Shown: piece after piece, positions 1 to 48,699 of the stretch
How the letters are laid out: the number at the start of each line of letters is the position of its first letter
How positions within the stretch are numbered: the first letter of the stretch is position 1
Assembly: GCA_020356005.1 (NCBI GenBank)
Contig: CP070629.1
Coordinates: 1,981,490-2,030,188, forward strand
DNA: 48,699 nucleotides
DNA from: Thermoplasmata archaeon
Lineage (GTDB): Archaea > Thermoplasmatota > Penumbrarchaeia > JAEHCK01 > GCA-020356005
Direction of reading: 5' to 3'
The notes under the pieces: model-generated
The model's database searches: none
Seen by the model: only the letters and a program-made list of their open reading frames with translations
Told to the model about the DNA's origin: nothing
Made by a program: the position numbers and the translations under genes

Positions 1-235
1 AGTGAAGAATATTTTTAATAAATATCAATTTAAAAAATAAAAATTACAGCTGCTTAATGAATAGGGTTCTGTAAGCTACCTTCACCCTTCAAGCGAGCGT
101 AGCGAGCGTATTTGGCCTTCACCATTCTCCAAGCGATTTAAAAAAAAAGTGGGGGGGAGGGGGCCCCGGAACATAGGACCTTGCACCTAAATGAGGGTTT
201 TCGCCATTCACTACTATCAAAGGAGTACTTCAGTC
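1..235. repeat. intergenic mosaic repeat, family A right-arm words
   Basis: 79-139 (ccttcacccttcaagcgagcgtagcgagcgtatttggccttcaccattctccaagcgattt) aligns with 8376-8444 with a few indels. A G-rich core gtgggggggagggggcccc lies at 149-167. Confidence 0.65.
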
Positions 236-243
236 ATTAAAAA

Positions 244-522
244 CTATTTCGCGACCCATTCTAATTTTTCAAAATAGTCAGGAGCGGATTTGCGCAGTTC
301 TCTCAACATCATTTTATGGGCCATTTTCGTGCCGTCGGGTCCTATAAATCTTTCCAGGGCGAATTCGATCCTTTTGATCAGTTCCTCGGCTTGTTCGGGA
401 GTTAGATCATATTCTGTGGCTCCCACTTCCTGGAGCTGTTTCTTGATTATACTAGGTAAAATGATCGGGCCTATTGGTTCCAACTTTTGTTGGATATTGT
501 GGATAAATCCCATTGAATCCAT
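244..522 (-). CDS. hypothetical small soluble protein
   Basis: 92-aa ORF with balanced composition and a GAGGAAG SD-like motif upstream. It starts 9 nt downstream of the stop of ORF 532..858 on the same strand. No family recognised. Confidence 0.45.
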   Translation of the reverse strand: MDSMGFIHNIQQKLEPIGPIILPSIIKKQLQEVGATEYDLTPEQAEELIKRIEFALERFIGPDGTKMAHKMMLRELRKSAPDYFEKLEWVAK

Positions 523-531
523 GTCTCTTCC

Positions 532-858
532 TCAGCTCCATAATGTTTTTAATTTTTCCAGGTTTTCTATTGTCTTCTGAAATATAATCAGAAAACAAAG
601 TCCCTCCCCGAATGCTATGGCTGCGCCGGCAGCGTTAAAATACCAGGCGTCGTTTACATTACCAATAAATCTTAATCCGAAACTTGCAAGATAAAGAAAT
701 GAAGCAATTAATAAGAATGTGATGGTGACTTCGATTATGCCCCCGCCTGTAAGTTTCAATGCCTTTCTACCTTTGGTTAATCCCATAAATATTACTATCA
801 AAGCACATATTACTCCCAAGAATTCAAGAATTGTAAGAGTTAAACTAGGAACATCCAT
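532..858 (-). CDS. hypothetical integral membrane protein (about 3-4 TM helices)
   Basis: 108-aa ORF made of long hydrophobic segments (LGVICALIVIFMGL, TITFLLIASFLYLASF, AAIAFGEGLCFLIIF). Confidence 0.45.
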   Translation of the reverse strand: MDVPSLTLTILEFLGVICALIVIFMGLTKGRKALKLTGGGIIEVTITFLLIASFLYLASFGLRFIGNVNDAWYFNAAGAAIAFGEGLCFLIIFQKTIENLEKLKTLWS

Positions 859-927
859 TCAATCACCCACTCATTATAATTATATTACATAATCAAAAAC
901 TAAAACCACATCATAAATTTCCGTTTA

Positions 928-1170
928 TCATTCTTCGTTACTACATTTATCACATATATATCCGTTATTGCTTTCTTCACTGTGAATTGAGCAAATATAA
1001 TTGTTGCAAACACTGCATGATCTGTTGGAATAGATCAGCCCACAAAGATAGCATTTATGAGTCGCTATTTTAGAAAGATTCCCATTATGATTATTTTTAT
1101 CCAATTCAAATTTCATACTTTTCATCTCCTCAAGACTTATCATAGAGTTTAGCATCATCTTCTCTACCAC
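928..1170 (-). CDS. small Cys-rich zinc-finger protein
   Basis: 80 aa with CxxC...CxxC...C...CxxC spacing (HKCYLCG..CSVCNNYIC..YICDKCS). It overlaps the stop of the upstream ORF by 7 nt, which suggests an operon. Confidence 0.5.
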   Translation of the reverse strand: MVEKMMLNSMISLEEMKSMKFELDKNNHNGNLSKIATHKCYLCGLIYSNRSCSVCNNYICSIHSEESNNGYICDKCSNEE

Positions 1171-1811
1171 CTCTTTTTATCTTTTCTAAATAAAAATATT
1201 GCGGCAAATATAATGAGTATTCCTCCGATACCTACTGCAATAAAACTTTCGGTGTTCAAATATACATAGGGTGAGAGCTCGATAAACTGTGTCGAAAAAT
1301 GTTTTATGTGAAACACATAAAAGGCTCCCTTTCCATTAGAATCGTTTGAGGAACTCATACCTTCGTAATTAACAGCCTCGCTGAGATCAAAATTTAAATT
1401 ATTGAAATCGTCGGTTATCAAATCATCTACAAATTCTTTATTTATGAGAATGTTTACATTATTTGTTGAATTTGTATCCTGTGCAGTTATAGATAATGTA
1501 CGTTCATCAGCATCGTACTCGACAGTAACTAAATCGACGCCGCTCCGATCCTTTGCCTTGTTGACCTTTACTACCCAGTGTTTATATTCCTCCACATACA
1601 AAAATGTGGTTTTACCACGGGCTCCTGCATTCTCCACTTTATCTTTTTTTGGTGTGGATGAATCATCACCATTTTCATCATCCTCGTTTTTGTCATCTTG
1701 CTCATCCTCTCCGCTTACAATTCCGATGGAGGTCAATAATAGAAAGATAACAATTATAATTGAAACAATAGACTTTGTCGGTTTCATTTTAATCTTTTTG
1801 ATAGGAGCCAT
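1164..1811 (-). CDS. hypothetical secreted/membrane-anchored acidic protein
   Basis: 215 aa with an N-terminal signal/TM segment (SIVSIIIVIFLLLTSIGIVSG), an acidic D/E-rich linker and a C-terminal TM followed by a basic tail (IGGILIIFAAIFLFRKDKKRW). Confidence 0.55.
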   Translation of the reverse strand: MAPIKKIKMKPTKSIVSIIIVIFLLLTSIGIVSGEDEQDDKNEDDENGDDSSTPKKDKVENAGARGKTTFLYVEEYKHWVVKVNKAKDRSGVDLVTVEYDADERTLSITAQDTNSTNNVNILINKEFVDDLITDDFNNLNFDLSEAVNYEGMSSSNDSNGKGAFYVFHIKHFSTQFIELSPYVYLNTESFIAVGIGGILIIFAAIFLFRKDKKRW

Positions 1812-1959
1812 AGATATACCACATTATTATATCGCCTCCGGGATATAAATAAAATCTGGCACATCTATCGAACAGATTAGCACAACCATCGAACATCAAA
1901 GGTAATCACCTGAAAAAATCTTTATATTCGTTGCGTTTTTTTTTATATAGGATGATAAT

Positions 1960-2229
1960 ATGGACAATTTCGAAATAGTTTTACGAATAGGTGTCATGGG
2001 ATTCGCTTTATTACTATTCATAGTACTGACTATTGCATATATTAATGTAAAAAATCCCAAGTTAATGTATGCATGCCTGGCGTTCTTGATATTCTTTATA
2101 AAGGGGATTATGTTCACACTGGGAATATTTTATGTTTATTTTTATAAGTTGTTTCCCACGACTTTTGAACTGGTATTACTTGATTTTTTCATTCTAGTCG
2201 TCCTGTATTTAGGAATTGCAAGAAAGTAG
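1960..2229 (+). CDS. small integral membrane protein (3 TM)
   Basis: 89 aa with three hydrophobic helices and AGGATGA 6 nt upstream of the ATG. It sits directly upstream of the wHTH gene on the same strand. Preferred over the overlapping minus-strand ORF 1896..2117. Confidence 0.45.
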   Translation: MDNFEIVLRIGVMGFALLLFIVLTIAYINVKNPKLMYACLAFLIFFIKGIMFTLGIFYVYFYKLFPTTFELVLLDFFILVVLYLGIARK

Positions 2230-2258
2230 TTTTTTAAATCTATTAAAGAGGATTCTTG

Positions 2259-2777
2259 ATGGATGATCAAACACTCACTCTTAAAAATAGAAGGGATTTA
2301 TATCAATATATATGTAAAAATCCCGGAATGCATTTAAGAGCCATAGAGAGAGCTATGAAAATTTCACTGGGTGATATAAGATATCATCTTGAGTATCTGG
2401 AAAAAGAGGGTTTGATTACATCTCAAAAAGATGAATATAAAAGAACTTACTTCTCGGCAGAGGATATATATCATGGCGATAGAGAAACTCTTGCCCTGCT
2501 GAGACAGGATTCACCGAGAAAGATCCTGTTATTTTTAATTAATCATCCTTCCTCACATTTTGAGGATATCCAGCAGGAATTGAAAAAATCGAAATCCACT
2601 ATCTCTTTTCATTTAAATAAATTAATAAAATGTAATATAATCGAGGTTAAAACAGAAGATAACAAAAATGAATATTCTATTATTGATATAGAACAGATCA
2701 TTAGACTTCTTATTACGTATCGGTCAAGCTTCATAGATGATACCGTTGATCGGGTTGTTGAGATGTGGTTAAGATGA
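2259..2777 (+). CDS. ArsR-like transcriptional regulator with two winged-helix modules
   Basis: Two HTH-like segments (GMHLRAIERAMKISLGDIRYHLEYLEKEGLI; SHFEDIQQELKKSKSTISFHLNKLIKCNII). ATG at 2259 is preceded by AGAGGA; the ORF track starts at a TTG at 2256. Confidence 0.7.
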   Translation: MDDQTLTLKNRRDLYQYICKNPGMHLRAIERAMKISLGDIRYHLEYLEKEGLITSQKDEYKRTYFSAEDIYHGDRETLALLRQDSPRKILLFLINHPSSHFEDIQQELKKSKSTISFHLNKLIKCNIIEVKTEDNKNEYSIIDIEQIIRLLITYRSSFIDDTVDRVVEMWLR

Positions 2778-2789
2778 TACGTCGCTTTC

Positions 2790-3175
2790 AGAGTGGTGAG
2801 CACGGTCCCTTCGGGACCTTGAATGGTGAGTGGTGAGTGAAATCTGATTCAATATCGATTACATAAATGGTGAGTACGACTGCTTCGCAGTCTTGTATGG
2901 AAAAGGCATTAAAAGCCTAGGGATTTGGGATTGGGACGGTTGCTACGCAACCTTTGGGGTTTAGGGTTGATTATAATCGATTGAAATTAACCCTAATCCC
3001 TAAAGCGAGCGACCATAGGGAGTACGCGTCCTAATCCCCAATCCCTGATTCTCACCATTCAAGTGAGAGCCCGAAGGGCTCGAGCGTCCTCACCATTCAC
3101 CACTCTTTAAGCAGTATCTCAGCTTACCTCACCATTTAAAAAGCATTACCTCAGCGCTCCTCAGCATTCACTAAT
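2790..3175. repeat. about 320-nt imperfect palindrome, family A (GGTGAG / GGGATT words), plus extra CTCACC/CTCAGC words
   Basis: agagtggtga (2790-2799) pairs with tcaccactct (3097-3106). Nested arms are gggatttgggattgggacg and cgtcctaatccccaatccc. The apex is gggttgattataatcgatt (2964-2982). Confidence 0.8.
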
Positions 3176-3391
3176 TATTTTCTCAACTTAATATAAAATA
3201 AACCAAAAAAAATCTAAATTGGATTATTTTTAAATACATGTATTTTCATTTCCATTGTTAATAAAAATTCAAAGAAAACGGTTTCGTGCTGAATTGGGAT
3301 GTTCATTAGAGGGAGACTGTAAAGTACATTGATTTCCCCTTTTATCTATCCCCATAATTCTCCTGTTCTCAGGGAGAGGAGGTGATCTGAA

Positions 3392-4819
3392 ATGAGAAAA
3401 TCCATTGGTACTTTAATGGTTCTTGCATTTGTTATTATTGCTTTTGGTTTTGCCCAGCCCGTCTCAGCCCAAATTACAGTGGAATTAATTGATATAGGAA
3501 CCCTGGGTTATAAACACAGCATTGCAAGAGATATGAATAATCTGGGCCATATTGCCGGCATGAGCCCTGTTGCAGAGCATGTTAACCATGTTTTCCTATG
3601 GACCGAAGAGACAGGAATGATGGACCTTGGTACATTGGGAGGCAACTTTGGCGAGGTTTTTGGAATCAATGACCTGGACCAGATAGTGGGATATACCCGC
3701 ATTAGTACAGATCCTTCTATAACTGACTTCCACGCGTTCTTATGGTCCGACGGCGTCATGACCGATCTCGGCACCCTGGGTGGAACGTTATCCATGGCAT
3801 ATGATATAAACAACCTGGGCCAGGTGGTAGGTTACAGTAAAACAGCTGAAGGATATAACCACGCGTTTCTCTATGAGAACGGAGAGATGAAAGACCTGGG
3901 AACCCTCGGTGGAACCAGCAGCTTTGCCAGACGTATTAATGAGGTGGGCCAGATCATCGGCCAGTCAAGAACTGCCTCTGGTGAAGAGCATGCGGTCATG
4001 TGGGAAAATGGGAAGCTAATCGATCTTGGAACTCTTGGACCCGGATGGTATGCACGACCGATAGCGATTAATGAACTCGGCCAGGTCGTAGGTTACTGCG
4101 TTGACTCTTCAAACCAGATTATACAGCATGCTACGTTGTGGGATTATCCCAGGGCAATCGATCTTGGAACCCTGGGAGGTATGTTTAGTAGTGCATTCGA
4201 CATCAATAACCTCGGTCAAATCGTTGGTGGCAGCCATACTGAAGACTACAAGATTCATCCAGTTCTATGGGAAGGAAAAGATATGATAGACCTGGGGGTA
4301 ATTTCGGGGCCAAGCGGAACTGCCCGTTTCATAAACGATAAGGGAGTCATCGCCGGAGATTATTTGACTGATACAGGCGAAGGCCGCAATTTCATATGGA
4401 CCGAACAGTACGGCAACATCGAGCTTCCGAATATTGGTGGTACCAGAAGTTGGGTATATGATTTGAATGAAAATAATCAAATTCTGGGATATGCACAAAC
4501 AGCCACGTTGGAATCTCATGCTATACAATGGACTTTAACCATACCCCAACCGGAAGACCCGGTAAGTTCAATCAGAGAAGAAATTGATGAGATCATCAGT
4601 ACCGGTGATCTTGGTGCAAACGAGGCAAATGCTTTCAACGGACCGCTAACAGGAGCTGAACATCAAATAGAGAAGGATAATACAGCAGCAGCAATAAATG
4701 GATTCAATGCTTTCATAAACCAGGTAGAGGCATTCAACAAAGCCGGTAAAATCTCAAACGAGGATGCGGCTACATTGATCGGTATGGCAAATGAGGCTAT
4801 TGCTGCACTCGGTGGTTAA
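3392..4819 (+). CDS. secreted HAF-family extracellular repeat protein with helical C-terminal domain
   Basis: Signal peptide (LMVLAFVIIAFGFAQPVSAQ). About 8 repeats of DLGTLGG..(x)..INNLGQVVGyS....HAFLW. C-terminal helical segment (EHQIEKDNTAAAINGFNAFINQVEAF..ISNEDAATLI) looks FIMAH-like. Perfect GGAGGTGA SD upstream. Confidence 0.75.
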   Translation: MRKSIGTLMVLAFVIIAFGFAQPVSAQITVELIDIGTLGYKHSIARDMNNLGHIAGMSPVAEHVNHVFLWTEETGMMDLGTLGGNFGEVFGINDLDQIVGYTRISTDPSITDFHAFLWSDGVMTDLGTLGGTLSMAYDINNLGQVVGYSKTAEGYNHAFLYENGEMKDLGTLGGTSSFARRINEVGQIIGQSRTASGEEHAVMWENGKLIDLGTLGPGWYARPIAINELGQVVGYCVDSSNQIIQHATLWDYPRAIDLGTLGGMFSSAFDINNLGQIVGGSHTEDYKIHPVLWEGKDMIDLGVISGPSGTARFINDKGVIAGDYLTDTGEGRNFIWTEQYGNIELPNIGGTRSWVYDLNENNQILGYAQTATLESHAIQWTLTIPQPEDPVSSIREEIDEIISTGDLGANEANAFNGPLTGAEHQIEKDNTAAAINGFNAFINQVEAFNKAGKISNEDAATLIGMANEAIAALGG

Positions 4820-4832
4820 AATCTATAGTATT

Positions 4833-4865
4833 GGGAGAGGTTTTGCCTCTCCTTAATTTTTTTTC
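4833..4865 (+). terminator. hairpin plus T-tract terminator candidate
   Basis: gggagagg-ttttg-cctctcc followed by ttaatttttttt, 14 nt after the stop codon of the HAF gene. Confidence 0.5.
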
Positions 4866-4869
4866 ATTT

Positions 4870-5160
4870 CATTATCGCTTAAAGAATGGTGAGGACGGCT
4901 GCTTCGCAGCCTTGAGCATTGAGCTATGAGCACGACCGCTTCGCGATCTTGTGCAAAAAAAGCTGAGAAAGCGATATATTCAGGCACTAGAGAATAGAGA
5001 TGAGGCGCTAGGGTGATTACAATCGATTAAAATCCCCAGGCCCGAGACCCGATGCCCCAGCCCCGAATATGTTTATTGCTCAAGCGAGCGAAGCTCGCGT
5101 GCTCAACGCTCAAGCGAATGAACGAAGTGAGTGAGCGTGCTCAATGCTTTCAAAGCATTA
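4870..5160. repeat. intergenic palindromic element (GAGCA/TGCTC words, family A module at its 5' end)
   Basis: Left arm is aatggtgaggacggctgcttcgcagccttgagcattgagctatgagcacg. Right arm is cgtgctcaacgctcaagcg..cgtgctcaatgctt. Apex is gggtgattacaatcgatt (5011-5028). Confidence 0.7.
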
Positions 5161-5167
5161 ACCAATT

Positions 5168-5662
5168 TTATAGATTATACTTTAATCCAACGCTTACAAC
5201 TAAAATAATCAATCCTGCAATCAGTACGCCAGCAAAGATAGCATAAAATGAGCGCCTGATGTCAAGATCGAACAGGTATGCAATGAGCGAGCCCGTCCAT
5301 GCACCGGTTACGGGCAGCGGGATGCCCACGAAAATCATTAGCCCTATAACTTCGTACTTACGAATGCTTTTACCCGCGCGGCGGCGCGTGCGTGCGAATA
5401 CCTTGTCCATTACCCTCGACCAGTACGGGTAGCGCCGCAGCCAGTTCTCCACGCGCTTGAAGAACACCAAAATGAACGGCACAGGTATCATGTTCGCCAC
5501 CACGCACAATGTAAACGCAAAGGCTATGTTCATATCGTAAACGAAGATTGCAATGGGCAGTGCACCCCTGAGCTCAACGAAGGGCAGCATTGATATGAAT
5601 GCGATAACGAACCAGTCTGGAAATGCTGCTAGAAATTCGGTAATCCTGTCGGCAACGGACAA
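5168..5662 (-). CDS. small multidrug-export-like membrane protein (COG2426 / Sm_multidrug_ex type)
   Basis: 164 aa, 4-5 TM, with the characteristic N-terminal motif LPFVELRGALPIAI. Confidence 0.65.
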   Translation of the reverse strand: MSVADRITEFLAAFPDWFVIAFISMLPFVELRGALPIAIFVYDMNIAFAFTLCVVANMIPVPFILVFFKRVENWLRRYPYWSRVMDKVFARTRRRAGKSIRKYEVIGLMIFVGIPLPVTGAWTGSLIAYLFDLDIRRSFYAIFAGVLIAGLIILVVSVGLKYNL

Positions 5663-5771
5663 AACTCACACCTGGAATTGATTTATATTGATATTTGTTG
5701 ATATCATATAGATTAAATATAATTTTCGAATGCTATCTTGACGATTAACAACAAAACTTTTTTGATTTTTG

Positions 5772-6402
5772 TTGCTTAGTAATACTACCAATACTACAAA
5801 ATCCAAATACTACAAAATTTACCTTTTAATGAATAGTTTCGGTGATCTCCTATTGTTAATTTTAATAAATATAGAATCATTATCATTTCAGGTTTGGGTG
5901 ATATAATGAAAACTGAACCAAAAAAGAAAAAGATTTACAATATTAGAGATAGAGTATTTCAATTCAGTCAAAGGATCTTGGAAATATCGGAATTACTACC
6001 TAATTCTAAAGCATGCGATGTTCTTAGAACTCAATTATTGAAATCAGGTACAGCGATAGGATCTAATTTAGAAGAAATCGATGGGACAATAACGAAACGA
6101 GATTTTTTAAACAAAGTTGTCATTGCCAGAAAGGAAGCAAAAGAGACACTCTACTGGCTACGATTAATCAAAGGAAAATATTTTGACGAAGAAATCATCA
6201 AGGATGATTTGGATGAACTTAATGAGATAACTCTTATACTGAGCGCAATAATAAACAAAACTAGAAAGAAAAATCCATCTTTGTAGTATTTGTCATTTGG
6301 ATTTCCACCGAAGGGGCTGGGGTGGGGCTTTGTAGTATTTGTAGTATTTGGCTTTCCTTTGTAGTATTTGTAGTATTTGAAGTATTTGATTTTACTAAGC
6401 AA
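5772..6402. mobile_element. inverted-repeat-bounded cassette carrying a four-helix-bundle ORF (IVS/MITE-like, no transposase)
   Basis: Terminal 11-mers ttgcttagtaa (5772-5782) and ttactaagcaa (6392-6402) are exact reverse complements. Inside them are arms of tactacaaa / tttgtagta word repeats. The ORF stop codon TAG lies inside the first tttgtagtatttg word. Confidence 0.45.
5906..6286 (+). CDS. four-helix-bundle protein (23S rRNA intervening-sequence protein / Avd-like family)
   Basis: Matches the family signature as I recall it: F.F...I......LP......L..QLLKSGTAIGSNLEE.......DF..K..IARKEAKETLYWLRL. Start placed at ATG 5906; the ORF track starts at TTG 5894. Confidence 0.85.
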   Translation: MKTEPKKKKIYNIRDRVFQFSQRILEISELLPNSKACDVLRTQLLKSGTAIGSNLEEIDGTITKRDFLNKVVIARKEAKETLYWLRLIKGKYFDEEIIKDDLDELNEITLILSAIINKTRKKNPSL

Positions 6403-6430
6403 TTTCAAATCCAAATAAATCGGCTTTTAA

Positions 6431-7759
6431 TCAATAATTTATCGCTTCAGTTTTCATATATTCTCTTAACAGCGATGTGGCGTATGTGCCTTTATTCAGC
6501 TGGAATTTGAACCTTGCAGAATCCTCTGTGATCTCCAGCTCGAAATTCGAAACAGGTGCCGCAAGTTCGCGCCGGATGCCCGAAGACGACGCGGGCAGCA
6601 GCTCGGGGATGACGAAATCGTCCGGCACCAATTTTTCTCGGTTAATGAACTCGTGCTCGATTTCGCCCTGCACCCCCGAGGCGAACTCCGTTTCCGAGCC
6701 GAAAACCAACCCACTTATAAACGCGCGCTGCGCGCCCACCAGCTTGGTGAGCTTCTTGCGGTTGTCAACCGTAACCTCGTACCATTCGGTATGGATGGGC
6801 AGCCCGTCCTTATCCACGGGCAGCACAAGATCCCCGGGCTGGGGCTCCGTCAACGATATGCCCCGCTCGATGCGCGCACAGAGGATGAGGTTGAATATAT
6901 ACGATTGGTATGAGTGCACGAACATCGCCAGCAGGTTCTGCGGAAACCTTCGCAGTGCCCCGATGTAGTCCTCGGGGTTGTCGATGAGGTATCTTATCAT
7001 CGCCCGTTCGAACTCCAGCTCCTTGGGGTATTCCTGCAGCGCACTCTCCAGGTCCCTCGTTTTTACCAGGTTGGTGCGTACCTCGAAGCCTATCGTATCC
7101 CCGGGGAGCGGCCTGCCGATATACTCCCATACCGCCTCCTCGAACTTGCGCTGCACAATATATTTCCCCACATTATGCGTTATGGGCCGTACGGCACCGA
7201 ACCGCTGCACACCGAAAAAATTGGGGAAGCCGTTGAGCTCCTCCAGCTGGGCTTGCGTTTCCTTAATGGCCTCCTCAAGTGCCTTGCCCTCGAGGTCGGG
7301 ATTGGATAAAAGTATATCGAACTTGTTGCCGTAAAGCCGGCCCAGCTTCAGGCGGTGGTTCGAGGTATAAACATCACTTATGGTAACATCGGGGATTCTT
7401 AAGTCCTTGAGATCTTCAGGCGAGGCCTCGAAGGACATCAGCTGGGTCGTTATTCCCCTCTTATCCTTTGTACCTGCAAAATGTACCTTGTGGCTCCTGA
7501 TATTAAGATCCCGGGCCAGCCTTTTCACCAGCCTGTTGGTCTCCCAGTTAAAGGCTTTCACTTTGGCCACGGAGAACCTCCCCGTTTTGGGCGGCTTTAC
7601 AGGGGCGGGGTACATGGAGACCTCCTCCACCACAAAATCCTCTGTTCGTTTGCGGAGCTTGCCACCTACTCCTGTGGATGTTGTATAAAATAATTCCAAA
7701 CCCATGGAACATTCGGCACTACCTGGTCTAAGCCTGTTTTGACCCGGAGCCGAGCTCAT
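6431..7759 (-). CDS. truD: tRNA pseudouridine synthase D (archaeal TruD/Pus7 type)
   Basis: N-terminal GVGGKLRKRTEDFVVEE and catalytic motif FAGTKDKRGITTQ. 442 aa. The true start may be the internal MGLELFYT (about 7705). Confidence 0.9.
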   Translation of the reverse strand: MSSAPGQNRLRPGSAECSMGLELFYTTSTGVGGKLRKRTEDFVVEEVSMYPAPVKPPKTGRFSVAKVKAFNWETNRLVKRLARDLNIRSHKVHFAGTKDKRGITTQLMSFEASPEDLKDLRIPDVTISDVYTSNHRLKLGRLYGNKFDILLSNPDLEGKALEEAIKETQAQLEELNGFPNFFGVQRFGAVRPITHNVGKYIVQRKFEEAVWEYIGRPLPGDTIGFEVRTNLVKTRDLESALQEYPKELEFERAMIRYLIDNPEDYIGALRRFPQNLLAMFVHSYQSYIFNLILCARIERGISLTEPQPGDLVLPVDKDGLPIHTEWYEVTVDNRKKLTKLVGAQRAFISGLVFGSETEFASGVQGEIEHEFINREKLVPDDFVIPELLPASSSGIRRELAAPVSNFELEITEDSARFKFQLNKGTYATSLLREYMKTEAINY

Positions 7760-8053
7760 TCACACACTAACCTTATTGACCAACTTCTCGAAGTCTTCAT
7801 ATTCCTTGAGTAATGATTTCAGTGCTTTCTTTAAAGCATCCTCGGGTTTGCCTTTGCGCACTTTTAAAAATATTCTAGGATGTTCAAGTTCGGGATGGCC
7901 CATTATATAAGTGGCCAATTCCACTTTTTTATCTTCCAAAAGTTTCTCGCGCAGTGGATGCAGGAGCGTTTCGCCCTCGCCCAGGACTTCAAGCTCCAGG
8001 GTGTCATCCGTATGTTCGATCTTTCGCAGTTCCATACTAATCTCAACCCTCAA
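7760..8053 (-). CDS. rpoL: DNA-directed RNA polymerase subunit L (Rpo11)
   Basis: 97 aa with LELEVLGEGETLLHPLREKLLEDKKVELATYIMGHPELEHPRIFLKV, the typical Rpo11/RpoL core. Its stop codon abuts the truD ATG (TGAATG). Confidence 0.85.
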   Translation of the reverse strand: MRVEISMELRKIEHTDDTLELEVLGEGETLLHPLREKLLEDKKVELATYIMGHPELEHPRIFLKVRKGKPEDALKKALKSLLKEYEDFEKLVNKVSV

Positions 8054-8103
8054 CGCTGGTGCTCTTTTTATATTTTTCCATAAATATGATTATATATCGA
8101 TTC

Positions 8104-8540
8104 CATAAATGGTGAGTACGGCAGCTAAATCTGCCTAGAATGGTGAGTGGTGAGTGAAATCTGATTAAATAATGATAATATAAATGGTGAGTACGGCAGC
8201 TAAAGCTGCCTGGAATGGAAAAGGCATTAAAAGCCTGGGGATTAGGGATTGGGACGGTTGCTACGCAACCTTTGGGGATTCGGGTTGATTTTAATCAATT
8301 GAAATTAACCCCAATCCCTAAAGCGAACGACCGCAGGGAGTGAGCGTCCGAATCCCCAATCCCTATTATAATCTGCCTTCACCATTCAAGTGAGGGAGCG
8401 TAGCGATCGAACGTATTTTGCCTTCACCATTCTACCAGCGATTTATATGCTTCTCTTACCATTCAAGCGAAGGAGCGAAGCTCGCGTGCTCATCATTCAA
8501 GCGAGAGCCCGGAGGGCGGAAGCGTGCTCTAATATCATTA
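8104..8540. repeat. family A palindromic element, second full copy with internal direct duplication
   Basis: 8181-8364 aligns with 2876-3058. In a 128-nt sub-block I hand-counted about 90% identity. The ataaatggtgagtacg+hairpin module is duplicated at 8106-8144 and 8181-8219. Confidence 0.8.
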
Positions 8541-8570
8541 CTCATTAATTAATCAGCTTCTTATCATATC

Positions 8571-8583
8571 AAATTATATATAG
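8571..8583 (+). promoter_or_regulatory. TATA-box candidate for a leaderless DUF63 transcript
   Basis: aaattatatatag is centred about 29 nt upstream of ATG 8606, with no SD in between. Confidence 0.4.
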
Positions 8584-8605
8584 ATTAGTTCGATTTACAT
8601 TTCCA

Positions 8606-9925
8606 ATGAAAGCCAGGACCGACTCAAAAGAGCCCGATAAAAACCAAACAGGTGGCCTGAGGGCGTATGTGAATGCCAATCCGGGTAAAGTTGTCCTCTT
8701 TGCACTGATAGCTATCCTGGGCATTTTTGCATTGGGTGCACTTATTCTTCCCGATCTGGTCTGGGACCAGTTCATATGGCGCTATTTCTGGGGACCTATC
8801 GCCGCCGATGCAGAAGACAGGACTATTGGCGGTATAAACGAAGGATACAATGCCGTAAGCACAATTTCGTACGGGTTGATCCTGGCCGCCGCCATCTTTT
8901 TGATCTACAGACTGATCGTAATTCTTCAAATCAATCTCGATAAATGGTTCTTCCTGGCTATCATACCTTTCATAATGTTCGGCGGCCTCGCCCGCGCCCT
9001 CGAAGATGCAAAACTGTTCAACAGCCCCGTGGTATACCTGTTCATTTCACCCTTGATCTATATTCTAACAGGCCTGATCGCTGTGGCTTTGATGGTGATC
9101 GCCCATAAGTTAACATTCCAATGCAGTTCAAAAGATAAGCCCTGTGAGGGAAAAACCTGTCCGGTGAGCAGGCTCGATTATAAATTAATTGCATACATCG
9201 CCATTTGCTTTATCGTTATCAATCTGGCTTTAGCTTACATTTTCTTGCAGTCCCATTGGACAAATTACCGTATATCTCTCGTCTATCCCGCGGTTATTTC
9301 CGTTGCCGCATACCTTTCCATCGTCGGTTATTCCAGGTATATTTCCAAAGGTGTTATACCCATGGCGCTGGTGTTCGGTGCCCTTGGGCTTGTCATGCTG
9401 AGCTATCCGTTAAGCGGCGTTATAGGTTGGTTCGAAAGCCCGCAGGAATGGCAGCAGATATTCCTGGCTTCCGAGGCTGAGGATTCTGTGGTGTTCAGAC
9501 CCGTGGTGGTTCTTCAGGTTATCGGCCTATCACTGGCGGCAACGGCCGTTTGGGCACTGGCTGCATTTGCAATTTATAAAAAAACCAAATGGCATCAGGC
9601 AGCTCTGTTTTTTTCCGGCACCAATCTTGCCCTGGTGTTCGGGCAGTTCACAGATGCGGCTGCAACCTTCATCGCCATCGATTATTACAGCTACTGGGAA
9701 AAGCATGTGGTGCCCGGGTTCCTGATTGATGTCTTCGATACCGCCGCCGTGATGTTCTTACTGAAAGTGTTCGCATTATTGTTCGCGATCTACCTCCTGG
9801 ATATCGGCTTGAGAGAAGAATTAAAGAAGCATTCGCAAATAATTCCGCTGGTCAAAATCGCGGTGCTGGTGCTGGGCTTGGCGCCCGGTACCAGGGACAT
9901 GCTGAGATTGGCAATGGGCGTCTAG
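8606..9925 (+). CDS. DUF63-family archaeal membrane protein (with internal insertion)
   Basis: FIWRYFWGPI....GYNAVSTISYGLILAAAIFLIYRL...FFLAIIPFIMFGGLARALEDA, then C-terminal FTDAAATFIAIDYYSYWEKHVVPGF..LK. These match the DUF63 pattern as I recall it. 439 aa is longer than typical members. Confidence 0.65.
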   Translation: MKARTDSKEPDKNQTGGLRAYVNANPGKVVLFALIAILGIFALGALILPDLVWDQFIWRYFWGPIAADAEDRTIGGINEGYNAVSTISYGLILAAAIFLIYRLIVILQINLDKWFFLAIIPFIMFGGLARALEDAKLFNSPVVYLFISPLIYILTGLIAVALMVIAHKLTFQCSSKDKPCEGKTCPVSRLDYKLIAYIAICFIVINLALAYIFLQSHWTNYRISLVYPAVISVAAYLSIVGYSRYISKGVIPMALVFGALGLVMLSYPLSGVIGWFESPQEWQQIFLASEAEDSVVFRPVVVLQVIGLSLAATAVWALAAFAIYKKTKWHQAALFFSGTNLALVFGQFTDAAATFIAIDYYSYWEKHVVPGFLIDVFDTAAVMFLLKVFALLFAIYLLDIGLREELKKHSQIIPLVKIAVLVLGLAPGTRDMLRLAMGV

Positions 9926-9936
9926 AATCAAACCCC

Positions 9937-10092
9937 TCCGAGAGCGCTTGAAATCGATGTTAAGCTGAACACTCTGTGAGCGCTTCTTATTAATGTAGAA
10001 TCAGAGCGCTCCGTGAGTGTTTACAATCAATGAAAAAACAGAACACTCTGTAGCGTTTCAAATAGAAATTAAATCGAAGCGTTCCGATTTTA
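9937..10092. repeat. family B element (CACTC..GAGCG words in both orientations)
   Basis: gaacactctgtgagcgcttc and gaacactctgtagcgtttc in one orientation, and cagagcgctccgtgagtgtttac in the inverse orientation. Confidence 0.65.
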
Positions 10093-10139
10093 CCGCAACC
10101 TTAATATTTACTTGAACTAATATCAACTCCGGTAGATAC

Positions 10140-10412
10140 ATGGCCGAAGATGATGCCGATAGCAAAACCGAAGAAAAGTCAGAACGCCGCCAGGTTCTTG
10201 AGATCCGGCCGAAGGACCCCTCGCCGGAGGTTAACGATGCCGAGCCGCCGAGATATTCCCTGGGTGGAGTTCTCAATACAGTCAAGAAAAAAGGGTTGTT
10301 GGAAGCATTAGCAGATGATGCCTGGGGACCTCATGTACACCTGACGCTTTTATTAACTGTAATTATTTTTATTGCTATTGTAACGGTAGCTATGTGGGTC
10401 TATGTGTCATGA
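10140..10412 (+). CDS. hypothetical tail-anchored small protein
   Basis: 90 aa with an acidic/charged N-terminus and a single C-terminal TM (LTLLLTVIIFIAIVTVAMWVYV). Flanked on both sides by repeat elements. Confidence 0.4.
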   Translation: MAEDDADSKTEEKSERRQVLEIRPKDPSPEVNDAEPPRYSLGGVLNTVKKKGLLEALADDAWGPHVHLTLLLTVIIFIAIVTVAMWVYVS

Positions 10413-10440
10413 AGCTTTTTAATCGATTAGTAACGATTAT

Positions 10441-10566
10441 AGAAGTGCGGCCTACGTTGGACGGTTGCGAGGTGCGTACCGTAATGCGGCTAACGTTAAA
10501 CGGCCGATAAACGTCTGACGCTAGACGTTACGCGCTTCGCAACCCCAAACCGTCAGACGCACTTCT
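10441..10566. repeat. family C 126-nt hairpin element (ACGTTAGACG-type words)
   Basis: Terminal agaagtgcg / cgcacttct, apex cggccg at 10501-10506, and imperfectly complementary arms. Second copy at 47609-47735. Confidence 0.8.
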
Positions 10567-10694
10567 GGAATCATTTACTAAGCTCTAATAAATCGTTAAA
10601 AATCTATTGATTATACTTATATATTGCATTTAGCTAACTATATATATTCTCAATTCTGATTACATTCAAAACAACAAGGGCCAAGGCAAACTAC

Positions 10695-12437
10695 ATGAAG
10701 AAATGGGTTTGGTTCACTCTGCTGGCAATTTTGGTTTTTGCCGTACTGTTGCGATTAGTGCCACTGACGCAGTTTATGATCTGGGGTTCAGATACAGGTG
10801 AATATTATTACCTTACAACCCACCTCGAAGAAGAAAATAAAATGGTAGAAGATTACAACGGGTGGGGCCTGGGCTATCCCAGTTTTCCGGGCATGTTCTA
10901 CTTGAATGTAGAGGTCTCGGAGCTTACCGGGTTGGACCCGTTCTACACTCTTCTTATTTTGACACCGACCCTTTCGGCCTTTAGCGTAATCTTCGTTTTT
11001 ATGCTGACCCGACGGTTTGGCGGAAGTGAAGGAGCAGGGTTGGTTGCTGCTGCCATAGTCGCTGTTGCTATGCCCGTTGTGTACGCCACCTCGCACGCAA
11101 TGCCCGGGACCCTGGGGGATCTTCTGGCTCTGGTCTGCATACTTGCCTTTTTACAGAGTTACCGTAATCAAATGTACTTTCCGCTACTGGCGTTATGCAC
11201 ACTGGCATTGCTGATTACCCACCATCTTTCAACTTTCATCTTTTTAATAGCGATAATCACAATGGTAATATTCCGTGAAATATTGAAGCGTCCCAACATA
11301 ACTTTTGAACGACTGAAAATAGATCTTATTTACATTTTCATTTTATTGAACCTTATTCTGGTTTACTGGTTATTATACGCCGTCCCCTTCCGCGAAAGAG
11401 TTATTATGCGCAGTTTTGGTACCGCGGGATTAATGTATGTAATAGCAATGATTTACGTCGGGTTCGCTGTTTTCGTTACCTTAATGTTCATGCTTCGGAA
11501 ATATTCGACCTATACCTACCAACCTACAGAGCACAGTACGAGGAGGCATATGATTTACTTTATTATTGCTGTTAGTATATGTTTACTGGCGATACTGATT
11601 GCATCAATGGGTCTTCTACCCACACTGGACATCACACCGGACCCGTTGGTTTTTATCTATCTTTTGCCTCTCGCCGTACTTTTCTCACTTGGAATTCTCG
11701 GGCCCAACGAATCACTTCGATTTACTAATGGGATATACATGCTCGCTTGGATAAGCAGTATCGGGATTGCTTTGCTTTTGACCATGATACTCGGCAGTCA
11801 CAGCATAATAATCTACCGTTATGCACAATATGCAATGGAACCGTGGGCGATATCCATTGGGTTGGGCACAATGATGATAATCGGAACATATTGTTCCGGC
11901 GTGCGAAGTGATGGTGACAGGAAAACAAATCACAGTGCATCGCGATTTTTTGCGGTGGTGTTCATTATCGCCATCCTGATACTGGGTACCGCCGCCACGG
12001 CGTACCCGCCCAGGAGCGTAATGAGCGGGTTCCAGGAAGGTATAACTGATTCTGAAATGGACGGTGTTCTGTGGTGTAGAAGCAATATCGAAGCAGGTTC
12101 GACGGTTGCAACAGACCACCGGTTGAGCTCCATGCTGTTCGGGTTTGCCGGGTTGAATGCGAGCTGGGATTACGTGGAAAAAACCTTTTATGAAGAGGAT
12201 TTTGAAGATGTCCGGGACGAATTGAACAGGGTAAGCCTGCCTTCCGGCCGCAAACAAATTGATTATGTTATGCTGTCTGATGAACTGCGCGAAGGCGTGG
12301 CGCTCGTGCAGTGGAAACAGGCCGAGCCCATGAGCGAGGAGGCGGCGGCTAAATTTCAAGATAACCCATTTTATGTAGTCTATGATTCCGGCGATGTACA
12401 AATCTATCAAATCGATTGGAAATACGATATCGATTAG
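10695..12437 (+). CDS. GT-C fold membrane glycosyltransferase (PMT/ArnT/STT3-like)
   Basis: 580 aa with more than 10 TM helices. There is an early loop acidic motif (WGSDTGEYYYL) and a C-terminal soluble domain containing SWDY. The exact family is not resolved. Confidence 0.55.
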   Translation: MKKWVWFTLLAILVFAVLLRLVPLTQFMIWGSDTGEYYYLTTHLEEENKMVEDYNGWGLGYPSFPGMFYLNVEVSELTGLDPFYTLLILTPTLSAFSVIFVFMLTRRFGGSEGAGLVAAAIVAVAMPVVYATSHAMPGTLGDLLALVCILAFLQSYRNQMYFPLLALCTLALLITHHLSTFIFLIAIITMVIFREILKRPNITFERLKIDLIYIFILLNLILVYWLLYAVPFRERVIMRSFGTAGLMYVIAMIYVGFAVFVTLMFMLRKYSTYTYQPTEHSTRRHMIYFIIAVSICLLAILIASMGLLPTLDITPDPLVFIYLLPLAVLFSLGILGPNESLRFTNGIYMLAWISSIGIALLLTMILGSHSIIIYRYAQYAMEPWAISIGLGTMMIIGTYCSGVRSDGDRKTNHSASRFFAVVFIIAILILGTAATAYPPRSVMSGFQEGITDSEMDGVLWCRSNIEAGSTVATDHRLSSMLFGFAGLNASWDYVEKTFYEEDFEDVRDELNRVSLPSGRKQIDYVMLSDELREGVALVQWKQAEPMSEEAAAKFQDNPFYVVYDSGDVQIYQIDWKYDID

Positions 12438-12461
12438 AATCAATTAAATCAGGTTCTAGGT

Positions 12462-13466
12462 TCATGGTTCAAGGTTCTGGGTTTCGGGTTCGGGGTTTGA
12501 CTCTATCGTTTTTAATTCTGATAAAATTAATTCCTTCAGCTTGTCGATGCCCTCTCCCTTCATTGCAGAGATCTTCAGCCTCTCCGAATCTAGAACCTTC
12601 AAATCACTTTTATTCTCCACTTCAATCATTGCCAGCTTTGGAAAATAATTTTTCAACCGCTCCGAAAGACCCAGCTGTACCTCCAGCGGATATCCGCAGT
12701 ACTCCGAAGGGTCCAGCACAAACACCATCAGGTTCGCAAGATGTTCCAGGGCCATAACCGCCTGGCGCTCAATATTTTTCTTCTCGGAGGGGTCGCTGTC
12801 AAGAAGTCCCGGAGTATCGATAACCTGGTATTTTACCCATTCAACTTCGATGTGTCCCACCAGAACCTGCTTGGTGGTGAACGGGTATGCAGCGATTTCG
12901 GGCCTGGCGGAGGATAACCGTTCCACCAGCATCGATTTGCCGACATTGGGATAACCTGCAATTACAACGGTGGGCACCTCGGGGTCGATATCAGGCATTT
13001 TTCGAAGCGTCTCACGGGCGGTGTTAAGCAGCAGCAGTTCGGAATTGATCTGTTTCAAAACCGATGCGACGCGGCCGTACGCTGCATTTCGATGTTTCTG
13101 GATTTCATTTATGTTATCCTCCGTTTTGATTCGACGGATATTGGCTGTGCACACCCCGGCGATCTTCCGCCGGCCCCAATCCATAGCACCCAGGGCCTTC
13201 TTCAATCTATCGTTGCCCACGAGCACATCCACAAGCTGGTTATAGAAGGGATGGAGATTATCAATGCTTGGGAAACCCTTAGTGTATTTTTTCAATTTTT
13301 CCGTCAGCACATCCTGTATGATCTGCAGTTTCGCGATTGCAAATGCGCGTTCGCGGGTAAGCTTCGAGCCGGCCCCACCAGGCTTGGATTTCTTGGCCGC
13401 GCGGTGGAACGCGAGCTCCGTTAGCTCGTCTGCGGTCATTACCCCGGGTATCTTAAAAACGGTCAT
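12462..13466 (-). CDS. Nog1-type GTP-binding protein (COG1084)
   Basis: Helical NOG1 N-terminal domain followed by G1 GYPNVGKS, G3 DTPG and G4 NKSD. 334 aa. Confidence 0.85.
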   Translation of the reverse strand: MTVFKIPGVMTADELTELAFHRAAKKSKPGGAGSKLTRERAFAIAKLQIIQDVLTEKLKKYTKGFPSIDNLHPFYNQLVDVLVGNDRLKKALGAMDWGRRKIAGVCTANIRRIKTEDNINEIQKHRNAAYGRVASVLKQINSELLLLNTARETLRKMPDIDPEVPTVVIAGYPNVGKSMLVERLSSARPEIAAYPFTTKQVLVGHIEVEWVKYQVIDTPGLLDSDPSEKKNIERQAVMALEHLANLMVFVLDPSEYCGYPLEVQLGLSERLKNYFPKLAMIEVENKSDLKVLDSERLKISAMKGEGIDKLKELILSELKTIESNPEPETQNLEP

Positions 13467-13546
13467 AACACGCCTACAATCAGTTACAATCAGATAATAT
13501 TATCGATACATTTCTTGAGGCAAGAGGATGAAGTATAATCCTGCTT

Positions 13547-13755
13547 CTAAATACTGCCAAAACCAAATATTACAAAATCCAAAGTAAGTCCAAACTCCCA
13601 AATTCAAAAGCAAATCCCAATGTCAAAATTCAAAGTAAATCCTAAATCCAAAGAGGATTTTCCGCCGCTTTTGATCTTTGGATTTCCTTTGGTAGTTATT
13701 TGATGTTTGAGCTTACTTTGTAGTATTTGTAGTATTTGTAATATTTGGATTTAAG
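13547..13755. repeat. family E palindromic element (TACTACAAA / TTTGTAGTA words), ORF-less
   Basis: ccaaatattacaaaatccaaagtaag (13563-13588) pairs with cttactttgtagtatttgtagtatttgtaatatttgg (13712-13748). Apex pair is aaatccaaag...ctttggattt. Confidence 0.7.
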
Positions 13756-13828
13756 AAACATTAAATATCTTTATTTTAGCAATTAATAAACAAAGTGAAT
13801 ATATATCCCATCCTCTATAATCAAAAAT

Positions 13829-14440
13829 ATGCTGCGTATCGGGATACTGGCCGTGCAGGGTGCGGTTGCAGAACATAAAGCCGCCGTGGAACGCACACTG
13901 CAGATGAAAAAGCTTGAAGGTGAGGTCGTGCTCGTAAGGGACAGGGGTGCACTGGAAAGCTCGGATGCTCTGATTATACCCGGCGGTGAAAGCACAACGA
14001 TCTCAAAACTTATTGTAAAATTCCAGCTCGCTGATCTGATTAAACATCGGGTCAAAGCAGAGAACTTTCCAGTTATGGGCACCTGCGCGGGCTCCATACT
14101 CCTGGCATCCAAAGGCGATGAGGAAGTCAAAAAAACCGGTACAATCCTGTTGGAGTTAATGGACTTTTCTGTCGTACGTAATGCCTTCGGCAGCCAGCGC
14201 GAATCCTTCGAAATGCCTTTGACCATCAAAGGTATAGCACCCGAATCTCAGCCTTTTCCCGGCGTGTTCATACGAGCACCTCTAATTATGGAAACCAGAG
14301 GATCTTGTGAATCGCTTGGCAGCCTCCCTGATGGAACTGGAATTATAGCCGCCAGGCAAAATAAATTATTGGCGCTGGTGTTCCATCCTGAACTCACCGG
14401 TGACCTCAGAATACACGAATACTTCATTGAGACCATTTGA
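13829..14440 (+). CDS. pdxT: pyridoxal 5'-phosphate synthase glutaminase subunit
   Basis: IGILAVQGAVAEH, IIPGGESTT, catalytic GTCAG, and C-terminal VFHPELTGDLRIHEYF. Confidence 0.9.
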   Translation: MLRIGILAVQGAVAEHKAAVERTLQMKKLEGEVVLVRDRGALESSDALIIPGGESTTISKLIVKFQLADLIKHRVKAENFPVMGTCAGSILLASKGDEEVKKTGTILLELMDFSVVRNAFGSQRESFEMPLTIKGIAPESQPFPGVFIRAPLIMETRGSCESLGSLPDGTGIIAARQNKLLALVFHPELTGDLRIHEYFIETI

Positions 14441-14469
14441 TTTTCAACAATTCAAATTAATAAGGGTAA

Positions 14470-14690
14470 AATTCTAAATTCTAAGTACTAAATACTAAAC
14501 AAATTCTAAGCACTAAGCACTAAACAAATCCGAAGCACAAATGACGAAAGCCCAAACAAATTAGAATATCGAATATCCCAGGCAAAAAATAAAACCGAAG
14601 GGGGCGGGGCCTTGGTAGTATTTGGATTTTGTAGTATTCCTTGGTAGTATTGGTAGTATTTGAGACTTGGTAGTATTAAGAATCAAAATA
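14470..14690. repeat. family E-like palindromic element, ORF-less
   Basis: The left arm has ctaagtactaaatactaaac / ctaagcactaagcactaaac heptamers. The right arm has ggtagtatttggattttgtagtatt..ggtagtattggtagtatttg. The core ccgaagggggcggggcc resembles 6309-6327. Confidence 0.6.
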
Positions 14691-14697
14691 AAAGCTA

Positions 14698-15021
14698 CTA
14701 TCTGTACATCATCTCATCAGAATTCTGGTCGCCAACGCGCTTGTACTTACGCTTCTTCTCCTTTACATGCTTTAATGCCTTCTTCTGAGTCTCCTTGTGG
14801 CCTATGAACTGGAAGTCCAGGCGGTTCAAACGGATGTAGGTCTTATCCGGTAGTTCATCAAAAGAAATAAAGCCCCGTGAAGCCAACCCCTTGAGCACCC
14901 GCACCAATTTTTTCTCCGAGATACCCAGTTTATCTCTAAGCTCATCGGTTGTTATGGGATAGGTTTTGAGCAATACTTTAATCACTCGCGCTTCAAGGCT
15001 TCCCGATTCGATCTCTATCAT
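14698..15021 (-). CDS. small winged-helix DNA-binding protein
   Basis: ITTDELRDKLGISEKKLVRVLKGLASRGFISF (HTH plus wing), followed by a basic C-terminal tail. Confidence 0.55.
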   Translation of the reverse strand: MIEIESGSLEARVIKVLLKTYPITTDELRDKLGISEKKLVRVLKGLASRGFISFDELPDKTYIRLNRLDFQFIGHKETQKKALKHVKEKKRKYKRVGDQNSDEMMYR

Positions 15022-15093
15022 GGTACTGCCTCACACCTGTAAGTTTGATATAACCTCGCATGATCGCATGAGGCCAAAACTAACTTTTTGAAT

Positions 15094-15375
15094 TCACAGA
15101 TATGATTTCGAAGTGCTGTCCACATCCTCATCCTCATGTTTCTTGGCCTTTTTAACGACATCAATTGCCAGAATCATATGTGTGGGAATAATACGCATTT
15201 TGCCTCCCATACCTTTATGGGATTTATCCAGTTTAATACAAACTGCCCCGCCGTTGCCGATTGACAGATACCCGCAGAATTCCCCGGTGCTTTTTATAGG
15301 CTCGTCACGGCTGCCCAGCGATGTGATTATGTACTTCGAACCTTCGGTGAGTTCCAAATCATTTTCTTCGGTCAT
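15094..15375 (-). CDS. hypothetical protein
   Basis: 93-aa ORF with balanced composition, lying between two wHTH genes on the same strand. No family recognised. Confidence 0.45.
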   Translation of the reverse strand: MTEENDLELTEGSKYIITSLGSRDEPIKSTGEFCGYLSIGNGGAVCIKLDKSHKGMGGKMRIIPTHMILAIDVVKKAKKHEDEDVDSTSKSYL

Positions 15376-15424
15376 GTTAACACCAGATAAATTTTAAAAA
15401 CGCTGTTTTGGAGATTCTCTAATT

Positions 15425-15874
15425 TTATTTGTTCTTGTTTTGTTCTATCAGTTCCTGAAGATGATCGATGGTTTTGCGATAATTCTCCATTGCAAGCTCG
15501 ACATTTGCCTCTACAAATTTCCAAGCTTTCGATATATTACTGTACCTGAGTTTATATGCCTTTTTTACCTGACCGGTCTCCTCGTTTTCCTGCTCCACTT
15601 CCTCAAGGAGGTCAAGTCCTTTCAATTTATTCAGGTGGCGGTAAACTGTAGGTCTTGATGTGTTCAGAACCGCTGCAAGCTCATCAACCAGCCAGGCTTT
15701 GTCCGAGCGACTTAAAAAACATTCAATGAACATTTTCTCCGGGATATCGGGATCGCTTCCTTTTGATAGGTACCCGATCTGGTAAAGAAATTCCCGGGTA
15801 GCATTTGTCAAATCTTTTTCTCCAGTCAGTGGTAAGTTATTGACTATTGTCAACTCGAATCCCACATCTATCAC
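15425..15874 (-). CDS. winged-helix (ArsR/TrmB-like) transcriptional regulator
   Basis: LVDELAAVLNTSRPTVYRHLNKLKGLDLLEEV. It is transcribed divergently from the surface supercluster across a 390-nt AT-rich spacer. Confidence 0.65.
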   Translation of the reverse strand: MIDVGFELTIVNNLPLTGEKDLTNATREFLYQIGYLSKGSDPDIPEKMFIECFLSRSDKAWLVDELAAVLNTSRPTVYRHLNKLKGLDLLEEVEQENEETGQVKKAYKLRYSNISKAWKFVEANVELAMENYRKTIDHLQELIEQNKNK

Positions 15875-16275
15875 CTGAATATGAATAAAATTGAGGGTTA
15901 TTAAATTTTGTGGATTAAGAAGGTAGCCGTTTGATGTTTATTCAGTTTAGGTTATTAATTAATTTGGATTTTTTTCCGAAAAATCATAATTTTGAGCTTT
16001 CAAAGAGATTTATAATGCACATTTTCATTTTTTTTCAACAGGTCGAACCTACCACTGATTTTTAATTTTGTAAGAATTATTCAATGATTTAAAACCGGCC
16101 AAAATTATATTAAAAGAATAGTCATCGAATTCAACTTAGGACAGCCATCAGTACAGAAACTTTTAATTACTAGTAAAATATAACGAGTGAACCACATATA
16201 ATTTACAGTATTTTTATTTATATAAAAGTATTAACATTACCATTAAATATTGCCCAAAAAATATTGGAGAATACA

Positions 16276-16974
16276 ATGACAGATACCGAATCCACCGGCG
16301 GACAGGATCTAAAACAACGCCCCAAAACCCGATCAAATCCAGGGAGGACGAAAGCACGCTCCAGGCCCAGGAAGAAACCATGGGTTTACTCGTTACTATG
16401 GCTGCTGCCGCTTATATCGATCTTCATTCTCATATGGATGATCGTTCTGGAAATGGGCGTTGTAGGTTCGCAGGACAATCTGGGGGTAAGTTTAGACCAG
16501 TGGTTCATGCTGTCGGTTTTTATCATTATTTGTTGTATTATAATTATGATATTATCGGTGGTAGGTACACTGCTGGGCGAAACCAGTGCATCTGCTGCTG
16601 CTGCCGGTGCAGCAAAAGCAAAAGGAGCCCAGGGTGTTGTAATCGAGGCTGTACCTGAAGAAGATCAGGCTGAAACAGCGGTGGAAAAGGCAGTAGAGAA
16701 ACCAGCCAAAGAAGGTGCAGAGGCTGCAATAACAAAAGAAATGGCTAAGGAAGTTTCAGAGGAGCTTGGTGCCGAAGCAAAGGCAGAAGTGGTAAGTGCA
16801 AAGGCAAAAAAAGCACCATCTAAAGCAGTCTCAGCTGAAGATATCGCACCGAGAATAATAGAGTATCCCACTAAGGTCGGATCAGGACTTTACGGCGATA
16901 CCTACGTCAAAATCGGTAACAACCGCATTTTAAAACTTCGAACTATATTATTTGATGAAAGTAATTTGTACTAA
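16276..16974 (+). CDS. hypothetical 2-TM membrane protein with basic N-terminus and A/E/K-rich region
   Basis: RPKTRSNPGRTKARSRPRKK, two TM helices, then an alanine/lysine/glutamate-rich stretch. GGAGA lies 6 nt before ATG 16276; the track starts at TTG 16264. Confidence 0.55.
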   Translation: MTDTESTGGQDLKQRPKTRSNPGRTKARSRPRKKPWVYSLLWLLPLISIFILIWMIVLEMGVVGSQDNLGVSLDQWFMLSVFIIICCIIIMILSVVGTLLGETSASAAAAGAAKAKGAQGVVIEAVPEEDQAETAVEKAVEKPAKEGAEAAITKEMAKEVSEELGAEAKAEVVSAKAKKAPSKAVSAEDIAPRIIEYPTKVGSGLYGDTYVKIGNNRILKLRTILFDESNLY

Positions 16975-16984
16975 ACAGACAAAT

Positions 16985-17004
16985 TCTTTTATTATTTTTT
17001 CTTT
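16985..17004 (+). terminator. oligo-T terminator candidate
   Basis: tcttttattattttttcttt starts 11 nt after the stop at 16974. Archaeal terminators are typically T-tracts. Confidence 0.3.
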
Positions 17005-17256
17005 ATAAACCCATTTTTTCATAATATTTTTAAAAATATACAAAATAATGATTCTTATATTAAAAAAATAATGAAAAGTAAGGGCGTTTTAAAAACAAAA
17101 TTATGATGATTATTTTAATACGGTGATTATACTTTTAATATTACAGTCCAGTTACTTTTATATAATACTAATTCATTCATGTGTTTACAAGTATATTAAT
17201 TTTAAATATTAATGTATAAATAAAAATAAAAATTCTTGTTCGATTGAGGTGGTTAC

Positions 17257-20200
17257 TTGGCAAAAAGTAGATTAGTAGTTGTATTTGTAACAATTGTATT
17301 GTTAATAACTGTCCTACCACCCTTTATCCCCGATGCACCGGTGAAAGGCGGTGTAACAAAATACGGTAACGGGGATCTGGAGGTAGACGGCGTAACACAT
17401 ACAATTGACATGGACGGCACTTATCAGCATGAAGGTAATCTGACCGTTATAAATAACGGGAAGCTTATAATCCGGGACACAATTTTTAACTTTTTAACAC
17501 CAAACTATGAGCGCCATATAAAAATAGAATCCGGCGGAACACTGTCCTTAGAAAATTCAACCATGACGGTTAATCTGGACTCTATCAACTTCCGGGAGAC
17601 GCTGGATATCGATGTAAGCGGCAATGGTAAGTTTGAAATGGTTGACTCATATCTTCTTTGTGACGGAATATTAGATGTGGATAACGGGAATGTCTACATA
17701 AGGGATTCTACTATAGCTAGAAATACCGACGATGGGGGGATAAATGATACCTGTGTGGATATTTCATTAAAATCTGCAAGTTATATGAAAATAACCGATT
17801 CCAAAATAAACGATTATCCTATATTGGCTAACATTACAATTGACGGTACTTCAACCTTCGTAGCAATAAACACCTATCTGGACATCGATTTTGAAAAGTT
17901 AAGTACAAAACCGAGCAGATTAGAGATTAAAGGAAGTGCAAAAGCCTATCTCTATGGTGTAACAACGGTTGAACCCACTAATTTTCCGCCCGATGCATCT
18001 GCAATTGCCATAACAGGGGCGAATGCTATTGCGGAGATATATAAATGGGTAGGCCTCAAGGTTGAAGACGCTGCAGGTATACCGGTTGGCGGGGCTTCCA
18101 TTACCGTTCGGAACCTTACTAAAAGCGAACCTGTAGGCACACCTCGCAGTGAAATTCTTGATTATATTGGTAGGACTTCCACAACGTGGAATGTAAGTGC
18201 TAAGGACGGTACTACTTATTTCCCGTTACGAACCAACATTCTCAGATATGGTGGAGGGGATCCGACCAATAATTATACCGGAACTTATAATGTAACCGCC
18301 GAGTTAGAATCTTATGAGCCCAAAGCCCAGGCAGGTTTGAGCTTCAGCAGTTATCCGCGTTTACTGGCAAGTGAGAATATAATAAACGCCACACTACTAT
18401 TTAGTGAAATTGTCCCACCGGATCTGAATAATCATTTTTCTGATCGTCCGCCAGTAAAAATAATGGGCAACACGAAATTTACCAAACCAGTGCAGATCCA
18501 GGAGAACATAATTATCGATGGCGGGACGCTGACTTTAGACGGTACTGATATGAAGTTTACCCAGGACGGCAGCGAAATGTTCTTTATATTCATCAAGAGC
18601 GGTGGAAAGCTCATTATTAAAGATTCTAATGTTTGGGATGCTAAAGGACTGGGATTTCCAATCTATAATTTTGGAGGTACAATAAGTGTATCCAATTCGA
18701 TCCTCAATAATAAAGGAACAATAATTGTACTCTCCGGGGGCGATTTGAATTTTGATGCCACAGATTTCACAGGCGATTTTTATGTAAAGAGCCAAGGTTC
18801 AAATGTGACCATCACAGATGACTCGTATCTGGAAACCAAGAAAGTAACATTTAACTCTGCAACAGTTAGAATAGAAGACACTATATTAAATGCAACAGAA
18901 CCTGTTAAAACAACTGATGTAATGTTCACTGCTATAAACACAAGTTTTACACATATTTTAGAATTCAACGGTAATAGTGAAGCAGAACTTATTAATGTCA
19001 ACAGTTCAAGCCTAAGTGTTAACGACAACTCAATAGTAGAACGAGGTTGGTGGTTAATAGCGAATGTCACCGATGGAGGCGACAATGCTGTACCCGATGC
19101 AACAGTCGATGTGTATAATTATACCCTTCCGGGCGGTGAACTGAAATTATACAGTAACGGAACCACCAAAGTAACCGGTCAGGCAATAATAAAAGTCATA
19201 GGTGAAATCATCACACCGACACAAACCCTGAAGGGCATAGAGCGCAGCTATTATCTGAATGCAACCTATAAAGAAAAAGAATATGTATCGGATTCAGAGG
19301 GTTTCTCATCACCATCAACGAATATTATGAAGAAGGTATCTTTCACACAACTACCTGATTTGAAGGTGGAGGGTCTGACCATCACCGGTGAGAGGACCGA
19401 AGGTAAAATGTTGAAATTCAAGGCCACCATCAAGAATATCGGAACATTTGAAGCCCGAGATATTACCGTTCGATTCCTGGTAGATAATGAGATGATAGTT
19501 GCCGATCAACCAATTGGATATCTGGAAAAGAATAAGGCAACATCGGTAGAAGCCCAATGGTCCGCCGAACTGGGAGAGTTCCCGGTATCGATTATGGTGG
19601 ACCCCACGGAATCCATTGGAGAAAGTGATGAATTTAATAATTATTATAATACCACTCTTGAGGTCCAGACTGGCGCACCTGATATTACAGTCCACGCCGG
19701 CGATATCAATTTCAATCCGGTGAAGCCTACACTGGAACAGACGATAAACATATCAATTGCTGTTGGCAACACCGGAGATACAAATCCAATACATTTCGAT
19801 GACAATGAAGTATATGTTGATCTATACCTGGGTGATGTGATACCGGCAAACAAGATCAAGAATACGACGACGATAACTTCCATCGAACCCAACAGTTACG
19901 CATATGTTTACGCCGAACTTACTTTCAATGTAACAGGTACCTATACAATCACAGCAATAGCAACAACCTCTCTTGACTCGGACATGACCAATAACATAGG
20001 TTCGGCCCAATTCACGGTATATGATTACGCAGATCTGATTTTAAAGGGTGTTGATATAACATTCTCTCCAGGTGCAGAGGTCGCAAAAGGGACCGAGGTT
20101 ACCATCTGGGCTGATGTATTAAATTATGGCGAATCTGCAGCACATAATGTTAAAGTGGAGTTCTACGAAGGCTCACCCGATGAAGGCTCAAGCACATTAC

Positions 20201-22809
20201 TTGGTTCTGATACCTTAGATATTGTTGAAGCGGGAGGCTCATCTGAAGCTCAATTTATATTTTCTCCATCAACTACCGGACCGCACAATATCTATGTAGT
20301 GGTTGATAGTATGAACACCACCAGGGAGCTCAGTGAAAAGAACAATGTGGCGAACAATACCTTGAGAGTATTGAAGGAGCCGGATCTTTATGTCGATCCA
20401 GCAAAGATATCGTTATACAGCAGTGTACCCGGCCATATTGTAGAGGACGAGATGATTACAATCACCGCCGATGTTGCAAATATCGGTGAGACCCCGGCAG
20501 AAAATTTCATGGTTCATTTCTATTACAAGAGCACCAAAACGGGACCAATAGGCACAGCTTCAGTAACAAAATTAATTGCAGGTAATACAACCACGGTAGA
20601 GATAAACTGGAATCCGCCGGAGGTGGGCTTGTTCAATATAATCGTCTGGGCGGATGCACTTCAGACTGTAGTTGAAGACAATGAGGAGAACAATCAGAAT
20701 ATCAAGATCATACAAGTTTACAGTAAGCCGGACCTTACCATGGACCCGGAGGACTTTACCACCGACATATCCGCGGATCCGGTTGTAGTTCCGTACTCAA
20801 AGGTAGTCAAGATCAACACTACGATTCGCAACCGCGGTGATACAGATTCGTCTTCATTCTGGGTACAGTTCTTCGACGGCAATCCTACCACCACCGGAAT
20901 CCAGATCGGGTTGAATAAACGGGTAGCCGGTATTCCCTCCGGCGAACTCCGGTCTGTAGAAATCGAATGGACTGCAATTCCAGGCGGTAATCACAATATC
21001 TATTTCCTTATAGATGCTTATAACGAAATCGAGGAGAGCAATGAAGGTAATAATTCCATGGTGTTAAACATTTATGTAGAAACAGTACCGGATCTCAAGG
21101 TTATGCCGGAGGATATCAACATCCTCGCGGGCGCTTATGGAAAGAAGGGTCAAGCCACCGATATTAATGTAACAATCCACAATGATGGTGATACTGATTC
21201 TGACGACTTCTATGCACAGTTCTTCCTCGGTGATCCGCTGCATGATACAACCTTTGAACTGCTTGAGAAGGTAAAAGTAACGGGAATTGCCGGCGGTATG
21301 GTAGGATACGCAGAGATAACCTGGACGCCAGAAGATTTCGGCATGCAGAAGATCTATGTGTGGGTCGATAGGGAAGAAACCATTTTCGAGCTCAGCGATA
21401 ACAATAATGTTGCAGGTAAAACATTTGAAGTACTGTTTTCAGCACCGGATGTTACGGCTTACGCAAATGAAATAAAGATTCTTGAAGCTGGAACAGAAAC
21501 ACAAGCAACATCCTATCAAACCGGCACCTCCTACATGTTTACCTTCAAAATCCATAATGTAGGCGATGAGACCATTACCGATTTCAATGTATCGGTTACT
21601 TACACCGGTCCGGGTGAAACTGGAGGGTTCTTGGGCGAAACTGAACATCAACTCATATCCAGTATAGAAACCAACTCCTTTGTTAACTTCGAAGAGGCCT
21701 GGACTCCAGCGTTTGATGGTTACTATGTATTTACAATAACTCTGGACAGTTCAGAACAATACCGGGAATATAACGAAACGGATAATATCATAACCACCGA
21801 ACCGTTGAAGGTAAATGTCAAACCCAATTTCTCCGTTATTAGAGCAAATGTTTTTATCTCGAACACAGAACCAAACATTGGCGAAATGGTAACAATCGAG
21901 ATCACTGTAACGGCTACGGGCAATTACTCAATAGGTGATCAAACACCGCCATTATCAATGACAATGACCGTTGATGGAACACCTCAGCCAACGGCAACTG
22001 CTACAATTACAAATGGACAAGCTGTCTTCACTTTTGAATGGACACCGGATACAGGGGGTTTCCCCATTCTTGAATTCACTATCAAACCTGATGACCGTAT
22101 AAAAGAAACCACAGATGCTGACAATACAGTGACTATAAATGATATCCTTGTCGGCGGTGCAGCCCAAGCAGACGATAAAGAGGAAGAGGGTTCCTCAATG
22201 ATGCTACTGATTATAATAATTATAATTATCATCGTGGTAATCGTGGTCCTGCTCCTTATAATGAAGAAGCGGAAAGGCAAGGAACCCATTGAATGTCCGG
22301 AATGCGGTGAAATGGTACCGGCAGGTGAAACGGAATGTCCGGAATGCGGTGCTGAAATTCTGCCACCGCCTGAAGAGGTGGAATGCAGTAAATGCGGTGC
22401 TTTGATAACAACGGAAGACGAGACCTGTCCGGAATGCAACGAGCCTAACGAGGCCTATGTGCCGCCGGTGGTAGGTGAAGGCGAGGAGGGAGTCGAAGGA
22501 GAGGTACCAGCTCCAGAAACACCCCAAGCTGTTCCTGGGGCGGCACCCAAGAAGGGTAGGAAACCCAAGGGAAAGGCGGCGGCGGCAGCCCCCGGGCCAA
22601 CACCCGCACCGGTACCACAGGCGGCTCCTGGTGCAGCACCGGCACCCGCGCCTGCCGCGCCCGGAATGCCTGAGGACGATCTGGCAGGCCTGGATGATAT
22701 AGAAATGATGGGAGAAGAAGGTGAAGGCGAAGCTGAATGTTATAAATGCGGCGCCCGTGTGCCTCTTTCCGTCCCGAAATGCCCCGTATGCGGTGCTGAT
22801 TTCGAATAA
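17257..22809 (+). CDS. giant type-I membrane surface protein GA1: signal/anchor, beta-helix-like repeats, 8 CARDB-like domains, TM, cytoplasmic tail with three zinc ribbons
   Basis: 1850 aa. TTG start preceded by GAGGTGG. N-terminal hydrophobic segment, then repetitive G-rich beta-strand motifs (NGKLIIRDTIFNF, GGTLSLENSTMTV, GGTLTLDGTDMKF). Eight units of about 110-120 aa begin with PDL/PDI/PNF and end in a ..NN.. motif. TM is MMLLIIIIIIIIVVIVVLLLIM. Ribbons are CPECG..CPECG, CSKCG..CPECN and terminal CYKCG..CPVCG. Confidence 0.85.
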   Translation: MAKSRLVVVFVTIVLLITVLPPFIPDAPVKGGVTKYGNGDLEVDGVTHTIDMDGTYQHEGNLTVINNGKLIIRDTIFNFLTPNYERHIKIESGGTLSLENSTMTVNLDSINFRETLDIDVSGNGKFEMVDSYLLCDGILDVDNGNVYIRDSTIARNTDDGGINDTCVDISLKSASYMKITDSKINDYPILANITIDGTSTFVAINTYLDIDFEKLSTKPSRLEIKGSAKAYLYGVTTVEPTNFPPDASAIAITGANAIAEIYKWVGLKVEDAAGIPVGGASITVRNLTKSEPVGTPRSEILDYIGRTSTTWNVSAKDGTTYFPLRTNILRYGGGDPTNNYTGTYNVTAELESYEPKAQAGLSFSSYPRLLASENIINATLLFSEIVPPDLNNHFSDRPPVKIMGNTKFTKPVQIQENIIIDGGTLTLDGTDMKFTQDGSEMFFIFIKSGGKLIIKDSNVWDAKGLGFPIYNFGGTISVSNSILNNKGTIIVLSGGDLNFDATDFTGDFYVKSQGSNVTITDDSYLETKKVTFNSATVRIEDTILNATEPVKTTDVMFTAINTSFTHILEFNGNSEAELINVNSSSLSVNDNSIVERGWWLIANVTDGGDNAVPDATVDVYNYTLPGGELKLYSNGTTKVTGQAIIKVIGEIITPTQTLKGIERSYYLNATYKEKEYVSDSEGFSSPSTNIMKKVSFTQLPDLKVEGLTITGERTEGKMLKFKATIKNIGTFEARDITVRFLVDNEMIVADQPIGYLEKNKATSVEAQWSAELGEFPVSIMVDPTESIGESDEFNNYYNTTLEVQTGAPDITVHAGDINFNPVKPTLEQTINISIAVGNTGDTNPIHFDDNEVYVDLYLGDVIPANKIKNTTTITSIEPNSYAYVYAELTFNVTGTYTITAIATTSLDSDMTNNIGSAQFTVYDYADLILKGVDITFSPGAEVAKGTEVTIWADVLNYGESAAHNVKVEFYEGSPDEGSSTLLGSDTLDIVEAGGSSEAQFIFSPSTTGPHNIYVVVDSMNTTRELSEKNNVANNTLRVLKEPDLYVDPAKISLYSSVPGHIVEDEMITITADVANIGETPAENFMVHFYYKSTKTGPIGTASVTKLIAGNTTTVEINWNPPEVGLFNIIVWADALQTVVEDNEENNQNIKIIQVYSKPDLTMDPEDFTTDISADPVVVPYSKVVKINTTIRNRGDTDSSSFWVQFFDGNPTTTGIQIGLNKRVAGIPSGELRSVEIEWTAIPGGNHNIYFLIDAYNEIEESNEGNNSMVLNIYVETVPDLKVMPEDINILAGAYGKKGQATDINVTIHNDGDTDSDDFYAQFFLGDPLHDTTFELLEKVKVTGIAGGMVGYAEITWTPEDFGMQKIYVWVDREETIFELSDNNNVAGKTFEVLFSAPDVTAYANEIKILEAGTETQATSYQTGTSYMFTFKIHNVGDETITDFNVSVTYTGPGETGGFLGETEHQLISSIETNSFVNFEEAWTPAFDGYYVFTITLDSSEQYREYNETDNIITTEPLKVNVKPNFSVIRANVFISNTEPNIGEMVTIEITVTATGNYSIGDQTPPLSMTMTVDGTPQPTATATITNGQAVFTFEWTPDTGGFPILEFTIKPDDRIKETTDADNTVTINDILVGGAAQADDKEEEGSSMMLLIIIIIIIIVVIVVLLLIMKKRKGKEPIECPECGEMVPAGETECPECGAEILPPPEEVECSKCGALITTEDETCPECNEPNEAYVPPVVGEGEEGVEGEVPAPETPQAVPGAAPKKGRKPKGKAAAAAPGPTPAPVPQAAPGAAPAPAPAAPGMPEDDLAGLDDIEMMGEEGEGEAECYKCGARVPLSVPKCPVCGADFE
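19351..22152 (+). other. array of 8 CARDB-like domains within GA1
   Basis: Units start at LPDLKVEG, APDITVHA, YADLILKG, EPDLYVDP, KPDLTMDP, VPDLKVMP, APDVTAYA and KPNFSVIR. Each has the ..V.N.G... and ..E.nE.NN signature. Confidence 0.75.
22198..22806 (+). other. GA1 TM helix plus cytoplasmic P/A-rich tail with zinc ribbons
   Basis: TM at 22198-22263 followed by KKRKGK (positive-inside). Cys pairs at 22294-22440 and 22738-22794. A P/A-rich tract (APAPAPAAPG) lies between them. Confidence 0.75.
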
Positions 22810-23129
22810 ATCAATCGCAATATAATTAAATTGAAATATATCACAGATTACAAAGCATAATGAAACCGTATGTATGTAAAAACCCGCCCGGGGCGCTAAC
22901 GAGATGAGCCTGGGATGGGTTTGACTAACAATTATGCACAATTAAGGTTATTTGGTATATTCGGTGATTAACACCTACCAATATTAATATAAAAATGCGA
23001 TATATAAACTACAGTACAAAATCTAGAAGACAACAACATGCTACGGGATTAGTTACTTTCTGATAATTGATTAAAATTAATGCCCTGAAAATTTCAATTT
23101 TGAATAATTTCAAAAAGTAGGTGAATTAA

Positions 23130-26100
23130 ATGAAGCAGCCTAAGTTTCATATAGGCGCACTGCGTAAAAGATTTTTCAATCGCGATACTCGTGCAGTAAC
23201 CGAGGCGCTGGGTACTGTATTTCTATTGGCGATATCTATCACTCTGGTTGGATTGGTATTTGTCTGGGTAAATTCGCTCGCCGATTTTGATGAAGGGCGG
23301 GCTCTGGCGGACCTGTCGATTTCTTACCAGGATGATGTCGTTTCAATCGAGCATAAAGGTGGGGAAGTACTGCAGGATGCCGAAACTGAGATTTTAATCC
23401 AGGTCGATACATATTTAACGCGTTACAGCATATCGGAATCAGAAGGAGACATGGCGGGAGATCTGGATTGGGGCCTTGGTGAAACCTGGAATAAAACTGT
23501 ATTATCAACACCAGACTCAGAGATCTATGTCGCTGTATATGATCTGAATACTAACACCAGGCTCATCGGCGAGACCGTCCAGGCCGGGGCAGGTAGAGCC
23601 CGGCTTGCTGACCTTTCGGTTCTGGCCGAAAATATCACATTTGAATTTTCAGGTGCTAATATCAGGAAAGATGATCTTGTCAATATAACCGTCAGGGTCA
23701 CCAATGAGGGCAGTGCGAATGCATATTACGTGCTCGTAAGATTTTATGACGGTGCCAATATAATCAGGAAGAACAACAGGGAATACCAGCTGGTTAATGT
23801 AACCGCCGGCGGCTATAATACAACCTGGATACACTGGTATCCCGATTCGTACGGACTTCATACCATTCATGTAAAGGTTTTCTATGAGTTCGGCGAGATT
23901 AATTATGCAAATAACTATGCCGAAAAGAACGCCAATGTGGAGGTTATTTTGCCGGAGGTGCACGGCTCCGACATGAAAATCACAACTTATGATATTCTTT
24001 TTGATAACAGCAACCCGACGCACGGTGCACTGATAAAGGTTACCATTCTGGTACATAACGAAGGAGACCGGGCGGTCACCGCGAAGGACGGTGCAACCCT
24101 GATCGTGCGCGATACACCGATTACGTGGAATCCCATCGATCCCCTTGCCGATAAGCCGGTCTATACCGACGGGGTGCATTTGAATAAAACCTTTTACAAT
24201 GTAACAATCCCGGTTTCAGGCTATACGCCGTATTCATTCTGGTGGAGCGCTATGCCAGGCGGAACCGTTCTGATATACGCCTTTGTGGATGCCAACAACA
24301 CCGTCATGGAAACCGAGGATACCAACGGGCTGTACGAGAGCAACAATCTCGCAATTCGTGCAATACAGATCCTGCCGAAGATTGTTCTCGTGGACGACGA
24401 CGGTGCTTCGGCAGGCAGCTTCGACGTCACATCCACCATGCGAGATTCTCTGACAGCATCCGGTGTGGTGTACGATAATCATTATGTAATAGGCTCGGAC
24501 GATCCTGCCTACGATACCGGCAGCCATCCGCTGAAGGATTACGATATTATTATCTGGATGACCGGCTACAATACAAACACGCTTACCCCAGCCAATATTG
24601 AAGCTATAAAAAGTGCAATGAAGAACGGCACGTACTTGTGGATGATATCGCAGGACGTTTTAAATGATACCGTAGCAACGCAGGGCGATCCCGTGGCCGG
24701 TGAGTTCGCATATGACTTCCTAGGTGTGGATGAATATACAATGACCGGCACACCTGTAGAATTATACGGTGTGCCCGGTGATGTGATTACAAACGGAACC
24801 TTGCTTAATACCACCGGTATTTTGCGTGGACAGGACAGAGGTGTCAATATTTCGGCCTTCAAATCCGATACATTAAAGGAGGATGTGAACGGAATTTTAT
24901 ACAATACAGTTGCACTGGGTCAGGACGGTAATATGTCTGTACGTTATTACAATGCCACCCACGACTTTAAGGTTGTATATTTCGGCTGGGAATTCGCATC
25001 GCTGGTTGATCCCACCGACCGTGCCGACCTGACTTTCAAGGTCCTACAGTGGTTCAACTGGACCATCTTACTCGGTACTGATTTCGCTATCGCCTCAGAG
25101 AAATTTTCGACCTTAACACCGCGCTATCTGGACAGGCTGGAGATCAACGCAACTGTCCGTAACAACGGTGCGGACACCGCTACCGTTGATGTGGCGTTTT
25201 TCCTGACAGGCCCTGACGGGGAGGAGGAACTCATTCCCAAATTCCCCGACAACCAGGCGAATCCTTATTCCATTACAATACCCGGTAACGGCGGCGAAGT
25301 CACCGTTGGCAAACAGTGGCTGGCCGTTTCTGTGGGGCTGCATAATTTCCGTGTGATGGTGGACCCGTACGATCTGGTTGACGAAGTTTCCGAGGCCAAC
25401 AACGATATTTCATACAGCAATCTTGCAGTTACCCAGCTGTTAATTCAATATACCATACTGGTGGTGGACGACGACAACAGCACCAATAACGGCGGGTTCC
25501 ATCCGAATGCCACAGCAGCTGTAACTACGGCGCTTGACAACATCGATTACCCCTTCGACTTCAGATCAGTAACCGGCGGTTTATCACCCGGGAACGGACC
25601 CACGGTGGATGTAATGAAGCATTACAACACCGTGATCTGGATAACCGGTAATGATACCGGTCCGACGCTCAACGGCAGCGACCAGCAAAATATCGTTGAA
25701 TACATTCGCGGTCTTTATTTTGAAGCGCAGTATTTGACAGACATTAAGGTGAACCTCTGGTTGATCGGCCAGCACATCCTGGAGGATCTTACGGTTACCA
25801 ACGCTACATTCATATCAGAAATCCTGCGGGTTTCGTCATTTACCTCCGATACAGGCATGCCCTCCACGCTGTACGGTGTTTACGATGATATAATCACCCA
25901 CGGGATACAATATGACACAAACACGCTCTATTCAGACTACGGCGATACGATTACACCAGGCGAAAATGCAACAGGAATTTTATACCAATCCCGTCTCGCA
26001 GGGACGTATAATTCTTTGAGATTTAACGATACCGAGCACCGGCTGATTTTCATGCCGTGGATTTATGATTTTATATCTACTCCGGCAGGCTTCCCCAGCG

Positions 26101-28970
26101 ATGAAACCTACCAGAGCGAGCTCGCATTTCTTATAATGCAGTGGTTTGCCTACCCCGAGCTGCGCATCGAATTGAAGACCTCGGTAATCGATATCACGGT
26201 CTCTAACGATAATCCCATGATCGGCGATTCGTATATCATTCGAACCGCTCTTTACAATTACGGCGGTAACGATACCTCCACCGTCGTGCGATTTCTGGAC
26301 GGCAGCACCATAATCGACACGCAGGCGGTATATGTACCCGCCGGCGGGAGCTCGGCAACAGAGGTTATCTGGACACCTCTGTTTGCGGGCAAGCGCAACC
26401 TGAAGGTAGCAGTGGACCCGCAAAACGACGTTGATGAAATCTTCGAGAGGTTAAACAACAACGCCACGCGCGTGGGGTTCAACGTATTCTATTTCTTCGA
26501 CGACCTGGAGAACGGTACAGGTAACTGGCAGCACGACGGAACCATTATCCACATAACCGGCGAGAGCCCTCTGGATTATATGGATAAACCCGTCTACTCC
26601 AACATAATGTACGACTGGAACCGCAGCGAGTCCGGGGGTTTCATTCCCACAAGTTATAGCTATCACAGCTTCAATTACTCTTATTATACCTACGAACCCG
26701 AGGGTACCGTCAGTATCGTATTCACTCTGGACAATTCCGAAACCATGACCGCCCAGAATCTCTACGACCTCAAGGTCGCATTCAATTCAACAATAAACAA
26801 CATGTCAGACGATGACCGCGTGGCGATGCTGACATATAACACAACAACGAACCATACGCTTTTCGACGGTAACGGCAGTTATACTTTACTCACCGATCTT
26901 GCTACTAACGAGGACGACGACGGGTTCCTAGAATTAGGCGGCAACTACACGTGTCCGATCCACGGTACGGATGAGTCCGGCCGTGCTGTAGCCAAGCATC
27001 TTGTCAGCATCCTGGATAATTCCGGAGGGGTGGGAAGACCGCTGTGGGAGACGGTTAACGCCGCAATCGATCTCGCTTACAGTTACGGTAGAGGCGTTCC
27101 CGCAGTGTTTGCAATGACCAGCGGTAACGATTCGGGGCCGCCCAACGGCTCGCCACCCGATGAAGGCCCGGCGGGCCCATGGGATCCACTGGATCCCAAA
27201 ACCTTCAACGGTAATGACGGCAATATCACCGATGATTGGACAATAGGTAAGGTATACGATGTCTGTAATGCACCGGTAAAGGTTTACACCGTGGGATTAA
27301 ATTTACCCGGCGGTAAGACCGGTATATCCATCGGCAATCCGTTGAACGAGACCTCGGAAAGCTCAAATGCAACGTTCTATCATACAACCGATTCTGCCAC
27401 ATTATCAGACATTTATAACGAAATGTTCATAGATATATTCAGGGTAACGCAGGCGCGGAGCGCACGCGCCCCTACTACGTTCTTCGAAGATGACTTCGAA
27501 ACAGACCTGACTAAGTGGCCGACAAGATCAACAAAATGGTCACAAAGTGCTGACCGAGGTTATGGCACATCAACATATAGTGCGAAATTAGATGCTAAAT
27601 CAGGGGCCGATAGTACCCTTGAATCAATTAGTATCGATCTATCCTCTGCTACTTCTGCTACATTAACATTTTATCATTGGTTGATTGGAACAGAAGATGC
27701 AGATATTGTCTTAGAATTTTATAATGGCGTTGATTGGGATCCAATTGATGATTTTGGGACAGAGGTAACCGTACCGAATAGTTGGGTTAAAAAAACAGTT
27801 ACTATAAATGTCGGAACCTATGGTATTCCCAGTTTCCAGATCAGATTCAATGGTAATACCAATCCCAGTGAGTATGTCTATATCGACGATGTTTTATTAT
27901 CAGGTGAAGTGTCCACAGGCCCCGGCTCGACGCCCGGCACAACCGAGCGGAGCTTGTGGGGCGCCGGCGACCGTAATCTGACCACCGAGAGCTTCGATTT
28001 GTTAGGGGTTACCACAGCCACGCTGACATGGTACCAGAAGTATGATATCAAGAGCGCCATGAACGGGCTGGTAGTACAAATCGGTATCTATAACAGTACC
28101 GATACAACCTGGAGGTACAGGTACCTGTACCCGAAACAGCCTTACACGAGCAATTACGATACCAGGAACACTCGCCGCGACGATTTCGGGACCGATATGC
28201 GCTGGTGCTATAACGGCGTTTCCGGGTACGGTTTGTATACCTGGGACTTTATTGAGGTTGATTTGTCAAATTATACAGGTCAAACCAATTTACGTGTTAG
28301 ATATCTATATATGTGGTCCGGCTGGGGCGACGGCGGTTATTACTTCATTGACGATGTTAAACTGCGTGTTATCCGAAACGACACCACCGCGGTTACTTCC
28401 GCTGCCGCAGACCAGTGGGCGATGACAACCGGGGATGCCCACAGCGGGACCCACAGCTGGTGGATCTGCGATCCCTCCACGGGTCATTTATCCGGCGGGC
28501 TCGATAACAGCTTATACACCCGCCCGATAGACCTGACGGGTGCACGCAATGCTACCTTATCTGCATATTTCAAATTCAATATTAACGCCAGTGCCGGCAG
28601 GCCCCCTGACGGGTTCAGGGTGGAAATCAGTTCAGATAACGGTGTGAGCTGGAAAGCCCTCAACCTGGGTGTGCGTACCGCCTGGGGCGTTTCCGGCAAC
28701 GAATCGGATGCAGAGGACGGTACGCCTGGCGACGGTAAGAGCTACACGGGGCTGGATTCGGGTAACCGGTGGGTACACACTTCTACACTTGCCAGATTGA
28801 ATACCGACATATCCGGCTGGGCCGGAAATGTTGTAATGCTGAGGTTCAGGGTGGTCACTGCATCGGATGATAACCCTGATTTCAGTAATCACTATGAATG
28901 GGCCGGGGCGGGATTCGGCGGCATTTACGTTGATGACATTATTATATCCGGCTTTTCGTTACTTGGATAA
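23130..28970 (+). CDS. giant modular type IV pilin-like (class III signal peptide) surface protein GP1: CARDB x4, two alpha/beta DDD modules, degenerate vWA, three jelly-roll-like modules
   Basis: 1946 aa with AGGTGA SD. N-terminus NRDTRAVTEALGTVFLLAISITLVGLVFVWV resembles the archaeal Pilin_N/DUF1628 motif. CARDB-like units (e.g. ADLSVLAENITF..VTNEGS..NNYA). Two alpha/beta modules (PKIVLVDDDGAS.., YTILVVDDDNST..). vWA-like VSIVFTLDNSET. The C-terminal modules each end in an hydrophobic-IDDV/VDDI motif: YVYIDDVLL, YYFIDDVKL and IYVDDIII. Confidence 0.85.
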   Translation: MKQPKFHIGALRKRFFNRDTRAVTEALGTVFLLAISITLVGLVFVWVNSLADFDEGRALADLSISYQDDVVSIEHKGGEVLQDAETEILIQVDTYLTRYSISESEGDMAGDLDWGLGETWNKTVLSTPDSEIYVAVYDLNTNTRLIGETVQAGAGRARLADLSVLAENITFEFSGANIRKDDLVNITVRVTNEGSANAYYVLVRFYDGANIIRKNNREYQLVNVTAGGYNTTWIHWYPDSYGLHTIHVKVFYEFGEINYANNYAEKNANVEVILPEVHGSDMKITTYDILFDNSNPTHGALIKVTILVHNEGDRAVTAKDGATLIVRDTPITWNPIDPLADKPVYTDGVHLNKTFYNVTIPVSGYTPYSFWWSAMPGGTVLIYAFVDANNTVMETEDTNGLYESNNLAIRAIQILPKIVLVDDDGASAGSFDVTSTMRDSLTASGVVYDNHYVIGSDDPAYDTGSHPLKDYDIIIWMTGYNTNTLTPANIEAIKSAMKNGTYLWMISQDVLNDTVATQGDPVAGEFAYDFLGVDEYTMTGTPVELYGVPGDVITNGTLLNTTGILRGQDRGVNISAFKSDTLKEDVNGILYNTVALGQDGNMSVRYYNATHDFKVVYFGWEFASLVDPTDRADLTFKVLQWFNWTILLGTDFAIASEKFSTLTPRYLDRLEINATVRNNGADTATVDVAFFLTGPDGEEELIPKFPDNQANPYSITIPGNGGEVTVGKQWLAVSVGLHNFRVMVDPYDLVDEVSEANNDISYSNLAVTQLLIQYTILVVDDDNSTNNGGFHPNATAAVTTALDNIDYPFDFRSVTGGLSPGNGPTVDVMKHYNTVIWITGNDTGPTLNGSDQQNIVEYIRGLYFEAQYLTDIKVNLWLIGQHILEDLTVTNATFISEILRVSSFTSDTGMPSTLYGVYDDIITHGIQYDTNTLYSDYGDTITPGENATGILYQSRLAGTYNSLRFNDTEHRLIFMPWIYDFISTPAGFPSDETYQSELAFLIMQWFAYPELRIELKTSVIDITVSNDNPMIGDSYIIRTALYNYGGNDTSTVVRFLDGSTIIDTQAVYVPAGGSSATEVIWTPLFAGKRNLKVAVDPQNDVDEIFERLNNNATRVGFNVFYFFDDLENGTGNWQHDGTIIHITGESPLDYMDKPVYSNIMYDWNRSESGGFIPTSYSYHSFNYSYYTYEPEGTVSIVFTLDNSETMTAQNLYDLKVAFNSTINNMSDDDRVAMLTYNTTTNHTLFDGNGSYTLLTDLATNEDDDGFLELGGNYTCPIHGTDESGRAVAKHLVSILDNSGGVGRPLWETVNAAIDLAYSYGRGVPAVFAMTSGNDSGPPNGSPPDEGPAGPWDPLDPKTFNGNDGNITDDWTIGKVYDVCNAPVKVYTVGLNLPGGKTGISIGNPLNETSESSNATFYHTTDSATLSDIYNEMFIDIFRVTQARSARAPTTFFEDDFETDLTKWPTRSTKWSQSADRGYGTSTYSAKLDAKSGADSTLESISIDLSSATSATLTFYHWLIGTEDADIVLEFYNGVDWDPIDDFGTEVTVPNSWVKKTVTINVGTYGIPSFQIRFNGNTNPSEYVYIDDVLLSGEVSTGPGSTPGTTERSLWGAGDRNLTTESFDLLGVTTATLTWYQKYDIKSAMNGLVVQIGIYNSTDTTWRYRYLYPKQPYTSNYDTRNTRRDDFGTDMRWCYNGVSGYGLYTWDFIEVDLSNYTGQTNLRVRYLYMWSGWGDGGYYFIDDVKLRVIRNDTTAVTSAAADQWAMTTGDAHSGTHSWWICDPSTGHLSGGLDNSLYTRPIDLTGARNATLSAYFKFNINASAGRPPDGFRVEISSDNGVSWKALNLGVRTAWGVSGNESDAEDGTPGDGKSYTGLDSGNRWVHTSTLARLNTDISGWAGNVVMLRFRVVTASDDNPDFSNHYEWAGAGFGGIYVDDIIISGFSLLG
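23178..23270 (+). other. class III (prepilin-like) signal peptide and hydrophobic pilin helix of GP1
   Basis: N-R-D-T-R-A|V-T-E-A-L-G followed by about 20 hydrophobic residues. The same [DN]x[RK]A[VL][ST] plus helix pattern occurs in the next three genes. Confidence 0.7.
26709..27446 (+). other. vWA-like domain of GP1 with degenerate MIDAS
   Basis: DNSET (26730-26744) stands in place of DxSxS, and MTSGND stands in place of the usual ..SDG.. strand. Confidence 0.55.
27480..27911 (+). other. extra jelly-roll-like module in GP1, absent from GP2, low GC
   Basis: FFEDDFETD....YVYIDDVLLSGEV has no counterpart at the aligned position of GP2. Six 60-nt lines hand-counted at 28-45% GC, against 55% and 70% in the flanking lines. 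Confidence 0.6.
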
Positions 28971-29020
28971 CGAGCAGACGAGGTTTGAAGCCATGTGATA
29001 ATGAAGGTGGTTGAGCAACA

Positions 29021-32000
29021 ATGAAAAGAACCGTACCAAACCGACCAAACCGAGGGCGAGACGATGCCCGGAGCAAGAGGCACAGCAGTATGAGGATGTA
29101 TTCTATTTTCAGAATGAACCGCAAGGCTGTATCGGAAGCGCTGGGTACCATACTGCTGATGGGTGTGGCTATTGTACTTGTCTCGGCAATGTTCGTCTGG
29201 ACCCAGCTTATACCTAAGCTTGAGGAAGGTAATCTGGCACATTTTAATGCCGATTATGCGGACGGCAACATAACCATCACGCATATGGGCGGCGATGAAT
29301 TAATTACGGATGAGACCGAGATAAGAGTAAGGGTGGATTCCCAGACCCTCAAGTACGAGCTCAGTTCAGATCCAGCCATAGATGAAGACAAACGATGGCG
29401 AGCAGGCGAAAGCTGGATAAAAGAGGTGGAGATAGAGGTCACTCCCGATTCCGAACTTGAAGTTCAGGTAATAGACACCGGTAACCAGATGGTGCTGTTC
29501 TCCGATGAACTTTATACCAAGACCACCCAGGAAGAACTGCCTGACCTGTCGGTCGTACCTGACAACATCACTTTCAACTATCCCGGCAACATGATAAGAC
29601 GCTACATCTGGACAAATATAACCGTCCGCATCTCTAACCTCGGCACCGTTGATGTGAGCAACGCGGTTGTAAGGCTGTTCGTTGGCAGCACCCCCATCAC
29701 AAAGGACGGGAGAGACCAGATTCTCGTTGATGTCCCTGCCGATTCCACCGTCTCGGTGTGGGTGAACTGGACGCCCCGCGAGTGGGGTCTGCAGACCATT
29801 TTCGTTAAATTATATTCAGGTTACAGCGAAATTGATTATTCCAATAACTACGCGTTCGAGGAGATACTGGTTGACATCCAGACGATTTTGATACACGGTC
29901 CCGACCTGCAGTTGACCAGCTGGGATATTTTGATGTATCCCGAGTTCCCCACGCGCGGTGACGATGTTAAGGTTACAATAATCGTTCATAATCTCGGCGA
30001 CGAGCCGGTCCAGAGCAAGGACGGTGCTACGCTTGTCATTCGAGACACAGAAATACAATGGAACACCACCACCGATAAGGCAATGTATACCGACGGTGTG
30101 TTTTTGAACCAGACGTTTTACAATGTAAGCATCCCGGCCAACGGCATAGTTTACAGAGATTTCGTATGGACTGCAAGGCCTGGCGGAAATGTTACATTAT
30201 ACACTTATATAGATGTCAATAATTCTGTAATAGAGACCCCTAATAACGACGGGGCCCTGGAGTACAATAACCTTGCAACGAGGATATTCAAGATCATGCC
30301 AAAGATCCTGCTGGTGGACGACGATAATATAACCAGTGGCGAATCCGATTCAGGCTCCAAACTCCGGCATGCCATGATAGCCGCCGGGGCTACCTTTGAT
30401 ATGTATATCACAAGCGGTAATGCGGATCCGTATTACGATTCCGGCAGTAAACAGCTCAAGGACTACGATATTGTTGTCTGGACCACCGGTTACGAGAAAG
30501 AAAACACGCTCAGCGCAGCAAATATCGCAACGCTGAAGCGTGCAATGGTTAACGGTACCTACCTCTGGCTGGTGGGCCAGGACATAGTACCCGAGCTCAC
30601 AGCGAACCTTGGCGATATGGACAGCGCCCCCGATCCAGGCGAATTTGTATATGATTTTCTGGGTGTAAAGGCCTATACCCAACCAGAGAACGGTACACCT
30701 GAATTACTGGAAGGTATCGATACAGACCCCATATCCACAGATTTGCGTTTGAACCTGTCCAGTATCTGGCTGGCGGAGGACAGAGGAATTAATATTTCCG
30801 CATTTAAGAATGATTCAATTTCCGACGGCATTGCAGGAATATTCTATAATACCTCTGAACTGGGGCCCGGAGGCAATGCGTCTATACGGTACTATAATAT
30901 AACTACCGACTTCAAAACAGTTTATTTCGGGTTCGAATTCTCATCAATCAACAATCCGGTTATACGCGCACAGGTCGCCTTCAGGGTTCTTAAATGGCTG
31001 AACTGGACGCTTACATTCGGTACGGACTTTGCGGTTGCAGAAGAGACGTTTTCGAAGGCCGAGCCGAAGTATCTCGACCGCGTATGGATAAACGCCACCA
31101 TTTTGAACAACGGTCCCGAGGAGATGAATGTAACAGTAGCGTTCTATGTTACCGGCCCGGACGGTCTGGAGAAACTGATACCGCAGTATCCCGATATGCA
31201 GAAGAACCCGTATACGATCATTATAGAGGGCGGGGGCGGCAAGTACCCCGTCTCCAAGGAGTGGCTGGCAACGGAGGTGGGACTGCACAACTTCAGGGTG
31301 GTGGTGGACCCCTTCGACGCGCATGAAGAGATCTCGGAGGAGAACAACGATATAACCTACACGGATTTGAACACGGAGCTTGACATAGCTTTCGCTATCC
31401 TGGTTGTGGATGATGATAACAGCACGAACAATAACGGCAACGACGTCGATATGGTATCCAGCATAACAGAGGCGCTGGATATACTGGAATATGATTACGA
31501 CTTCAGAATTGTTCAAGGCGGCGGAGACCCCAAGGCGGGCCCGGATGTAGAGATACTCAAGCACTACAATGCGGTTATATGGTGCACAGGTACCACCGGA
31601 AATCATACCCTGAACGTAACCGACCAGTATGAGATCGAAAAATATCTCACGGGCGTTTATGAAGAAGCCGCTTTTATCGAGAACCTCCGTGTGAATTTCC
31701 TGTTGATCGGCACCAATGTGCTGGAGGATCTGAACGGCTCGGGAACGAATATGGATCCTTCACCGGATGCGTTCGTAGAGAAGTATTTACATGTTGACCG
31801 TTACACCACCAACCAAACCCTGAATTCTGAGTTACACGGTATCGTCGACCACCCGGTAACGCACGGGCTGGATTACGAGCTCCAATTGTACGGCTCTGGT
31901 GCACCGGCTGATATCACAACCGATGCAGTAGTGCCCACAAGCGACGCTACCGGCTTGTTCTGGCGCACCGGCGCGCACACCTCGTACGCAGGTGTAAGCT

Positions 32001-35000
32001 ACAACAGCTCGGAATACAAGGTTGTATTTATTCCGTGGGCGTATTCCGCTATCGCACCTTCCAATATCGGCATGGAGACCAATCAATCCGAATTTATGTT
32101 TTTGATAATGAACTGGTTCGCTTACCCCGAGAAGCGCATCGAGCTCCGGACTTACGGCGTGGATATCACATTGAATGACGATAACCCTGTCATCGGCGCC
32201 TCGTATGTGCTCCGAACCAATGTGTTCAACTACGGCGGGCGGGATACCAGTGCCATAGTCCGTTATTACGATAAAAATACGATTATCGATACCCAGACGA
32301 TATATGTTCCGGCAGACGGTAATTCCACCTCGGAGATCATCTGGGTACCGCTGTTTGCAGGGAACCGAACCCTGAATGTAAAAGTGGATGCGGCAAACGA
32401 TGTACCGGAGATATTCGAGTACATCAACAATAATGCGTCACGGCCAAACGAAGAAGTGTTCTTCTTCTATGACGATATGGAGATGGGTACGAGCAACTGG
32501 AACCATGAGAGCGTGTTGTATCGGATCCGCGGCGAGAGCCCACTGGACTATATGGACCAACCTGTGCATACGACAATAAACGGCACCTGGGACCAGGTAA
32601 GCGGTTTCAAGAACTACACGTTTGATTACCACTCCTCGAATACGAGCTTTTTTGCGTCCGAGCCCGGCGGTTCCACCTCCAAGCCGATTCTGGACATTGT
32701 ATTTGTCTTTGATACTTCAAATTCAATGGCTTTTGTAGATGGAGTGAAACAAGATTTTCCAGATCGGCCTATCGATCTGGCCAAAGAGGCGGCGCGTTAC
32801 CTGCTTGACTATGTCCATGACGAATCGCGGGTAATGATATACAAGACCGCCGCCAGTGAAATTGCACGGAATGTTACTCGAGACCTTGGTTGGACAACAT
32901 TGGATAAGACCGGCCGGGATCTATTAATGAACGACCCGCCGCATTATCTCTCTCATCATGGATCATCGTCGGCAGAATTGGATCCTAGTTCGTGGACCTT
33001 GATATGGTGGGCCATGGGCGATGCAGTCGAAGCGGGAATCGGCATGGGTAGAAAAGGTAAAACTGTAGTGATAACACTTTCTGACGGTGCTGATTATAAG
33101 GGTTCAGACAATAATATCGACATATCCAAAGACAGCTCATTTGACCCGATAGAAATGGGAAGTGCCAGTAACGGCCCCGCTTACGGCTGGTGTCCGTGGC
33201 GCGACTTCGGTACGCAGGATCTAATCGATTTCCACTGGGGCAAATATTTTGGCGATTCCAACACTCCGGGTTACTGGTTCAACCAAACCTTCGGACCGCC
33301 TGTAACAAAACAAGACTATGCCAGAGGGTTGCTCCGTGCGCCGATACCCATTTATACTATCGGCTTAACTTTGGAGACCGCCACGAACCGGTCGGGTGAT
33401 ATAAATGAACCCGATTTCGTTGAAGTGAGCTCAGCAGTAAACTTCAGAGATAGGCACGGGGATGTTTTAATCCATCCCAATGGCAACGAGTCCGGCACAC
33501 CAGAATTTAACCTCTACAGAGTGGCAACAACTTCCCACGGTAAGTATTACTATGCCGAAAAAGCCGAGGATCTGAAGGACATCTTCGGAAAGATCCGGGA
33601 AGATATAACCGCGTTGCTAACACGCGGAACACCGTTATCTCGAGCAACCGATATCGGCATCGAAACCAAATACGCTTTAACTGGCGAATTCAGCCTGGTG
33701 GGCATGGATTCGGCTAAGCTAACTTTCTATCATAAGTTTAAACTCAATCTGGGTTACAACGGTGCTATCGTTCGCATAGGTATGCCCAACGCCACAGGAG
33801 GCTGGGCGTACAAATATATCGAACCCTCCCAGATGTACAACAGCAATCTATACCTCCAGCGTACCGAGTACGACGACTTCGGTACGCCCATGCTCTGGTG
33901 TTGGAACGGCGTTTCCGGAGGTGGTTTATACGAATGGGAATACGCCGAATTCGACCTCTCACAGTTCATCGGCCAGCCCCGGCTGAGGATGAATTTCACG
34001 CTGGTACTGTACGGCGGCGGCGACGGCGGGGGGTGGTGGATCGACGATGTGGAGGTGCGGGTCACCCGCAGTAATATGAATCCAGTAACAGATGCCTCCA
34101 AGGACCAGTGGGAATGGACGGAGCATGCCGCGCACAGCGGCAGCTTCAGCTGGTGGAACCATAACGCTACCACGGAAAATCTTACGGGCGGATTGGACAA
34201 CAGCCTGTATACCCGCTCAATAGATCTTACGAGGGCGCGCAACGCGACGCTTACTGCTTATTTACGATTCAATATCAATGCATCCGGCGGCCGACCGCCA
34301 GACGGGTTCAGGGTGGAAGTGTCTGCCGATAACGGCCGTATCTGGAAACCGTTGAATTTAGGTTCACGGGCAGCCTGGGGCGTGTCCGGTGATAAAGCTG
34401 ATATTACCGACGGCGTACTCGACGGCAGGAGCGTAACAGGGCTTGATCCGGACGGAGACGGCTGGGTTGAGTGTGGGACACTGACCCGGCTGGACACGGA
34501 CCTGTCCGGCTGGCGCGGCTCTGTAATCAAGATCAGGTTCAGGGTGGTAACCGCAGTTGGAGGTAATCCTTACTGGTCCGGTGAGCATTACGATGACCCG
34601 GATGCAGGCTTCGGCGGGCTGTACATTGACGACGTGATAGTCTACGGCGAATCCATCGAGGCGGAATCCGAGAAGAGCACGCGGATTTCGGACCGACCCG
34701 GTTCGGGATCGCTACGCACCGGTTTACCTGTGGTTACTGTAATTGAAGTCGAAGAATCCTCCGGTGAATCTCCCCAGGATACAGAGGTGACGGTTGAAGA
34801 ATATGCGGAGTCACCTGAAGGGATTCAAAGTCATATAATAACCGGCCCGCCTGCTCTGAACGATGAAACTTACGAACCGACGGTAAACGATGAAGGTTCT
34901 GATAAGAAGGAAGTGGAGGTTGAGCCGGTAATAGTTGAGGAAGATGGTTCGAACACAGAAGATAATGAAAATGACAGCAACCTCAGCCTGGCGGCTTTAT

Positions 35001-35077
35001 CATCCTCGCTGTGTGCCCTGATATTAATAATCATACTGTTGATCGGTAAATTATTTGGCAGATACAGGCGGAGGTGA
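29021..35077 (+). CDS. giant modular type IV pilin-like surface protein GP2 (paralog of GP1): canonical vWA MIDAS, acidic linker, C-terminal TM/basic anchor
   Basis: 2018 aa with AAGGTGG SD. MNRKAVSEALGTILLMGVAIVLVSAMFVW. Colinear with GP1 at about 50-65% identity in the segments I hand-aligned. vWA motifs are LDIVFVFDTSNSM and VVITLSDGAD. The C-terminus is an E/D-rich linker followed by LCALILIIILLIGKLFGRYRRR. Confidence 0.85.
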   Translation: MKRTVPNRPNRGRDDARSKRHSSMRMYSIFRMNRKAVSEALGTILLMGVAIVLVSAMFVWTQLIPKLEEGNLAHFNADYADGNITITHMGGDELITDETEIRVRVDSQTLKYELSSDPAIDEDKRWRAGESWIKEVEIEVTPDSELEVQVIDTGNQMVLFSDELYTKTTQEELPDLSVVPDNITFNYPGNMIRRYIWTNITVRISNLGTVDVSNAVVRLFVGSTPITKDGRDQILVDVPADSTVSVWVNWTPREWGLQTIFVKLYSGYSEIDYSNNYAFEEILVDIQTILIHGPDLQLTSWDILMYPEFPTRGDDVKVTIIVHNLGDEPVQSKDGATLVIRDTEIQWNTTTDKAMYTDGVFLNQTFYNVSIPANGIVYRDFVWTARPGGNVTLYTYIDVNNSVIETPNNDGALEYNNLATRIFKIMPKILLVDDDNITSGESDSGSKLRHAMIAAGATFDMYITSGNADPYYDSGSKQLKDYDIVVWTTGYEKENTLSAANIATLKRAMVNGTYLWLVGQDIVPELTANLGDMDSAPDPGEFVYDFLGVKAYTQPENGTPELLEGIDTDPISTDLRLNLSSIWLAEDRGINISAFKNDSISDGIAGIFYNTSELGPGGNASIRYYNITTDFKTVYFGFEFSSINNPVIRAQVAFRVLKWLNWTLTFGTDFAVAEETFSKAEPKYLDRVWINATILNNGPEEMNVTVAFYVTGPDGLEKLIPQYPDMQKNPYTIIIEGGGGKYPVSKEWLATEVGLHNFRVVVDPFDAHEEISEENNDITYTDLNTELDIAFAILVVDDDNSTNNNGNDVDMVSSITEALDILEYDYDFRIVQGGGDPKAGPDVEILKHYNAVIWCTGTTGNHTLNVTDQYEIEKYLTGVYEEAAFIENLRVNFLLIGTNVLEDLNGSGTNMDPSPDAFVEKYLHVDRYTTNQTLNSELHGIVDHPVTHGLDYELQLYGSGAPADITTDAVVPTSDATGLFWRTGAHTSYAGVSYNSSEYKVVFIPWAYSAIAPSNIGMETNQSEFMFLIMNWFAYPEKRIELRTYGVDITLNDDNPVIGASYVLRTNVFNYGGRDTSAIVRYYDKNTIIDTQTIYVPADGNSTSEIIWVPLFAGNRTLNVKVDAANDVPEIFEYINNNASRPNEEVFFFYDDMEMGTSNWNHESVLYRIRGESPLDYMDQPVHTTINGTWDQVSGFKNYTFDYHSSNTSFFASEPGGSTSKPILDIVFVFDTSNSMAFVDGVKQDFPDRPIDLAKEAARYLLDYVHDESRVMIYKTAASEIARNVTRDLGWTTLDKTGRDLLMNDPPHYLSHHGSSSAELDPSSWTLIWWAMGDAVEAGIGMGRKGKTVVITLSDGADYKGSDNNIDISKDSSFDPIEMGSASNGPAYGWCPWRDFGTQDLIDFHWGKYFGDSNTPGYWFNQTFGPPVTKQDYARGLLRAPIPIYTIGLTLETATNRSGDINEPDFVEVSSAVNFRDRHGDVLIHPNGNESGTPEFNLYRVATTSHGKYYYAEKAEDLKDIFGKIREDITALLTRGTPLSRATDIGIETKYALTGEFSLVGMDSAKLTFYHKFKLNLGYNGAIVRIGMPNATGGWAYKYIEPSQMYNSNLYLQRTEYDDFGTPMLWCWNGVSGGGLYEWEYAEFDLSQFIGQPRLRMNFTLVLYGGGDGGGWWIDDVEVRVTRSNMNPVTDASKDQWEWTEHAAHSGSFSWWNHNATTENLTGGLDNSLYTRSIDLTRARNATLTAYLRFNINASGGRPPDGFRVEVSADNGRIWKPLNLGSRAAWGVSGDKADITDGVLDGRSVTGLDPDGDGWVECGTLTRLDTDLSGWRGSVIKIRFRVVTAVGGNPYWSGEHYDDPDAGFGGLYIDDVIVYGESIEAESEKSTRISDRPGSGSLRTGLPVVTVIEVEESSGESPQDTEVTVEEYAESPEGIQSHIITGPPALNDETYEPTVNDEGSDKKEVEVEPVIVEEDGSNTEDNENDSNLSLAALSSSLCALILIIILLIGKLFGRYRRR
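29117..29200 (+). other. class III signal peptide and pilin helix of GP2
   Basis: N-R-K-A|V-S-E-A-L-G-T followed by a hydrophobic helix. Preceded by a basic leader, or by an alternative start at M32. Confidence 0.7.
32690..33610 (+). other. vWA domain of GP2 with canonical MIDAS
   Basis: DTSNS at 32711-32725, a later TLSDGAD strand, and a long insertion between strands. Confidence 0.7.
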
Positions 35078-35081
35078 AAGA

Positions 35082-36347
35082 ATGACTGGAAAGTTTATGA
35101 AACTTACAATGCAAAGGCTGTTACCAAAACGCCTTCGCAAGAAACGTTTCAGCTATGACCAGCGTGCACTTTCCAGTTTGATCACCGTGGCGGGTATTCT
35201 CGCTATAATCATTATGGTAATCAGTGCGGTCCTGAATACATTGGTACCGCAGTGGGCTAAAGAAGACGAATTGGAACATATGGATAACCAGCTCCGCAAT
35301 TTTTTAACCTTGAGGACCGAAATAAACAACCTGATCGAAAATGAAGATTTCGAAAGGTCGGTCTCACCGAGAGTTTCACTCGGCGCATCAGGTAACATTC
35401 CCGTGGGCGTAATACCCAGTTCGGGAAAATTAACCTTTAATCCGTTCGATAATAGTACTGACGCAACAGCCAACAGGGTGCACGATCCGCTCAGCATCTA
35501 CAGCAAGGGCGGGGGTAATATCCAGTATGAAGCCACGAATTACTATTACCAGGATCAAACCATCGTGTACGAGCACGGGGCAGTTCTTTTGTCACAGGCA
35601 GACGGCTCGGTCATGAAGGCGGGCCCGGAATTCTCGGCCTCGAAGGTCCCGCTGCTGAACGACACTAGATCCTTCGGGTACTTCGACCCCGGCACGAAGG
35701 AAGAACCTTCTGAAATGAATTTCAACTTCCCCGGCCGCTACGGCAACCTTACTCTCAGTTATGATATATTCGATGTGGATACCGACGGTGAAATTCTTAT
35801 TAAATTGAACCGGCGCATTGTTGCCGCCGCTCTCGTCACGGGGGACGAGAACTGGACAGGCCCGCATAAAATCGAACTCCGCGGGGACTGGATACACGAC
35901 CTGACAATCAATACGTTACAATTCAATCAAACCACCGGCATTCCCGGAGAGGAATGGGGTGTGCGGAACGTTTCGCTGAGCGGAAATATTACTGCTGTGG
36001 ATCTGACCATGGTGACGCTTATCGGCAACAAGGAAGACTCCAGCGGGCGCGACAGCCATACGGTTAACGCGAAGCTGATCGCTTCAGGTTTGAACAGCTT
36101 CAGCTGGCCGGACGAAAATATCACTATAAATTTCACCACCAAGTACCCCGAGGCCTGGGAAGCTCATTTGAACTCTGCAATGAACGAGTCCACCACAAAC
36201 CTACACTGGGATTCCGATAGTGCAAAATCAGAATTTATGGTCATGAGCACCCGGATCAGTGCCGATTATTATATTGTCTCTCTTACGATCAAACATGTTA
36301 CCAATTTTGACTGTACGGTAGCGATATTAAGAACCAATCTAGGATAA
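35082..36347 (+). CDS. pilin-like class III signal peptide protein SP1
   Basis: YDQRALSSLITVAGILAIIIMVISAVL, then conserved blocks shared with SP2 (VPQWAKE..EHM, SGKLTFNP, YEHGAVLLSQ). GGAGGTGA lies 5 nt before ATG 35082; the track starts at TTG 35055, which overlaps GP2. Confidence 0.75.
   Translation: MTGKFMKLTMQRLLPKRLRKKRFSYDQRALSSLITVAGILAIIIMVISAVLNTLVPQWAKEDELEHMDNQLRNFLTLRTEINNLIENEDFERSVSPRVSLGASGNIPVGVIPSSGKLTFNPFDNSTDATANRVHDPLSIYSKGGGNIQYEATNYYYQDQTIVYEHGAVLLSQADGSVMKAGPEFSASKVPLLNDTRSFGYFDPGTKEEPSEMNFNFPGRYGNLTLSYDIFDVDTDGEILIKLNRRIVAAALVTGDENWTGPHKIELRGDWIHDLTINTLQFNQTTGIPGEEWGVRNVSLSGNITAVDLTMVTLIGNKEDSSGRDSHTVNAKLIASGLNSFSWPDENITINFTTKYPEAWEAHLNSAMNESTTNLHWDSDSAKSEFMVMSTRISADYYIVSLTIKHVTNFDCTVAILRTNLG
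35157..35234 (+). other. class III signal peptide and pilin helix of SP1
   Basis: D-Q-R-A|L-S-S followed by a hydrophobic helix. The leader is long and basic (LLPKRLRKKRFSY). Confidence 0.65.
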
Positions 36348-36386
36348 GTCTGGTATATTATATGGAAGTAGAATGTATAAATAAAG

Positions 36387-37370
36387 GTGATGGCAATGTC
36401 AACCAATCATGTTATACCCCGAAACGGTAAACATAGACGGTTTCGCAGGCACATTCGATCTACATACAGGTCGAAAGTGAATGCCCGCAGAAGATTTTTT
36501 AAAATGGATTCCAGGGCAGTTTCCAATATAGTTACATCTATAATGATGCTGGGAATTATATTCACACTCCTGGGTATGGTTTTAACCGTTTATGTCCCGA
36601 TCTGGGCCAAATCTCTGGAAGCACAGCATATGGAGGAGGTTGCTAATGCCTTCACGGATCTTAAAAGTACAGTAGATTCACAGATCGCACAGGGTGATGA
36701 AGGAACGACCATGTCCACAAGGGTCCGGCTCGGCACAGAGGGCGGCCCCTTGCTCGGGCTGGGCCAGTCCACGGGCTCACTGCAGTTCCAACCCGAAAGT
36801 TCAATGATGAGTATTTATAATTCCAACGATACCTTCGAGAAATACGGTACAGGCCGGGGAAGATTGGCGTTCGAATCCCACAACATCTATTATGTTGACC
36901 AGAGGTATATTTACGAAAACGGCGCAATCATCCTGGATCAAGAGGGCCAGACGCTGATGAAAGTGAAGCCAAATTTTTTCATCAATAATGTCTCGGGCAC
37001 CAACGAGTTCTCAACGGTTATGATCGGTTTACAGGGCGACCTCGATAACGTGGGAGGAATCAAGAGCCAGACAGTACAAACCACACTCCTTTCCGGTAAC
37101 AAGAACACGCTCTATTGGGGCGAAAGCTCCAGACCGGGCACTGGCAAAAACCTGACAATATCAATTAATACAAGCTTCCCGCTCGTATGGAATCAATATT
37201 TTGATGATTTGTTAAAAAACCAGTCAGGGTTGAACCAATCTGAATATTATATAGCCGCCCCGTCGGTGATAGGAGATCCAATAGATAACTTCTGGAGGAT
37301 CGATGTTACTATACGCGATGTAAATAAATTTACCACAACGATTTCATATGTAGAATTGATAATAACATAA
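36387..37370 (+). CDS. pilin-like class III signal peptide protein SP2 (paralog of SP1)
   Basis: MDSRAVSNIVTSIMMLGIIFTLLGMVLTVYVPIWAK. Blocks TGSLQFQP and YENGAIILDQ match SP1. AGGTGA SD. The start could be GTG 36387, ATG 36390 or ATG 36396. Confidence 0.75.
   Translation: MMAMSTNHVIPRNGKHRRFRRHIRSTYRSKVNARRRFFKMDSRAVSNIVTSIMMLGIIFTLLGMVLTVYVPIWAKSLEAQHMEEVANAFTDLKSTVDSQIAQGDEGTTMSTRVRLGTEGGPLLGLGQSTGSLQFQPESSMMSIYNSNDTFEKYGTGRGRLAFESHNIYYVDQRYIYENGAIILDQEGQTLMKVKPNFFINNVSGTNEFSTVMIGLQGDLDNVGGIKSQTVQTTLLSGNKNTLYWGESSRPGTGKNLTISINTSFPLVWNQYFDDLLKNQSGLNQSEYYIAAPSVIGDPIDNFWRIDVTIRDVNKFTTTISYVELIIT
36507..36596 (+). other. class III signal peptide and pilin helix of SP2
   Basis: D-S-R-A|V-S-N followed by a hydrophobic helix. 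Confidence 0.65.
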
Positions 37371-37374
37371 GAGT

Positions 37375-37790
37375 ATCGGAGCGTTTTGATTTTATATTGA
37401 TTTTTATCACTCACAGAGCGTTAAGCTTAGTCATTGATTATAAGCACTCACGGAGCACTTCAATGGTATAACGATTGAAAGCGTTCTCGGTAAGGATGCA
37501 TATATACAAGAAGATGAGAAATGCAGCATGCGGCAGGCAGCAAGTTTAATTAAAAATAGGGATTAGGGATTTGGACGGTTGCTACGCAACCTTTGGGGAT
37601 TAGGGTGATTTTACAAGGACTCATGACCCAGGACCCAGGACCCAGGGTCTTGCTCTTACATTCTTCCACTTTTACACAATTCTACTCTTTAACTTGTCCT
37701 GAGAGCGCTTCAAATCGAAATCCAAGCAGAGCGCTCTGAATGGCTCTTATAATTAATATATAGAAAAACGCTCCAATAGTCCATCGATAG
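37375..37790. repeat. composite spacer joining family B, a family A half-copy and family D (AGGACCC heptamers)
   Basis: agcgttttgattttatattgat sits just after the stop codon. gggattagggatttggacggttgctacgcaacctttggggattagggtgatttta is a family A left arm only. It is followed by tgacccaggacccaggacccagggtc, then family B words again. Confidence 0.7.
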
Positions 37791-38084
37791 GTTTATATAA
37801 CCGTAGTCACTAATACAAGATAATACCACCGTAAAGTATATAATACGAAAAATATTACTCTTATATTCCTAGAATTAAATAGACATTATTATATATAATT
37901 CATAGTAAGGTGTGAATATATAGAACTGGATGAATTGACTGAATACAAGGAAATAATAAATAAGTAACAAGGGGGCAAGTAAGGAGAGCAGCTGATTTTT
38001 CCCTATAATGATTAATCCCTTGCATCTTAAATGAGGTTCGAGACCATAGAGCTGTTTTACAGAAGCGGAAAGGAGAACTTGAAA

Positions 38085-41000
38085 ATGGTGAAATTCCGAG
38101 GTCGCAAAATAGGAGAGATATCCCAGCGATTAATAACAGTTTTTGTTATCAGCTTGCTTTTTGTCAGCTTGACGGAATTTATCGGATTTGAGCCTGTGGA
38201 GGGCGAAGTCAAAGAGGATTCGTATGGTAACTTATTGATCGACGGCGGGTCCGTTCATGAGATAAACATGGGCGGGGGCACCTATCAGATGCAGGGCAAT
38301 ATTACAGTAACTGGGGCAGGAAGCACTTTATTGATCCGCAACACCACCATGAAGTTTTTAAAGGGCGCCGGATTTAAATATCACATCGATGTAAAAGATG
38401 GAGCTTTGCTGCAAATCAAGAACTCCGAAATAACCGTTGACCTAACAGCGGGGGGTTCCGAAGAGCGGGTTGATTTTTTTATTACAAATTCAGATTTTAT
38501 CATGGAAAATTCCTCTATTAAATTACCCGGGGAGTTCCATGCAAGTTCCAGCAATATCACATTCAATTACAGCTTGTTATCTAAAAACCCCTCTGGCGGG
38601 TCAGTAACCCACAGCCTGGTTTTGAATTTTACAGATTGTAATGTTCTTATGGTCGAACATATGATATACAATTTCAAAAGCGGTGAGGACATCTATCTCA
38701 GGGGAACGACAAATTTTTCAGCCATAAAATCCGAATTGAACCTGACATCTTCAAATACGCTTCAATTGCACGACAATGCTACCGCAAAACTTTACAGCAT
38801 TTCCGTTACTTCCAAAACAAGTAATAGTGTAATTTCAATCCAATCATCTTATGCCTACGCAGAAATATTCCGGTTATTAACTCTTGATGTCACTGATGTT
38901 ACGGAAGTACCTGTGGGAGGTGCACTTGTCACTCCCAGGAATTACAGTAATAAGAAAATGGCACCTCTACCCGCCGAAGAAATCCTGACTTATTTAGACA
39001 GGACGATCGGTAATTACAATATCACTGATTACCTTGGCCGGGTTATACTCCCGCTGCGGTCTGATAATATCACAGATATAGGGATCGAATATACAGGTAA
39101 TTATCTGCTGGATGTTGAATTATCATCATATTCCGTGGAGGGTGGGTACAGCCTGAAGCCCTTTCCAAACTTTTATAATATTTATAATAATCCGTACCAT
39201 GCCTTGAGCTTCGGTTCTCAAATACCTCCAGAGCTCAACGGGCATTATTCCAAGGCCCTACCGCCGCTCACGATAACAAAACCGGTCACATTCAATTCAC
39301 CACTGCAGCTTCAGCAGAACCTTATCATCGACGGCGGTACATTAACGGTTACCGGAACGGATCTTGAGATGAACCAGTCGGCTACCAACCGTTTCTATAT
39401 ACTTCTGAAAAACGGCGGTAAGCTGAACCTTATCAAATCCAAATTATCAGATCCCGGCAACTGGCCGCTGAATGTTTATACCATGGATTCAAGCGAGATA
39501 ATGGTTCGGACCAGCACGTTGAATCTTGGCAGTGGAATCCTCAGCCTCCGTAACGGCTCAAAATTGGAAATGAATGCATCCTCCATGGTTGGCAGTATAA
39601 ATTCCATCGGGCCCGGTAATACAATTTTAATCGAGGAGGACAGTTCGGTTGCTTCTAAAAACATGGTTCTTGTGAAATCCGATGTTACTCTGAAAGATGT
39701 TTCGATAACAACTGTCGGATCCATTCGCACTGAGCAGCTGCAGTTCACCGTAAAAAATACCACGTTCAACAAACCTTTGACTTTCAAGAGCGACTCGAAA
39801 GCTTACCTTACAAATGTAACATTTTCCGGTGTACCTTCACCCACTATAACAATCAAGGATACAAGCGAGGTCCATGTAAACTGGTGGCTGACTGTACGGG
39901 TAGTCGACGGCGGTAAAAATTTACTGGAGAAAGCCACGGTGCATCTCTACAACTACTCCCTATCGGGTGACAAACTTCATTACGGCGACAGCGAGACCGA
40001 TGCATCGGGCCTAGCACTTTTTGAAGTTTACAGCGAGATGCGCAATGCCAGCGGGTCGTACAAGGGAATCGAGCGCAATTACTACCTGAATGCAACTTAT
40101 CGCAGTGCAAAAAGCAACAGTCTGGGCACACCACCGTTAACCGCGAATAAACTGATGGAGCTGGAATTTGATCTCGCTGCAGATTTGAAACTGGCGGATA
40201 TCGATGTAGTGGGCAACCTGTTCGCAGGCAACAATCTTATGATCAATGCCACTGTTACCAATGTGGGTGATTTCGATCTGAACACAACCGAAATAGCCAT
40301 CCGCTTCGAAATCAACGGTATTGCACTCGGAACAGATGAAAAGCTGGACAGGCTGAGCGTGGACGAAAGCGCAGTTGTCAACAAGAATTGGGTTGCTTCG
40401 TTGGGGACGCATATTATCAATGTCACTGTGGATCCTTCCGATAAAATCGGCGAGAAAAACGAGAGTAATAACAAATTGACTACAATTGAAACCATATCGG
40501 TTTCGGGCCCGGACCTCGGGTTGAGTACAACAGATATCGAATTCGACCCGGGTGTACCCACTAAAGGAACAAATTTAACGGTAACGGCAAAGATAACCAA
40601 TTACGGCGGGTACGACCCTGCAGATAACGGCGATCCAATAACTGTAAAGTTTTACCTTAACGACCCCGCATTAATCGGTACACAGATAGGTGAAACGCAG
40701 ACGGTCGACTCCATACCGCCCACAACTTCTAGAACAGTCCAGATAAATTATACGATCCCCATGGAGGGTAATTATAATATATTTGTAGTGGTTGAAACGC
40801 CATTCGACAGCTCTCTGGCGAACAATAAGGTCAACCGTACCCTTATCATCTATACCCTCCCGGACCTTTACATTTCGAACACTGACATAACATTTACATC
40901 AACCTCCGATTTTATAGTGGAATCACCTGTGTTTATCAGAGCGGTGCTCCGCAATATCGGCGGGACCGCCGTGGATAATGTAGGTGTCGCATTCTACGAC

Positions 41001-44000
41001 GGCGACCCGAACTCGGGCGGTTTCCGAATCGGATTCAATACCACAATCGAGCCAGTAGAGGCCAACGGAGGCACGGTGAATGCCCAGATAGAATGGACGC
41101 CGCTGACCACCGGCACGCACCGCATATTTATTTTAATCGATCCTGACGGGCTTGTACAGGAGGCAAAGACCAGCAACAACATCGCGAATGTTTCCATTGA
41201 TGTCATTCCCAAGCCCAATTTGTATGTTGAAACCAGCGACATACAATTCTCGGCGAACCCCATCATGGAGGGCGAGCCGCTGAACATTCAGGTCCTCATA
41301 CATAATGACGGCGAGGTTAACGTTGGGTCTGTTACCATCAGGGTGACGCTGGACTCACTGGACAGCACCGCAATTGTTCCGGATATACAAATCGTAAGCG
41401 TCCCTGCAAACGGTTATTTCAATTTGCCGATAACATGGCCTTCGGCGGAACCCAACGGAACGCACAGCATTTATATCTGGATAGACCCGAACAACAAAAT
41501 CCCGGAGTCCAACAAGTTCGATAATTACGCATCCAAAACCCTTATAATAACGAAGACGATTGACCTCCGCATTACTGCTGATGATATTTATTTTAATGAT
41601 GCTTCGAACTCCACCGATATCGAATATGGCAAAGAGCTGAAAATAACCGCCAGGGTATGGAACGACGGCGGTTCACCTACAATCTCCGAGTTCATCGTGC
41701 AGTTTTATCTTATAACCAACGAAGGTGAGACGCAGCTGGGCTCAGACCAAACCGTGCCGACCATTCAGCCCGCCGGCTATGCCGACGTAAATTTAACATG
41801 GATCGCAAATCTCAGCGGCACGCACACGATCCAGGTGCTTGTGGACCCCTCGGGACTGGTTTTGGATTCCAACCGCGTCAATAACAAGGCGAGCAAGGAC
41901 TTCAAGGTAAACGATCCGCCCGACTTTGCGGTCACAGTGGAAGCTGCATTGTTTTCCACTGGTGCCACTGTGAAAGCCGGTGAGGCCATCACCATAACCG
42001 CAATGGTGCAGAACCGCGGTGATACCGGCTGGGGGCCGGTGGAGGTGATGTTCCACGACGGCGATCCCACAGATACGATAAACCCGTCCAAGCAAATAGG
42101 TACAACAAAACTCATAGAGTATCTTCAACCGCACGGTCAGCAGGAGATCAATACCAGCTGGACGGCCGAAGTCGAGGGTGAGCATCAAATATATGTCAGT
42201 GTAGATTTTAAAGAGAAGGTCCCTGATTCGGACAGGAGAAACAATCTGGATTTCGGTATAATAGAAGTGCTGACGCACGCACCGGATCTTAATCTAACGA
42301 AAATCGAGTACAGTCCCACATCAGTAACCGAAGGCGATCTGGTTTACATCAATATAACCATCCAGAACATCGGTAATATAGATGCCACCTCGGTGGTTAT
42401 CGGTTTATACAAGGACGATTATAAAAATGATAATTATATGATAGACCAGTTCGCCATGGGTAATATTTCGGTTGGTGAATCGGTAATATATAATTATGAA
42501 TGGACCGGAGCGGTTGCAGAGGGGCATTACGAGCTTTACATTGTCCTGGACCCGTTCAATACGATCAAGGAGTTCAATGAGCGTAATAATGTCAACGAGG
42601 ACAATCCCATAGAGATCGGAGTGGAAGGAGCGCAAAAGTGGCCGGATCTTAAGTTCGAAGATACCGAAAGCTGGATTATAATATCACCCTCAAAACCGCG
42701 GGTGGACGAATTAGTAGTTTTCTCAATTTACATAATCAATGTGGGCGATGTGCTCATACGAGATGTTATCGTGGTTTTGAAAAACGGCGACGAGGAGCTC
42801 GCCAGGTCGGAAATACTGGAGACTCTGGATAAACAGGAAACTGAAATCATGGAGATAACCTGGGTACCTGACAAAAAAGGAACCTTTACACTTACATTCG
42901 AGATAATCACATCGAACAATATCGAAGAAATCACAGATGAAAATAATATTAAGGATTACACGGTGAATGTGGCCGAATCAGAAGATGATAGTGATGACGT
43001 AAGCTCGCTGTTCGGCGCTGCAATCGCCACTGTTGTAATGATTGTGATTTTGGTTGTTATCGTTTTGCTGTTGATCGGCAGCAAGCGGAGAATAACGGAG
43101 TGGGCAGAATGCAGTGAATGCATGGAAAAAATGCCGCTTGAAGCATCCATATGCCCAAGCTGCGGTGCAGAATTTTCTGATGAGATGGAGTGCGGTGAAT
43201 GCCACAGCCTCATATCCGTTGAAGATACACGCTGTCCCAACTGCGGCGCTGCATTTATAGAGGATATGGAGGGGAGGAAGAAGTCGTTTCTGGGTATCGG
43301 TGAAGGACGCGTCGAGGAAGCCCCGGAGACCGCTGATCTGAGCGGCCCGGCGCCTATCGAAACCATAGATGAGGATACTATCCAGGACGCAGAAGAGATA
43401 GAGGAAGATATGCTTGATGTGGATTATGATGAGCCGGTAGTACCGCCGGCCCCGCCTGTACCGAAGGAGAAGCCCAAGAAAGTAAAGAAGGAGAAGGAAG
43501 AGGAAGAGCTGGAGAAAAAGGAGAAAGAGGAGGAAGAAGAGGAAGAGGAGAAAGAGAAGAAGGAGGAGAAGGAGGAGAAGGAGAAAGAGGAGGAAGAAGA
43601 AGAGGAGGGAGAAATCGAGCTTGACGACGAGGAATTCCAGGAATTCGAAAAGGCGCTTGACGAAGAGGAAATCGAAGAGCTCGAGGAGGCTCCCGGGGCA
43701 GGATTGGAAGCCGAGGCAGGAGATGAGGGCAGGAAGAAAGAGAAGAAAAAGAAGCTGAAGAAGCACAAGAAGGGCCGGCCGGCGGATAAGGGCGCAAAAA
43801 AGGAAGAGAAGAAGCCGTCAGAAGTAAAAGAGGCGGTGGAGAAGAAGGAACCGGAAAAGAAGGACGAAAAGGAAAAGGAGAAAGAGGAAGAGAAGAAGGA
43901 GGAAGAGGAAGAGAAGGATGATTTTGTCATTCCGGATGCGAAGTGGACCGCCGAATGCTATAAATGCAATGCAAGAATCCCCTTATCGGCTTCAAAATGT

Positions 44001-44027
44001 CCCGAGTGCGGCGCAGAGTTTGAGTGA
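38085..44027 (+). CDS. giant type-I membrane surface protein GA2 (paralog of GA1): beta-helix-like repeats, 8 CARDB-like domains, TM, cytoplasmic E/K-rich tail with three zinc ribbons
   Basis: Same architecture and order as GA1. AAGGAG lies 8 nt before ATG 38085; the longest ORF starts at 38031. Signal/anchor is LITVFVISLLFVSL. TM is AAIATVVMIVILVVIVLLLIG. Ribbons are CSECM..CPSCG, CGECH..CPNCG and terminal CYKCN..CPECG. Confidence 0.85.
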   Translation: MVKFRGRKIGEISQRLITVFVISLLFVSLTEFIGFEPVEGEVKEDSYGNLLIDGGSVHEINMGGGTYQMQGNITVTGAGSTLLIRNTTMKFLKGAGFKYHIDVKDGALLQIKNSEITVDLTAGGSEERVDFFITNSDFIMENSSIKLPGEFHASSSNITFNYSLLSKNPSGGSVTHSLVLNFTDCNVLMVEHMIYNFKSGEDIYLRGTTNFSAIKSELNLTSSNTLQLHDNATAKLYSISVTSKTSNSVISIQSSYAYAEIFRLLTLDVTDVTEVPVGGALVTPRNYSNKKMAPLPAEEILTYLDRTIGNYNITDYLGRVILPLRSDNITDIGIEYTGNYLLDVELSSYSVEGGYSLKPFPNFYNIYNNPYHALSFGSQIPPELNGHYSKALPPLTITKPVTFNSPLQLQQNLIIDGGTLTVTGTDLEMNQSATNRFYILLKNGGKLNLIKSKLSDPGNWPLNVYTMDSSEIMVRTSTLNLGSGILSLRNGSKLEMNASSMVGSINSIGPGNTILIEEDSSVASKNMVLVKSDVTLKDVSITTVGSIRTEQLQFTVKNTTFNKPLTFKSDSKAYLTNVTFSGVPSPTITIKDTSEVHVNWWLTVRVVDGGKNLLEKATVHLYNYSLSGDKLHYGDSETDASGLALFEVYSEMRNASGSYKGIERNYYLNATYRSAKSNSLGTPPLTANKLMELEFDLAADLKLADIDVVGNLFAGNNLMINATVTNVGDFDLNTTEIAIRFEINGIALGTDEKLDRLSVDESAVVNKNWVASLGTHIINVTVDPSDKIGEKNESNNKLTTIETISVSGPDLGLSTTDIEFDPGVPTKGTNLTVTAKITNYGGYDPADNGDPITVKFYLNDPALIGTQIGETQTVDSIPPTTSRTVQINYTIPMEGNYNIFVVVETPFDSSLANNKVNRTLIIYTLPDLYISNTDITFTSTSDFIVESPVFIRAVLRNIGGTAVDNVGVAFYDGDPNSGGFRIGFNTTIEPVEANGGTVNAQIEWTPLTTGTHRIFILIDPDGLVQEAKTSNNIANVSIDVIPKPNLYVETSDIQFSANPIMEGEPLNIQVLIHNDGEVNVGSVTIRVTLDSLDSTAIVPDIQIVSVPANGYFNLPITWPSAEPNGTHSIYIWIDPNNKIPESNKFDNYASKTLIITKTIDLRITADDIYFNDASNSTDIEYGKELKITARVWNDGGSPTISEFIVQFYLITNEGETQLGSDQTVPTIQPAGYADVNLTWIANLSGTHTIQVLVDPSGLVLDSNRVNNKASKDFKVNDPPDFAVTVEAALFSTGATVKAGEAITITAMVQNRGDTGWGPVEVMFHDGDPTDTINPSKQIGTTKLIEYLQPHGQQEINTSWTAEVEGEHQIYVSVDFKEKVPDSDRRNNLDFGIIEVLTHAPDLNLTKIEYSPTSVTEGDLVYINITIQNIGNIDATSVVIGLYKDDYKNDNYMIDQFAMGNISVGESVIYNYEWTGAVAEGHYELYIVLDPFNTIKEFNERNNVNEDNPIEIGVEGAQKWPDLKFEDTESWIIISPSKPRVDELVVFSIYIINVGDVLIRDVIVVLKNGDEELARSEILETLDKQETEIMEITWVPDKKGTFTLTFEIITSNNIEEITDENNIKDYTVNVAESEDDSDDVSSLFGAAIATVVMIVILVVIVLLLIGSKRRITEWAECSECMEKMPLEASICPSCGAEFSDEMECGECHSLISVEDTRCPNCGAAFIEDMEGRKKSFLGIGEGRVEEAPETADLSGPAPIETIDEDTIQDAEEIEEDMLDVDYDEPVVPPAPPVPKEKPKKVKKEKEEEELEKKEKEEEEEEEEKEKKEEKEEKEKEEEEEEEGEIELDDEEFQEFEKALDEEEIEELEEAPGAGLEAEAGDEGRKKEKKKKLKKHKKGRPADKGAKKEEKKPSEVKEAVEKKEPEKKDEKEKEKEEEKKEEEEEKDDFVIPDAKWTAECYKCNARIPLSASKCPECGAEFE
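40176..42969 (+). other. array of 8 CARDB-like domains within GA2
   Basis: Units start at AADLKLAD, GPDLGLST, LPDLYISN, KPNLYVET, TIDLRITA, PPDFAVTV, APDLNLTK and WPDLKFED. Confidence 0.75.
43008..44024 (+). other. GA2 TM helix plus cytoplasmic zinc-ribbon / E-K-rich tail
   Basis: TM at 43008-43079 followed by SKRR. Two ribbons follow immediately, then an E/K low-complexity tract, then the terminal ribbon. Confidence 0.75.
43461..43920 (+). repeat. near-homopurine GAA/GAG/AAG low-complexity tract encoding the E/K-rich tail
   Basis: About 460 nt dominated by A/G on the plus strand, e.g. gaggaagaagaggaagaggagaaagagaagaaggaggagaagg. Confidence 0.8.
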
Positions 44028-44110
44028 AGAGAAAGCGTTTTGATTTTATATCGATGTAATCAGGACCCAGGACCCGGGATCCAGGACTCAGGGTGATTTT
44101 AATCTGGTCA
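44028..44110. repeat. post-stop module plus family D heptamers plus shared core
   Basis: agcgttttgattttatatcgat matches 37389-37410, then taatcaggacccaggacccgggatccaggactcagggtgattttaatc. Confidence 0.75.
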
Positions 44111-44115
44111 ACCCG

Positions 44116-44129
44116 AAAGTTTATATATT
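44116..44129 (+). promoter_or_regulatory. TATA-box candidate for a leaderless DUF835 transcript
   Basis: aaagtttatatatt is centred about 29 nt upstream of ATG 44152. Confidence 0.4.
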
Positions 44130-44151
44130 GTAATTTAATCTTAATAGTGCC

Positions 44152-44775
44152 ATGGAACCCTACCTCGTTATAGTTTTAACAATTTTTATCCTAATAGTGC
44201 TTCTTATAATTTATCAGATTTACCGCTGGTATCAACTCTATTTGCGTGCGCAGGAATACAAGAGCCCCGGTGGGGGTACCAAAGTCTTGAAAAAGCCTGT
44301 TCCAAGGTACCAGCTTGTGTACGGCAGCAGCTATCTACTTTTAGAAGATAAATCGGTGGAAAGCTTCAAGTTATTTTCAAGCTACATATCGCAGGGCAGC
44401 AAAGGGCTGCTTATAACGCGCATTTTCCCGGCAAAGGTTCGCAAGCAGTATAATCTCGGTAATACACCTGTACTGTGGCTCAGCCGCACGCAGGAGGGCA
44501 AGGCGATAAATCCCACGAACCTGGGCGTGCTGGTGGAGGAGGTACGGGAATACATAAAGAAGAACCGTAAAACGATAATACTGCTGGACGGATTGGAATA
44601 CCTAATAATCGAGAACGATTTCGAGCGTGTACTGAAATTTATCAACAGCCTTGAGGATGAGATCGCTCTCCATAATTCAAGACTGCTGGTGTCTGTTAAC
44701 CCGAAAGTTCTAGACCCTGAGAAAAAGGCACTACTTGAAAAGACTTCAAAGGTGCTAGTGGGAGATGAGAAATAG
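44152..44775 (+). CDS. DUF835-family membrane-anchored protein
   Basis: N-terminal TM (LVIVLTIFILIVLLIIYQI), then GLLITRIFP..VLWLS....INPTNL......IILLDGLEYLIIENDFERVLKFINSLED. These match the DUF835 pattern as I recall it. Confidence 0.7.
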   Translation: MEPYLVIVLTIFILIVLLIIYQIYRWYQLYLRAQEYKSPGGGTKVLKKPVPRYQLVYGSSYLLLEDKSVESFKLFSSYISQGSKGLLITRIFPAKVRKQYNLGNTPVLWLSRTQEGKAINPTNLGVLVEEVREYIKKNRKTIILLDGLEYLIIENDFERVLKFINSLEDEIALHNSRLLVSVNPKVLDPEKKALLEKTSKVLVGDEK

Positions 44776-44814
44776 CTATAAGATTATTTTAATTATTGAA
44801 AGCTGTAAAAGCTT

Positions 44815-45160
44815 TCAGGTTGCGTTATGCGGTTGCAGTGGCGAGGGGCGTAACGTTGGGCGTCTAACGTTTAGCGGCTTTTAATTCTAATACATTATCC
44901 AATACGAGTTTCAATACATTTTTACACGACGAACGTCGCTACCGCTTGACGTAACGCATATCGCAACCGCTGAAGAGATTGCCGGCGTTGACTAGTTGCC
45001 CACACCGACCAGAAAAAAATGATTTCGAGGTGTAGGGCCGTGCAGAATAAAACAGTATATTGTCATTAGGATATACTTGTCAACGCTCGGCGGTGCCGTT
45101 ATATCAATGTAAATTTAAGTCGGTACGCACCTCGCAACCACTCAACGTTTACCGCTTTTC
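44815..45160. repeat. family C-derived large inverted structure
   Basis: ggttgcagtggcgaggggcgtaacgttgggcgtctaacgtttagcggc lies on the left. cggtacgcacctcgcaacc (45121-45139) is the exact reverse complement of the 19-mer at 10463-10481 and 47631-47649. Confidence 0.7.
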
Positions 45161-45186
45161 TATAAGCAATCTGAAATCATTTATTC

Positions 45187-45203
45187 TTTGTTATATATAA
45201 TTT
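45187..45203 (+). promoter_or_regulatory. TATA-box candidate for a leaderless KaiC-like ATPase transcript
   Basis: tttgttatatataattt is centred about 32 nt upstream of ATG 45227. Confidence 0.4.
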
Positions 45204-45226
45204 AATAACAACTTTTATCAATATGA

Positions 45227-45946
45227 ATGGATTATACAGCCTATGGTGAGCCGGTTATGGTGAAGCTGTTGAAGACCTACATACGCGGTTTTGACGAGGA
45301 GATCGGAGGGGGGATACCCCTGGGCCATGTGGTGCTGGTAACAGGCAGCCCGGGCACGATGAAATCCACGCTGGCGTACAATATCTTGTATAATGCAGTA
45401 AAACGCGATAAAATGAGCTCGTTGTACATATCGCTTGAGCAGAGCAGCCGGTCGCTGCTGTTCCAGATGGTTCGATGCGGTATGAAGGAAACCTTCGGCG
45501 ACGATCTGCTTATTGTTGACCTGGCCAAGATCCGCAAGCAGCTGGACGAAGCCCGTGATAAACCGTGGCTGGAGATACTTCGCAAGCACATCCAGTATAT
45601 CATAGCCAAGAACCGCTATCAGATAATAGTCATCGATTCTCTGCCCGTACTTGAGATACTGACCAGGATGGAAAATAAGCGCACACAGTTCTTCCATTTC
45701 TTCGAGTGGCTGCGTGACCTGAAGCTCACCTCGTTCATAATCACCGAGATCTCTGACGATCCCACTATTCTGCGGGACGAGGAGTTTTTAGCGGACGGCG
45801 TGATATATCTTTCCATGAAGCAGGTGGGCGAGATAGATATCCACCGCCGTATCAGGTGCATCAAGATGAGGGGAATGGACCATTCCACCAGCCAGTTCAC
45901 ACTGGAGTTTAAAAAGAACGAATTTAGAGTGACGAGGGCAATATAA
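45227..45946 (+). CDS. single-domain KaiC/RecA-superfamily ATPase (ArlH/KaiC-like) with atypical Walker A
   Basis: GFDEEIGGGIPLGHVVLVTGSPGTMKSTLA. Walker A reads GSPGTMKS (45344-45367), with M where the conserved G of GK[ST] sits. Also YISLEQS, Walker B QIIVIDSL, and a C-terminal RRIRCIKMRG. 239 aa. Confidence 0.8.
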   Translation: MDYTAYGEPVMVKLLKTYIRGFDEEIGGGIPLGHVVLVTGSPGTMKSTLAYNILYNAVKRDKMSSLYISLEQSSRSLLFQMVRCGMKETFGDDLLIVDLAKIRKQLDEARDKPWLEILRKHIQYIIAKNRYQIIVIDSLPVLEILTRMENKRTQFFHFFEWLRDLKLTSFIITEISDDPTILRDEEFLADGVIYLSMKQVGEIDIHRRIRCIKMRGMDHSTSQFTLEFKKNEFRVTRAI

Positions 45947-46330
45947 TCAGGACCCAGGACCCAGGACTCAGGGGTGATTTTAATCTGAGAGATTACCTAT
46001 TCGGTTTTGGCAAGGGGAAATTTTTGGCCACGAAGGGCACGAAAGACACGAAAATAATCTAGGGTTTTGATTAAAAACGTCTTGATTTCTAACGTCCCCC
46101 CACCCCTTATTAACCGCGGAACCGCAGAAGCGCGGAACGAAACGAGGTTCGATTCTGTGCCTCGTAACGAACATCGAATCCGAATACCGTAACGAGCCTC
46201 GATACCGTTAGACGTAACGCTAGACGCGACCGCTAATCGTAACGAGTCTCGCAACCGCCAAACGTGTTCCGCTCTTCTTGTAGCAATATATAATCACCCT
46301 AGCGCCTATTCTCTAGCGCCTAATCTAATC
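45944..46330. repeat. composite spacer: family D plus core, family C words, and an inverted copy of the 4983-5020 module
   Basis: taatcaggacccaggacccaggactcaggggtgattttaatc resembles 44058-44104. ccgttagacgtaacgctagacgcgaccgc is family C. aatcaccctagcgcctattctctagcgcc resembles the reverse complement of ggcactagagaatagagatgaggcgctagggtgatt. Confidence 0.7.
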
Positions 46331-46390
46331 TAAATTAAATTGTTACACTTGTTGCAGCTGTACACAATTACGATTGTAGTATTGAGCACT

Positions 46391-46828
46391 TTACGCATAT
46401 TTCTGGCAGGTATAGCAGTACCATTTCTGGTATTGCTGTACAAAAGTCAAAGGCCCGTTGCAGCTCTTGCATGTCTGGCCGCCCTGAGGCGGCGGTGGTG
46501 CTGGCGCACCGGCTCCGCCCATCAGCCGGCCGTCAAGAGCGGCGAAGTATTTATTGAGGGTCTCATCGGTTTTACCGAAAGAAGTCATTGCTCCCTCTGC
46601 TTTCACCTTTACCTTAACAAGAGTTCCGCCCTGAGGAGCCTGGCTTACCTGGATTTTGATCTTTTCGCCCATCATGGTCCTCACATCTGATTTCCCCTTA
46701 CCCTTGATCTCTCCGGTCTGGGGATTGGCGGATTTCAATTTCCCCCTGGAATCCACAATGGCGTTCTGGGCCGCCTGAAATACTACATCATATTGCTGCG
46801 GATAAACTCGTTCCCCTTTTGCAGACAT
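46391..46828 (-). CDS. hypothetical protein with C-terminal zinc ribbon
   Basis: 145 aa with a beta-rich N-domain, a P/G linker (GAGAPAPPPPQGG) and CKSCNGPL...WYCYTCQKY at the C-terminus. Confidence 0.55.
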   Translation of the reverse strand: MSAKGERVYPQQYDVVFQAAQNAIVDSRGKLKSANPQTGEIKGKGKSDVRTMMGEKIKIQVSQAPQGGTLVKVKVKAEGAMTSFGKTDETLNKYFAALDGRLMGGAGAPAPPPPQGGQTCKSCNGPLTFVQQYQKWYCYTCQKYA

Positions 46829-46930
46829 TTATATCCCGGCACACTAAATATAATTCTTCATGCATAAATCTATCGGTGGATATAGGACGTAATACTAATA
46901 TGTGATAACGATATTCAGGGATTGATTACG

Positions 46931-47572
46931 ATGAAGAAGGATATGAAGGGCATTATTTTGATGGTAATCGGTTTGAATATAGCAGCTTATGGAGGATCGA
47001 TAGTTATACCTATTTTGATGATGCCTTCCGATGTTAGTGAAATAGCCTATGGTGGATTTGGTACTTTGTTCTTTTTAGGAGGACTTGCCGGTTCAATTAT
47101 AGGGTTGGTAATGTTCTTTATGGGATGGAAATTATATTCAGAAGCAAGTTTAGAATCCAAGGCCAGGAAAGGTGAATACTGGCAGCCGCCGTTGAGTTCA
47201 CATCAACCTGTGATCGTCCAGAGCTATCGAGAGGAGGAGGCCGGGTATCCAAGAACCGACGTGCGAAAAACAGAGCCTGTTCGCAAAACGGTGCCCACGG
47301 CGGAGGTTGTGGAAGAACAAAAGCCGAAGGTTGAGAAAAAAGCCGAACCAAAGGTACCGCAAAAATCCAGAGGTGCAATGATACGCGAGTACGAAGCGAT
47401 TTTCAATATAAGCGAGGATCGCGCCAGGAATCTTTACGACAGCGGATATACAACGGCCAGGGCACTTGCACTGGCCGAGCTGTCAGATCTATTGAAGGTG
47501 GAGGGCATCAATCCGACTATTGCTAAAAAGATTAAAAGAACAGCCAGGATATTGGAGAGGATCAGGGATTGA
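46931..47572 (+). CDS. membrane protein with C-terminal helix-hairpin-helix domain
   Basis: Three hydrophobic helices, a charged linker, then LAELSDLLKVEGINPTIAKKIK (HhH-like). ATG 46931 chosen; the track starts at TTG 46922. Confidence 0.55.
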   Translation: MKKDMKGIILMVIGLNIAAYGGSIVIPILMMPSDVSEIAYGGFGTLFFLGGLAGSIIGLVMFFMGWKLYSEASLESKARKGEYWQPPLSSHQPVIVQSYREEEAGYPRTDVRKTEPVRKTVPTAEVVEEQKPKVEKKAEPKVPQKSRGAMIREYEAIFNISEDRARNLYDSGYTTARALALAELSDLLKVEGINPTIAKKIKRTARILERIRD

Positions 47573-47608
47573 TGAGAAAAGATTTCAATAAGCTTTTAAA
47601 TCGTTTAT

Positions 47609-47830
47609 AGAAGTGCGGAAAACGGTGTGCGGTTGCGAGGTGCGTACCGTTAAGCGTCTAACGGTTAGCGGCCGAAAAACGTCTAACGCTAGACGTTACG
47701 CACTGCGCTACCGCCCAACGTTAGACATACCTCTGGAATCGATTATTAAGCTTAAAAAAAAGAAAAAAAATCAGGGACTGGGTCCAGGATCCTAAGTTCT
47801 TGGTCCTGGGTGTCCGCCCCTGATTAACTT
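47609..47830. repeat. second copy of the family C hairpin followed by a family D-like palindrome
   Basis: 47609-47735 aligns with 10441-10572 at about 80% by my hand count (25 mismatches in 132). Then cagggactgggtccaggatcctaagttcttggtcctgggtgtcc. Confidence 0.8.
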
Positions 47831-47859
47831 GGTTTAATCAAAGCCTGCTCTTGTTCTGC

Positions 47860-48699
47860 TCAGTTACCGATTTTGTTGTAGTATTCTGTAGCTGTATCGC
47901 TTGGCAGCCAGTTAGTCAAGAACGCTTTTGCCTTTACCGTGGTGGTATTCCAAATTCCGAAGCTACCTGTGTATTTTATTGAAGACTGCGTGGGTTCCGT
48001 TCCGTCCAGGGTGTAATATATCACAGCCCAGGGTGTTGCACAACTTATGGTTATGTTTAGATACGATGTGAAGTTGCGGCCGCTGGGCTTGATTATCGGT
48101 GTGGCTACCTTGTTCTGGAAGTAGAAATCGGCTTTTGCTATATCGCTTTCCTCCCAGCATCCACCCTTTTTCGCCATTGCCTTCACTGTCGTGTTATCGT
48201 TGATATTGAACGATCCGGTATACACAGACCAGTTCGAAGGTTCAGGTGTACCCATTTTATACGCTTTGTAGTATATCGTCGCATTGGGTGTACCGCATGA
48301 AATTGAAACCGTTACAGTGGTATTGAAATATCCACCGTTGGGTGTAATCGTTGGTGTTAACACCTTGAATTTCCTGTTATAGGTCTGTGAAGCCGTATCG
48401 CTTGGCGTGCAGTTACCGCTGTAGGCCTTGGCCTTTACAGTTACAGTATCGTTGATGAACAGCAAGAACATGCCGGTGTATAACGTCGAAGTTGTTGATG
48501 GCTCGCTGCCGTCAGTGGTATAATATATCGTAGCTCCTGCGGTTGTACATGTTATGGTAACATTTACCCACATGCTTTGACATACCTCATTGGGCATGAT
48601 AACCGGCGTGTCAACTTTACACGGCTCAGGTCCCGGCCCCGGGATTTCCGGTTCGGGCTGCGTGTCGTAGGTCCCCAGCAGTCTGCGGTTGTACTGCCT
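47860..48699 (-). CDS. surface protein with chitobiase/hexosaminidase C-terminal-like (CHB_HEX_C) repeats; 5' end outside window
   Basis: Three repeats of C.TPgATIYYTtDGSEPs.sS..YTG.F......TVKAKA......PSD.A. The reading frame stays open upstream of the first Met to the window edge (..EPCKVDTPVIMPNEV). Confidence 0.7.
   Translation of the reverse strand, partial: RQYNRRLLGTYDTQPEPEIPGPGPEPCKVDTPVIMPNEVCQSMWVNVTITCTTAGATIYYTTDGSEPSTTSTLYTGMFLLFINDTVTVKAKAYSGNCTPSDTASQTYNRKFKVLTPTITPNGGYFNTTVTVSISCGTPNATIYYKAYKMGTPEPSNWSVYTGSFNINDNTTVKAMAKKGGCWEESDIAKADFYFQNKVATPIIKPSGRNFTSYLNITISCATPWAVIYYTLDGTEPTQSSIKYTGSFGIWNTTTVKAKAFLTNWLPSDTATEYYNKIGN

Follow-up and report, generated by a model that had tools for sequence, protein, structure and literature searches.

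Families of self-complementary short-word repeats in the spacers of an archaeal chromosome, one of them apparently the shell of a gene cassette

Dispersed repeats that form hairpins and are composed of short tandem words make up over half of the non-coding DNA in the window, the 48,699-nt stretch of archaeal chromosome analysed here. These repeats (families A-E) are present in 14 of the 18 spacers of at least 100 nt. We consider it likely, with a probability of roughly 60%, that the spacers of this chromosome have been colonised by several non-autonomous, self-complementary repeat families, and that one of these, family C, is the shell of a gene cassette. The best reading of the elements is as selfish palindromic DNA resembling STRR, REP and MITE sequences, and partly derived from IVS-like cassettes.

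The initial annotation had described word repeats in at least 14 spacers and estimated them at about 4 kb, or about 8% of the window; the intervals it listed add up to 4146 nt (8.5%). Once the enclosed gene is subtracted, this amounts to about 54% of the total spacer length of 6885 nt. Self-blastn of the window shows that the copies are dispersed and homologous, with E values down to 2e-79, and TRF located period-7 arrays at 2820, 8141, 14469, 14506, 37557, 37616, 44061 and 45948, and period-9 TTTGTAGTA arrays at 5781, 6329, 13717 and 14641. The words are enriched 4-55x in spacers over coding sequence: per kb, the ratio is 55x for TAGTATTTG, 30x for GTAGTATT, 18x for AGGACCC, 11x for GGTGAGT and 5x for GGGATTW, while CACCATTC occurs 8 times in spacers and 0 times in coding sequence. 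They also exceed shuffles, with 19 matches to TTTGTAGTATTTG (up to 2 mismatches) where shuffles give 1.7, and 6 to TCACCATTCAAGYGAG (up to 3 mismatches) where shuffles give 0.7. Dispersed repeat families and tandem words are confirmed. AGGACCC, GGTGAGT and GGGATTW were among the words originally listed; of the others, ACGTTAGACG has a single exact occurrence, and GGTTCWW, which is found more often in coding DNA than in spacers (ratio 0.2) and whose one array runs into a gene, was rejected as a spacer-family word.

Folding was assessed as the RNAfold z score against dinucleotide shuffles. For nine or ten of the 14 intervals the fold is far more stable than in the shuffles (z -3.4 to -11), including 5772-6402 (-3.8) and 47609-47830 (-5.4); other values are in Table 1. 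The claim of long inverted repeats in the listed intervals therefore holds for most but not all: 1-235, 14470-14690 and 44028-44110 carry family words and are not self-complementary (z close to 0), and 44815-45160 and 45944-46330 fold only marginally (both -1.9). It was also correctly noted that the elements are absent inside the supercluster, the giant-gene cluster, where the AT-rich spacers 15875-16263, 16975-17256 and 22810-23129 contain no family words and have z scores of +0.65, +1.0 and -1.4.

Table 1. Repeat elements and associated features in the window. Where a z score refers to slightly different limits, these are given in brackets.
Feature	Position	Strand	Character and evidence
Family A, right-arm units only	72..140		79% identical to 8369-8445
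Family A, full copy A1	2778..3175		Long imperfect hairpin; z -10.9 (2790-3175) and -11.7
Family A-like element	4870..5160		Convergent spacer; z -4.9; self-blastn matches
Family C cassette	5773..6402	+	TIR, word arrays, enclosed gene, closing stem
Four-helix-bundle gene, 126 aa	5906..6286	+	PF05635 23S_rRNA_IVP, TIGR02436, Avd-like
Family A, full copy A2	8085..8540		Between divergent rpoL-like and DUF63 genes; z -9.3 (8104-8540)
Family D	9937..10092		REPIN-like AACACTC..GAGCGCT units, alternating orientation; z -3.5
Family B palindrome	10413..10602		CGGCCG centre; z -7.2 to -8.1 (-8.1 for 10441-10566)
GGTTC(W)(R) heptamer array	12451..12497	-	Crosses the NOG1-like GTPase stop codon and encodes the last residues; TRF
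Family C, ORF-less hairpin	13547..13755		Divergent spacer; z -6.6; self-inverted over 194 nt
Family C-related ORF-less element	14470..14690		z -0.14, not significantly self-complementary
Mosaic element	37375..37790		z -3.4; TRF, self-blastn
Family E, one-sided array	44061..44106	+	CAGGACC heptamers up to GGGTGATTTTAATC half apex; z +0.17; no palindrome
Family B arms	44793..45185		44793-44884 and 45121-45185; self-blastn
Composite element	45944..46330		TRF, self-blastn; + strand z -1.9, - strand folds better
Family B, second full copy	47578..47769		Convergent spacer; self-blastn, fold
Family E, short palindrome	47770..47830		GGGACTGGGTCCAGGATCC / GGTCCTGGGTGTCC; local hairpin in fold

In family A, copy A1 has GGTGAGT/TCACCAT words on the outside, GGGATT[TG]/AATCCC[CT] words further in, mini-hairpins with loops of TTC/GAA, and the apex GATTATAATCGATTGAAATTAAC. 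It matches A2 at 77% over 419 nt (2770-3170 with 8085-8499, E 2e-79). A2 retains 120 of the 141 A1 pairs, seven of them through changes on both sides, and five of these seven fall in the two mini-hairpins. The right side of A2 carries four tandem REP-like units (8370-8530). Similar units recur near the start of the window, where the interval 1-235 (z +0.47) forms no palindrome within the window. The element at 4870-5160 combines matches to both full copies (4868-4914 with 2848-2895, 5086-5142 with 8473-8529) and encloses a C-rich array at 5034-5066.

The family B palindrome at 10413-10602 is bounded by AAGCTT..AATCGATT and has the stem GGTTGCGAGGTGCGTA / TACGC..CGCAACC; 10434-10602 matches 47602-47769 at 79% (E 8e-34). 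At 44793-45185, about 240 nt of other small palindromes lie between the B arms, and the whole folds marginally (z -1.9). Fragments, half elements and nested arrangements are all seen. The family D element matches part of the mosaic element in inverted orientation (9978-10088 with 37375-37486), and in the latter, D arms (37375-37486 and 37690-37790) surround a family A left arm (37549-37613; 88-90% identical to 2908-2975 and 8226-8293) and AGGACCC heptamers (37616-37646). The earlier suggestion that modules recombine is borne out by this junction, where TRF and self-blastn place the heptamers after the A arm. The composite element begins with a CAGGACC array with half apex (45948-45987; 92% identical to 44068-44106 of family E), followed by CACGAAAGA nonamers, B-like CGTAACG/CGCAACC words and a 14-mer doublet.

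The family C element at 5773-6402 is a discrete cassette. The initial annotation had treated it as a spacer repeat; it does fold, but it holds a 126-aa gene that was overlooked. The predicted protein matches Pfam (E 2.8e-15), TIGR02436 (E 3.7e-20) and PDB 2RLD (E 5.6e-17). The cassette ends in an 11-nt terminal inverted repeat, TTGCTTAGTAA...TTACTAAGCAA, with AATACTAC(A/C)AA/ATCCAAA words in the left array and TTTGTAGTATT words in the right. A promoter-like AT-rich stretch of about 90 nt lies between the left array and the gene, and a 46-bp closing stem of TTTGTAGTA/GGATTT words pairs 5771-5822 with 6335-6403, enclosing the ORF. When flank complementarity was scored over 31 genes in the window, the cassette gene was by far the strongest (z 6.6), and the sole other outlier (13829-14440, z 4.1) sits between two family C elements. 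The ORF-less family C copies share the right-end module of the cassette: the right end of 13547-13755 aligns with that of the cassette, and 6307-6455 matches 14594-14725. The element at 14470-14690 has AAATACT and CTAAGCA heptamers on its left side, and on its right TTGGTAGTA nonamers and the CCGAAGGGG..GGGG segment found 3' of the cassette ORF.

Homologues of the four-helix-bundle gene are 81% identical in L023 and 56-64% in Omnitrophota. In L023 the cassette boundaries and TIR are the same, the flanks are different and the array length differs by 58 nt, with no target-site duplication visible at the family C ends in this comparison. Of 12 homologous loci that were scored, 11 have the order word array, gene, complementary array; inspection by eye showed complementary arrays at two more (L038, L039). 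These loci come from other archaea, Omnitrophota, cyanobacteria and Bacteroidota, and several of the cassettes lie within operons (ccmA|ccmB, aconitase large|small subunit, RND adaptor|permease, cas2|cas1 and hdrD-like|hdrA-like). In an Omnitrophota contig (L024), the window's own family C words flank the gene, and the two other spacers of the contig contain ORF-less copies. Family C is common to the archaeon and bacteria, a point that the initial annotation also missed, and since the words themselves are common to the archaeon and Omnitrophota, horizontal spread is implied. Closer to home, relatives at 68-74% TruD identity have word palindromes, and one (L020) has a family B homologue at a different site (5085-5230). 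Cassette presence was compared at one orthologous spacer, TruD to Sm_multidrug_ex, which in L021 (68% protein identity) is 290 nt long and lacks the cassette. None of the words turns up in about 250 kb of loci from more distant Thermoplasmata and from other archaea (L001-L019).

The elements could instead be selected RNA structures, transcribed together with the gene upstream and acting as hairpins in the 3' UTR to end transcription, to block exonucleases or as processing sites, although we think this unlikely. Nine of the 14 elements start no more than about 50 nt from a stop codon, their folds are very stable, and the compensatory changes between A1 and A2 fit a selected RNA function equally well; family A also gives the better fold on the + strand, where it has more G-U pairs. 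The termination signal in archaea is the oligo-T tract, and past gene 2256-2777 the first such tract (3227) lies distal to the element, which would thus be 3' UTR. However, elements are found in every type of spacer, be it tandem, convergent or divergent, and lie before as well as beyond oligo-T tracts, with no fixed relation to them. Two large copies (8104-8540 and 13547-13755) lie between divergently transcribed genes, 4870-5160 begins just past a hairpin and T8 tract (4836-4864), and 10441-10566 is beyond a T5 tract. The proposed position immediately after stop codons is therefore no general rule, and a general role as terminator or insulator hairpins is not supported. The elements are also symmetrical, most folding about equally on both strands. 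In addition, copies of the same family adjoin unrelated genes, many elements are halves or fragments, a different palindrome occupies the orthologous spacer of the relative, and no Rfam match was found for the elements.

It is improbable that the word arrays are binding sites for a DNA- or RNA-binding protein, perhaps a chromatin protein or the product of the four-helix-bundle gene, or that they form G-quadruplexes or i-motifs, in either case organising or insulating their neighbours. Tandem words of fixed period would suit cooperative binding, and the same four-helix-bundle family includes Avd, which binds nucleic acids as an accessory protein of diversity-generating retroelements (PMC10053308). 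(GGGATTG)3GGG forms a G4 in vitro (PMC4692102), and there are 4-5 G-tracts in the core of family A. Yet the elements hold just one canonical G4/i-motif candidate (5034-5058) and two with long loops, and there is a single four-helix-bundle gene in the window for five word families. Moreover, the words differ wholly from one homologous cassette to the next while complementarity is kept, which points to pairing rather than a sequence-specific reader. Least probable of all, and very doubtful, is that the palindromes are attC-like integron recombination sites and the intervening genes cassettes. Imperfect palindromes of 60-150 nt do lie 3' of many ORFs, and the four-helix-bundle gene is cassette-like and appears inside operons. 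Against this, the window has no integrase, the genes next to the palindromes have housekeeping roles and point in both directions (TruD, RpoL, PdxT, NOG1-like GTPase), the cassette palindrome surrounds its ORF instead of following it, and RYYYAAC...GTTRRRY ends were not seen by eye.

Selfish MITE-like DNA is the best supported of the functions originally suggested. The arms of the elements are tandem 7-10 nt words, with complementary words on the opposite arm, a design also seen in cyanobacterial heptamer (STRR) arrays, REP/BIME clusters and MITEs. On the favoured reading, family C is an inverted-repeat shell of word array, TIGR02436/PF05635 Avd-like gene and complementary array. ORF-less copies would be deletion derivatives of the cassette, as MITEs are of insertion sequences. 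Insertion would be into tolerant DNA, namely spacers, sparing AT-rich promoter zones of 50-240 nt; slippage would expand and contract the arrays, and elements landing in or beside others would produce mosaics. The element presumably works as a hairpin in single-stranded DNA or RNA, the cassette stem closing around the ORF, and arm complementarity would be kept because of this. Any effects on neighbouring genes, for example as 3'-UTR hairpins, would be secondary. Genes for a transposase, RAYT, integrase or reverse transcriptase were not found within the window, which counts against this reading, as do the lack of a visible target-site duplication at the family C ends and the three to five of the 14 intervals that form no hairpin.

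The cyanobacterial parallel drawn in the initial annotation holds, and is closer than could then be seen, as both a word and a gene family are shared. As with cyanobacterial STRR sequences, 7-nt words are repeated in tandem, mainly between genes, and a genome has several families of them. The word GGGATT[GT] is shared, matching the GGGGATT/GGGATTG repeat of Nostoc/Anabaena; Nostoc/Anabaena PCC 7120 has GGGGA(T/C)T repeats, and Xanthomonas GGGAATC arrays often form convergent pairs capable of stem-loops (PMC4692102). Heptamer palindromes in Nostoc plasmids enclose TIGR02436 four-helix-bundle genes, as happens in this archaeon. The window differs in its archaeal host, in arrays that are short (2-6 units) and nearly always paired with a complementary array, in having 9-10-nt words as well, and in elements of 120-450 nt that unite the arrays with mini-hairpins and conserved apex modules.

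The cassette resembles the 23S rRNA IVS of Coxiella burnetii and Leptospira in being an element of about 430-630 nt with a PF05635 (S23p/IVP) ORF in the loop of a long TIR stem; such IVS are regarded as selfish and horizontally acquired, the Coxiella IVS being called a "selfish genetic element" (PMC4990558). Unlike them, the cassette stands free between protein-coding genes, outside rRNA, in an archaeal host, with a stem of tandem words and ORF-less derivatives. RNase III is usually absent from archaea.

REP/BIME/REPIN sequences are likewise short imperfect extragenic palindromes in clusters of alternating orientation and mosaics (PMC3733652, PMC3116915), and the tetranucleotides GTAG and CGTC turn up again in words of families C and B; however, these are placed differently from the REP layout with respect to the stems, the window showed no RAYT gene, and the window elements are much longer and hierarchical, their units themselves being tandem words. 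MITEs, including archaeal ones (PMC10969869), are also small, non-coding, palindromic, TIR-bearing and spacer-confined, and coexist with longer gene-bearing versions with the same ends, but here that version encodes a four-helix-bundle protein, not a transposase, and there was no sign of a target-site duplication. Archaea are reported to have generic REP-like hairpins and MITEs (PMC12306157, PMC10969869); the literature searches turned up no archaeal precedent for the word-palindrome type. One archaeal repeat family appears to be the shell of a cassette that has the same architecture in bacteria and, in one phylum, Omnitrophota, the same words.

The window carries an archaeal gene set (TruD, an RpoL-like subunit, a NOG1-like GTPase, DUF63, PdxT, DUF835 and a KaiC-like ATPase) and also a cluster of genes for giant CARDB proteins whose N-termini are of the archaeal type IV pilin kind. 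The named TruD proteins nearest to its own, at 48–51% identity, come from Thermoplasmata or Methanomassiliicoccales MAGs. A domain search of 31 hand-picked genes, on which the spacer total also rests, identified no transposase, integrase or reverse transcriptase. The window contains no rRNA and no Rfam match, and a tRNA scan found nothing. Spacers make up 6885 nt (14%), and repeat elements are found in 14 of the 18 that are at least 100 nt long.

The initial annotation described these elements as dispersed repeats built from tandem short words. Self-comparison using blastn confirms the core of this description, with copies well beyond chance: 2770-3170 matches 8085-8499 (77% over 419 nt, E 2e-79), 10434-10602 matches 47602-47769 (79%, E 8e-34), 37549-37613 matches both 2908-2975 and 8226-8293 (88–90%), 44068-44106 matches 45948-45987 (92%), 6307-6455 matches 14594-14725, and 9978-10088 matches 37375-37486 in inverted orientation. 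Tandem Repeats Finder (TRF) located period-7 and period-9 arrays where they had been described, the former at nine spacer sites with 2.1–4.6 copies each. Most of the words are strongly enriched per kb in spacers over coding sequence (TAGTATTTG 55-fold, GTAGTATT 30-fold, AGGACCC 18-fold, GGTGAGT 11-fold, GGGATTW 5-fold). There are 19 matches to TTTGTAGTATTTG, against 1.7 expected from shuffles, and the family A unit occurs six times in 48.7 kb, where 0.7 would be expected. Exact-pattern scans for the family A and B cores gave no match in public genome and metagenome contig collections, which do not include this lineage. The word GGTTCWW has to be removed from the list, coding DNA being richer in it than spacers, and its sole array crossing the stop codon of a GTPase gene. 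That array, of GGTTC(W)(R) heptamers at 12451-12497, spans the stop of the NOG1-like GTPase gene (12462-13466, minus strand) and encodes its last residues (...SNPEPETQNLEP, then the stop), so that here a word array became, or extended, a protein C-terminus.

Long inverted repeats had been proposed for 14 intervals. For nine of these the RNAfold energy is clearly below that of dinucleotide shuffles (z −3.4 to −10.9), while 44815-45160 and 45944-46330 fold only marginally, and 1-235, 14470-14690 and 44028-44110 contain the family words with no self-complementarity (z about 0). The AT-rich spacers of the giant-gene cluster (15875-16263, 16975-17256 and 22810-23129) are free of elements, as had been noted, and fold no better than shuffles (z +0.65, +1.0 and −1.4). 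An AT-rich inverted repeat at 16965-17099 in one of the cluster spacers, suggested by blast and a sliding fold, was rejected for the same reason (z −0.63). Together with 1812-1959 these are the only element-free spacers of at least 100 nt; the chance that all three cluster spacers fall among the four empty ones is 4/816, or about 0.005, by a hand calculation made post hoc.

Some other features of the window are worth recording. Two adjoining giant paralogues (23130-28970 and 29021-35077; 1946 and 2018 aa, about 60% nucleotide identity over 3 kb) each combine an archaeal type IV pilin N-terminus with CARDB domains; taken with the two DUF7289 pilin-like genes downstream (35055-37370), they resemble a locus for giant pilins or adhesins. 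Within the giant gene 38031-44027, a long purine-rich GAGGAA/GAAGAA repeat region (43486-43918; GC skew +0.53 and AT skew +0.65 in a 500-nt bin) codes for an acidic, lysine-rich low-complexity stretch directly before the C-terminal zinc ribbon. The block 244-2777 has low GC (32–37%) and holds an HTH regulator and small ORFs with no family matches; its spacers lack the repeat families, and it may therefore be recently acquired DNA. A homopolymer-rich tract (A9 GT G7 A G5 C4, 138-166) adjoins the family A fragment at the left end of the window.

Coordinates and organisation of the five repeat families in the window
Family	Coordinates	Organisation
A	2778-3175, 8085-8540; fragments 72-140, 4868-4914, 5086-5142, 37549-37613	hierarchical hairpin
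B	10413-10602, 47578-47769; split copy 44793-44884 / 45121-45185	palindrome
C (cassette)	5773-6402	terminal inverted repeat (TIR), left array, AT-rich stretch, ORF, right array, TIR
D	9937-10092; outer arms of 37375-37790	AACACTC..GAGCGCT units in alternating orientation
E	one-sided at 44061 and 45948; palindromic at 47770-47830	CAGGACC/AGGACCC heptamer array

The families have been further analysed. In family A, outer GGTGAGT/TCACCAT words surround mini-hairpins, with TTC loops in the left arm and GAA loops in the right, and the interior consists of GGGATT[TG]/AATCCC[CT] words with a conserved apex, GATT(A/T)TAATC(G/A)ATTGAAATTAAC. Of 141 pairs in copy A1, copy A2 keeps 120, seven of these through changes in both partners; five of the seven belong to two mini-hairpins. 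On its right side, A2 has four successive REP-like units. The family B palindrome has a CGGCCG centre and AAGCTT..AATCGATT bounds, and a homologue is found at a different locus in a relative (contig L020). Family A and E words run into a common apex, GGGTGATTTTAATC, and at 37549-37646 a family A arm and a family E array are joined in a chimera. The family B stem GGTTGCG/CGCAACC, which scores 11 in spacers and 2 in coding sequence, recurs in the family A core as the mini-hairpin GGTTGC-TAC-GCAACC. Modules are thus shared between families, and the mosaic character first proposed for the elements is borne out.

Family C is a gene cassette. The interval 5772-6402 had been listed as a spacer and does carry repeat arrays, but there is a gene inside. 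The cassette is bounded by an 11-nt TIR, TTGCTTAGTAA...TTACTAAGCAA. The left array, of AATACTAC(A/C)AA and ATCCAAA words, is followed by about 90 nt of AT-rich, promoter-like sequence, an ORF of 126 aa and a right array of TTTGTAGTATT words. The ORF encodes a four-helix-bundle protein (PF05635, E 2.8e-15; TIGR02436, E 3.7e-20; PDB 2RLD, E 5.6e-17), of a family that includes Avd, the accessory protein of diversity-generating retroelements (PMC10053308), and the S23p ORF of 23S rRNA intervening sequences (IVS) (PMC4990558). In the minimum free energy (MFE) fold, the two arrays pair as a 46-bp stem (5771-5822 with 6335-6403) closing around the ORF, with an arm duplex energy of −45.4 kcal/mol. When gene flanks were aligned and scored against shuffles across the 31 genes, the cassette gene stood out (z 6.6); the only other outlier was PdxT (z 4.1), which lies between two family C elements and owes its score to this. 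The ORF-less elements at 13547-13755 and 14470-14690 carry the right-end module of the cassette, including the CCGAAGGGG..GGGG segment downstream of the ORF.

The cassette lies between the genes for TruD and Sm_multidrug_ex. In a distant relative (contig L021, 68% TruD identity) the orthologous spacer is 290 nt long, has a different small palindrome and lacks the cassette. A second related organism (contig L023) has the gene at 81% identity, with the same ends as the window cassette and unrelated sequence beyond them, and no direct repeats of the target-site duplication kind are found beside the family C ends in either the window or L023. The left array of L023 is 58 nt longer, demonstrating that the arrays change length, presumably by slippage. 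Relatives at 68–74% TruD identity carry word palindromes in a similar style. Loci totalling about 250 kb, from Thermoplasmata at a greater distance and from other archaea, show no family hallmark. The contigs of the closest relatives (L020 to L023 and L038) are only 3–6 kb long, that of L038 stopping within the right array; the repeats are a probable cause of fragmentation when this lineage is assembled from short reads.

Among named homologues of the protein, the nearest come from Omnitrophota bacteria, at 56–64% identity. On an Omnitrophota contig (GCA_028715335.1), where neighbouring genes have SPOR, IPPT/MiaA-type and HflX-type GTPase domains, the window's own words, AATACTACCAAATCC... and ...GGATTTATTTGGTAGTATT, stand on either side of the gene. 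Both other spacers of this contig (1856-1996 and 2915-3034) hold ORF-less palindromes of AATACTACC/AAATCC words. The pattern of spacer saturation in this bacterium is the same as in the window, and the small cassette has likely been transferred between domains. A tblastn search of PLSDB plasmids gave 15 records: 12 from Nostocales, two from Bacteroidota and one from Chroococcales. Viral contigs have no match to the family C words; a single match to the family B pattern, on a GC-rich contig, was taken as chance.

The gene is repeatedly inserted inside operons: between ccmA and ccmB in an archaeal MAG, between the large and small subunits of aconitase, between hdrD-like and hdrA-like genes, between RND adaptor and permease genes, and between cas2 and cas1 on plasmids of Anabaena cylindrica (pANACY.01) and Nostoc sp. 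TCL26-01. In a uniform test, the 200 nt upstream of the gene were aligned to the reverse complement of the 200 nt downstream and scored against shuffles. Complementary arrays were found at 11 of 12 loci, only that of Anabaena cylindrica failing, and the same complementary arms can be read by eye at L038 and at the hdr-like locus. The words are different at each locus (GTCGGAG in Nostoc punctiforme, AATTCAA in N. flagelliforme, AAGTAAA in Nostoc TCL26-01, TTAGTGA x12 in Bernardetia, TGGTCAC x7 in Euhalothece). Complementarity is therefore conserved and sequence is not, which favours a constraint on pairing over a sequence-specific reader. In all, six groups have the gene inside a word palindrome: the window's lineage, other archaea, Omnitrophota, Nostocales, Chroococcales and Bacteroidota. 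At the ccm (L028, 4001-4072), aconitase (L029, 4001-4079) and hdr-like (L039, 2501-2575) loci the ORF has been called upstream through the left word array (e.g. MKNRNFKYYQIPSKSQSPNPNEEK...); the conserved protein begins only past the array, which makes the added N-termini probable artefacts of annotation.

Terminator or insulator functions had been suggested, and the elements had been described as sitting immediately after stop codons. This placement is not general: 8104-8540 and 13547-13755 lie between divergent genes, and 50–240 nt of AT-rich DNA are left free between elements and start codons. The elements occur in tandem, convergent and divergent spacers, with oligo-T tracts before, inside or after them in no pattern, most fold about equally well on the two strands, and they have no Rfam match, all of which makes a role as terminators or other position-dependent RNA signals unlikely. 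Only one classical terminator-like site was seen beside an element: the gene 3392-4819 is followed directly after its stop codon by a clean hairpin of GC pairs (GGAGAGG..CCTCTCC, 4836-4864) and T8, upstream of the element that starts at 4870. G-quadruplexes were rejected as a general explanation, the elements containing only one canonical and two long-loop candidates. Diversity-generating retroelements, in which Avd is an accessory gene, have an adjacent reverse transcriptase and a template/variable repeat pair; this reading was rejected because the window has no reverse transcriptase domain. A CRISPR array was rejected because TRF and a repeat finder show no regularly interspaced identical repeats, and integron attC sites were also considered and rejected, with no integrase encoded in the window.

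The best-supported reading is that the elements are selfish repeat DNA of the STRR/REP/MITE kind, able to form hairpins and accumulated in the tolerant spacer DNA of this lineage, and that an IVS-like four-helix-bundle cassette with horizontal spread, also between domains, gave rise to at least one family. The data show homologous, dispersed and paired elements, the boundaries of the cassette, the recurrence of its design and the words in common with a bacterium; mobility, the way it comes about, slippage in the arrays and any part played by the encoded protein are inferences. A broader proposal, which we consider rather improbable, is that TIGR02436 genes (Avd-like, "23S rRNA IVS protein") with complementary word arrays would make up a hitherto unrecognised class of mobile cassettes that have no transposase and cross the bacterial-archaeal boundary. 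Their ORF-less derivatives would be the source of the STRR-type heptamer palindromes filling the spacers of this archaeal lineage and of cyanobacteria, Omnitrophota and Bacteroidota, and the protein would help to copy or protect the hairpin.

Heptamer (STRR) repeats have been known from cyanobacteria for more than 30 years; to our knowledge no origin or mechanism has been established for them, and we know of no role for the free-standing "four helix bundle protein" genes annotated by NCBI in many genomes. The two puzzles meet in one archaeon, giving a concrete and testable link. We found no published description of word palindromes of this type in archaea, nor of the words themselves or of a link between the four-helix-bundle gene and heptamer palindromes, in a literature search of incomplete coverage that is no proof of novelty. 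There is also a practical aspect, in that such repeats break short-read assemblies and can be mis-called as N-terminal extensions of genes.

The window elements share with STRR repeats the head-to-tail 7-nt units (TRF) and a mainly intergenic location (5- to 55-fold spacer enrichment). STRR as originally defined have a cyanobacterial host, whereas the host here is archaeal by gene set and TruD matches. REP, BIME and REPIN elements are 20–40-nt imperfect palindromic units in many copies; for the family A unit the window gives six. The alternating units of family D resemble REP doublets. REP sequences have a conserved GTAG or CGTC at one end of the stem. Here every family C word contains GTAG and family B words contain CGTC, not in that stem-end position, and none of the 31 genes encodes a RAYT (Y1 HUH transposase) or other transposase domain as in REP systems. 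MITEs are matched in TIRs (family C) and small non-coding size (elements of 120–450 nt), and the ORF-less family C copies stand to the cassette as a MITE does to its parent. However, no target-site duplication is seen at family C ends, and where a MITE parent encodes a transposase the gene-bearing family C version encodes TIGR02436. An IVS, which RNase III cuts out of the transcript, sits in helix 25 or 45 of the 23S rRNA gene, whereas the cassette lies between two protein genes. The 23S rRNA IVS nevertheless has the same PF05635/TIGR02436 ORF, likewise enclosed by a long stem of terminal inverted repeats, and the layout of the Coxiella IVS, with its stem closing around the ORF, is that of the window cassette (PMC4990558).

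Follow-up and report, generated by a model that had tools for sequence, protein, structure and literature searches.

Word-hairpin elements in the window

The window, the whole 48,699-nt stretch of DNA that was analysed, belongs to the 3.58-Mb MAG of an uncultured archaeon with Thermoplasmata as its closest named relatives; the MAG is incomplete (78%). On its plus strand lie two composite elements, A1 and A2, each built around a core named Family A, together with a related element B, a sibling cassette that encloses a protein gene, and a truncated core. Family A is an ORF-less, many-copy intergenic repeat of ~130 nt within a large 'word-hairpin' repeat system.

A1 (2790-3126) consists of an outer shell of GGTGAG words and an inner Family A core, and is supported by its fold and by inverted repeats (2770-2799/3097-3126, 2821-2837/3089-3105 and 2919-2938/3027-3046). 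The RNA fold of 2780-3170 is multibranched and reaches -170.5 kcal/mol (z = -11.1 against shuffled sequence). Two L modules occupy the 5' arm, at 2793-2824 (GGTGAG-C-ACG gtccc-ttc-gggac CTTG; model R1, 43.0 bits) and 2867-2898 (GGTGAG-T-ACG actgc-ttc-gcagt CTTG; 42.1 bits). The 3' arm has an R module at 3060-3087 (CAAG tga gagccc-gaa-gggctc gag CGT, with CTCACC words on its flanks), found by regular expression, matched by R1 on the minus strand (3057-3096) and seen to form a side hairpin when the sequence is folded to minimum energy. Copy 1 of the core (2919-3046) scores 155 bits sense and 92 bits antisense with the core model R2. By the consensus of 16 copies it comprises an outer stem of GGGATTN words (2919-2937/3031-3046), an L-type side hairpin H1 (2938-2954), a central hairpin with the apex TTGATTATAATCGATTG (2955-3006) and a side hairpin H3 of the G·A-zipper type (3007-3030).

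A2 (8104-8540; fold -174.2 kcal/mol, z = -8.1 against shuffled sequence) lies in the spacer from which rpoL and a DUF63 gene diverge, and combines a GGTGAG shell and a Family A core with several R modules. An L-like module at 8109-8141 (GGTGAG-T-ACG gcag-ctaaat-ctgc; R1, 22.5 bits) has a 3' flank decayed to CTAG, and an L module follows at 8184-8216 (GGTGAG-T-ACG gcagc-taaa-gctgc CTGG; 25.2 bits). Core copy 2 (8237-8364; R2, 158 bits) is divided into H1 (8256-8272), the central hairpin (8273-8324) and H3 (8325-8348). Regular expressions place three R modules (CAAG ... CGT) between 8387 and 8525, at 8387-8414, 8464-8487 and 8498-8525, and R1 gives a minus-strand match of 28.5 bits at 8461-8496.

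The two cores align over 128 nt without gaps and with 13 differences (89.8% identity); extending the alignment to 151 nt gives 14 differences, and leftward the likeness continues through the GGTGAG arms. An earlier note on this DNA had recognised these copies and counted the 13 mismatches exactly, although its intervals, 2876-3058 and 8181-8364, are offset by ~12 nt, the partner of 8181-8364 being ~2864-3046.

Element B (4870-5160; R1 matches of 44.2, 36.3 and 44.5 bits; fold z = -3.9) contains L modules at 4886-4917 and 4923-4954 and R modules at 5081-5100 and 5111-5138, the last a pure G·A zipper, cgaatgaacGAAgtgagtgag; its inner arms consist of two differing word types without mutual complementarity. 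In the sibling cassette (5772-6402), inverted arrays of TACTACAAA and TTTGTAGTA words, whose inverted repeats are 90-95% complementary, surround a PF05635 gene (5906-6286; Pfam E = 2.8e-15) that encodes a four-helix-bundle protein (PDB 2RLD, E = 5.6e-17). The truncated core at 37549-37613 (BLAST, 88% identity) retains the left arm and H1 only, then passes into other words, and has a partial R1 match at 37577-37593.

Architecture and covariation of the hairpin modules

Each element is an imperfect palindrome, with tandem 7-nt words (GGGATTN, GGTGAGT and others) on the 5' side and their complements on the 3' side; six bases of each word are paired and the seventh is mostly mismatched. Two unlike side hairpins occupy matching places in the arms, each between invariant flanks. 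The 5' arm reads TGAG-N-ACG, a stem of 5-6 bp with a 3-nt loop, and CTTGA. The 3' arm reads TCAAG, then C-G, tandem G·A/A·G, Watson-Crick or a second tandem G·A and a GNA loop, and then CGT-N-CTCA; the order within the R hairpin is C-G, G·A, A·G, two Watson-Crick pairs, G·A A·G or Watson-Crick, and the GNA loop. When the arms pair, ACG/CGT and CTTG/CAAG are predicted to close a perfect four-way junction. The consensus fold from 16 copies is a four-way junction, and the Family A core itself is modelled as one; the small hairpin described in the earlier note would be one arm of such a junction, inside a long stem of 7-nt words.

Five modules with self-complementary stems had been proposed for the window. 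GGTGAG-N-ACG indeed begins at 2795, 2869, 4888, 8111 and 8186, a start given as 2886 having to be read as 2866-2869, and all five stems stand as written, with hairpins at 2805, 2879, 4898, 8121 and 8196. The strict module pattern matches three times in the window, against 0.03 expected. Genome-wide, TGAG-N-ACG with a hairpin and CTTG yields 107 covariance-model matches, and 'ACG + perfect 5-bp hairpin + CTTG' occurs 62 times, compared with 0-2 times for seven controls with scrambled flanks. Perfect 5-bp hairpins make up 51 of the 67 13-nt inserts (0.17% by chance), with 15 stem types in use. In 58 distinct modules, 92.8% of cells are paired as against 66% in shuffled ones and 26-44% in slid controls. 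Changes on both sides are seen in each of the five variable pairs (99 cells), and none of 500 shuffles attained the observed values. The covariation first seen in the window extends to the genome. Seven structural homologues that belong to two further families of the order behave alike: 91.7% are paired, 20 of 41 pairs show changes on either side, and 0 of 500 shuffles reach such values (slid controls, 2-7). Pairing is thus kept while the letters change, genome-wide and in two further families, which supports the proposed selection on a folded nucleic acid.

Only one strand folds well. The long stems contain 31 G·U against 4 A·C pairs, the sense strand folds better in all 16 cores examined (mean difference 9.2 kcal/mol), and R2 scores are ~150 bits sense and ~85 bits antisense. 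Of 46 distinct R inserts, 28 fold better as the sense strand, 17 equally well on both strands and one less well; L inserts are strand-symmetric. Tandem G·A pairs stand at fixed places in the R inserts of dozens of modules. A single-stranded fold is favoured over a DNA-templated palindrome because the G·A pairs of the R hairpins are possible on one strand only, and because of the G·U excess in the long stems and the better fold of the sense strand in every core.

These observations bear on two explanations that dispense with a selected single-stranded fold. The palindromes might be made and repaired by quasi-palindrome template switching or fold-back copying between arms, with no selection on the fold. 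The arms do mirror each other down to their loops (TTC/GAA, TAC/GTA), as fold-back copying predicts, the stem cgagc is found with both an AAA and a TTT loop, and imperfect L hairpins lack wobble bias (6 G·T, 7 A·C). Template switching would, however, erase non-Watson-Crick pairs, whereas tandem G·A is fixed in dozens of modules and recurs in a related genome (G002); moreover, within one element the L and R hairpins differ in their stems, and the flanks survive family-level divergence while words are replaced. We regard this origin as the least likely of those considered. Very unlikely, too, is a double-stranded feature in which word arrays act as protein-binding iterons or as G-quadruplex or cruciform tracts with an influence on chromatin, replication or transcription, and the hairpins are incidental. 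Tandem words with a 7-nt period and phased G3-4 runs in the left arms of Family A would fit such a role, as would comparable GGGNATC heptamer repeats of Xanthomonas and Nostoc that form G-quadruplexes in vitro (PMC4692102). Yet the same architecture is found without G runs in other word families (TACTACAAA, TGAGCA, TAAGCAC), the covariation preserves pairing and not sequence, and G·A zippers and a G·U excess are meaningless in duplex DNA.

Genomic copies, related genomes and PF05635 cassettes

The two copies first noted prove to belong to a larger family: the genome contains ~20 full cores at >=94 bits (R2) beside the 107 module matches. By BLAST and the core model, full copies within this genome are 80-92% identical and are accompanied by fragments; near-identical copies were not found in the genome, the closest pair being ~92% identical, and neither a target-site duplication nor a filled-versus-empty site was seen. 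Family A is confined to spacers: ORFs make up 84% of this genome, but no more than 5 of the 67 L modules and 3 of the 53 R modules fall within crude ORFs.

Covariance-model searches, as the earlier note had advised, recovered module and junction in three genomes of the order. Module matches number 21 in G003, 7 in G002 and 1 in G001, and the 33 remaining genomes of the class have none; core matches number 35 in G003 and 3 in G001. Across these relatives the module flanks are kept and the words differ. No Rfam model matched, RF01706 included, even at E = 10; the element is a conserved fold without a catalogue entry.

Conservation of this kind would also be expected of a host-domesticated structured RNA, a cis-acting transcript element or a multicopy small-RNA gene family, kept for host use and not spread, with junction hairpins serving as processing, stabilising or insulating signals in spacers, like enterobacterial REP/BIME. 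Module flanks conserved over three families of the order, the age of the copies and the strand-specific fold agree with this proposal, as does the site downstream of truD, where every relative examined has a word hairpin, with different words each time, which suggests that the hairpin has been retained long-term. Against it, the direction of an element bears no relation to its neighbouring genes (7, 6, 6 and 5 over four classes), and divergent, convergent and co-directional spacers hold elements equally, as the background does. Elements are also nested, chimeric, truncated or broken by other repeats, word families differ between orthologous sites, and the spacer upstream of rpoL is 63-74 nt in two relatives, where the neighbour gene differs. 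We consider domestication unlikely, if the strongest of the alternatives.

Family A is associated with PF05635 cassettes. PF05635 genes number 6 in G000, 17 in G002, 3 in G001, 22 in G003 and 2 in G005, and none were found in the other 32 genomes; their correlation with the modules rests on a single clade and so amounts to one evolutionary event. Every PF05635 gene examined in the own genome is enclosed by inverted arrays made of its own words, as are most of those examined in the relatives. Of four more distant homologues, three, including one from a Pacebacteria (CPR) bacterium, have arrays on both sides, and the fourth has words downstream only. Family A arms flank the PF05635 gene at genome position 1679112. 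Most PF05635 cassettes lack L and R modules, which are therefore not an obligatory cassette part.

A further explanation is an element that acts as single-stranded DNA in the manner of REP/REPIN or IS200/IS605, with an HUH (Y1) transposase that would read the hairpins and their fixed tri- and tetranucleotide flanks on one DNA strand and copy the element at replication. A strand-specific fold suits it, since DNA tolerates G·T and G·A pairs, and so do the variable hairpins beside short fixed flanks, comparable to GTAG in REPs. C-G-closed GNA triloops and tandem G·A pairs reportedly mark very stable DNA mini-hairpins, as in the d(GCGAAGC) of Hirao et al.; because both features are also typical of such DNA hairpins, single-stranded DNA fits equally well with RNA. 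The genome does have a Y1 transposase gene, with words and a hairpin upstream. This gene, however, resembles an ordinary IS200/IS605-type transposase, with four partial 3'-end copies, and has no flanking L or R module; its nearest homologues (46-47% identity) are in module-free genomes, those of module-bearing relatives reaching only 26-31%, and the elements track PF05635 genes instead. We hold this explanation to be distinctly unlikely.

Proposed origin and known systems

We lean, with modest confidence, towards Family A as an ORF-less, IVS-like palindromic element, a non-autonomous derivative of an IVS-like gene cassette, because PF05635 (23S_rRNA_IVP, Avd-like) genes lie within the same shells, one of them with Family A arms. 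The active form would be one strand, G-rich words first, most likely RNA rather than single-stranded DNA, produced either by read-through or from its own promoter. A factor conserved across the archaeal order may bind the junction and its flanks; binding or processing could fall to the PF05635 protein or to a nuclease specific for double strands, for example the RNase III of sister genomes, a gene not found in the own incomplete (78%) MAG. Family A would then be a selfish or domesticated element that persists and multiplies in spacers.

Several known systems share parts of this organisation. Like REP/BIME/REPIN sequences, the elements are intergenic palindromes in many copies with a one-strand logic, place a short invariant motif beside a hairpin with a variable stem, and form inverted pairs that can give one long or two small hairpins. 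They are much larger, however, word-built and equipped with G·A-zipper hairpins, and a cognate RAYT is absent, the sole Y1 gene being IS200/IS605-like and not tracking the modules. Like MITEs, Family A is short, ORF-less and multicopy, with inverted-repeat ends common to a larger gene-carrying relative; unlike MITEs, that relative encodes a four-helix-bundle protein and no transposase, target-site duplications are not seen, and the copies are old (<=92% identity).

Tandem heptamers are reportedly also found as the STRR repeats of heterocystous cyanobacteria (Mazel et al. 1990). Our elements resemble bacterial heptamer repeats as tandem G-rich 7-nt words enriched in non-coding regions, but here many word families lack G runs. 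GGGAATC of Xanthomonas, with 70-75 convergent, stem-loop-capable inverted pairs per genome, and the Nostoc repeat GGGGA(C/T)T are presented as sequences that form G-quadruplexes, with no side hairpins, and a PF05635 link is not reported there (PMC4692102). The Gut-1 RNA motif (RF01706), an orphan structured-RNA candidate known from metagenomes only (Weinberg et al. 2010, PMC2864571), differs in its flanks, words and host, ours being a sediment archaeon, as well as in the lack of a match.

The closest parallel is the 23S rRNA IVS with an ORF, as in helix 45 of Coxiella burnetii and in Leptospira, which encodes S23p (PF05635) and is viewed in the literature as a selfish element (PMC4990558). Unlike it, Family A has an archaeal host, no ORF and a place between protein genes rather than in rRNA, and its arms are arrays of 7-nt words, with every seventh base mismatched, that bear conserved side-hairpin modules predicted to form four-way junctions; an RNase III gene was not found in the incomplete MAG of its host. 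In common with the IVS it has a long stem formed by terminal inverted repeats (PMC4990558), and its full-size relatives, at 5772-6402 in the window and at genome position 1679112, carry a PF05635 gene in the loop.

A hairpin module that stays paired while its sequence changes

The two core copies of Family A (an intergenic repeat of about 130 nt without an open reading frame) lie at 2919-3046 and 8237-8364; an ungapped alignment of their 128 positions shows exactly 13 mismatches, as the earlier note had counted. The wider intervals that it gave for the copies (2876-3058 and 8181-8364) are indeed similar, with their register in error by a mutual shift of about 12 nt. Five occurrences of a hairpin module had also been described, and GGTGAG-N-ACG is present at 2795, 2869, 4888, 8111 and 8186, the start placed at 2886 being a slip for 2866-2869. 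All five stems are self-complementary and read exactly as recorded, and a strict form of the module pattern occurs three times in the window, where 0.03 occurrences would be expected.

Covariation, with stems that change and pairing that is kept, is borne out genome-wide. The arrangement ACG, perfect 5-bp hairpin and CTTG occurs 62 times, compared with 0-2 times in seven scrambled-flank controls; these perfect modules comprise 15 stem types, with loops that are mostly TTC, AAA or TTT. Between TGA[GA]-N-ACG and CTTG, 51 of 67 13-nt inserts are perfect hairpins, versus 0.17% of random 13-mers. Across 58 distinct modules, 92.8% of cells are paired, against 66.2% after shuffling and 26-44% in slid controls. 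Both sides have changed in 5/5 variable pairs (99 cells), values reached by none of 500 shuffles; copying inflates these cell counts, and 14 extra pair types exceed what copying alone explains. Seven elements from related genomes, aligned to a covariance model of the core and thereby biased towards its structure, are 91.7% paired, with both-side changes in 20 of 41 pairs (0/500 shuffles; 2-7 in slid controls). With pairing kept across the 58 modules and in these relatives' elements, the original observation is correct, and so is the selection on a folded nucleic acid that was deduced from it.

Family A corresponds to no Rfam family. Rfam covariance models gave no match at gathering score anywhere in the window (Gut-1, RF01706, included), and at E <= 10 the region 2700-8600 yielded three chance matches only, whose 15-19 bits fall short of the 60-95 set as gathering scores. 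Interpreting the ...GA[stem]GA... core as hammerhead-like was rejected, given the missing CUGANGA box and the lack of an Rfam match, as was a C/D-box reading of GGTGAG...CTGA, for which there was only a 15.7-bit chance match to sR35.

Four-way junctions with a preferred strand

The composite elements built around the two cores, A1 (2790-3126) and A2 (8104-8540), fold into long multibranched hairpins with z-scores of -11.1 and -8.1 against shuffled sequence, and inverted repeats at the ends of Family A elements pair into a long stem. Their arms are tandem 7-nt words, with GGTGAGT and GGGATTN in the left arm and CTCACC and NAATCCC in the right arm; a core word pairs through six of its bases, leaving the seventh free. 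Phased runs of three or more G, of the fourfold kind that might form a G-quadruplex, occur in Family A left arms and are absent from sibling word families of like architecture. The consensus of 16 core copies is a four-way junction comprising an outer stem, hairpin H1 (GACG gttgc-tac-gcaac CTTTG), a central hairpin with apex TTGATTATAATCAATTG, and hairpin H3 (AAGCGA ... GAGCGT). Only three compensatory pairs are seen among closely related cores, for example in H1, where three copies have C-G in place of G-C.

The module of the earlier note, here termed L, shares with H1 the order word, N-ACG, hairpin, CTT(T)G, word. A second module, R, is found on the right arms and shares with H3 the order CAAG, CGA, hairpin, GAG, CGT. 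When the arms pair, ACG meets CGT and CTTG meets CAAG, so that each L/R pair closes a four-way junction; one is visible in the minimum-energy fold of A1. Within the window, L modules on the plus strand stand left of each centre, and R appears as minus-strand matches to its right.

Elements may also be nested at the apex, as in the shells of A1 and A2, and a truncated element lies at 37549-37613. In the related element B (4870-5160), the inner arms (4975-5070) carry AGGCGCTAGAG words on the left and non-complementary CCCCAGCCCCGA words on the right, meeting at a Family A-like apex (GGGTGATTACAATCGATTAAAATCCCC); element B seems to be chimeric, with the join made at the apex. Elsewhere, a further repeat, about 140 nt long and carrying the hairpin gaacagttcaaa ... 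ttgaactgttc, interrupts the outer stem of Family A cores (C1:790299, 1845242 and 1739787).

R inserts follow a fixed pattern of C-G, G·A, A·G, two Watson-Crick pairs, a second tandem G·A or Watson-Crick step, two closing pairs and a 3-nt loop, mostly GAA, GTA or GCA. Pure G·A-zipper hairpins (cgaacgaacGAAgtgagtgag, with one in the window at 5111-5138) cannot be formed by the complementary strand. Nearest-neighbour energies favour the sense strand for 28 of 46 distinct R inserts, are equal for 17 and favour the antisense strand for one; L inserts are symmetric. The same polarity extends to whole cores, which score about 150 bits sense and 85 bits antisense on the core model, and the strand that reads the G-rich words first folds better in 16/16 copies, by a mean of 9.2 kcal/mol. 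G·U outnumbers A·C in core stems (31 versus 4) and at the free word positions (about 25 versus 10). Template switching in DNA might have acted as a mere maker of palindromes, an explanation against which the fixed non-Watson-Crick pairs count. By analogy with intervening sequences, the active form is more likely to be RNA than single-stranded DNA. Invariant flanks, two kinds of hairpin, tandem G·A pairs and clear polarity make this a well-defined and testable fold that is new to Rfam.

Genomic placement and turnover among relatives

The window is one entire contig (48,699 nt) of a metagenome-assembled genome (MAG) of 358 contigs, totalling 3.58 Mb at 42.6% GC and 78% completeness, which was analysed joined with 100-N spacers. 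The genes in the window are archaeal, among them TruD and genes with an RNA polymerase subunit L domain or an HVO_0163-type HTH domain; TruD has its nearest named homologues, at about 50% identity, in Thermoplasmata and Methanomassiliicoccales MAGs, and the RpoL protein has no exact match on record. In a set of 61 relatives, the genome is the sole member of its family and genus, and three further genomes (G001-G003) share its order. Sequencing runs containing the region were of sediment DNA only, with no RNA runs among those searched. In short contigs of the sediment runs, depth at repeats was 30-400 against about 4, indicating pile-ups, and no clean empty site was seen.

Almost all modules are intergenic: 5/67 L and 3/53 R modules fall inside open reading frames, in a genome that is 84% open reading frame on a crude map. 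A1 is flanked by an HTH-regulator gene and a HAF-repeat gene, A2 by rpoL and a DUF63 gene, and neither is in a 23S rRNA helix (9, 25 or 45). No orientation preference relative to neighbouring genes was found for 24 cores and fragments (7, 6, 6 and 5 over four classes), and the spacer types around them match background. TRF found many word families of period 7-9; of its 1384 period-7 arrays, 45 are of AATCCCT/AAATCCC and 18 of AATGGTG, and a strict screen detected 102 giant hairpins genome-wide. Many spacers of this genome are filled by word-hairpin repeats, and at least some MAG contig joins run through repeat copies.

Covariance models of the module and the core found 107 and 69 matches respectively in this genome, and module matches also occur in all three genomes of the order: 1 and 3 matches in G001, 7 and 2 in G002, and 21 and 35 in G003. 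Neither model matched G005, from the same class, and the module model had no matches in the other 32 genomes of the class, nor on small contigs of closer relatives (L204-L206), which hold few spacers. The words differ, being GAGGTTTGA in G003 and AGTTGTGAG in G002; what recurs are the flanks GAG-T-ACG ... CTTGAGG and CAAG ... CGTACTC, together with G·A-zipper variants. Three families of this uncultured archaeal order have kept the fold, with the surrounding words replaced. In G003 (L164, L161), L and R modules with GAGGTGTGA words immediately follow tRNA-like 3' ends (GGTTCGAATCC ...), the arrangement being repeated in tandem with a unit length of about 190 nt.

Family A was not found outside its own lineage in scans of public genomes and metagenomes. 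The pattern GGTGAG-N-ACG-NNNNCTTCGNNNN-CTTG had 67 single matches in 185,579 species genomes, mostly in bacterial MAGs and none multi-copy. A first metagenome scan gave no matches, and a second gave 24 in four unrelated contexts (20 being one recurring stretch), none with a self-complementary insert.

The spacer downstream of truD (window 5772-6402; L202:1-135; L205:5227-5516; L204:3206-3655) illustrates the turnover of words, holding a word hairpin in every genome examined with different content each time. In our genome alone among these it contains a gene of the PF05635 family (23S_rRNA_IVP/S23p), in a cassette. The site is occupied by a CCAAATCC hairpin in G002 and, before the same Sm_multidrug_ex gene, by a 115-nt AAAACGAGG hairpin in a relative whose TruD is 68% identical; one with 74% TruD identity has a composite of AAGGATT and AATACTACA words plus an R module, sharing the AATACTACA words with our cassette. 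Upstream of rpoL, G003 (L203:1800-2310) carries an unrelated giant inverted array of 25-27-nt units, about four copies of ttgattgacagatgcc... facing about 12 of tcagcatcaacccagccaggtatctgt. Differing words at orthologous sites imply that hairpins persist at these sites as their content is replaced.

PF05635 cassettes and known classes of repeat

Our genome has six PF05635 genes, each between inverted arrays of its own words, and the one at genome position 1679112 has Family A arms on its flanks, H1 and H3 included. The gene in the window (5906-6286; nearest solved structure 2RLD) has arms of TACTACAAA words, the right arm being broken by a G-rich insert, accgaaggggctggggtggggc, at 6313-6328. 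PF05635 genes number 3 in G001, 17 in G002, 22 in G003 and 2 in G005, with none in the other 32 genomes of the class, and most of those examined in G002, G003 and G005 are packaged in the same way. Among four more distant homologues, inverted word arrays stand on both sides in three, one of which is from a Pacebacteria (CPR) bacterium and one between purH and purD, and downstream only in the fourth (L180). To our knowledge, excised intervening sequences (IVS) of 23S rRNA are the sole habitat known for PF05635, with no function established. On balance, we consider the hairpin probably to be one arm of a conserved four-way-junction module in word-built palindromic repeats, which would be gene-less relatives of the IVS-like PF05635 cassettes. 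Gene-less intergenic repeats are in this way tied to an orphan gene family.

RNase III domains are rare in archaea. The domain (PF14622) was found in G002 (C402; L149, two tandem copies), G003 (C91:23192-23575; L147) and G005 (C79; L148), with weaker matches only in G010 and G014. It was not found in G001 or in our own MAG, where at 78% completeness it may have been missed. It is conceivable, if rather improbable, that the junction, with its ACG/CTTG Watson-Crick hairpin facing a CAAG/CGT G·A-zipper with a GNA loop, is the cis recognition structure of an undescribed class of word-arm stem-loop cassettes with Avd-like PF05635 cargo, whose gene-less copies would be kept or spread in trans by the PF05635 protein or by a co-acquired dsRNA nuclease. 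Were this so, 23S rRNA IVS, orphan heptamer repeats and these archaeal repeats would form one system, and if the junction is a protein or nuclease target, the heptamer repeats of prokaryotes would gain both a partner and an assay.

Family A resembles several known classes in part. As in REP/REPIN sequences, there are many short intergenic palindromes (107 module matches) with invariant ACG and CTTG flanks, but no cognate single-copy RAYT is flanked by and co-distributed with them. A Y1 transposase was rejected as mobiliser: the single IS200/IS605-type gene (C1:308783-309262) has four partial copies of its 3' end (1886395, 1770076, 1169089 and 1909540), and its closest homologues are in module-free genomes. 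Upstream of this gene lie TTAGTGCTT words and a hairpin between AAGCGA ... TCGCTT. Classification as a MITE was likewise rejected, since no direct repeat (target-site duplication) flanks 24 copies and the partner gene encodes a PF05635 protein instead of a transposase. Tandem 7-nt words are shared with heptamer (STRR-like) repeats.

The closest comparison is with IVS that carry an open reading frame, which combine a terminal-inverted-repeat stem, an S23p gene, excision by RNase III and the status of a 'selfish element' (PMC4990558). The inverted word arms and PF05635 gene of the archaeal cassettes match this picture (PMC4990558). The 23S rRNA gene of our genome is present only as fragments on different contigs (C1:3557375-3557988, 268341-268828 and 287168-287321), one of them covering 251 model positions in 306 nt. 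Family A itself differs from these IVS in lying outside 23S rRNA and in having 128-nt cores whose apex, of 12-20 nt, holds no PF05635 reading frame in its loop; the long stem is common to both.

Follow-up and report, generated by a model that had tools for sequence, protein, structure and literature searches.

The window, by which we mean the whole 48,699-nt stretch of DNA that was analysed, belongs to the MAG of a Thermoplasmata archaeon (357 contigs, 3.58 Mb, 78% complete). Between two minus-strand genes, one for a PF06695 small multidrug-export protein and the other for TruD, the window contains a cassette of about 657 nt (5760-6416), in which inverted arms of 9-nt GTAGTAT words surround a leader of 89 nt and a single gene (Table 1); the spacer holds no other gene. 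Positions 5663-6430 form an AT-rich island of 29-34% G+C, and both bordering genes have 50-57% G+C. Each arm is made up of a terminal inverted repeat of about 24 nt and arrays of the 9-nt GTAGTAT word. The exact 11-nt terminal inverted repeats described in the original prediction are present, and the inverted repeat extends imperfectly beyond them, to about 5760 on the left and about 6416 on the right. Within the window, the 11-mer alone is not significant, as at least two matches were found in 20 of 100 shuffles. The word arms proposed around the 381-nt ORF were confirmed, since TTTGTAGTATTTG, at one mismatch or fewer, has 14 occurrences in the window where 0.07 would be expected, and the arms pair when 5755-6420 is folded as a single strand (z = -4.3) or when the arms alone are folded with a short linker between them (z = -5.7). 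All occurrences of this word in the window fall at 5788-6388, 13564-13747 and 14612-14662. The ORF does take its stop codon from the first repeat word of the right arm. Rfam and tRNA scans of the window returned nothing, and neither did PADLOC.

Table 1. Features of the cassette, of the ORF-less elements in the window and of the PF05635 paralogues. Positions are those of the window unless marked as genome positions.
Feature	Position	Strand	Remarks
PF06695 small multidrug-export protein gene	5168-5662	minus	left neighbour of the cassette
truD	6431-7759	minus	right neighbour; the next gene is that of archaeal RNA polymerase subunit L
Left arm	5760-5820	+	outer imperfect inverted repeat (5760-5771), 11-mer, three words
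Left exact 11-mer TTGCTTAGTAA	5772-5782	+	inverted match of the right 11-mer
Three AATACTAC(C/A)AA words	5781-5816	+	left arm
Promoter-like leader module, GTTTCGGTGATCTCC then TATA-like TTTTAATAAATATA	5836-5874	+	putative function, from sequence
Shine-Dalgarno-like GGTGAT	5896-5901	+	4 nt before ATG; putative function
PF05635 gene (381 nt, 126 aa)	5906-6286	+	HMM matches, structure model
Right arm	6280-6416	+	stop-codon word, G-rich core, five words, 11-mer, outer repeat
First right-arm word TTTGTAGTATTTG	6280-6292	+	contains the TAG stop codon (6284-6286)
G-rich core CCACCGAAGGGGCTGGGGTGGGGC	6305-6328	+	right arm
Five further TTTG(T/A)AGTA words	6329-6388	+	right arm
Right exact 11-mer TTACTAAGCAA	6392-6402	+	right terminus
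Outer imperfect repeat, right side	6403-6416	+	right arm
ORF-less family E hairpin, termini GCTTCTAAATACTGCC ... GGATTTAAGAAAC	13543-13757		fold z = -5.5
Array of CTAAGCACT/CTAAATACT words, other repeat family	14468-14540	+	family flanking paralogue 813003
Family E half-element	14595-14684	+	core, GGTAGTAT words, terminus
G-rich core CCGAAGGGGGCGGGGCC	14595-14611	+	half-element
Terminus GTAGTATTAAGAATC	14670-14684	+	half-element, after the GGTAGTAT words
PF05635 paralogue	3491045 (genome)		flanking word GGTAGTATTGG; sister subfamily with its own terminus GCTTCTTAATACTAC
PF05635 paralogue	813003 (genome)		flanking word CTAAGCACT
PF05635 paralogue	34960 (genome)		AACGTT/GCGGTTGCG; ends AGAAGKGCG...CGCACTTCT
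PF05635 paralogue	1679112 (genome)		flanking word GATTAGGG
Sixth PF05635 paralogue			adjoins a contig gap

From its sequence, the module ahead of the gene is a putative internal archaeal promoter. A TTCAC..CCYCC..A/T-rich module of this kind precedes the start codon by 35-90 nt in the archaeal cassettes of either protein clade, regardless of the arm word. Bacterial relatives have no leader; their arms adjoin the start codon, and they are placed between cistrons. With a promoter-like module inside the loop, the cassette gene's own mRNA would be made without the left arm.

The ORF encodes a four-helix-bundle protein, as had been assigned from its sequence. This was supported by matches to PF05635 (23S_rRNA_IVP; 57 bits, cut-off 33.8) and TIGR02436 (72.3 bits, cut-off 24), by a match of the clade profile to PDB entry 2RLD, deposited with five chains (E = 5.6e-30), and by an AF2 monomer model (pLDDT 90) with helices at residues 13-29, 35-60, 64-88 and 95-122. 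Relatives such as Xcc0516 form pentameric toroids (PMC4990558). The only other Pfam match, to PF05762 (VWA_CoxE), fell below threshold (22.4 bits, cut-off 26.4), and no recognisable nuclease or recombinase domain was found in the window protein. The reading frame is intact, and 18 columns are invariant across 20 members of its clade. At the positions of the GxxRxxxSxxxNxxE motif of the PF05635/TIGR02436 family (PMC3936711), the window protein has N54 and E57, both invariant in the clade, Ala50 at the S position, where most members have Ser, and Lys46 and Gln43 at the R and G positions. A look-up of this exact protein in other contexts returned nothing on record, and the leader and ORF are single copy in the genome.

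Including the window gene, six PF05635 genes are present in this genome. It had been anticipated that other copies of the gene family would also carry flanking inverted repeats, and inverted word arrays do flank all five assessable paralogues, the word differing for the most part from copy to copy (Table 1); most of the PF05635 copies in sister genomes are again found with inverted words of their own. Three of the proteins here, encoded by the window gene and by paralogues 3491045 and 813003, belong to the window protein's clade. For five of the six cassettes, 20-53 further loci, all without an ORF, match the arms, and the downstream repeats of paralogue B1552 are barely dispersed, at three other loci. 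Each PF05635 paralogue is tied to a dispersed word family, mostly its own. When the flanks of 971 small ORFs (80-200 aa, from a gene set produced by a crude greedy ORF call) were scored for inverted repeats, PF05635 genes ranked first, second, third and fifth, a further one was at about the 98th percentile and the sixth was at the contig gap. Chance bracketing was considered and rejected, since PF05635 genes take four of the five highest flank scores among the small ORFs. The spacers hold these repeats in such density that a few ordinary genes, such as PdxT (in the window), an isochorismatase and CoaBC, also have same-family arms on both sides. Bracketing of these genes, and of the 175-aa ORF described below, indicates that bracketing alone is no proof of a unit; even so, the enrichment of flanking repeats at PF05635 genes is extreme.

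The cassette's words belong to a dispersed repeat family, family E, and ORF-less relatives with the G-rich core had been proposed at two places nearby in the window. At 13540-13760, the cassette's words form a long imperfect hairpin (z = -5.5) that lacks the G-rich core. At 14465-14695, the core is present and the palindrome is not: the left arm consists of CTAAGCACT-type words and the fold is no better than that of shuffles (z = -0.8), so this locus is a chimera or two half-elements. The array at 14468-14540 is not complementary to the adjoining family E arm.

Genome-wide, GTAGTAT words form 81 clusters of at least three, and some 80-100 ORF-less loci of the MAG repeat the cassette arms together with the terminal 11-mer. 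Recurrence of the 11-mer at other family E elements, set beforehand as a point on which the original prediction could fail, came out in its favour. The cassette is the only gene-bearing copy of its subfamily. The left terminus common to many genomic loci is TTTGATTT..GCTTAGTAATACTAC, and the right terminus in many copies is CCACCGAAGGTGGTGGGGTGGGGC, words, and then TTACTAAGC..AAATCAAA. Family E arms match 43-52 other loci, the cassette's right arm matching 52, of which 21 match over at least 50 nt. Eighteen complete family E elements of 157-1067 nt have the cassette's termini; besides the cassette (627 nt) and one 1067-nt copy around an unrelated ORF of 175 aa, the complete copies measure 157-470 nt. 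Loops longer than 300 nt contain only the PF05635 gene, that one 175-aa ORF or no ORF, and no transposase was found within any element examined. This distribution suggests a gene-carrying master copy with gene-less derivatives, which are not simple internal deletions of the cassette, since the ORF-less copies have only the arms in common with it. The repeats also have a practical consequence in that they break assembly: of the 81 family E clusters, 29 are in spacers that contain a contig gap. Read depth over the arms in the source metagenome, for example over the right arm of 13543-13757, is about 90 times that of unique flanks.

The gene might also be cargo, a separate insert with a preference for the apical loops of hairpins that entered a pre-existing palindrome, in which case the arms and the protein would be functionally unlinked. 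Certain insertion sequences favour the loops of REP in this way, and IVS are located within rRNA helices. Such a history would fit the lack of any loop sequence common to the ORF-less copies and the cassette, the unrelated 175-aa ORF inside family E termini, the bracketing of housekeeping genes by same-family arms and the ability of arms of different families to adjoin, as at 14465-14695. We nevertheless consider it unlikely, on account of how words and genes are distributed among other genomes.

Members of the window protein's clade occur in several lineages, among them Planctomycetes, Omnitrophota, Margulisiibacteriota, Bacteroidota, candidate-phyla bacteria, ANME-1, Methanosarcinales and Thermoplasmata. 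Relatives 55-83% identical, from Planctomycetes, Omnitrophota, ANME-1 and Thermoplasmata, carry the same word in unrelated contexts, and among those 67-83% identical, which also lie in other contexts and have the same words, one has the same termini as well. One relative is wedged between ccmA and ccmB. An arm score of at least 14, a value that corresponds to the 99th percentile of this genome, was obtained at 61 of the 75 loci, spread over many phyla, that could be assessed. In the window's clade, 58 of 62 loci have an A-rich 5' arm, and in the order's other clade all 16 have a G-rich one. The 16-mer AAATACTACCAAATCC persists at 55-69% protein identity, and at 50-60% identity an arm 10-mer is shared by 63% of pairs, compared to 17% for control flanks, which is the chance level. 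Arm words thus outlast protein divergence, indicating a sequence-specific constraint beyond mere pairing. Archaea and bacteria inherit and transfer the gene together with its arm words, as a single unit. For a cargo gene, neither the pairing of one word with one protein clade in different phyla and contexts nor the retention of arm words far beyond neutral drift would be expected.

The abundance of the word follows the gene clade as well. Counts of the pattern TKGTAGTATTKG were compared with those of a reversed-pattern control, giving 331 versus 3 in this genome, 117 versus 9 in a sister Thermoplasmata MAG, 34 versus 2 in an ANME-1 MAG, 32 versus 3 in an Omnitrophota MAG and 6-14 versus 0-3 in five other gene-bearing genomes. 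The enrichment in gene-bearing genomes is partly circular, mainly at the low counts, because each cassette adds its own words. The pattern stayed at control level in all 37 further genomes from the class or phylum, of which 36 lack PF05635, and two genomes of the same order showed no clear excess. The ANME-1 MAG contains short R..F hairpins that are too small for a gene. Two cassette words of a sister genome are dispersed in that genome over about 25 contigs (32 and 34 matches, against 2 and 3 for the controls), and none of the order's other three genomes has them. Amplification of gene-less copies with the cassette's termini is confined to genomes that carry the gene clade. Insertion of cargo into an older palindrome is again hard to reconcile with these counts, as the small genomes with only 6-14 words have no evident pre-existing dispersed family and the 37 related genomes without the gene clade have words at control level only.

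Conservation of the words across deep protein divergence implies sequence-specific recognition, which would also suit a resident regulator. The protein would then be a DNA- or RNA-binding factor, acting for example in termination, insulation or the nucleoid, with the arrays as its sites; it would be autoregulatory at its own gene and regulatory elsewhere, nothing would be mobile, and the arrays would arise by slippage and gene conversion. The array geometry is fixed, and ORF-less family E copies have the left-type then right-type order in 22 cases versus 1, an order that, in an inverted repeat, fixes the word configuration and not the orientation of the gene. No target duplication was detected, none of the elements examined contains a transposase, and the ratio of tandem to divergent to convergent spacers among family E copies (27:10:7) is like that of the background (953:305:273). 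A terminator-like placement of family E was rejected, as the copies follow this background mix. A resident factor is quite unlikely, however, given that PF05635 is patchy and genome-specific: of 41 genomes from the class or phylum, 5 have it (4 of 4 in the order, with 3-22 copies per genome, and 1 of 37 others), and it is scattered among many bacterial phyla at 55-69% identity. Its cassettes are also found squeezed in between the cistrons of operons unrelated to one another, the word arrays have conserved terminal inverted repeats on their outer side, and amplification is about 100-fold in one genome versus near absence in two of the same order.

Traces of movement were sought in the contigs of six sediment metagenome runs, in which no clean empty site was found for the cassette or for two ORF-less elements, the search giving only short-sided joints attributable to other copies. 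Inspection by eye showed no direct repeat on either side of the 18 complete copies, in which the outer limits of the inverted repeat are fuzzy. TruD of the sister genomes is 45-51% identical and its downstream neighbours differ, leaving no filled and empty pair to compare at an orthologous spacer. No movement was seen, then, either as a clean empty site or as a target-site duplication, and this observation counts against the explanation that we prefer below.

The word palindromes had been proposed to be IVS-like elements, with the cassette as an ORF-carrying form. The second part held, as the termini and arms are common to dozens of ORF-less copies, and the layout is that of the Coxiella and Leptospira 23S IVS. 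Insertion into a 23S rRNA helix was not encountered: the cassette lies between the PF06695 gene and truD, and the window has no Rfam match. The 23S gene of this MAG is assembled only as contig-end fragments (model positions 16-662 and 2542-2973). A classical IVS would act at the RNA level, its arms pairing in the transcript so that a host double-strand RNase cuts the stem and the insert is released or destroyed, with little disturbance of the host transcript and a dispensable protein. The homology of the protein to IVS proteins, the shared arrangement of stem-loop and tandem repeats, the predicted pairing of the arms and the leaderless bacterial relatives between cistrons are all consistent with this, and the Coxiella stem is cleaved internally by RNase III, its ORF being apparently silent (PMC4990558). 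RNA sequencing runs were searched for the present stretch, and none contained it. Here, however, an RNase III (PF14622) match was found neither in the MAG, which is incomplete, nor in one of three sister genomes, and 90 arm pairs showed no excess of G.U over A.C mismatches (200 versus 169, p = 0.12), with transition-type and transversion-type mismatches near the random 1:2. The lack of a detected RNase III gene, the lack of a wobble bias and the promoter-like module in the loop make the RNA-processing model from bacterial IVS weak here. An intact ORF with 18 invariant columns is likewise not what a dispensable protein would predict, and we regard an element working purely through its RNA as very unlikely.

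Instead, we lean towards reading 5760-6416 as the gene-bearing member of a dispersed foldback (MITE-like) family, built on the plan of ORF-carrying 23S rRNA IVS, in which a four-helix-bundle oligomer would recognise its own words and thereby promote persistence or spread; we hold this to be somewhat probable. The protein probably recognises the words of its hairpin family. As an oligomer, it could bind the word arrays of its own family both in cis and in trans, and this recognition may sustain the cassette and its gene-less derivatives and allow them to spread, a dependence analogous to that of REPINs on RAYT or of MITEs on a transposase. A broader proposal, offered tentatively and with more doubt than belief, is that PF05635 four-helix-bundle proteins are trans-acting partners of short-word arrays in many prokaryotes. 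The gene with its inverted arrays would be the autonomous form and the gene-less arrays the dependent form of a cross-domain mobile class that lacks known transposase chemistry, and the 23S rRNA IVS would be those copies whose insertion happened to fall in rRNA.

Very many proteins belong to the orphan family PF05635/TIGR02436, whose only textbook contexts are Avd and the 30-year-old puzzle of ORF-containing rRNA IVS. The locus described here links this orphan protein family with unexplained dispersed word arrays in one genome, and suggests an overlooked, widespread selfish element or host-element partnership in archaea as well as bacteria.

Among known systems, the closest are the ORF-bearing 23S IVS of Coxiella and Leptospira, in which a PF05635 (S23p) gene lies in the loop of a stem formed by terminal inverted repeats, with short tandem repeats (PMC4990558). 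The cassette shares with them the protein family, the position of the gene in a stem loop and the tandem short repeats beside the ORF. In Coxiella, the IVS (helix 45) has a 28-bp stem and GACAGAT heptamers, and RNase III acts on that stem (PMC4990558). That such IVS are of selfish or mobile origin is an old suspicion: a mobile element with an ORF serving its mobility was suspected by the authors of that study (Warrier et al. 2016), and earlier by Ralph and McClelland (1993). The cassette differs in lying outside rRNA, between two protein-coding genes of an archaeon, in having arms of long 9-nt word arrays rather than a 28-bp stem, in having its own promoter-like leader in a MAG without a detected RNase III gene, and in being accompanied by about 100 gene-less copies with the same termini in its genome.

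In REPIN-RAYT systems, or REPtrons, a gene is flanked by inverted short palindromic repeats that are dispersed without the gene elsewhere, the repeat being lineage-specific. The cassette gene is also flanked by inverted copies of an otherwise dispersed repeat, but it encodes a four-helix bundle without the HUH/Y1 (IS200-like) motif, its repeats are tandem word arrays with outer terminal repeats where REP are hairpins of 20-40 nt, and the unit has clearly been transferred horizontally between phyla. MITEs and foldback elements consist of many short non-coding intergenic copies with terminal inverted repeats and a longer gene-bearing relative. Family E resembles them in its dozens of dispersed intergenic copies, conserved terminal inverted repeats, subterminal tandem repeats and gene-bearing relative. 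Unlike them, it showed no target-site duplication, and its only gene-bearing relative, in this incomplete MAG, encodes no known transposase.

The same fold and Pfam family are found in Avd of diversity-generating retroelements, an oligomeric, basic accessory protein that binds nucleic acid. The cassette, in contrast, has no reverse transcriptase and no template or variable repeat beside it, its neighbours being the PF06695 protein and TruD, and its identity as Avd of such an element was rejected on these grounds; PF05635 is cited in a published study (PMC10053308). Arrays of the 7-nt word GGGNATC occur in non-coding regions of Xanthomonas and Nostoc, with an unexplained function (Rehm et al. 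2015, PMC4692102), and the multicopy intergenic sequences of Geobacter metallireducens are dispersed arrays of short words (PMC2700814). The abstracts of these two papers name no associated gene family, whereas here each word family has a gene-bearing member, and the distribution of the word tracks that of the gene from genome to genome. PF05635 genes have also been reported inside cas operons, with arms unmentioned (PMC3936711). Our literature search found no description of a gene-plus-arms cassette outside rRNA, or of gene-less derivatives. New here are the archaeal host, the 9-nt words with outer terminal repeats, the presence of one dispersed ORF-less family for each cassette and the association of word and gene clade across genomes.

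The leader module TTCAC-N3-6-CCYCC-N2-8-A/T-rich box, seen when the upstream 130 nt of the PF05635 gene loci L001, L003-L008, L011, L027, L029, L035, L038 and L039 were compared, is common to archaeal cassettes of both protein clades, irrespective of the words that make up their arms; bacterial relatives were without any leader. Judged from its sequence, this module may be a promoter or regulatory site that archaeal cassettes have in common. In two independent records, the cassette between ccmA and ccmB starts 15 nt past one gene and ends 6 nt ahead of the next, and its left arm is translated by gene callers as an N-terminal extension (..KYYQIPSKSQ..).

Coordinates of cassettes, repeats and rRNA fragments (G000, this genome)
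Feature	Position	Context
Cassette, 67% identical, with GGTAGTATTGG arms	L036 2333-2773; L037 2986-3426	Occupies ccmA-ccmB gap
PdxT-like glutamine amidotransferase gene	window 13829-14440	Between repeat elements 13543-13757 and 14468-14684
1067-nt element bounded by family E termini GCTTAGTAAATT...GTATTAATAAGC	G000:C1:1441386-1442452	Holds unrelated 175-aa ORF
Depth peak in metagenome contigs	window 4881-5123	Spacer between FIMAH-domain gene and PF06695 gene
Family E copies with outer palindromes	G000:C1:2216290-2216530; 3312250-3312520	
23S rRNA fragments	G000:C1:3557375-3557988; 268341-268828; 287168-287321	All end at contig gaps

Because repeats are so dense in this genome, a cassette-like look can arise by chance for its ordinary genes, as around the PdxT-like gene, where the flank inverted-repeat score comes to 16.5 owing to the arms of the two neighboring elements. 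The 175-aa ORF within the 1067-nt element, which is AT-rich, lies on the opposite strand and has a hydrophobic N-terminus, is either a second cargo type or a gene trapped between two half-elements.

Contig gaps interrupt the spacers of 29 of the 81 clusters of family E, the dispersed GTAGTAT-word hairpin repeat, across the whole genome, indicating that the repeats fragment the assembly. The mini-hairpin CCACCGAAGGTGG occurs 27 times genome-wide (~0 expected), usually on the inner margin of a family E arm, adjoining TGGGGTGGGGC. Some family E copies carry an extra small palindrome, GGGGA(GA)AGAATC(T)CCCC, on both sides, which lengthens the inverted repeat by ~16 nt, and the element at these sites may therefore sit within another repeat class or be joined to it. 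At the depth peak in the window, metagenome contig depth reached 35-60 compared to ~6 in unique sequence, and this spacer probably contains another multicopy repeat. A tRNA-like sequence at G000:C1:about 1564730-1564820 is flanked by two GTAGTAT word arrays of the same orientation.

Of the four genomes of the order, two (G002 and G003) gave RNase III (PF14622) matches and the other two gave none; this unevenness could be genuine patchiness or could stem from incompleteness or contamination. The 23S rRNA of G000 is assembled as fragments only; these cover positions 16-662 and 2542-2973 of the model, with a second, weak 3′ piece in addition. The helix-45 region, where insertion occurs in Coxiella burnetii, is absent from these fragments, so an rRNA intervening sequence could have been missed.

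Follow-up and report, generated by a model that had tools for sequence, protein, structure and literature searches.

A Thermoplasmata gene block for probable surface and regulatory components of a type IV pilus-like adhesion system

Introduction

Type IV pilus loci of archaea repeatedly contain KaiC ATPases, large adhesins, and S-layer-like proteins with a C-terminal anchor (Makarova, Koonin & Albers 2016, PMC4858521), and loci with large adhesins and anchored S-layer-like proteins have also been outlined by Sivabalasarma & Albers (2026, bioRxiv 10.64898/2026.04.22.720090). In the latter work, a two-gene platform is a trait of system 1 and PilB3_N/C extensions of the ATPase are a trait of system 2; binding proteins bearing class III signals are proposed there to functionalise archaeal type IV filament machines. 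In bacteria, Streptococcus sanguinis PilB combines a pilin module with a vWA module and has been proven to act as a tip adhesin, and the largest bacterial modular pilin named in the same source has 860 aa (PMC8179133). In the type IV pili of bacteria, minor pilins enter a priming complex with vWA adhesins of the PilY1 and TadG type (PMC7541494, PMC9210963).

Here, we describe a 30-kb block of genes within a 48.7-kb stretch of DNA from a Thermoplasmata archaeon (the whole analyzed stretch is referred to below as the window). The block resembles one half of an adhesion system akin to type IV pili, comprising the surface-exposed and the regulatory components. Loci of this general kind are known from archaeal type IV pili, with large adhesins, KaiC regulators, and anchored proteins resembling those of S-layers; the present form is without earlier description and is distinguished by modular pilins of ~2,000 residues and by the link between zinc ribbons and KaiC. 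To our knowledge, archaea of the Thermoplasmata type occur abundantly in sediments and hydrothermal systems, most lack cultured representatives, and their attachment to particles or partner cells is largely unexplained. The block provides candidate parts: giant modular pilins more than twice as long as the largest bacterial example in PMC8179133, two minor pilins that accompany them, and giant anchored proteins of an unnamed but very common family. In that family, the zinc-ribbon tail and the genomic association with KaiC-like ATPases point to a possible signalling route between the cell surface and a pilus motor. The locus also offers a functional lead for DUF7289, DUF835, and hundreds of giants annotated as "hypothetical" or "zinc ribbon domain-containing" in public MAGs.

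Results and Discussion

Nine co-directional genes with a pilin-like operon at the center

ORF calls placed all nine genes on the plus strand (window coordinates):

16264 to 16974, plus strand: small TM protein, 236 aa, two TM helices
17257 to 22809, plus strand: GA1, 1850 aa, type I membrane giant
23130 to 28970, plus strand: GP1, 1946 aa, giant modular pilin-like protein
29021 to 35077, plus strand: GP2, 2018 aa, GP1 paralog
35082 to 36347, plus strand: SP1, 421 aa from the likely start, DUF7289 pilin-like protein
36387 to 37370, plus strand: SP2, 327 aa, second DUF7289 pilin-like protein
38085 to 44027, plus strand: GA2, 1980 aa from the likely start, GA1 paralog
44152 to 44775, plus strand: DUF835 protein, N-terminal TM helix and degenerate KaiC-like (iKaiC) domain
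45227 to 45946, plus strand: KaiC-like ATPase, 239 aa, single-domain KaiC/ArlH-like RecA fold

A preliminary description of this DNA had proposed the same nine consecutive genes in this order, and the ORF calls bear it out. The three paralog pairs that it named were also recovered: GA1 and GA2 are 30% identical over 1803 columns (full length), GP1 and GP2 46% over 1234 columns (55% over the C-terminal 328), and SP1 and SP2 34% over 176 columns (E 3e-30). Profile-HMM searches with Pfam confirmed the predicted domains (Pilin_N, CARDB, VWA, zinc ribbon, DUF835, and KaiC). GP1 and GP2 are separated by 50 nt, GP2 and SP1 by 4 nt, and SP1 and SP2 by 39 to 48 nt (50, 4, and about 40 nt had been reported), with a GGTG/GGAGG Shine-Dalgarno motif ahead of each downstream gene (GP2, SP1, and SP2), and the four genes probably form one operon. 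Upstream of GA1 and GA2 lie 282 nt of 18% GC and 714 nt of 37% GC, respectively, in agreement with the 280 and about 700 nt given previously. Since GA1, GA2, DUF835, and KaiC each have a separate upstream region (124 to 714 nt), a joint transcript with the GP-SP core is unlikely.

The 48.7-kb window contained no T2SSE ATPase among all of its ORFs (phmmer with the ATPases of three relatives; Pfam), and neither a T2SSF platform gene, an A24 class III signal peptidase (PibD/FlaK/EppA; Pfam), nor a small major pilin gene was found within it.

GP1, GP2, SP1, and SP2 carry class III signals and pilin-like helices

All four products of the probable operon have a K/R-A cleavage motif followed by ~20 hydrophobic residues. 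GP1 and GP2 matched Pilin_N (31.9 and 28.2 bits, respectively; Pfam cut-off 25.2). In GP1, residues 18 to 47 (nt 23181 to 23270) comprise the class III signal peptide with the hydrophobic helix, and cleavage is predicted between RA and VTEALG; in GP2, the signal lies at nt ~29111 to 29221, with cleavage predicted between KA and VSEALG. This N-terminal helix is the single TM-like helix of GP1. GP2 has, in addition, an acidic linker and a C-terminal TM anchor (residues 1990 to 2008, nt 34988 to 35044), which is kept in the orthologs L018_GPb, L004_GPb, and P0016 and missing in GPb of loci L008 and L010. CARDB domains were detected in both proteins (Pfam). GP1 further contains two "VVDDDG" domains of ~230 aa without family assignment, a VWA match (25.7 to 31.7 bits; Pfam), and MAM/Reelin-B-like C-terminal domains, and GP2 an InhA-like MAM domain (Pfam). 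The GP1 VWA bears a variant MIDAS-like motif, DNSET (nt 26721 to 26747), and GP2 the canonical DTSNS (nt 32702 to 32728); of the full MIDAS pattern (DxSxS...T...D), the DxSxS part was mapped, and it was present in 17 of 19 GP homologs checked. The GP family comprised 26 matches, with relatives of up to 2555 aa.

SP1 and SP2 both matched DUF7289 (50.2 and 41.2 bits; Pfam cut-off 27). The SP1 ORF opens at 35055; the likely start, 35082, agrees with database entry P0001, lies 4 nt past the GP2 stop codon, and is preceded by GGCGGAGGTGA. Its class III signal is predicted to be cleaved between RA and LSSLITVAG, and a TM helix is predicted. SP2, with a probable start at 36396, has the corresponding site between RA and VSNIVTSIMMLG. 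For SP2, the motif WAK..E..H was invariant in the alignment. The AlphaFold model of SP2 is poor (pLDDT 39) but shows a beta domain behind an N-terminal helix of 60 residues.

GP1 and GP2 resemble S. sanguinis PilB in that an N-terminal class III signal and pilin helix precede a vWA domain with a MIDAS and in that their genes adjoin those of small minor pilins; a tip location and an adhesive role would be expected. Unlike the bacterial modular pilins, they are 1946 and 2018 aa long (to 2555 aa in relatives, versus 860 aa), use the archaeal Pilin_N rather than the N-methylation domain, and carry many extra domains, including the second, C-terminal anchor of GP2. As with PilY1 and TadG, a large vWA protein is encoded with a set of minor pilins, with presumed functions in filament priming or capping and surface sensing. 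However, PilY1 is not itself a pilin and has a C-terminal beta-propeller; no Pfam match to that propeller or to a DUF2341-type domain was obtained in GP1 or GP2, and sequence homology to PilY1 is limited to the vWA fold.

Relatives of the GP-SP core adjoin a type IV filament motor

Gene order is kept by orthologs in other metagenomes, where GA1, GA2, GP1, and GP2 each have their own ortholog, indicating that the duplications are old. GA2 orthologs, for example, occupy the same place in L004 and L005 (56% identity). The preliminary description had proposed searching for the whole arrangement in relatives: the GP-SP core proved widely syntenic, whereas the GA-bracketed arrangement was confined to one close clade. 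The synteny of the GA-bracketed order says little on its own, because these close relatives also share flanking housekeeping and HTH genes.

In more distant Thermoplasmata relatives (L008, L009, L010, L012, L014, and L015), a PilB3-type T2SSE ATPase is encoded directly after the second DUF7289 gene, whose product is 35 to 40% identical to SP2; SP1 homologs adjoin pilus ATPases in L008, L010, L012, L014, and L015. Two T2SSF genes (a split platform) follow the ATPase in L012, the one cassette locus that reaches further. The relatives' PilB3-type ATPase has N- and C-terminal extensions, so that their loci mix traits of archaeal type IV pili: the split platform of system 1 and the PilB3_N/C extensions of system 2. 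Together, the class III signals and the adjoining ATPase and T2SSF genes of relatives assign the GP-GP-SP-SP cassette to a type IV filament system, as its pilin/adhesin module.

The block had been taken to stand apart from described systems, a view that is not supported, given the type IV pilin-like GP and SP proteins, the motor genes adjoining the relatives' cassette (including the split T2SSF in L012), and the type IV pilus loci with such parts outlined in PMC4858521 and bioRxiv 10.64898/2026.04.22.720090. Shared with these loci are proteins of several sizes that bear class III signal peptides, a large signal-peptide "adhesin or minor pilin" accompanied by a large protein with a C-terminal anchor, nearby KaiC-family ATPases, and, in relatives, PilB3-type ATPase and T2SSF platform genes. 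Unlike in these loci, motor and peptidase genes are absent from this window. Searching PMC4858521 and bioRxiv 10.64898/2026.04.22.720090 by terms, we found neither the GP architecture, the DUF7289 pair, nor the zinc-ribbon tail of the GA proteins. The proposal of a dedicated adhesion or cell-contact apparatus is consistent with the evidence, and the linkage of its parts recurs in a distant locus (L022, below).

We favor, with moderate confidence, the interpretation that the block supplies the extracellular and regulatory components of a type IV filament (type IV pilus-like) system for adhesion that is specific to Thermoplasmata; the function of the cluster is deduced from sequence. GP1, GP2, SP1, and SP2 would be cleaved by a prepilin peptidase and assembled by a PilB3-type ATPase and a split TadB/TadC-like platform encoded elsewhere in the genome. 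SP1 and SP2 may serve as minor or priming pilins, and GP1 and GP2 as giant modular pilins docked by their pilin helix to a short filament, at its tip or its base. Their ectodomains of ~1,900 residues (CARDB, two alpha/beta-like domains, vWA with MIDAS, and MAM/Reelin-like sandwiches) would bind ligands on surfaces, polymers, or other cells. GP2, anchored at both ends, fits a classical pilus poorly, and its C-terminal membrane anchor favors a membrane-proximal display structure over a long free pilus.

This double anchoring of GP2 would also suit a bindosome-like arrangement, in which the class III signal only anchors GP on a pseudopilus stub and GP captures macromolecular substrates (detrital protein or polysaccharide) for feeding. 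The missing major pilin gene in the cluster, the InhA-protease-type MAM domains, an M14+C11 peptidase fusion encoded directly behind the GP pair of L011, and the class III binding proteins proposed on archaeal filament machines (bioRxiv 10.64898/2026.04.22.720090) point in the same direction. However, Pfam searches revealed no solute-binding or catalytic domain in GP1 or GP2, Pfam and NCBIfam found no solute-binding protein domain in the GP and SP proteins, and pilin-borne vWA/MIDAS modules are documented adhesins (PMC8179133). We regard substrate capture as quite unlikely, although it overlaps with the adhesion reading to an extent that sequence alone cannot separate.

GA1 and GA2 belong to a large family with a fixed plan

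GA1 begins with a signal peptide and a head (~residues 30 to 700) of two beta-helix modules, each with a transthyretin/CnaB-like sandwich, followed by ~7 to 9 Ig-like CARDB repeats. Pfam detected seven CARDB stretches in GA1 and eight in GA2 (E 3.7e-84 and 3.3e-77, respectively), and DZR/zinc ribbons behind the C-terminal TM helix in both. In GA1, this helix (residues 1650 to 1668, nt 22204 to 22260) precedes a predicted cytoplasmic tail with three zinc ribbons (nt 22285 to 22440 and 22735 to 22806). GA2, whose ORF opens at 38031 and whose likely start at 38085 lies behind AAGGAG, follows the same plan: the TM helix (nt 43020 to 43076) is followed by a double zinc ribbon (nt 43110 to 43247) and a terminal zinc ribbon (nt 43956 to 44018), separated by a Glu/Lys-rich low-complexity linker of ~250 aa. 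A profile search with the GA head returned 375 representative clusters, a large uncharacterised Thermoplasmata family that is common across MAGs of this group. Among the listed matches of at least 1200 aa (n = 93), a late TM helix was present in 87 and CxxC zinc ribbons behind it in 84, usually three. The members share a fixed plan that runs from a signal peptide through a beta-helix head and a CARDB stalk to a TM helix and a predicted cytoplasmic tail, usually with three zinc ribbons.

Such a plan, with its signal peptide, long Ig-like stalk, and single C-terminal anchor, could be that of a main coat, in which GA1 and GA2 are the chief S-layer/glycocalyx proteins, their tails tie the coat to the cytoplasm, and pilus genes adjoin because filaments cross the coat. 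Consistent with this, GA1 and GA2 contain 31 to 37 N-glycosylation sequons, the family is widespread, and S-layer-like C-terminally anchored proteins are known from archaeal type IV pilus loci (PMC4858521; bioRxiv 10.64898/2026.04.22.720090). Foldseek yielded one partial match to the Sulfolobus S-layer protein SlaB (145 columns, E 1e-3, low TM-score). However, GA1 and GA2 had no sequence match to a known S-layer family in Pfam or NCBIfam, are just 30% identical to each other, and bracket a pilin operon. We know of no characterised S-layer protein that has cytoplasmic zinc-ribbon tails. In the AlphaFold model of GA1 residues 1 to 700 (pLDDT 76), the beta-helix head is closer to adhesins and glycan-binding proteins than to lattice domains; Foldseek matched it to pertactin, Ag43, PL6 lyases, and tailspikes, in each case with a low TM-score. 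We consider the main-coat role improbable. In the adhesion system that we favor, GA1 and GA2, with a beta-helix head on a CARDB stalk, would be co-adhesins or S-layer-like envelope partners of the filament, and the three-zinc-ribbon tail would couple them to cytoplasmic partners.

Distant GA loci adjoin the same motor subfamily

Whether the GA, DUF835, and KaiC genes belong functionally with the GP-SP core depends on loci outside the close clade. L012 has core and motor but no GA, DUF835, or KaiC within ~6 kb downstream of the platform genes, and none was found in the 10 kb upstream of the GP pair in L008 and L010; GA and KaiC are thus not obligatory partners of the core. In both distant GA-family loci inspected (L020 and L022), however, the GA gene lies within ~1.5 kb of the same ATPase/platform subfamily, and the ATPases next to GP/SP cassettes are closely homologous to those next to GA genes (E 1e-158 to 1e-210). 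The order in L020 is GA-family gene, purP, T2SSE, and two T2SSF genes. In L022, AAA-DUF835, KaiC, a DZR protein, a second KaiC, and a coiled-coil-DZR protein precede the GA-family gene, which is followed by an operon with two PilB3-like ATPases, two T2SSF genes, and an SP homolog (match to SP2, E 1e-22). GA-family, DUF835, the same KaiC subfamily, SP homolog, and pilus ATPase/platform operon all lie within 17 kb. L011 has the trio of DZR (minus strand), KaiC, and coiled-coil-DZR genes ahead of its GP pair, the same trio as in L022. Directly behind that GP pair is the M14+C11 peptidase fusion.

These loci bear on the view that the block is a surface-protein island, in which GP-GP-SP-SP is a pilus module and GA1, GA2, the small TM protein, DUF835, and KaiC are chance neighbors in an envelope region without shared function. 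The separate upstream regions and probable own promoters of GA1, GA2, DUF835, and KaiC would fit this view, as would the larger size of the GA family (375 clusters versus 26 GP matches), the restriction of the GA-bracketed order to one close clade, and L012. Chance neighborhood accounts less readily for GA genes beside the same motor subfamily in two of two distant loci, for four window families (GA, DUF835, the same KaiC subfamily, and SP) recurring together in L022, and for KaiC and zinc-ribbon proteins directly ahead of the GP pair in L011. We consider an unrelated island unlikely.

DUF835 and the KaiC-like ATPase as a putative regulatory pair

The DUF835 protein matched its Pfam family with 125.6 bits (E 1.5e-36) and, weakly, FlaH in NCBIfam; DUF835 has been given as iKaiC (PMC5847659). 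A TATA box, TTTATATA, lies 32 nt upstream of the gene, which makes a promoter of its own and a leaderless transcript probable. An ortholog is present in L005, and the AAA-DUF835 protein of L022 is a homolog (E 6e-20). The KaiC-like ATPase, preceded by a 451-nt spacer and likewise with an ortholog in L005, matched PF06745 with 136.7 bits (cut-off 26.6; positions 1 to 226 of 231). Its Walker A motif, GSPGTMKS (nt 45344 to 45367), keeps the Lys and Ser of GxxxxGK[ST] and has Met in place of the Gly before Lys; the L022 homolog encoded behind AAA-DUF835 (39% identity, E 1e-54) has the same variant.

Like ArlH (FlaH), the window protein is a single RecA-fold domain of the KaiC superfamily (~230 to 240 aa), and like ArlH and the archaeal KaiC hubs it has a genomic tie to a type IV filament system and a degenerate KaiC-like partner. 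Archaeal KaiC ATPases, reportedly described as a "signalling hub" by Makarova in 2017, are paired with DUF835/iKaiC domains (PMC5847659). Unlike ArlH, the protein has GSPGTMKS rather than GxxGxGK[ST], and its score fell far below every NCBIfam cut-off (ArlH, 64 versus 215 bits; KaiC_arch_3, 90 versus 249). No archaellum genes were found at its locus. Membership in the two-domain clock KaiC, ArlH, and KaiC_arch_1-4 families was rejected on the basis of the single domain and these scores. Within the favored adhesion system, the membrane-anchored DUF835 protein (inactive KaiC-like) and the KaiC/ArlH-like ATPase would form a regulatory pair for the filament ATPase, a role modeled on that of ArlH with ArlI in the archaellum.

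A bolder idea, to which we give little credence, is that the three-zinc-ribbon GA tails, soluble coiled-coil/zinc-ribbon proteins, two KaiC-like ATPase subfamilies, and membrane-anchored DUF835 constitute an unrecognised archaeal outside-in coupling device. The zinc-ribbon tails of the giant GA surface adhesins would relay contact or load across the membrane to KaiC-type ATPases, which would gate the type IV filament motor that deploys the ~2,000-residue vWA pilins. If true, this would be an integrin-like adhesion-signalling complex made of unrelated parts.

The first gene of the block encodes a small protein with a basic N terminus, TM helices at residues 44 to 62 and 82 to 100, an Ala/Glu/Lys-rich region, and a conserved C terminus of ~40 aa. 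It had no match in Pfam or NCBIfam and was not found in any of the distant loci. An ortholog is encoded in L018, also upstream of GA1 (E 4.7e-56).

Gene organization of the cluster

The cluster (16264 to 45946) consists of nine consecutive plus-strand genes, in the order small transmembrane (TM) protein, GA1, GP1, GP2, SP1, SP2, GA2, DUF835, and KaiC. This layout, put forward in the preliminary description, was borne out by our ORF list in both coordinates and sizes, and pairwise sequence comparison showed that the three proposed paralog pairs (GA1/GA2, GP1/GP2, and SP1/SP2) are all real. Each predicted domain was confirmed by a profile-HMM check against Pfam: CARDB repeats (n = 7 to 8) and double zinc ribbons in the giant anchored proteins GA1 and GA2; Pilin_N over threshold and CARDB in the giant pilin-like proteins GP1 and GP2, plus VWA (GP1) or an InhA-like MAM domain (GP2); DUF7289 in the small pilin-like proteins SP1 and SP2; and DUF835 and KaiC domains in the remaining two genes. 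In a hydropathy scan, GA1 and GA2 each showed a signal peptide and a single late TM helix, which places their zinc ribbons in the cytoplasm. A single N-terminal hydrophobic helix is present in GP1, SP1, and SP2, whereas GP2 combines such a helix with a TM anchor at its C terminus.

The spacing proposed earlier agreed with ours after likely starts were adopted for SP1 (35082, the same as in database entry P0001) and GA2 (38085, with AAGGAG in front). Gaps of 50, 4, and about 40 nt separate GP1, GP2, SP1, and SP2, with a GGTG/GGAGG motif at each; GA1, GA2, DUF835, and KaiC each have a separate upstream region. The DUF835 gene has a TTTATATA box 32 nt 5′ of its ATG. The 714 nt of noncoding DNA 5′ of GA2 (37371 to 38084) hold GACCCAGGACCCAGGACCCAGG and several TATA-like boxes; no element was identified there, since neither the Rfam nor the tRNA scan of the whole window gave a match. 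A promoter/terminator scan of the window used bacterial models and was uninformative for an archaeon.

GP and SP proteins as probable type IV filament components

GP1, GP2, SP1, and SP2 share an archaeal prepilin signature (basic residues, R/K-A, V/L-S/T..., and ∼20 hydrophobic residues). GP homologs (26 matches; 27 to 72% identity) keep the N terminus and overall plan and almost always occur as tandem pairs. In the close clade (loci L004, L005, and L018), the order GA-GP-GP-SP-SP-GA-DUF835-KaiC is retained, each paralog having its own ortholog. In distant relatives (L008, L009, L010, L012, L014, and L015), a PilB3-type T2SSE gene, encoding the pilus secretion ATPase, lies directly 3′ of the second DUF7289 gene, followed in L012 by two genes for the T2SSF platform. 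This adjacency of the motor (T2SSE and T2SSF) suggests that the cassette is part of a type IV pilus-like machine. Scans with an SP2 alignment yielded one locus from GTDB genomes and five from metagenomes, which limits the statistics. No T2SSE or T2SSF homologs were found anywhere in the window, and its first 16 kb contain ordinary archaeal genes (including TruD, DUF63, Nog1, and HTH regulators) and no pilus motor; the window's lineage appears to have split the GP/SP cassette from the motor genes. We consider it likely that the GP and SP proteins form part of a type IV filament system.

A third GP-like paralog lies outside the window on the same chromosome (3,578,571 bp). This protein (P0024; UCH88963.1, JSV49_12130) is annotated as a 2405-aa “hypothetical protein” and has a full-length relative, P0023, of 2555 aa with Pilin_N. 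Its locus might be where the ATPase and platform genes absent from the window lie.

A PDB sequence search with GP1 gave no match, and the two “VVDDDG” domains of GP1 (∼230 aa each) could not be assigned to any Pfam family, even at E = 1. For SP2, the AlphaFold model (pLDDT 39) was too poor for a fold search. Sorting of GP2 by the PGF-CTERM/archaeosortase route was rejected, as its tail has no PGF motif, and the 45- to 47-aa ORFs between the SP genes of L008 and L010 were rejected as conserved components, their sequences being unrelated.

Several relatives showed further features. In L019 (10001 to 26555), three GP-type giants follow one another in tandem, the stop codon of one overlapping the start codon of the next, and a STAND-like AAA_16/TPR ATPase and a small Ras/Arf-like GTPase are encoded upstream on the opposite strand; an NB-ARC-like ATPase occupies the equivalent position in L010 (8049 to 9467). 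Directly 3′ of the GP pair in L011 is a gene (15400 to 17721) that fuses an M14 carboxypeptidase to a C11 clostripain-like peptidase, which hints that some such systems may act in capturing or degrading protein. One GP homolog, P0204 (WP_455393166.1; 2040 aa; in the same 90% cluster as P0017), bears the RefSeq label “[Eubacterium] cellulosolvens,” for which an archaeal contig within a bacterial assembly is the likeliest explanation.

The GA proteins and their large, unnamed family

We built a GA head profile from GA1, GA2, and database protein P0037 and used it in an exhaustive HMMER search of 1.84 billion representatives. The profile matched 375 representative clusters (63 at <1e-30), and the GA proteins are members of a large unnamed family. 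Among the matches listed with at least 1200 aa, a late TM helix was present in 87 of 93, and CxxC-type zinc ribbons, mostly three, followed the helix in 84 of 93. Named members are Thermoplasmata MAG proteins titled “hypothetical” or “zinc ribbon domain-containing.” AlphaFold modeled residues 1 to 700 of GA1 (pLDDT 76) as two parallel beta-helix modules with a small beta-sandwich after each. Foldseek matched this head to pertactin, Ag43, PL6 lyases, tailspikes, and transthyretin/CnaB-like domains; global TM-scores were all low, so the fold class alone is supported. A PDB sequence search with GA1 returned isolated CARDB-like domains only. The 2427-aa protein 3′ of the SP genes in L017 was rejected as a GA homolog, having neither a GA head profile match nor a Pfam domain.

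The cytoplasmic tail of GA2 contains ∼250 residues of nearly pure Glu/Lys low complexity between the double and terminal zinc ribbons (43250 to 43950), which accounts for the extreme skews of that kilobase (GC, +0.37; AT, +0.39). In GA1, a Pro/Ala-rich linker occupies this position.

Linkage of GA, DUF835, and KaiC to the pilin cassette

The proposed synteny held for the GP/SP core, which stands beside the motor in distant relatives; the GA-bracketed order was seen only in the close clade, where synteny is weak evidence for a GA link because flanking genes are shared too. Two distant GA-family neighborhoods were inspected. L020 contains, in this order, a GA-family gene, purP, T2SSE, and two T2SSF genes, as well as small zinc-ribbon proteins. 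L022 has the order AAA-DUF835, KaiC (39% identical to the window KaiC), zinc-ribbon protein (opposite strand), second KaiC, coiled-coil zinc-ribbon protein, and GA-family gene; 3′ of the latter, an opposite-strand operon encodes two PilB3-like ATPases, two T2SSF proteins, and a DUF7289-like pilin. The ATPases beside GP/SP cassettes and those beside GA genes are close homologs. In addition, a trio comprising a minus-strand zinc-ribbon protein, a KaiC, and a coiled-coil protein with two zinc ribbons at its end is conserved: it lies directly ahead of the GP pair in L011 (1 to 2405) and ahead of the GA-family gene in L022 (6370 to 9860). The trio KaiC is 66% identical between L011 and L022 (second KaiC) and forms a subfamily distinct from the window KaiC (about 28 to 30% identity).

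By our own rough estimate, a few percent of random genes would be expected to have a pilus motor within 10 kb. Against this expectation, the motor near both distant GA loci is suggestive of a GA-filament linkage, as a count of two and not a statistic. The fetched flanks of L012, L008, and L010 contained no GA, DUF835, or KaiC gene, which counts against an obligatory link. We regard the case for GA and DUF835/KaiC as functional partners of the filament system as evenly balanced.

Proposed mechanism and comparison with known systems

In the mechanism that we propose, GP1, GP2, SP1, and SP2 would be substrates of a class III signal peptidase and, once processed, of the PilB3-type motor that assembles them, with the DUF7289 pair SP1/SP2 as putative minor or priming pilins. 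GP1 and GP2 would be giant modular pilins offering vWA/MIDAS, MAM/Reelin-like, CARDB, and two “VVDDDG” domains to ligands. Of 19 GP homologs, 17 retain the MIDAS DxSxS motif. The C-terminal anchor of GP2 is clade specific; together with the lack of a major pilin gene in the window, it favors a structure that is short and lies close to the membrane. GA1 and GA2 may be co-adhesins or S-layer-like partners. Zinc-ribbon tails, recurring soluble zinc-ribbon proteins, and KaiC genes suggest cytoplasmic coupling, in which modulation of the motor would fall to DUF835 and the single-domain KaiC/ArlH-like ATPase. DUF835 is a degenerate KaiC domain (PMC5847659), and a 2016 census proposes KaiC-family ATPases as motor modulators in other archaeal type IV pilus loci (PMC4858521). 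We modestly favor this combined model of a GP/SP filament module with GA and DUF835/KaiC partners.

The preliminary description knew of no described archaeal system with this combination. The implied separation from known systems was not supported: the GP/SP cassette is probably a type IV filament module, and the kind of system is already known, since the 2016 census and a 2026 preprint (bioRxiv 10.64898/2026.04.22.720090) describe archaeal type IV filament loci with large signal-peptide “adhesin or minor pilin” proteins. They also report, in filament loci, large S-layer-like proteins anchored at the C terminus, accessory proteins that are Ig-rich or beta-helical, and ATPases of the KaiC family. 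The original observation was confirmed and its interpretation was supported in part. A term search of both works found no ∼2,000-residue pilin architecture, DUF7289 pair, GA family with a fixed zinc-ribbon tail, or recurrent KaiC/zinc-ribbon/DUF835 neighborhood, and a literature search found no mention of DUF7289. The relatives' motor combines two traits that the preprint puts in different systems, a split platform and PilB3-type ATPase extensions. Streptococcus sanguinis PilB, a pilin-vWA fusion, is a demonstrated adhesin modeled at the pilus tip (PMC8179133); GP1 and GP2 would mirror it, and at ∼2,000 residues they exceed the largest bacterial modular pilin named in that work (860 aa). The GP and SP set can also be likened to PilY1/minor-pilin priming complexes.

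Genes surrounding the cluster

Other features in the window are as follows.

14698 to 15021, minus strand, winged-helix regulator (TrmB-like), just 5′ of the cluster and divergent from it
15425 to 15874, minus strand, winged-helix regulator (HTH_20/ArsR-like), just 5′ of the cluster and divergent from it
3392 to 4819, plus strand, secreted 475-aa protein with ∼8 “DLGTLGG” repeats (weak DUF3466 match) and, at the C terminus, a FIMAH domain
47860 to 48597, minus strand, 245-aa ORF with three CHB_HEX_C_1/Fn3_assoc repeats

The winged-helix proteins (14698 to 15874) could be local regulators or merely synteny common to close relatives; L018 has the same three small minus-strand genes 5′ of its cluster as the window. 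The secreted 475-aa protein is a further surface protein unrelated to the cluster, and the 245-aa ORF may belong to a larger surface protein close to the end of the window.

What the first reader, a model, noticed from the sequence alone, without database searches (positions are those of the whole stretch)
22198..22806. Surface giants end in cytoplasmic tails with three zinc ribbons; the terminal ribbon is conserved between GA1 and GA2 at protein level but not at DNA level
- **Seen in sequence:** after a single TM helix with positive-inside residues, both proteins carry two CxxC-x(9-13)-CxxC ribbons. A low-complexity spacer follows (P/A-rich in GA1, E/K-rich in GA2), then an almost identical C-terminus. 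GA1 ends AECYKCGARVPLSVPKCPVCGADFE* and GA2 ends AECYKCNARIPLSASKCPECGAEFE*.
- **DNA versus protein:** the codons differ at many synonymous positions. Compare gaatgttataaatgcggcgcccgtgtgcct with gaatgctataaatgcaatgcaagaatcccc.
- **Inference:** this points to purifying selection rather than recent gene conversion. A conserved intracellular zinc-ribbon peptide on an extracellular adhesin-like giant suggests coupling to a cytoplasmic partner, for anchoring, signalling or assembly. The partner is unknown.
Basis: partly seen in the sequence, partly recalled or inferred. Interest (0 to 1): 0.68.

Follow-up and report, generated by a model that had tools for sequence, protein, structure and literature searches.

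The report
Conserved zinc-ribbon tail on archaeal surface giants
Two huge archaeal surface proteins end inside the cell in a flexible tail tipped by a tiny, strongly conserved zinc-binding knob, and gene neighbourhoods suggest (but do not prove) that the knob docks onto a membrane-bound KaiC-type ATPase pair encoded next door.

Summary
GA1 (17257-22809) and its 30%-identical paralog GA2 (38031-44027) share one plan: signal/anchor, about 1,600 aa of beta-helix-like head plus CARDB repeats, one TM helix, two CxxC-x10-CxxC ribbons (Pfam DZR), a disordered 93/230-aa spacer, and a third C4 ribbon ending exactly at ...CGA[DE]FE-COOH.

The terminal 25 residues are the best-conserved window of the whole alignment (19/25). 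Synonymous sites there are saturated, so this is purifying selection, not gene conversion. Orthologs at 49-59% identity keep 24/25.

A profile search finds the same C-terminal ribbon on dozens of Thermoplasmatota CARDB giants. Other lineages (marine group II, soil) use the same tail plan with their own terminal ribbon.

New here: in 7 independent loci, a giant with this ribbon is followed directly by a membrane-anchored DUF835 (inactivated KaiC), and in at least 4 of them by a KaiC-like ATPase. One natural protein fuses DUF835 to this ribbon.

- **Best reading (about 0.45):** a tethered docking knob for that ATPase module.
- **Main rival:** cytoskeleton docking, as in Haloferax CdpC.

The domain families are known. 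The conserved tail module and its gene linkage look new.

The parts
17257..22809 (+). GA1 gene (1850 aa): N-terminal hydrophobic signal/anchor, about 700-aa beta-helix-like head, 7 CARDB repeats, TM helix, three-ribbon cytoplasmic tail
   Evidence: ORF list. Pfam CARDB 277.9 bits, DZR 32.5 bits against a cut-off of 27.3. Orthologs P0002 and P0003 at 52% and 49% identity.
22189..22263 (+). GA1 TM helix (GSSMMLLIIIIIIIIVVIVVLLLIM), followed by the basic stop-transfer KKRKGKEP (22264-22287)
   Evidence: Hydropathy 4.25. AF2 helix with pLDDT about 95. Coordinates.
22288..22452 (+). GA1 double zinc ribbon: R1 at 22288-22362, R2 at 22378-22452, each CxxC-x10-CxxC
   Evidence: Pfam DZR PF12773, residues 1680-1728. 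AF2 pLDDT 89-96. pN 0.12-0.23 among orthologs.
22453..22731 (+). GA1 disordered A/P/G-rich spacer (93 aa). It contains a conserved basic patch and an acidic segment just before R3.
   Evidence: Composition. AF2 pLDDT 43-53. Spacer length in the core GA families is 57-230 aa, median about 88.
22732..22806 (+). GA1 terminal C4 ribbon R3 (AECYKCGARVPLSVPKCPVCGADFE-COOH). The stop codon is at 22807-22809.
   Evidence: Best-conserved 25-aa window of the GA1/GA2 alignment. 24/25 identical in orthologs. pN 0.035-0.088 with saturated pS. AF2 pLDDT about 92.
38031..44027 (+). GA2 gene (1998 aa), a paralog of GA1 with the same architecture (8 CARDB repeats)
   Evidence: BLASTP 30% identity over 1803 aligned positions. 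Pfam CARDB, DZR and Zn_Ribbon_1. Ortholog in L122 with R3 24/25 identical.
42999..43259 (+). GA2 TM helix (42999-43082), KRRITEW, then the double zinc ribbon: R1 at 43104-43178, R2 at 43185-43259
43260..43949 (+). GA2 E/K-rich low-complexity spacer (230 aa)
   Evidence: Composition E 77, K 46, D 18.
43950..44024 (+). GA2 terminal C4 ribbon R3 (AECYKCNARIPLSASKCPECGAEFE-COOH)
   Evidence: Pfam Zn_Ribbon_1, residues 1976-1996.
44152..44775 (+). TM-anchored DUF835 (inactivated KaiC-like domain), 125 bp downstream of GA2. Candidate partner of the tail.
   Evidence: Pfam DUF835 125.6 bits. Found directly downstream of giants carrying this ribbon in L122/123, L124/125, L126, L127, L095 and L129. Described as iKaiC in PMC5847659.
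45227..45946 (+). KaiC-like single-domain ATPase with a conserved variant P-loop, G[ST]PGTMKS[ST]. Third member of the conserved trio.
   Evidence: Pfam KaiC 136.7 bits. 89% identical in L122 and 55% in L124/L126, always after DUF835.

Best explanation
**What it is (shown).** GA1 and GA2 are single-pass, membrane-anchored surface giants of a Thermoplasmatota archaeon.
- The ectodomain is a beta-helix-like head followed by a CARDB stalk.
- The only cytoplasmic part is a modular tail: a membrane-proximal double zinc ribbon (DZR) 7-8 residues after the TM helix, a disordered low-complexity tether of about 60-230 aa, and a 25-residue C4 zinc ribbon that ends the protein at ...CGA[DE]FE-COOH.
- The terminal ribbon is the most strongly constrained piece of the whole protein. 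It is shared, at 75-96% identity, by paralogs and orthologs that are otherwise 25-59% identical.

**How it most likely works (inferred).**
- The terminal ribbon is a tethered docking knob. It would bind a conserved cytoplasmic partner, and the flexible spacer sets its search radius under the membrane.
- The best candidate partner is the module encoded directly downstream of GA2 and of related giants elsewhere: a TM-anchored inactivated-KaiC domain (DUF835), which would pair with the adjacent KaiC-like ATPase.
- Docking would couple the state or clustering of the extracellular giant to a KaiC-type ATPase signalling hub, or the reverse.
- GA1 has no DUF835 gene of its own. It would use the same partner as GA2. 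That would explain why the two paralogs keep the same knob while everything else has diverged.
For: **Anatomy and topology**
- establish the parts and their order.
- AF2 gives a confident TM helix, confident R1-R2 and R3 (pLDDT 89-96), and a disordered spacer (pLDDT 43-53).

**Constraint**
- R3 is the top 25-aa window of the GA1/GA2 alignment.
- R3 pN is 0.035-0.088, against 0.27-0.34 for the ectodomain and 0.12-0.23 for R1/R2. pS is saturated.
- Across 39 distinct tails, mean pairwise identity is 0.64 for R3, 0.55 for R1 and 0.47 for R2.

**Positional constraint**
- 25 of the 27 hits with E<=1e-10 in 1.84 billion representatives carry the ribbon at the exact C-terminus.

**Gene linkage**
- A giant with this ribbon is followed by DUF835 in 7 independent loci: window GA2, L122/123, L124/125, L126, L127, L095 and L129.
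- Across these loci DUF835 is 45-83% identical to the window protein (L129 not compared) and the flanking genes differ.
- A KaiC-like ATPase follows DUF835 in the window, L122/123, L124/125 and L126.

**Geometry**
- DUF835 has essentially no extracellular part. Any direct contact with the giant must therefore go through the TM helices or the tail.

**Fusion**
- P0112 is TM + DUF835 (47.8 bits, cut-off 33.1) + AECYQCGAIVKLTNDKCPECGAAFE-COOH.

**Literature**
- DUF835 is an inactivated KaiC-like domain (PMC5847659).
- KaiC-family ATPases are predicted regulators of archaeal surface-filament loci, usually without a known second component (PMC4858521).
Against: - No binding has been shown. Gene adjacency links the giant to DUF835/KaiC, not specifically the terminal ribbon to them.
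- The GA1 group (window, L001, L002), L088 and L161 have no DUF835 directly downstream.
- The marine group II and soil families have the same tail plan but no DUF835/KaiC within the DNA held. A more universal partner is therefore possible.
- The DUF835-ribbon fusion is a single protein on a 3.2-kb contig. None of the 38 closest DUF835 homologs carries a ribbon.
- R3 lies close to the generic Zn_Ribbon_1 consensus. It is 17/25 identical to an unrelated R1.
Confidence: 0.45

Rival explanations
1. Cytoskeleton docking, as in CdpC. The terminal C4 ribbon binds a cytoskeletal polymer (FtsZ, CetZ or similar). This would tether the surface giant to the cell's internal scaffold. DUF835/KaiC would be only a regulator encoded nearby.
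For: [quoted passage not shown] That ribbon binds FtsZ1 directly (Kd about 1.3e-7 M) and loses binding when a zinc cysteine is mutated.
- The same paper reports remote multi-zinc-ribbon relatives in all classes of Thermoplasmatota (bioRxiv 10.64898/2026.07.16.738847).
- The GA tail has the same three-part logic.
- The tail plan also occurs in marine group II and soil families with no DUF835 nearby. This fits a universal partner.
Against: - R3 gives no hit to DUF7093, the CdpC family, even at E<=10.
- The CdpC C-terminal domain is 43 aa, with three strands after the finger. R3 is 25 aa.
- No cytoskeletal gene lies in any of the neighbourhoods read.
- This reading does not explain the giant->DUF835 adjacency or the DUF835-ribbon fusion.
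Confidence: 0.2
2. Tail-tail association. The ribbons mediate homo- or hetero-oligomerisation of giants (GA1 with GA2, or R3 with the DZR). This would cluster them into patches or a lattice without a separate partner.
For: - Two paralogs in one cell keep the same knob.
- The R3 consensus (AECYxCGAxVPLSAxxCPxCGAEFE) resembles the family R1 consensus (AECSECGAxxPxDATxCPxCGAEFS). R3 therefore looks like a duplicated R1 and could pair with it.
- A long flexible tether suits interactions in trans.
Against: - AF2 folds each ribbon as a self-contained intramolecular C4 unit with high confidence.
- Self-association does not explain the conserved DUF835/KaiC neighbours or the presence of the ribbon on a DUF835 protein.
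Confidence: 0.12
3. No specific partner. R3 is a generic zinc-ribbon cap, for example protecting the disordered tail from C-terminal degradation. Its apparent conservation reflects how few positions are free in a 25-residue C4 fold that sits near the family consensus.
For: - R3 scores best to generic models only: Zn_Ribbon_1 at 24.4 and 21.0 bits, DZR and UPF0547.
- Unrelated ribbons already share 8-12/25 residues, and one pair shares 17/25.
- Ribbons ending in ...CGxxFE-stop occur in many bacteria and archaea.
Against: - R1 and R2 have the same fold and length but accept 2-4 times more replacements.
- The non-ligand residues of R3 (A-E before the first Cys, Y/F, P-L-S, F-E-COOH) are invariant or nearly so across proteins that are 25-30% identical.
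- The exact C-terminal placement is kept in more than 40 cluster representatives.
Confidence: 0.1
4. Nucleic-acid or ribosome contact. The ribbon would act like the zinc-binding ribosomal protein eL40 or a DNA/RNA-binding finger, helped by the basic patch in the spacer.
For: - JGI labelled a 43-aa C-terminal fragment 'ribosomal protein L40E'.
- Archaeal eL40 chains appear in the PDB profile search, aligned over the whole ribbon.
- GA1-type spacers hold a conserved K-rich patch.
Against: - The eL40 matches have E-values of 0.09-5, which is not significant.
- No Pfam L40e hit at E<=10.
- The ribbon and its flank are acidic (EEGEGEAEC..., ...DFE).
- No nucleic-acid-related neighbours are conserved.
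Confidence: 0.03

Closest known systems
Membrane proteins with Pfam DZR (PF12773) / Zn_Ribbon_1 (PF13240) cytoplasmic zinc ribbons
   Same: R1-R2 of GA1 and GA2 score above the DZR gathering cut-off (32.5 and 32.7 bits against 27.3). R3 matches Zn_Ribbon_1 at about the cut-off. The unit is CPxCG-type C4 with a 10-residue spacer.
   Different: These Pfam families are generic and carry no assigned function. New here are the fixed three-part tail (DZR, disordered tether, a third ribbon placed exactly at the C-terminus ending FE-COOH), its place on CARDB giants, and its much stronger constraint than the DZR in the same proteins.
CdpC (HVO_0399, DUF7093), the FtsZ1 membrane anchor of Haloferax volcanii (bioRxiv 10.64898/2026.07.16.738847)
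   Same: [quoted passage not shown]
   Different: CdpC is a small peripheral protein held by an amphipathic helix, not the tail of a 1,850-aa surface protein. Its C-terminal domain is 43 aa. R3 gives no DUF7093 hit. The partner here is unknown, and gene context points to DUF835/KaiC, not FtsZ.
Archaeal KaiC-like ATPase / inactivated-KaiC (DUF835) signalling modules (Makarova, Galperin and Koonin 2017, from my own knowledge; Galperin et al. 2018, PMC5847659)
   Same: The window encodes a TM-anchored DUF835 and a single-domain KaiC-like ATPase. These are the kind of pair proposed to act as signal-transduction hubs with variable input components.
   Different: I found no description of a giant CARDB surface protein with a zinc-ribbon tail as the conserved upstream neighbour or input of such a pair. 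The linkage shown looks unreported in the papers I could search.
Zn-ribbon proteins in archaeal type IV pilus loci (arCOG07264, arCOG06883/TackOD1; PMC4858521, PMC5847659)
   Same: These are cytoplasmic or membrane zinc-ribbon proteins, with KaiC-family ATPases, encoded beside surface-filament genes. The window also has pilin-type giants and pilin-like DUF7289 proteins between GA1 and GA2.
   Different: Those are separate small proteins with N-terminal or multi-Cys domains, found in Sulfolobus and Thaumarchaeota. Here the ribbons are the C-terminal tail of the surface protein itself. No pilus ATPase or platform gene lies in the window.
Integrin beta-tail / talin type coupling in animals (analogy only, from my own knowledge)
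   Same: A large adhesive ectodomain, a single TM helix and a short conserved cytoplasmic motif that recruits an intracellular machine.
   Different: No homology. The motif here is a folded zinc ribbon on a long disordered tether, and the candidate partner is a RecA-fold ATPase ring.

Membership tests
Pfam DZR (PF12773), double zinc ribbon | Profile score at or above the gathering cut-off over two consecutive C4 ribbons | tested here: met
   GA1 scores 32.5 bits (residues 1680-1728) and GA2 32.7 bits (1694-1739). The cut-off is 27.3.
Pfam Zn_Ribbon_1 (PF13240), for the terminal ribbon | Profile score at or above the gathering cut-off (25 bits) | tested here: inconclusive
   GA2 whole protein scores 25.2 bits with its best stretch at 1976-1996. 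The R3 peptides alone score 24.4 and 21.0 bits. R3 is a generic C4 ribbon at the threshold.
CARDB (PF07705) surface proteins | Repeated CARDB domains above the cut-off | tested here: met
   GA1 has 7 stretches (277.9 bits). GA2 has 8 stretches (255.6 bits).
CdpC / DUF7093 | Sequence membership in DUF7093 | tested here: not met
   DUF7093 is absent from the complete hit lists for both R3 peptides at E<=10.
CdpC / DUF7093 | Architecture: membrane-proximal Zn ribbon, long disordered linker, C-terminal C4 ribbon | tested here: met
   AF2 confidence profile and composition, compared with the description of CdpC.
CdpC / DUF7093 | The C-terminal ribbon binds FtsZ | not testable with these tools
   No multimer prediction or binding assay is available. 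No FtsZ gene lies in the window.
Ribosomal protein eL40 (label given by JGI to fragment P0008) | Significant match to eL40 profiles or sequences | tested here: not met
   No Pfam L40e hit at E<=10. PDB eL40 chains score E 0.09-5. P0008 is the cut C-terminus of a GA1 ortholog.
LysW-type carrier proteins (zinc ribbon plus C-terminal Glu) | Zn_ribbon_LysW profile above the cut-off, plus an acidic EDWGE-type tail | tested here: not met
   17.1 and 18.2 bits against a cut-off of 27. The PDB match covers only the CPxCG knuckle.
DUF835 (iKaiC) + KaiC-like ATPase module | Both profiles above the cut-off, in adjacent genes | tested here: met
   DUF835 scores 125.6 bits (cut-off 33.1). KaiC scores 136.7 bits (cut-off 26.6). 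The same pair follows related giants in L122-L126.
DUF835 (iKaiC) + KaiC-like ATPase module | Physical interaction with the giant's tail | not testable with these tools
   Only gene adjacency (7 loci) and one fusion protein (P0112) bear on this.

The most novel reading that the evidence does not exclude
The terminal zinc ribbon is the missing input component of an archaeal KaiC-type signalling hub. By docking onto a membrane-anchored inactive-KaiC/KaiC-like ATPase pair, it would physically couple a giant adhesin-like surface protein to an ATPase switch. That would make a prokaryotic counterpart of adhesion-receptor signalling, with one shared knob serving several paralogous giants in the same cell.
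Probability: 0.3. Interest if true: 0.75.

Novelty: new variant of a known kind. Interest (0 to 1): 0.55.

Why it matters
**Open questions it touches**
- Archaeal KaiC-like ATPases are abundant, yet their inputs are mostly unknown.
- Many Thermoplasmatota lack a rigid wall, and how they connect surface structures to the cell interior is also unknown.

**What this finding offers**
- It gives a concrete, testable handle: a 25-residue zinc-dependent peptide, conserved across proteins that otherwise share only 25-30% identity.
- That peptide is genetically tied to a two-gene ATPase module.
- If the docking is real, it defines a new way for archaea to wire giant extracellular proteins to cytoplasmic machinery.
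- It would also extend the principle just shown for CdpC (a terminal zinc ribbon on a disordered tether acting as a protein-docking device) from cell division to the cell surface.

**Annotation**
- Public annotations of these proteins should be corrected. Current labels include 'subtilase', 'ribosomal protein L40E' and 'FlaH'.

Tried and rejected
- **Word-indexed search with the terminal-ribbon profile.** The second found only one 43-aa fragment. The exhaustive representative search was needed.
- **eL40 lead from the JGI label.** Rejected: no Pfam hit and non-significant PDB E-values.
- **LysW lead (ribbon plus C-terminal Glu).** Rejected: only the CPxCG knuckle matches.
- **Context of the DUF835-ribbon fusion P0112.** The contig is only 3.2 kb and uninformative.
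- **Ribbon domains in close DUF835 homologs.** None among 38, so the fusion is rare.
- **DUF835/KaiC near the marine group II and soil tail-plan families.** None found by tblastn or by HMMs built here. The blocks held are only 8-20 kb.
- **More distant DUF835 proteins (35-37% identity).** They sit in other contexts (REC-DUF835 and others) with no giant nearby.
- **Taxon of the window by exact-sequence look-up of four housekeeping proteins.** Not found, probably because the start codons differ. The lineage is inferred from homolog sources: Thermoplasmata and Thermoplasmotota MAGs.
- **Makarova et al. 2017 (PMC5717392).** Not held. It is cited from my own knowledge and through PMC5847659.
- **tRNA scan of the window.** None found.
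- **Gene conversion as the cause of GA1/GA2 terminal identity.** Rejected.

Full report

Yes. The window (48.7 kb, 45% GC) is archaeal (TruD, NOG1-type GTPase, DUF63, archaeal pilin N-termini). It carries four ORFs of 1,850-2,018 aa.

Each has one strongly hydrophobic segment near residue 1650-1685, followed by K/R residues and then 12 cysteines arranged as three C4 units.

All six units are CxxC-x10-CxxC, not x9-13. Pfam calls residues 1680-1728 (GA1) and 1694-1739 (GA2) a Double Zinc Ribbon above its cut-off. It calls the ectodomains 7-8 CARDB repeats. The spacers are A/P/G-rich (93 aa) and E/K-rich (230 aa).

**2. Is the terminal ribbon more conserved than chance or fold would give?**

- GA1 and GA2 are 30% identical over about 1,800 residues.
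- In a sliding 25-residue window over the whole alignment, the last 25 residues rank first: 19 identities, against a median of 7 and a 99.9th percentile of 17.
- The other two ribbons have the same fold and length but share only 12 and 10 of 25. Non-corresponding ribbons typically share 8-12.
- At the DNA level the terminal segment with its stop codon (78 nt) is 65% identical. Twelve of the 19 identical residues use different codons, and the longest exact run is 9 nt.
- Nei-Gojobori counts give pS = 1.0 and pN = 0.16 for R3. The ectodomain has pN 0.49 and R1/R2 have 0.36.

Gene conversion is excluded. This is purifying selection on the peptide.

**3. Orthologs**

GA1 orthologs at 52% and 49% identity (P0002 and P0003, in syntenic loci L001 and L002) keep 24/25 residues of R3. 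They keep 17-19 of R1 and 18-20 of R2. A GA2 ortholog (L122, ectodomain 59% identical) keeps 24/25.

In every orthologous pair, R3 pN is 0.035-0.088 with saturated pS. The ectodomain has pN 0.27-0.34.

**4. A wider family**

A profile of the terminal ribbon was searched against 1.84 billion cluster representatives. It gave 211 hits at E<=1e-3 and 27 at E<=1e-10. Of those 27, 25 carry the ribbon at the exact C-terminus.

The full-length members are 1,750-5,800-aa proteins with the same head, the same CARDB stalk, a TM helix, R1, R2, a spacer and R3. The consensus ending is [AVI]EC[YF]xCG[AS]x[IV]P[LIV]SAxxCPxCGA[EDV]FE-COOH.

Across 39 distinct tails, mean pairwise identity is 0.64 for R3, 0.55 for R1 and 0.47 for R2. 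The spacer in the core GA families is 57-230 aa and rich in E, A, P, K and G.

Source names and a DNA-pattern scan of species-representative genomes place the family in Thermoplasmata/Thermoplasmatota MAGs (L088, L095, L113).

The same tail plan, with lineage-specific terminal ribbons, occurs in three other groups:
- About 940-aa CARDB proteins of marine group II Poseidoniales, ending ...AECGACGAxIPxxAxxCxxCGA[KE]FE*.
- About 1,130-1,400-aa proteins from soil and peat metagenomes, ending ...CPFCGAVTQ*.
- Thermoplasmata proteins whose third ribbon is followed by a basic tail (P0004, P0005).

So 'TM, DZR, linker, third ribbon' is a recurrent cytoplasmic module of Thermoplasmatota surface giants.

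**5. Topology and structure**

The N-termini have a basic n-region and a hydrophobic core. The ectodomains carry 31 and 37 N-x-S/T sequons and only 2 and 1 cysteines. The tails carry no sequons and 12 cysteines each. K/R residues follow the TM helix.

AlphaFold2 on the GA1 tail, with a 16-sequence alignment, gave:
- a confident TM helix;
- confident R1-R2 and R3 hairpin units (pLDDT 89-96);
- a spacer at pLDDT 43-53, meaning disordered.

All of this places the tail in the cytoplasm. It has not been shown experimentally.

**6. What could it bind? Gene context**

GA2 is followed after 125 bp by a TM-anchored DUF835 protein and then by a single-domain KaiC-like ATPase. DUF835 is described as an inactivated KaiC-like domain (PMC5847659).

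I looked up contigs encoding DUF835 homologs and scanned all fetched loci with HMMs built here. A giant ending in the GA-type ribbon lies directly upstream of DUF835 in the following loci:
- L122/L123: DUF835 83% identical to the window protein; KaiC-like ATPase 89%.
- L124/L125, L126 and L127: DUF835 45-48%; KaiC-like ATPase 55% in L124/L126. The surroundings are quite different (ThrRS and a KaiC+DUF7504 protein upstream, FBP aldolase downstream).
- L095: a genome-representative Thermoplasmata MAG; DUF835 48%.
- L129: a 2,942-aa giant. Here DUF835 is followed by two Ras-like GTPases.

The tails were verified.

More distant DUF835 proteins (35-37% identity) sit in other contexts. One natural protein, P0112, is TM + DUF835 + AECYQCGAIVKLTNDKCPECGAAFE-COOH.

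DUF835 has practically no extracellular part. Any direct contact with the giant must therefore go through the TM helices or the tail, and the best-conserved tail element is R3.

GA1 is followed by pilin-type giants, not by DUF835. If GA1 and GA2 share one partner in the cell, that would explain why the two paralogs retain the same knob.

**7. Mechanism proposed**

- *Shown:* the anatomy, the constraint, the family, the predicted topology and the gene linkage.
- *Inferred:* R3 is a tethered docking knob on a flexible leash. It docks onto the membrane DUF835/KaiC-like ATPase module, coupling the giant to a KaiC-type switch.
- *Supporting literature:* KaiC-family ATPases are predicted regulators of archaeal surface-filament loci, usually with no known second component (PMC4858521).

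I put this at about 0.45.

**8. Rivals**

[quoted passage not shown] That ribbon binds FtsZ1 at about 0.13 uM and depends on its zinc ligands. Remote multi-ribbon relatives are reported in all Thermoplasmatota classes. The logic is the same, and it would suit the families without DUF835 neighbours. However, R3 does not match DUF7093, and no cytoskeletal gene is linked.
- (b) *Tail-tail clustering.*
- (c) *A generic cap with no partner.* This is argued against by the 2-4-fold faster replacement in R1/R2 and by the invariant non-ligand residues.
- (d) *eL40-like or nucleic-acid binding.* There is no significant similarity.

**9. Comparison with the known, and novelty**

The domains are members of known, functionally unassigned families (DZR, Zn_Ribbon_1, CARDB, DUF835, KaiC).

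Three things appear unreported in the literature I could search:
- the fixed tail module with a third ribbon at the exact C-terminus;
- its status as the most constrained part of these giants;
- its conserved linkage to a DUF835/KaiC-like pair.

I rate it a new variant of a known kind, of moderate interest. It turns a vague 'partner unknown' into a two-candidate, directly testable question.

**10. Limits**

- No interaction has been tested.
- Contexts are limited to 8-20 kb.
- The organism of the window was not identified directly.
- The single fusion protein is weak evidence on its own.

Noticed in passing
window 23130-28970, 29021-35077, 35055-37370: Between GA1 and GA2 lie two further giants (1946 and 2018 aa). 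They have archaeal type IV pilin N-termini (Pilin_N), CARDB, and VWA or MAM-like domains. Two pilin-like DUF7289 proteins follow. The order GA1 -> pilin giant -> pilin giant is conserved in L001 and L002. No pilus ATPase or platform gene is in the window.
   Followed up: partly
window 46391-46828 (-): A 145-aa ORF with no Pfam match ends in another C4 motif (CKSCNGPLTFVQQYQKWYCYTCQKYA*). It lies just downstream of the KaiC-like gene, on the opposite strand.
   Followed up: no
window 45227-45946; L122, L124, L126: The KaiC-like ATPase has a conserved unusual P-loop, G[ST]PGTMKS[ST], with Met where the canonical GxxxxGK[ST] has Gly. It is identical in all four orthologs compared. Whether the protein hydrolyses ATP is unclear.
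   Followed up: partly
L124 2022-4235; L126 2116-4314; L127 1771-3954: In the lineage with the AECYRCGAIVPLSA... ribbon, a roughly 730-aa protein lies directly upstream of the giant. It has a C-terminal KaiC + DUF7504 region and an uncharacterised N-terminal region of about 490 aa. The giant is thus flanked by KaiC-family genes on both sides.
   Followed up: no
L129 11421-12667: After the 2,942-aa giant and its DUF835 come two tandem Ras/Rab-like small GTPase genes instead of a KaiC-like ATPase. Another surface giant follows on the opposite strand.
   Followed up: no
L012 and about 35 other Poseidoniales loci; L130-L158: Marine group II archaea and soil/peat Thermoplasmatota have their own CARDB proteins with the same tail plan but different, family-specific terminal ribbons (...CGAKFE*, ...CPFCGAVTQ*). 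In the marine group II family the 'linker' holds conserved motifs and may be partly folded.
   Followed up: partly
window 16264-16974: A 236-aa membrane protein with no Pfam match and an A/E/K-rich segment lies directly upstream of GA1. It is conserved in the same position in L001 and L002 (41-49% identity).
   Followed up: partly
window 5894-6286; L126 10911-11285: A '23S rRNA-intervening sequence protein' (PF05635) gene is in the window. In L126 a gene of the same family is inserted between DUF835 and the KaiC-like ATPase. It is possibly a mobile or defence-related four-helix-bundle gene.
   Followed up: no
P0002, P0008, P0169, P0185 (public annotations): Source annotations look wrong. A GA1 ortholog is labelled 'subtilase family serine protease'. 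Its cut C-terminus is labelled 'ribosomal protein L40E'. DUF835 homologs are labelled 'archaellum biogenesis ATPase FlaH'.
   Followed up: yes
window 44152-44775 versus P0167: The source genome's gene call for DUF835 (162 aa) omits the N-terminal TM helix. Orthologs of 205-218 aa cover 98-100% of the 207-aa ORF. The longer, membrane-anchored form is therefore likely the real one.
   Followed up: partly
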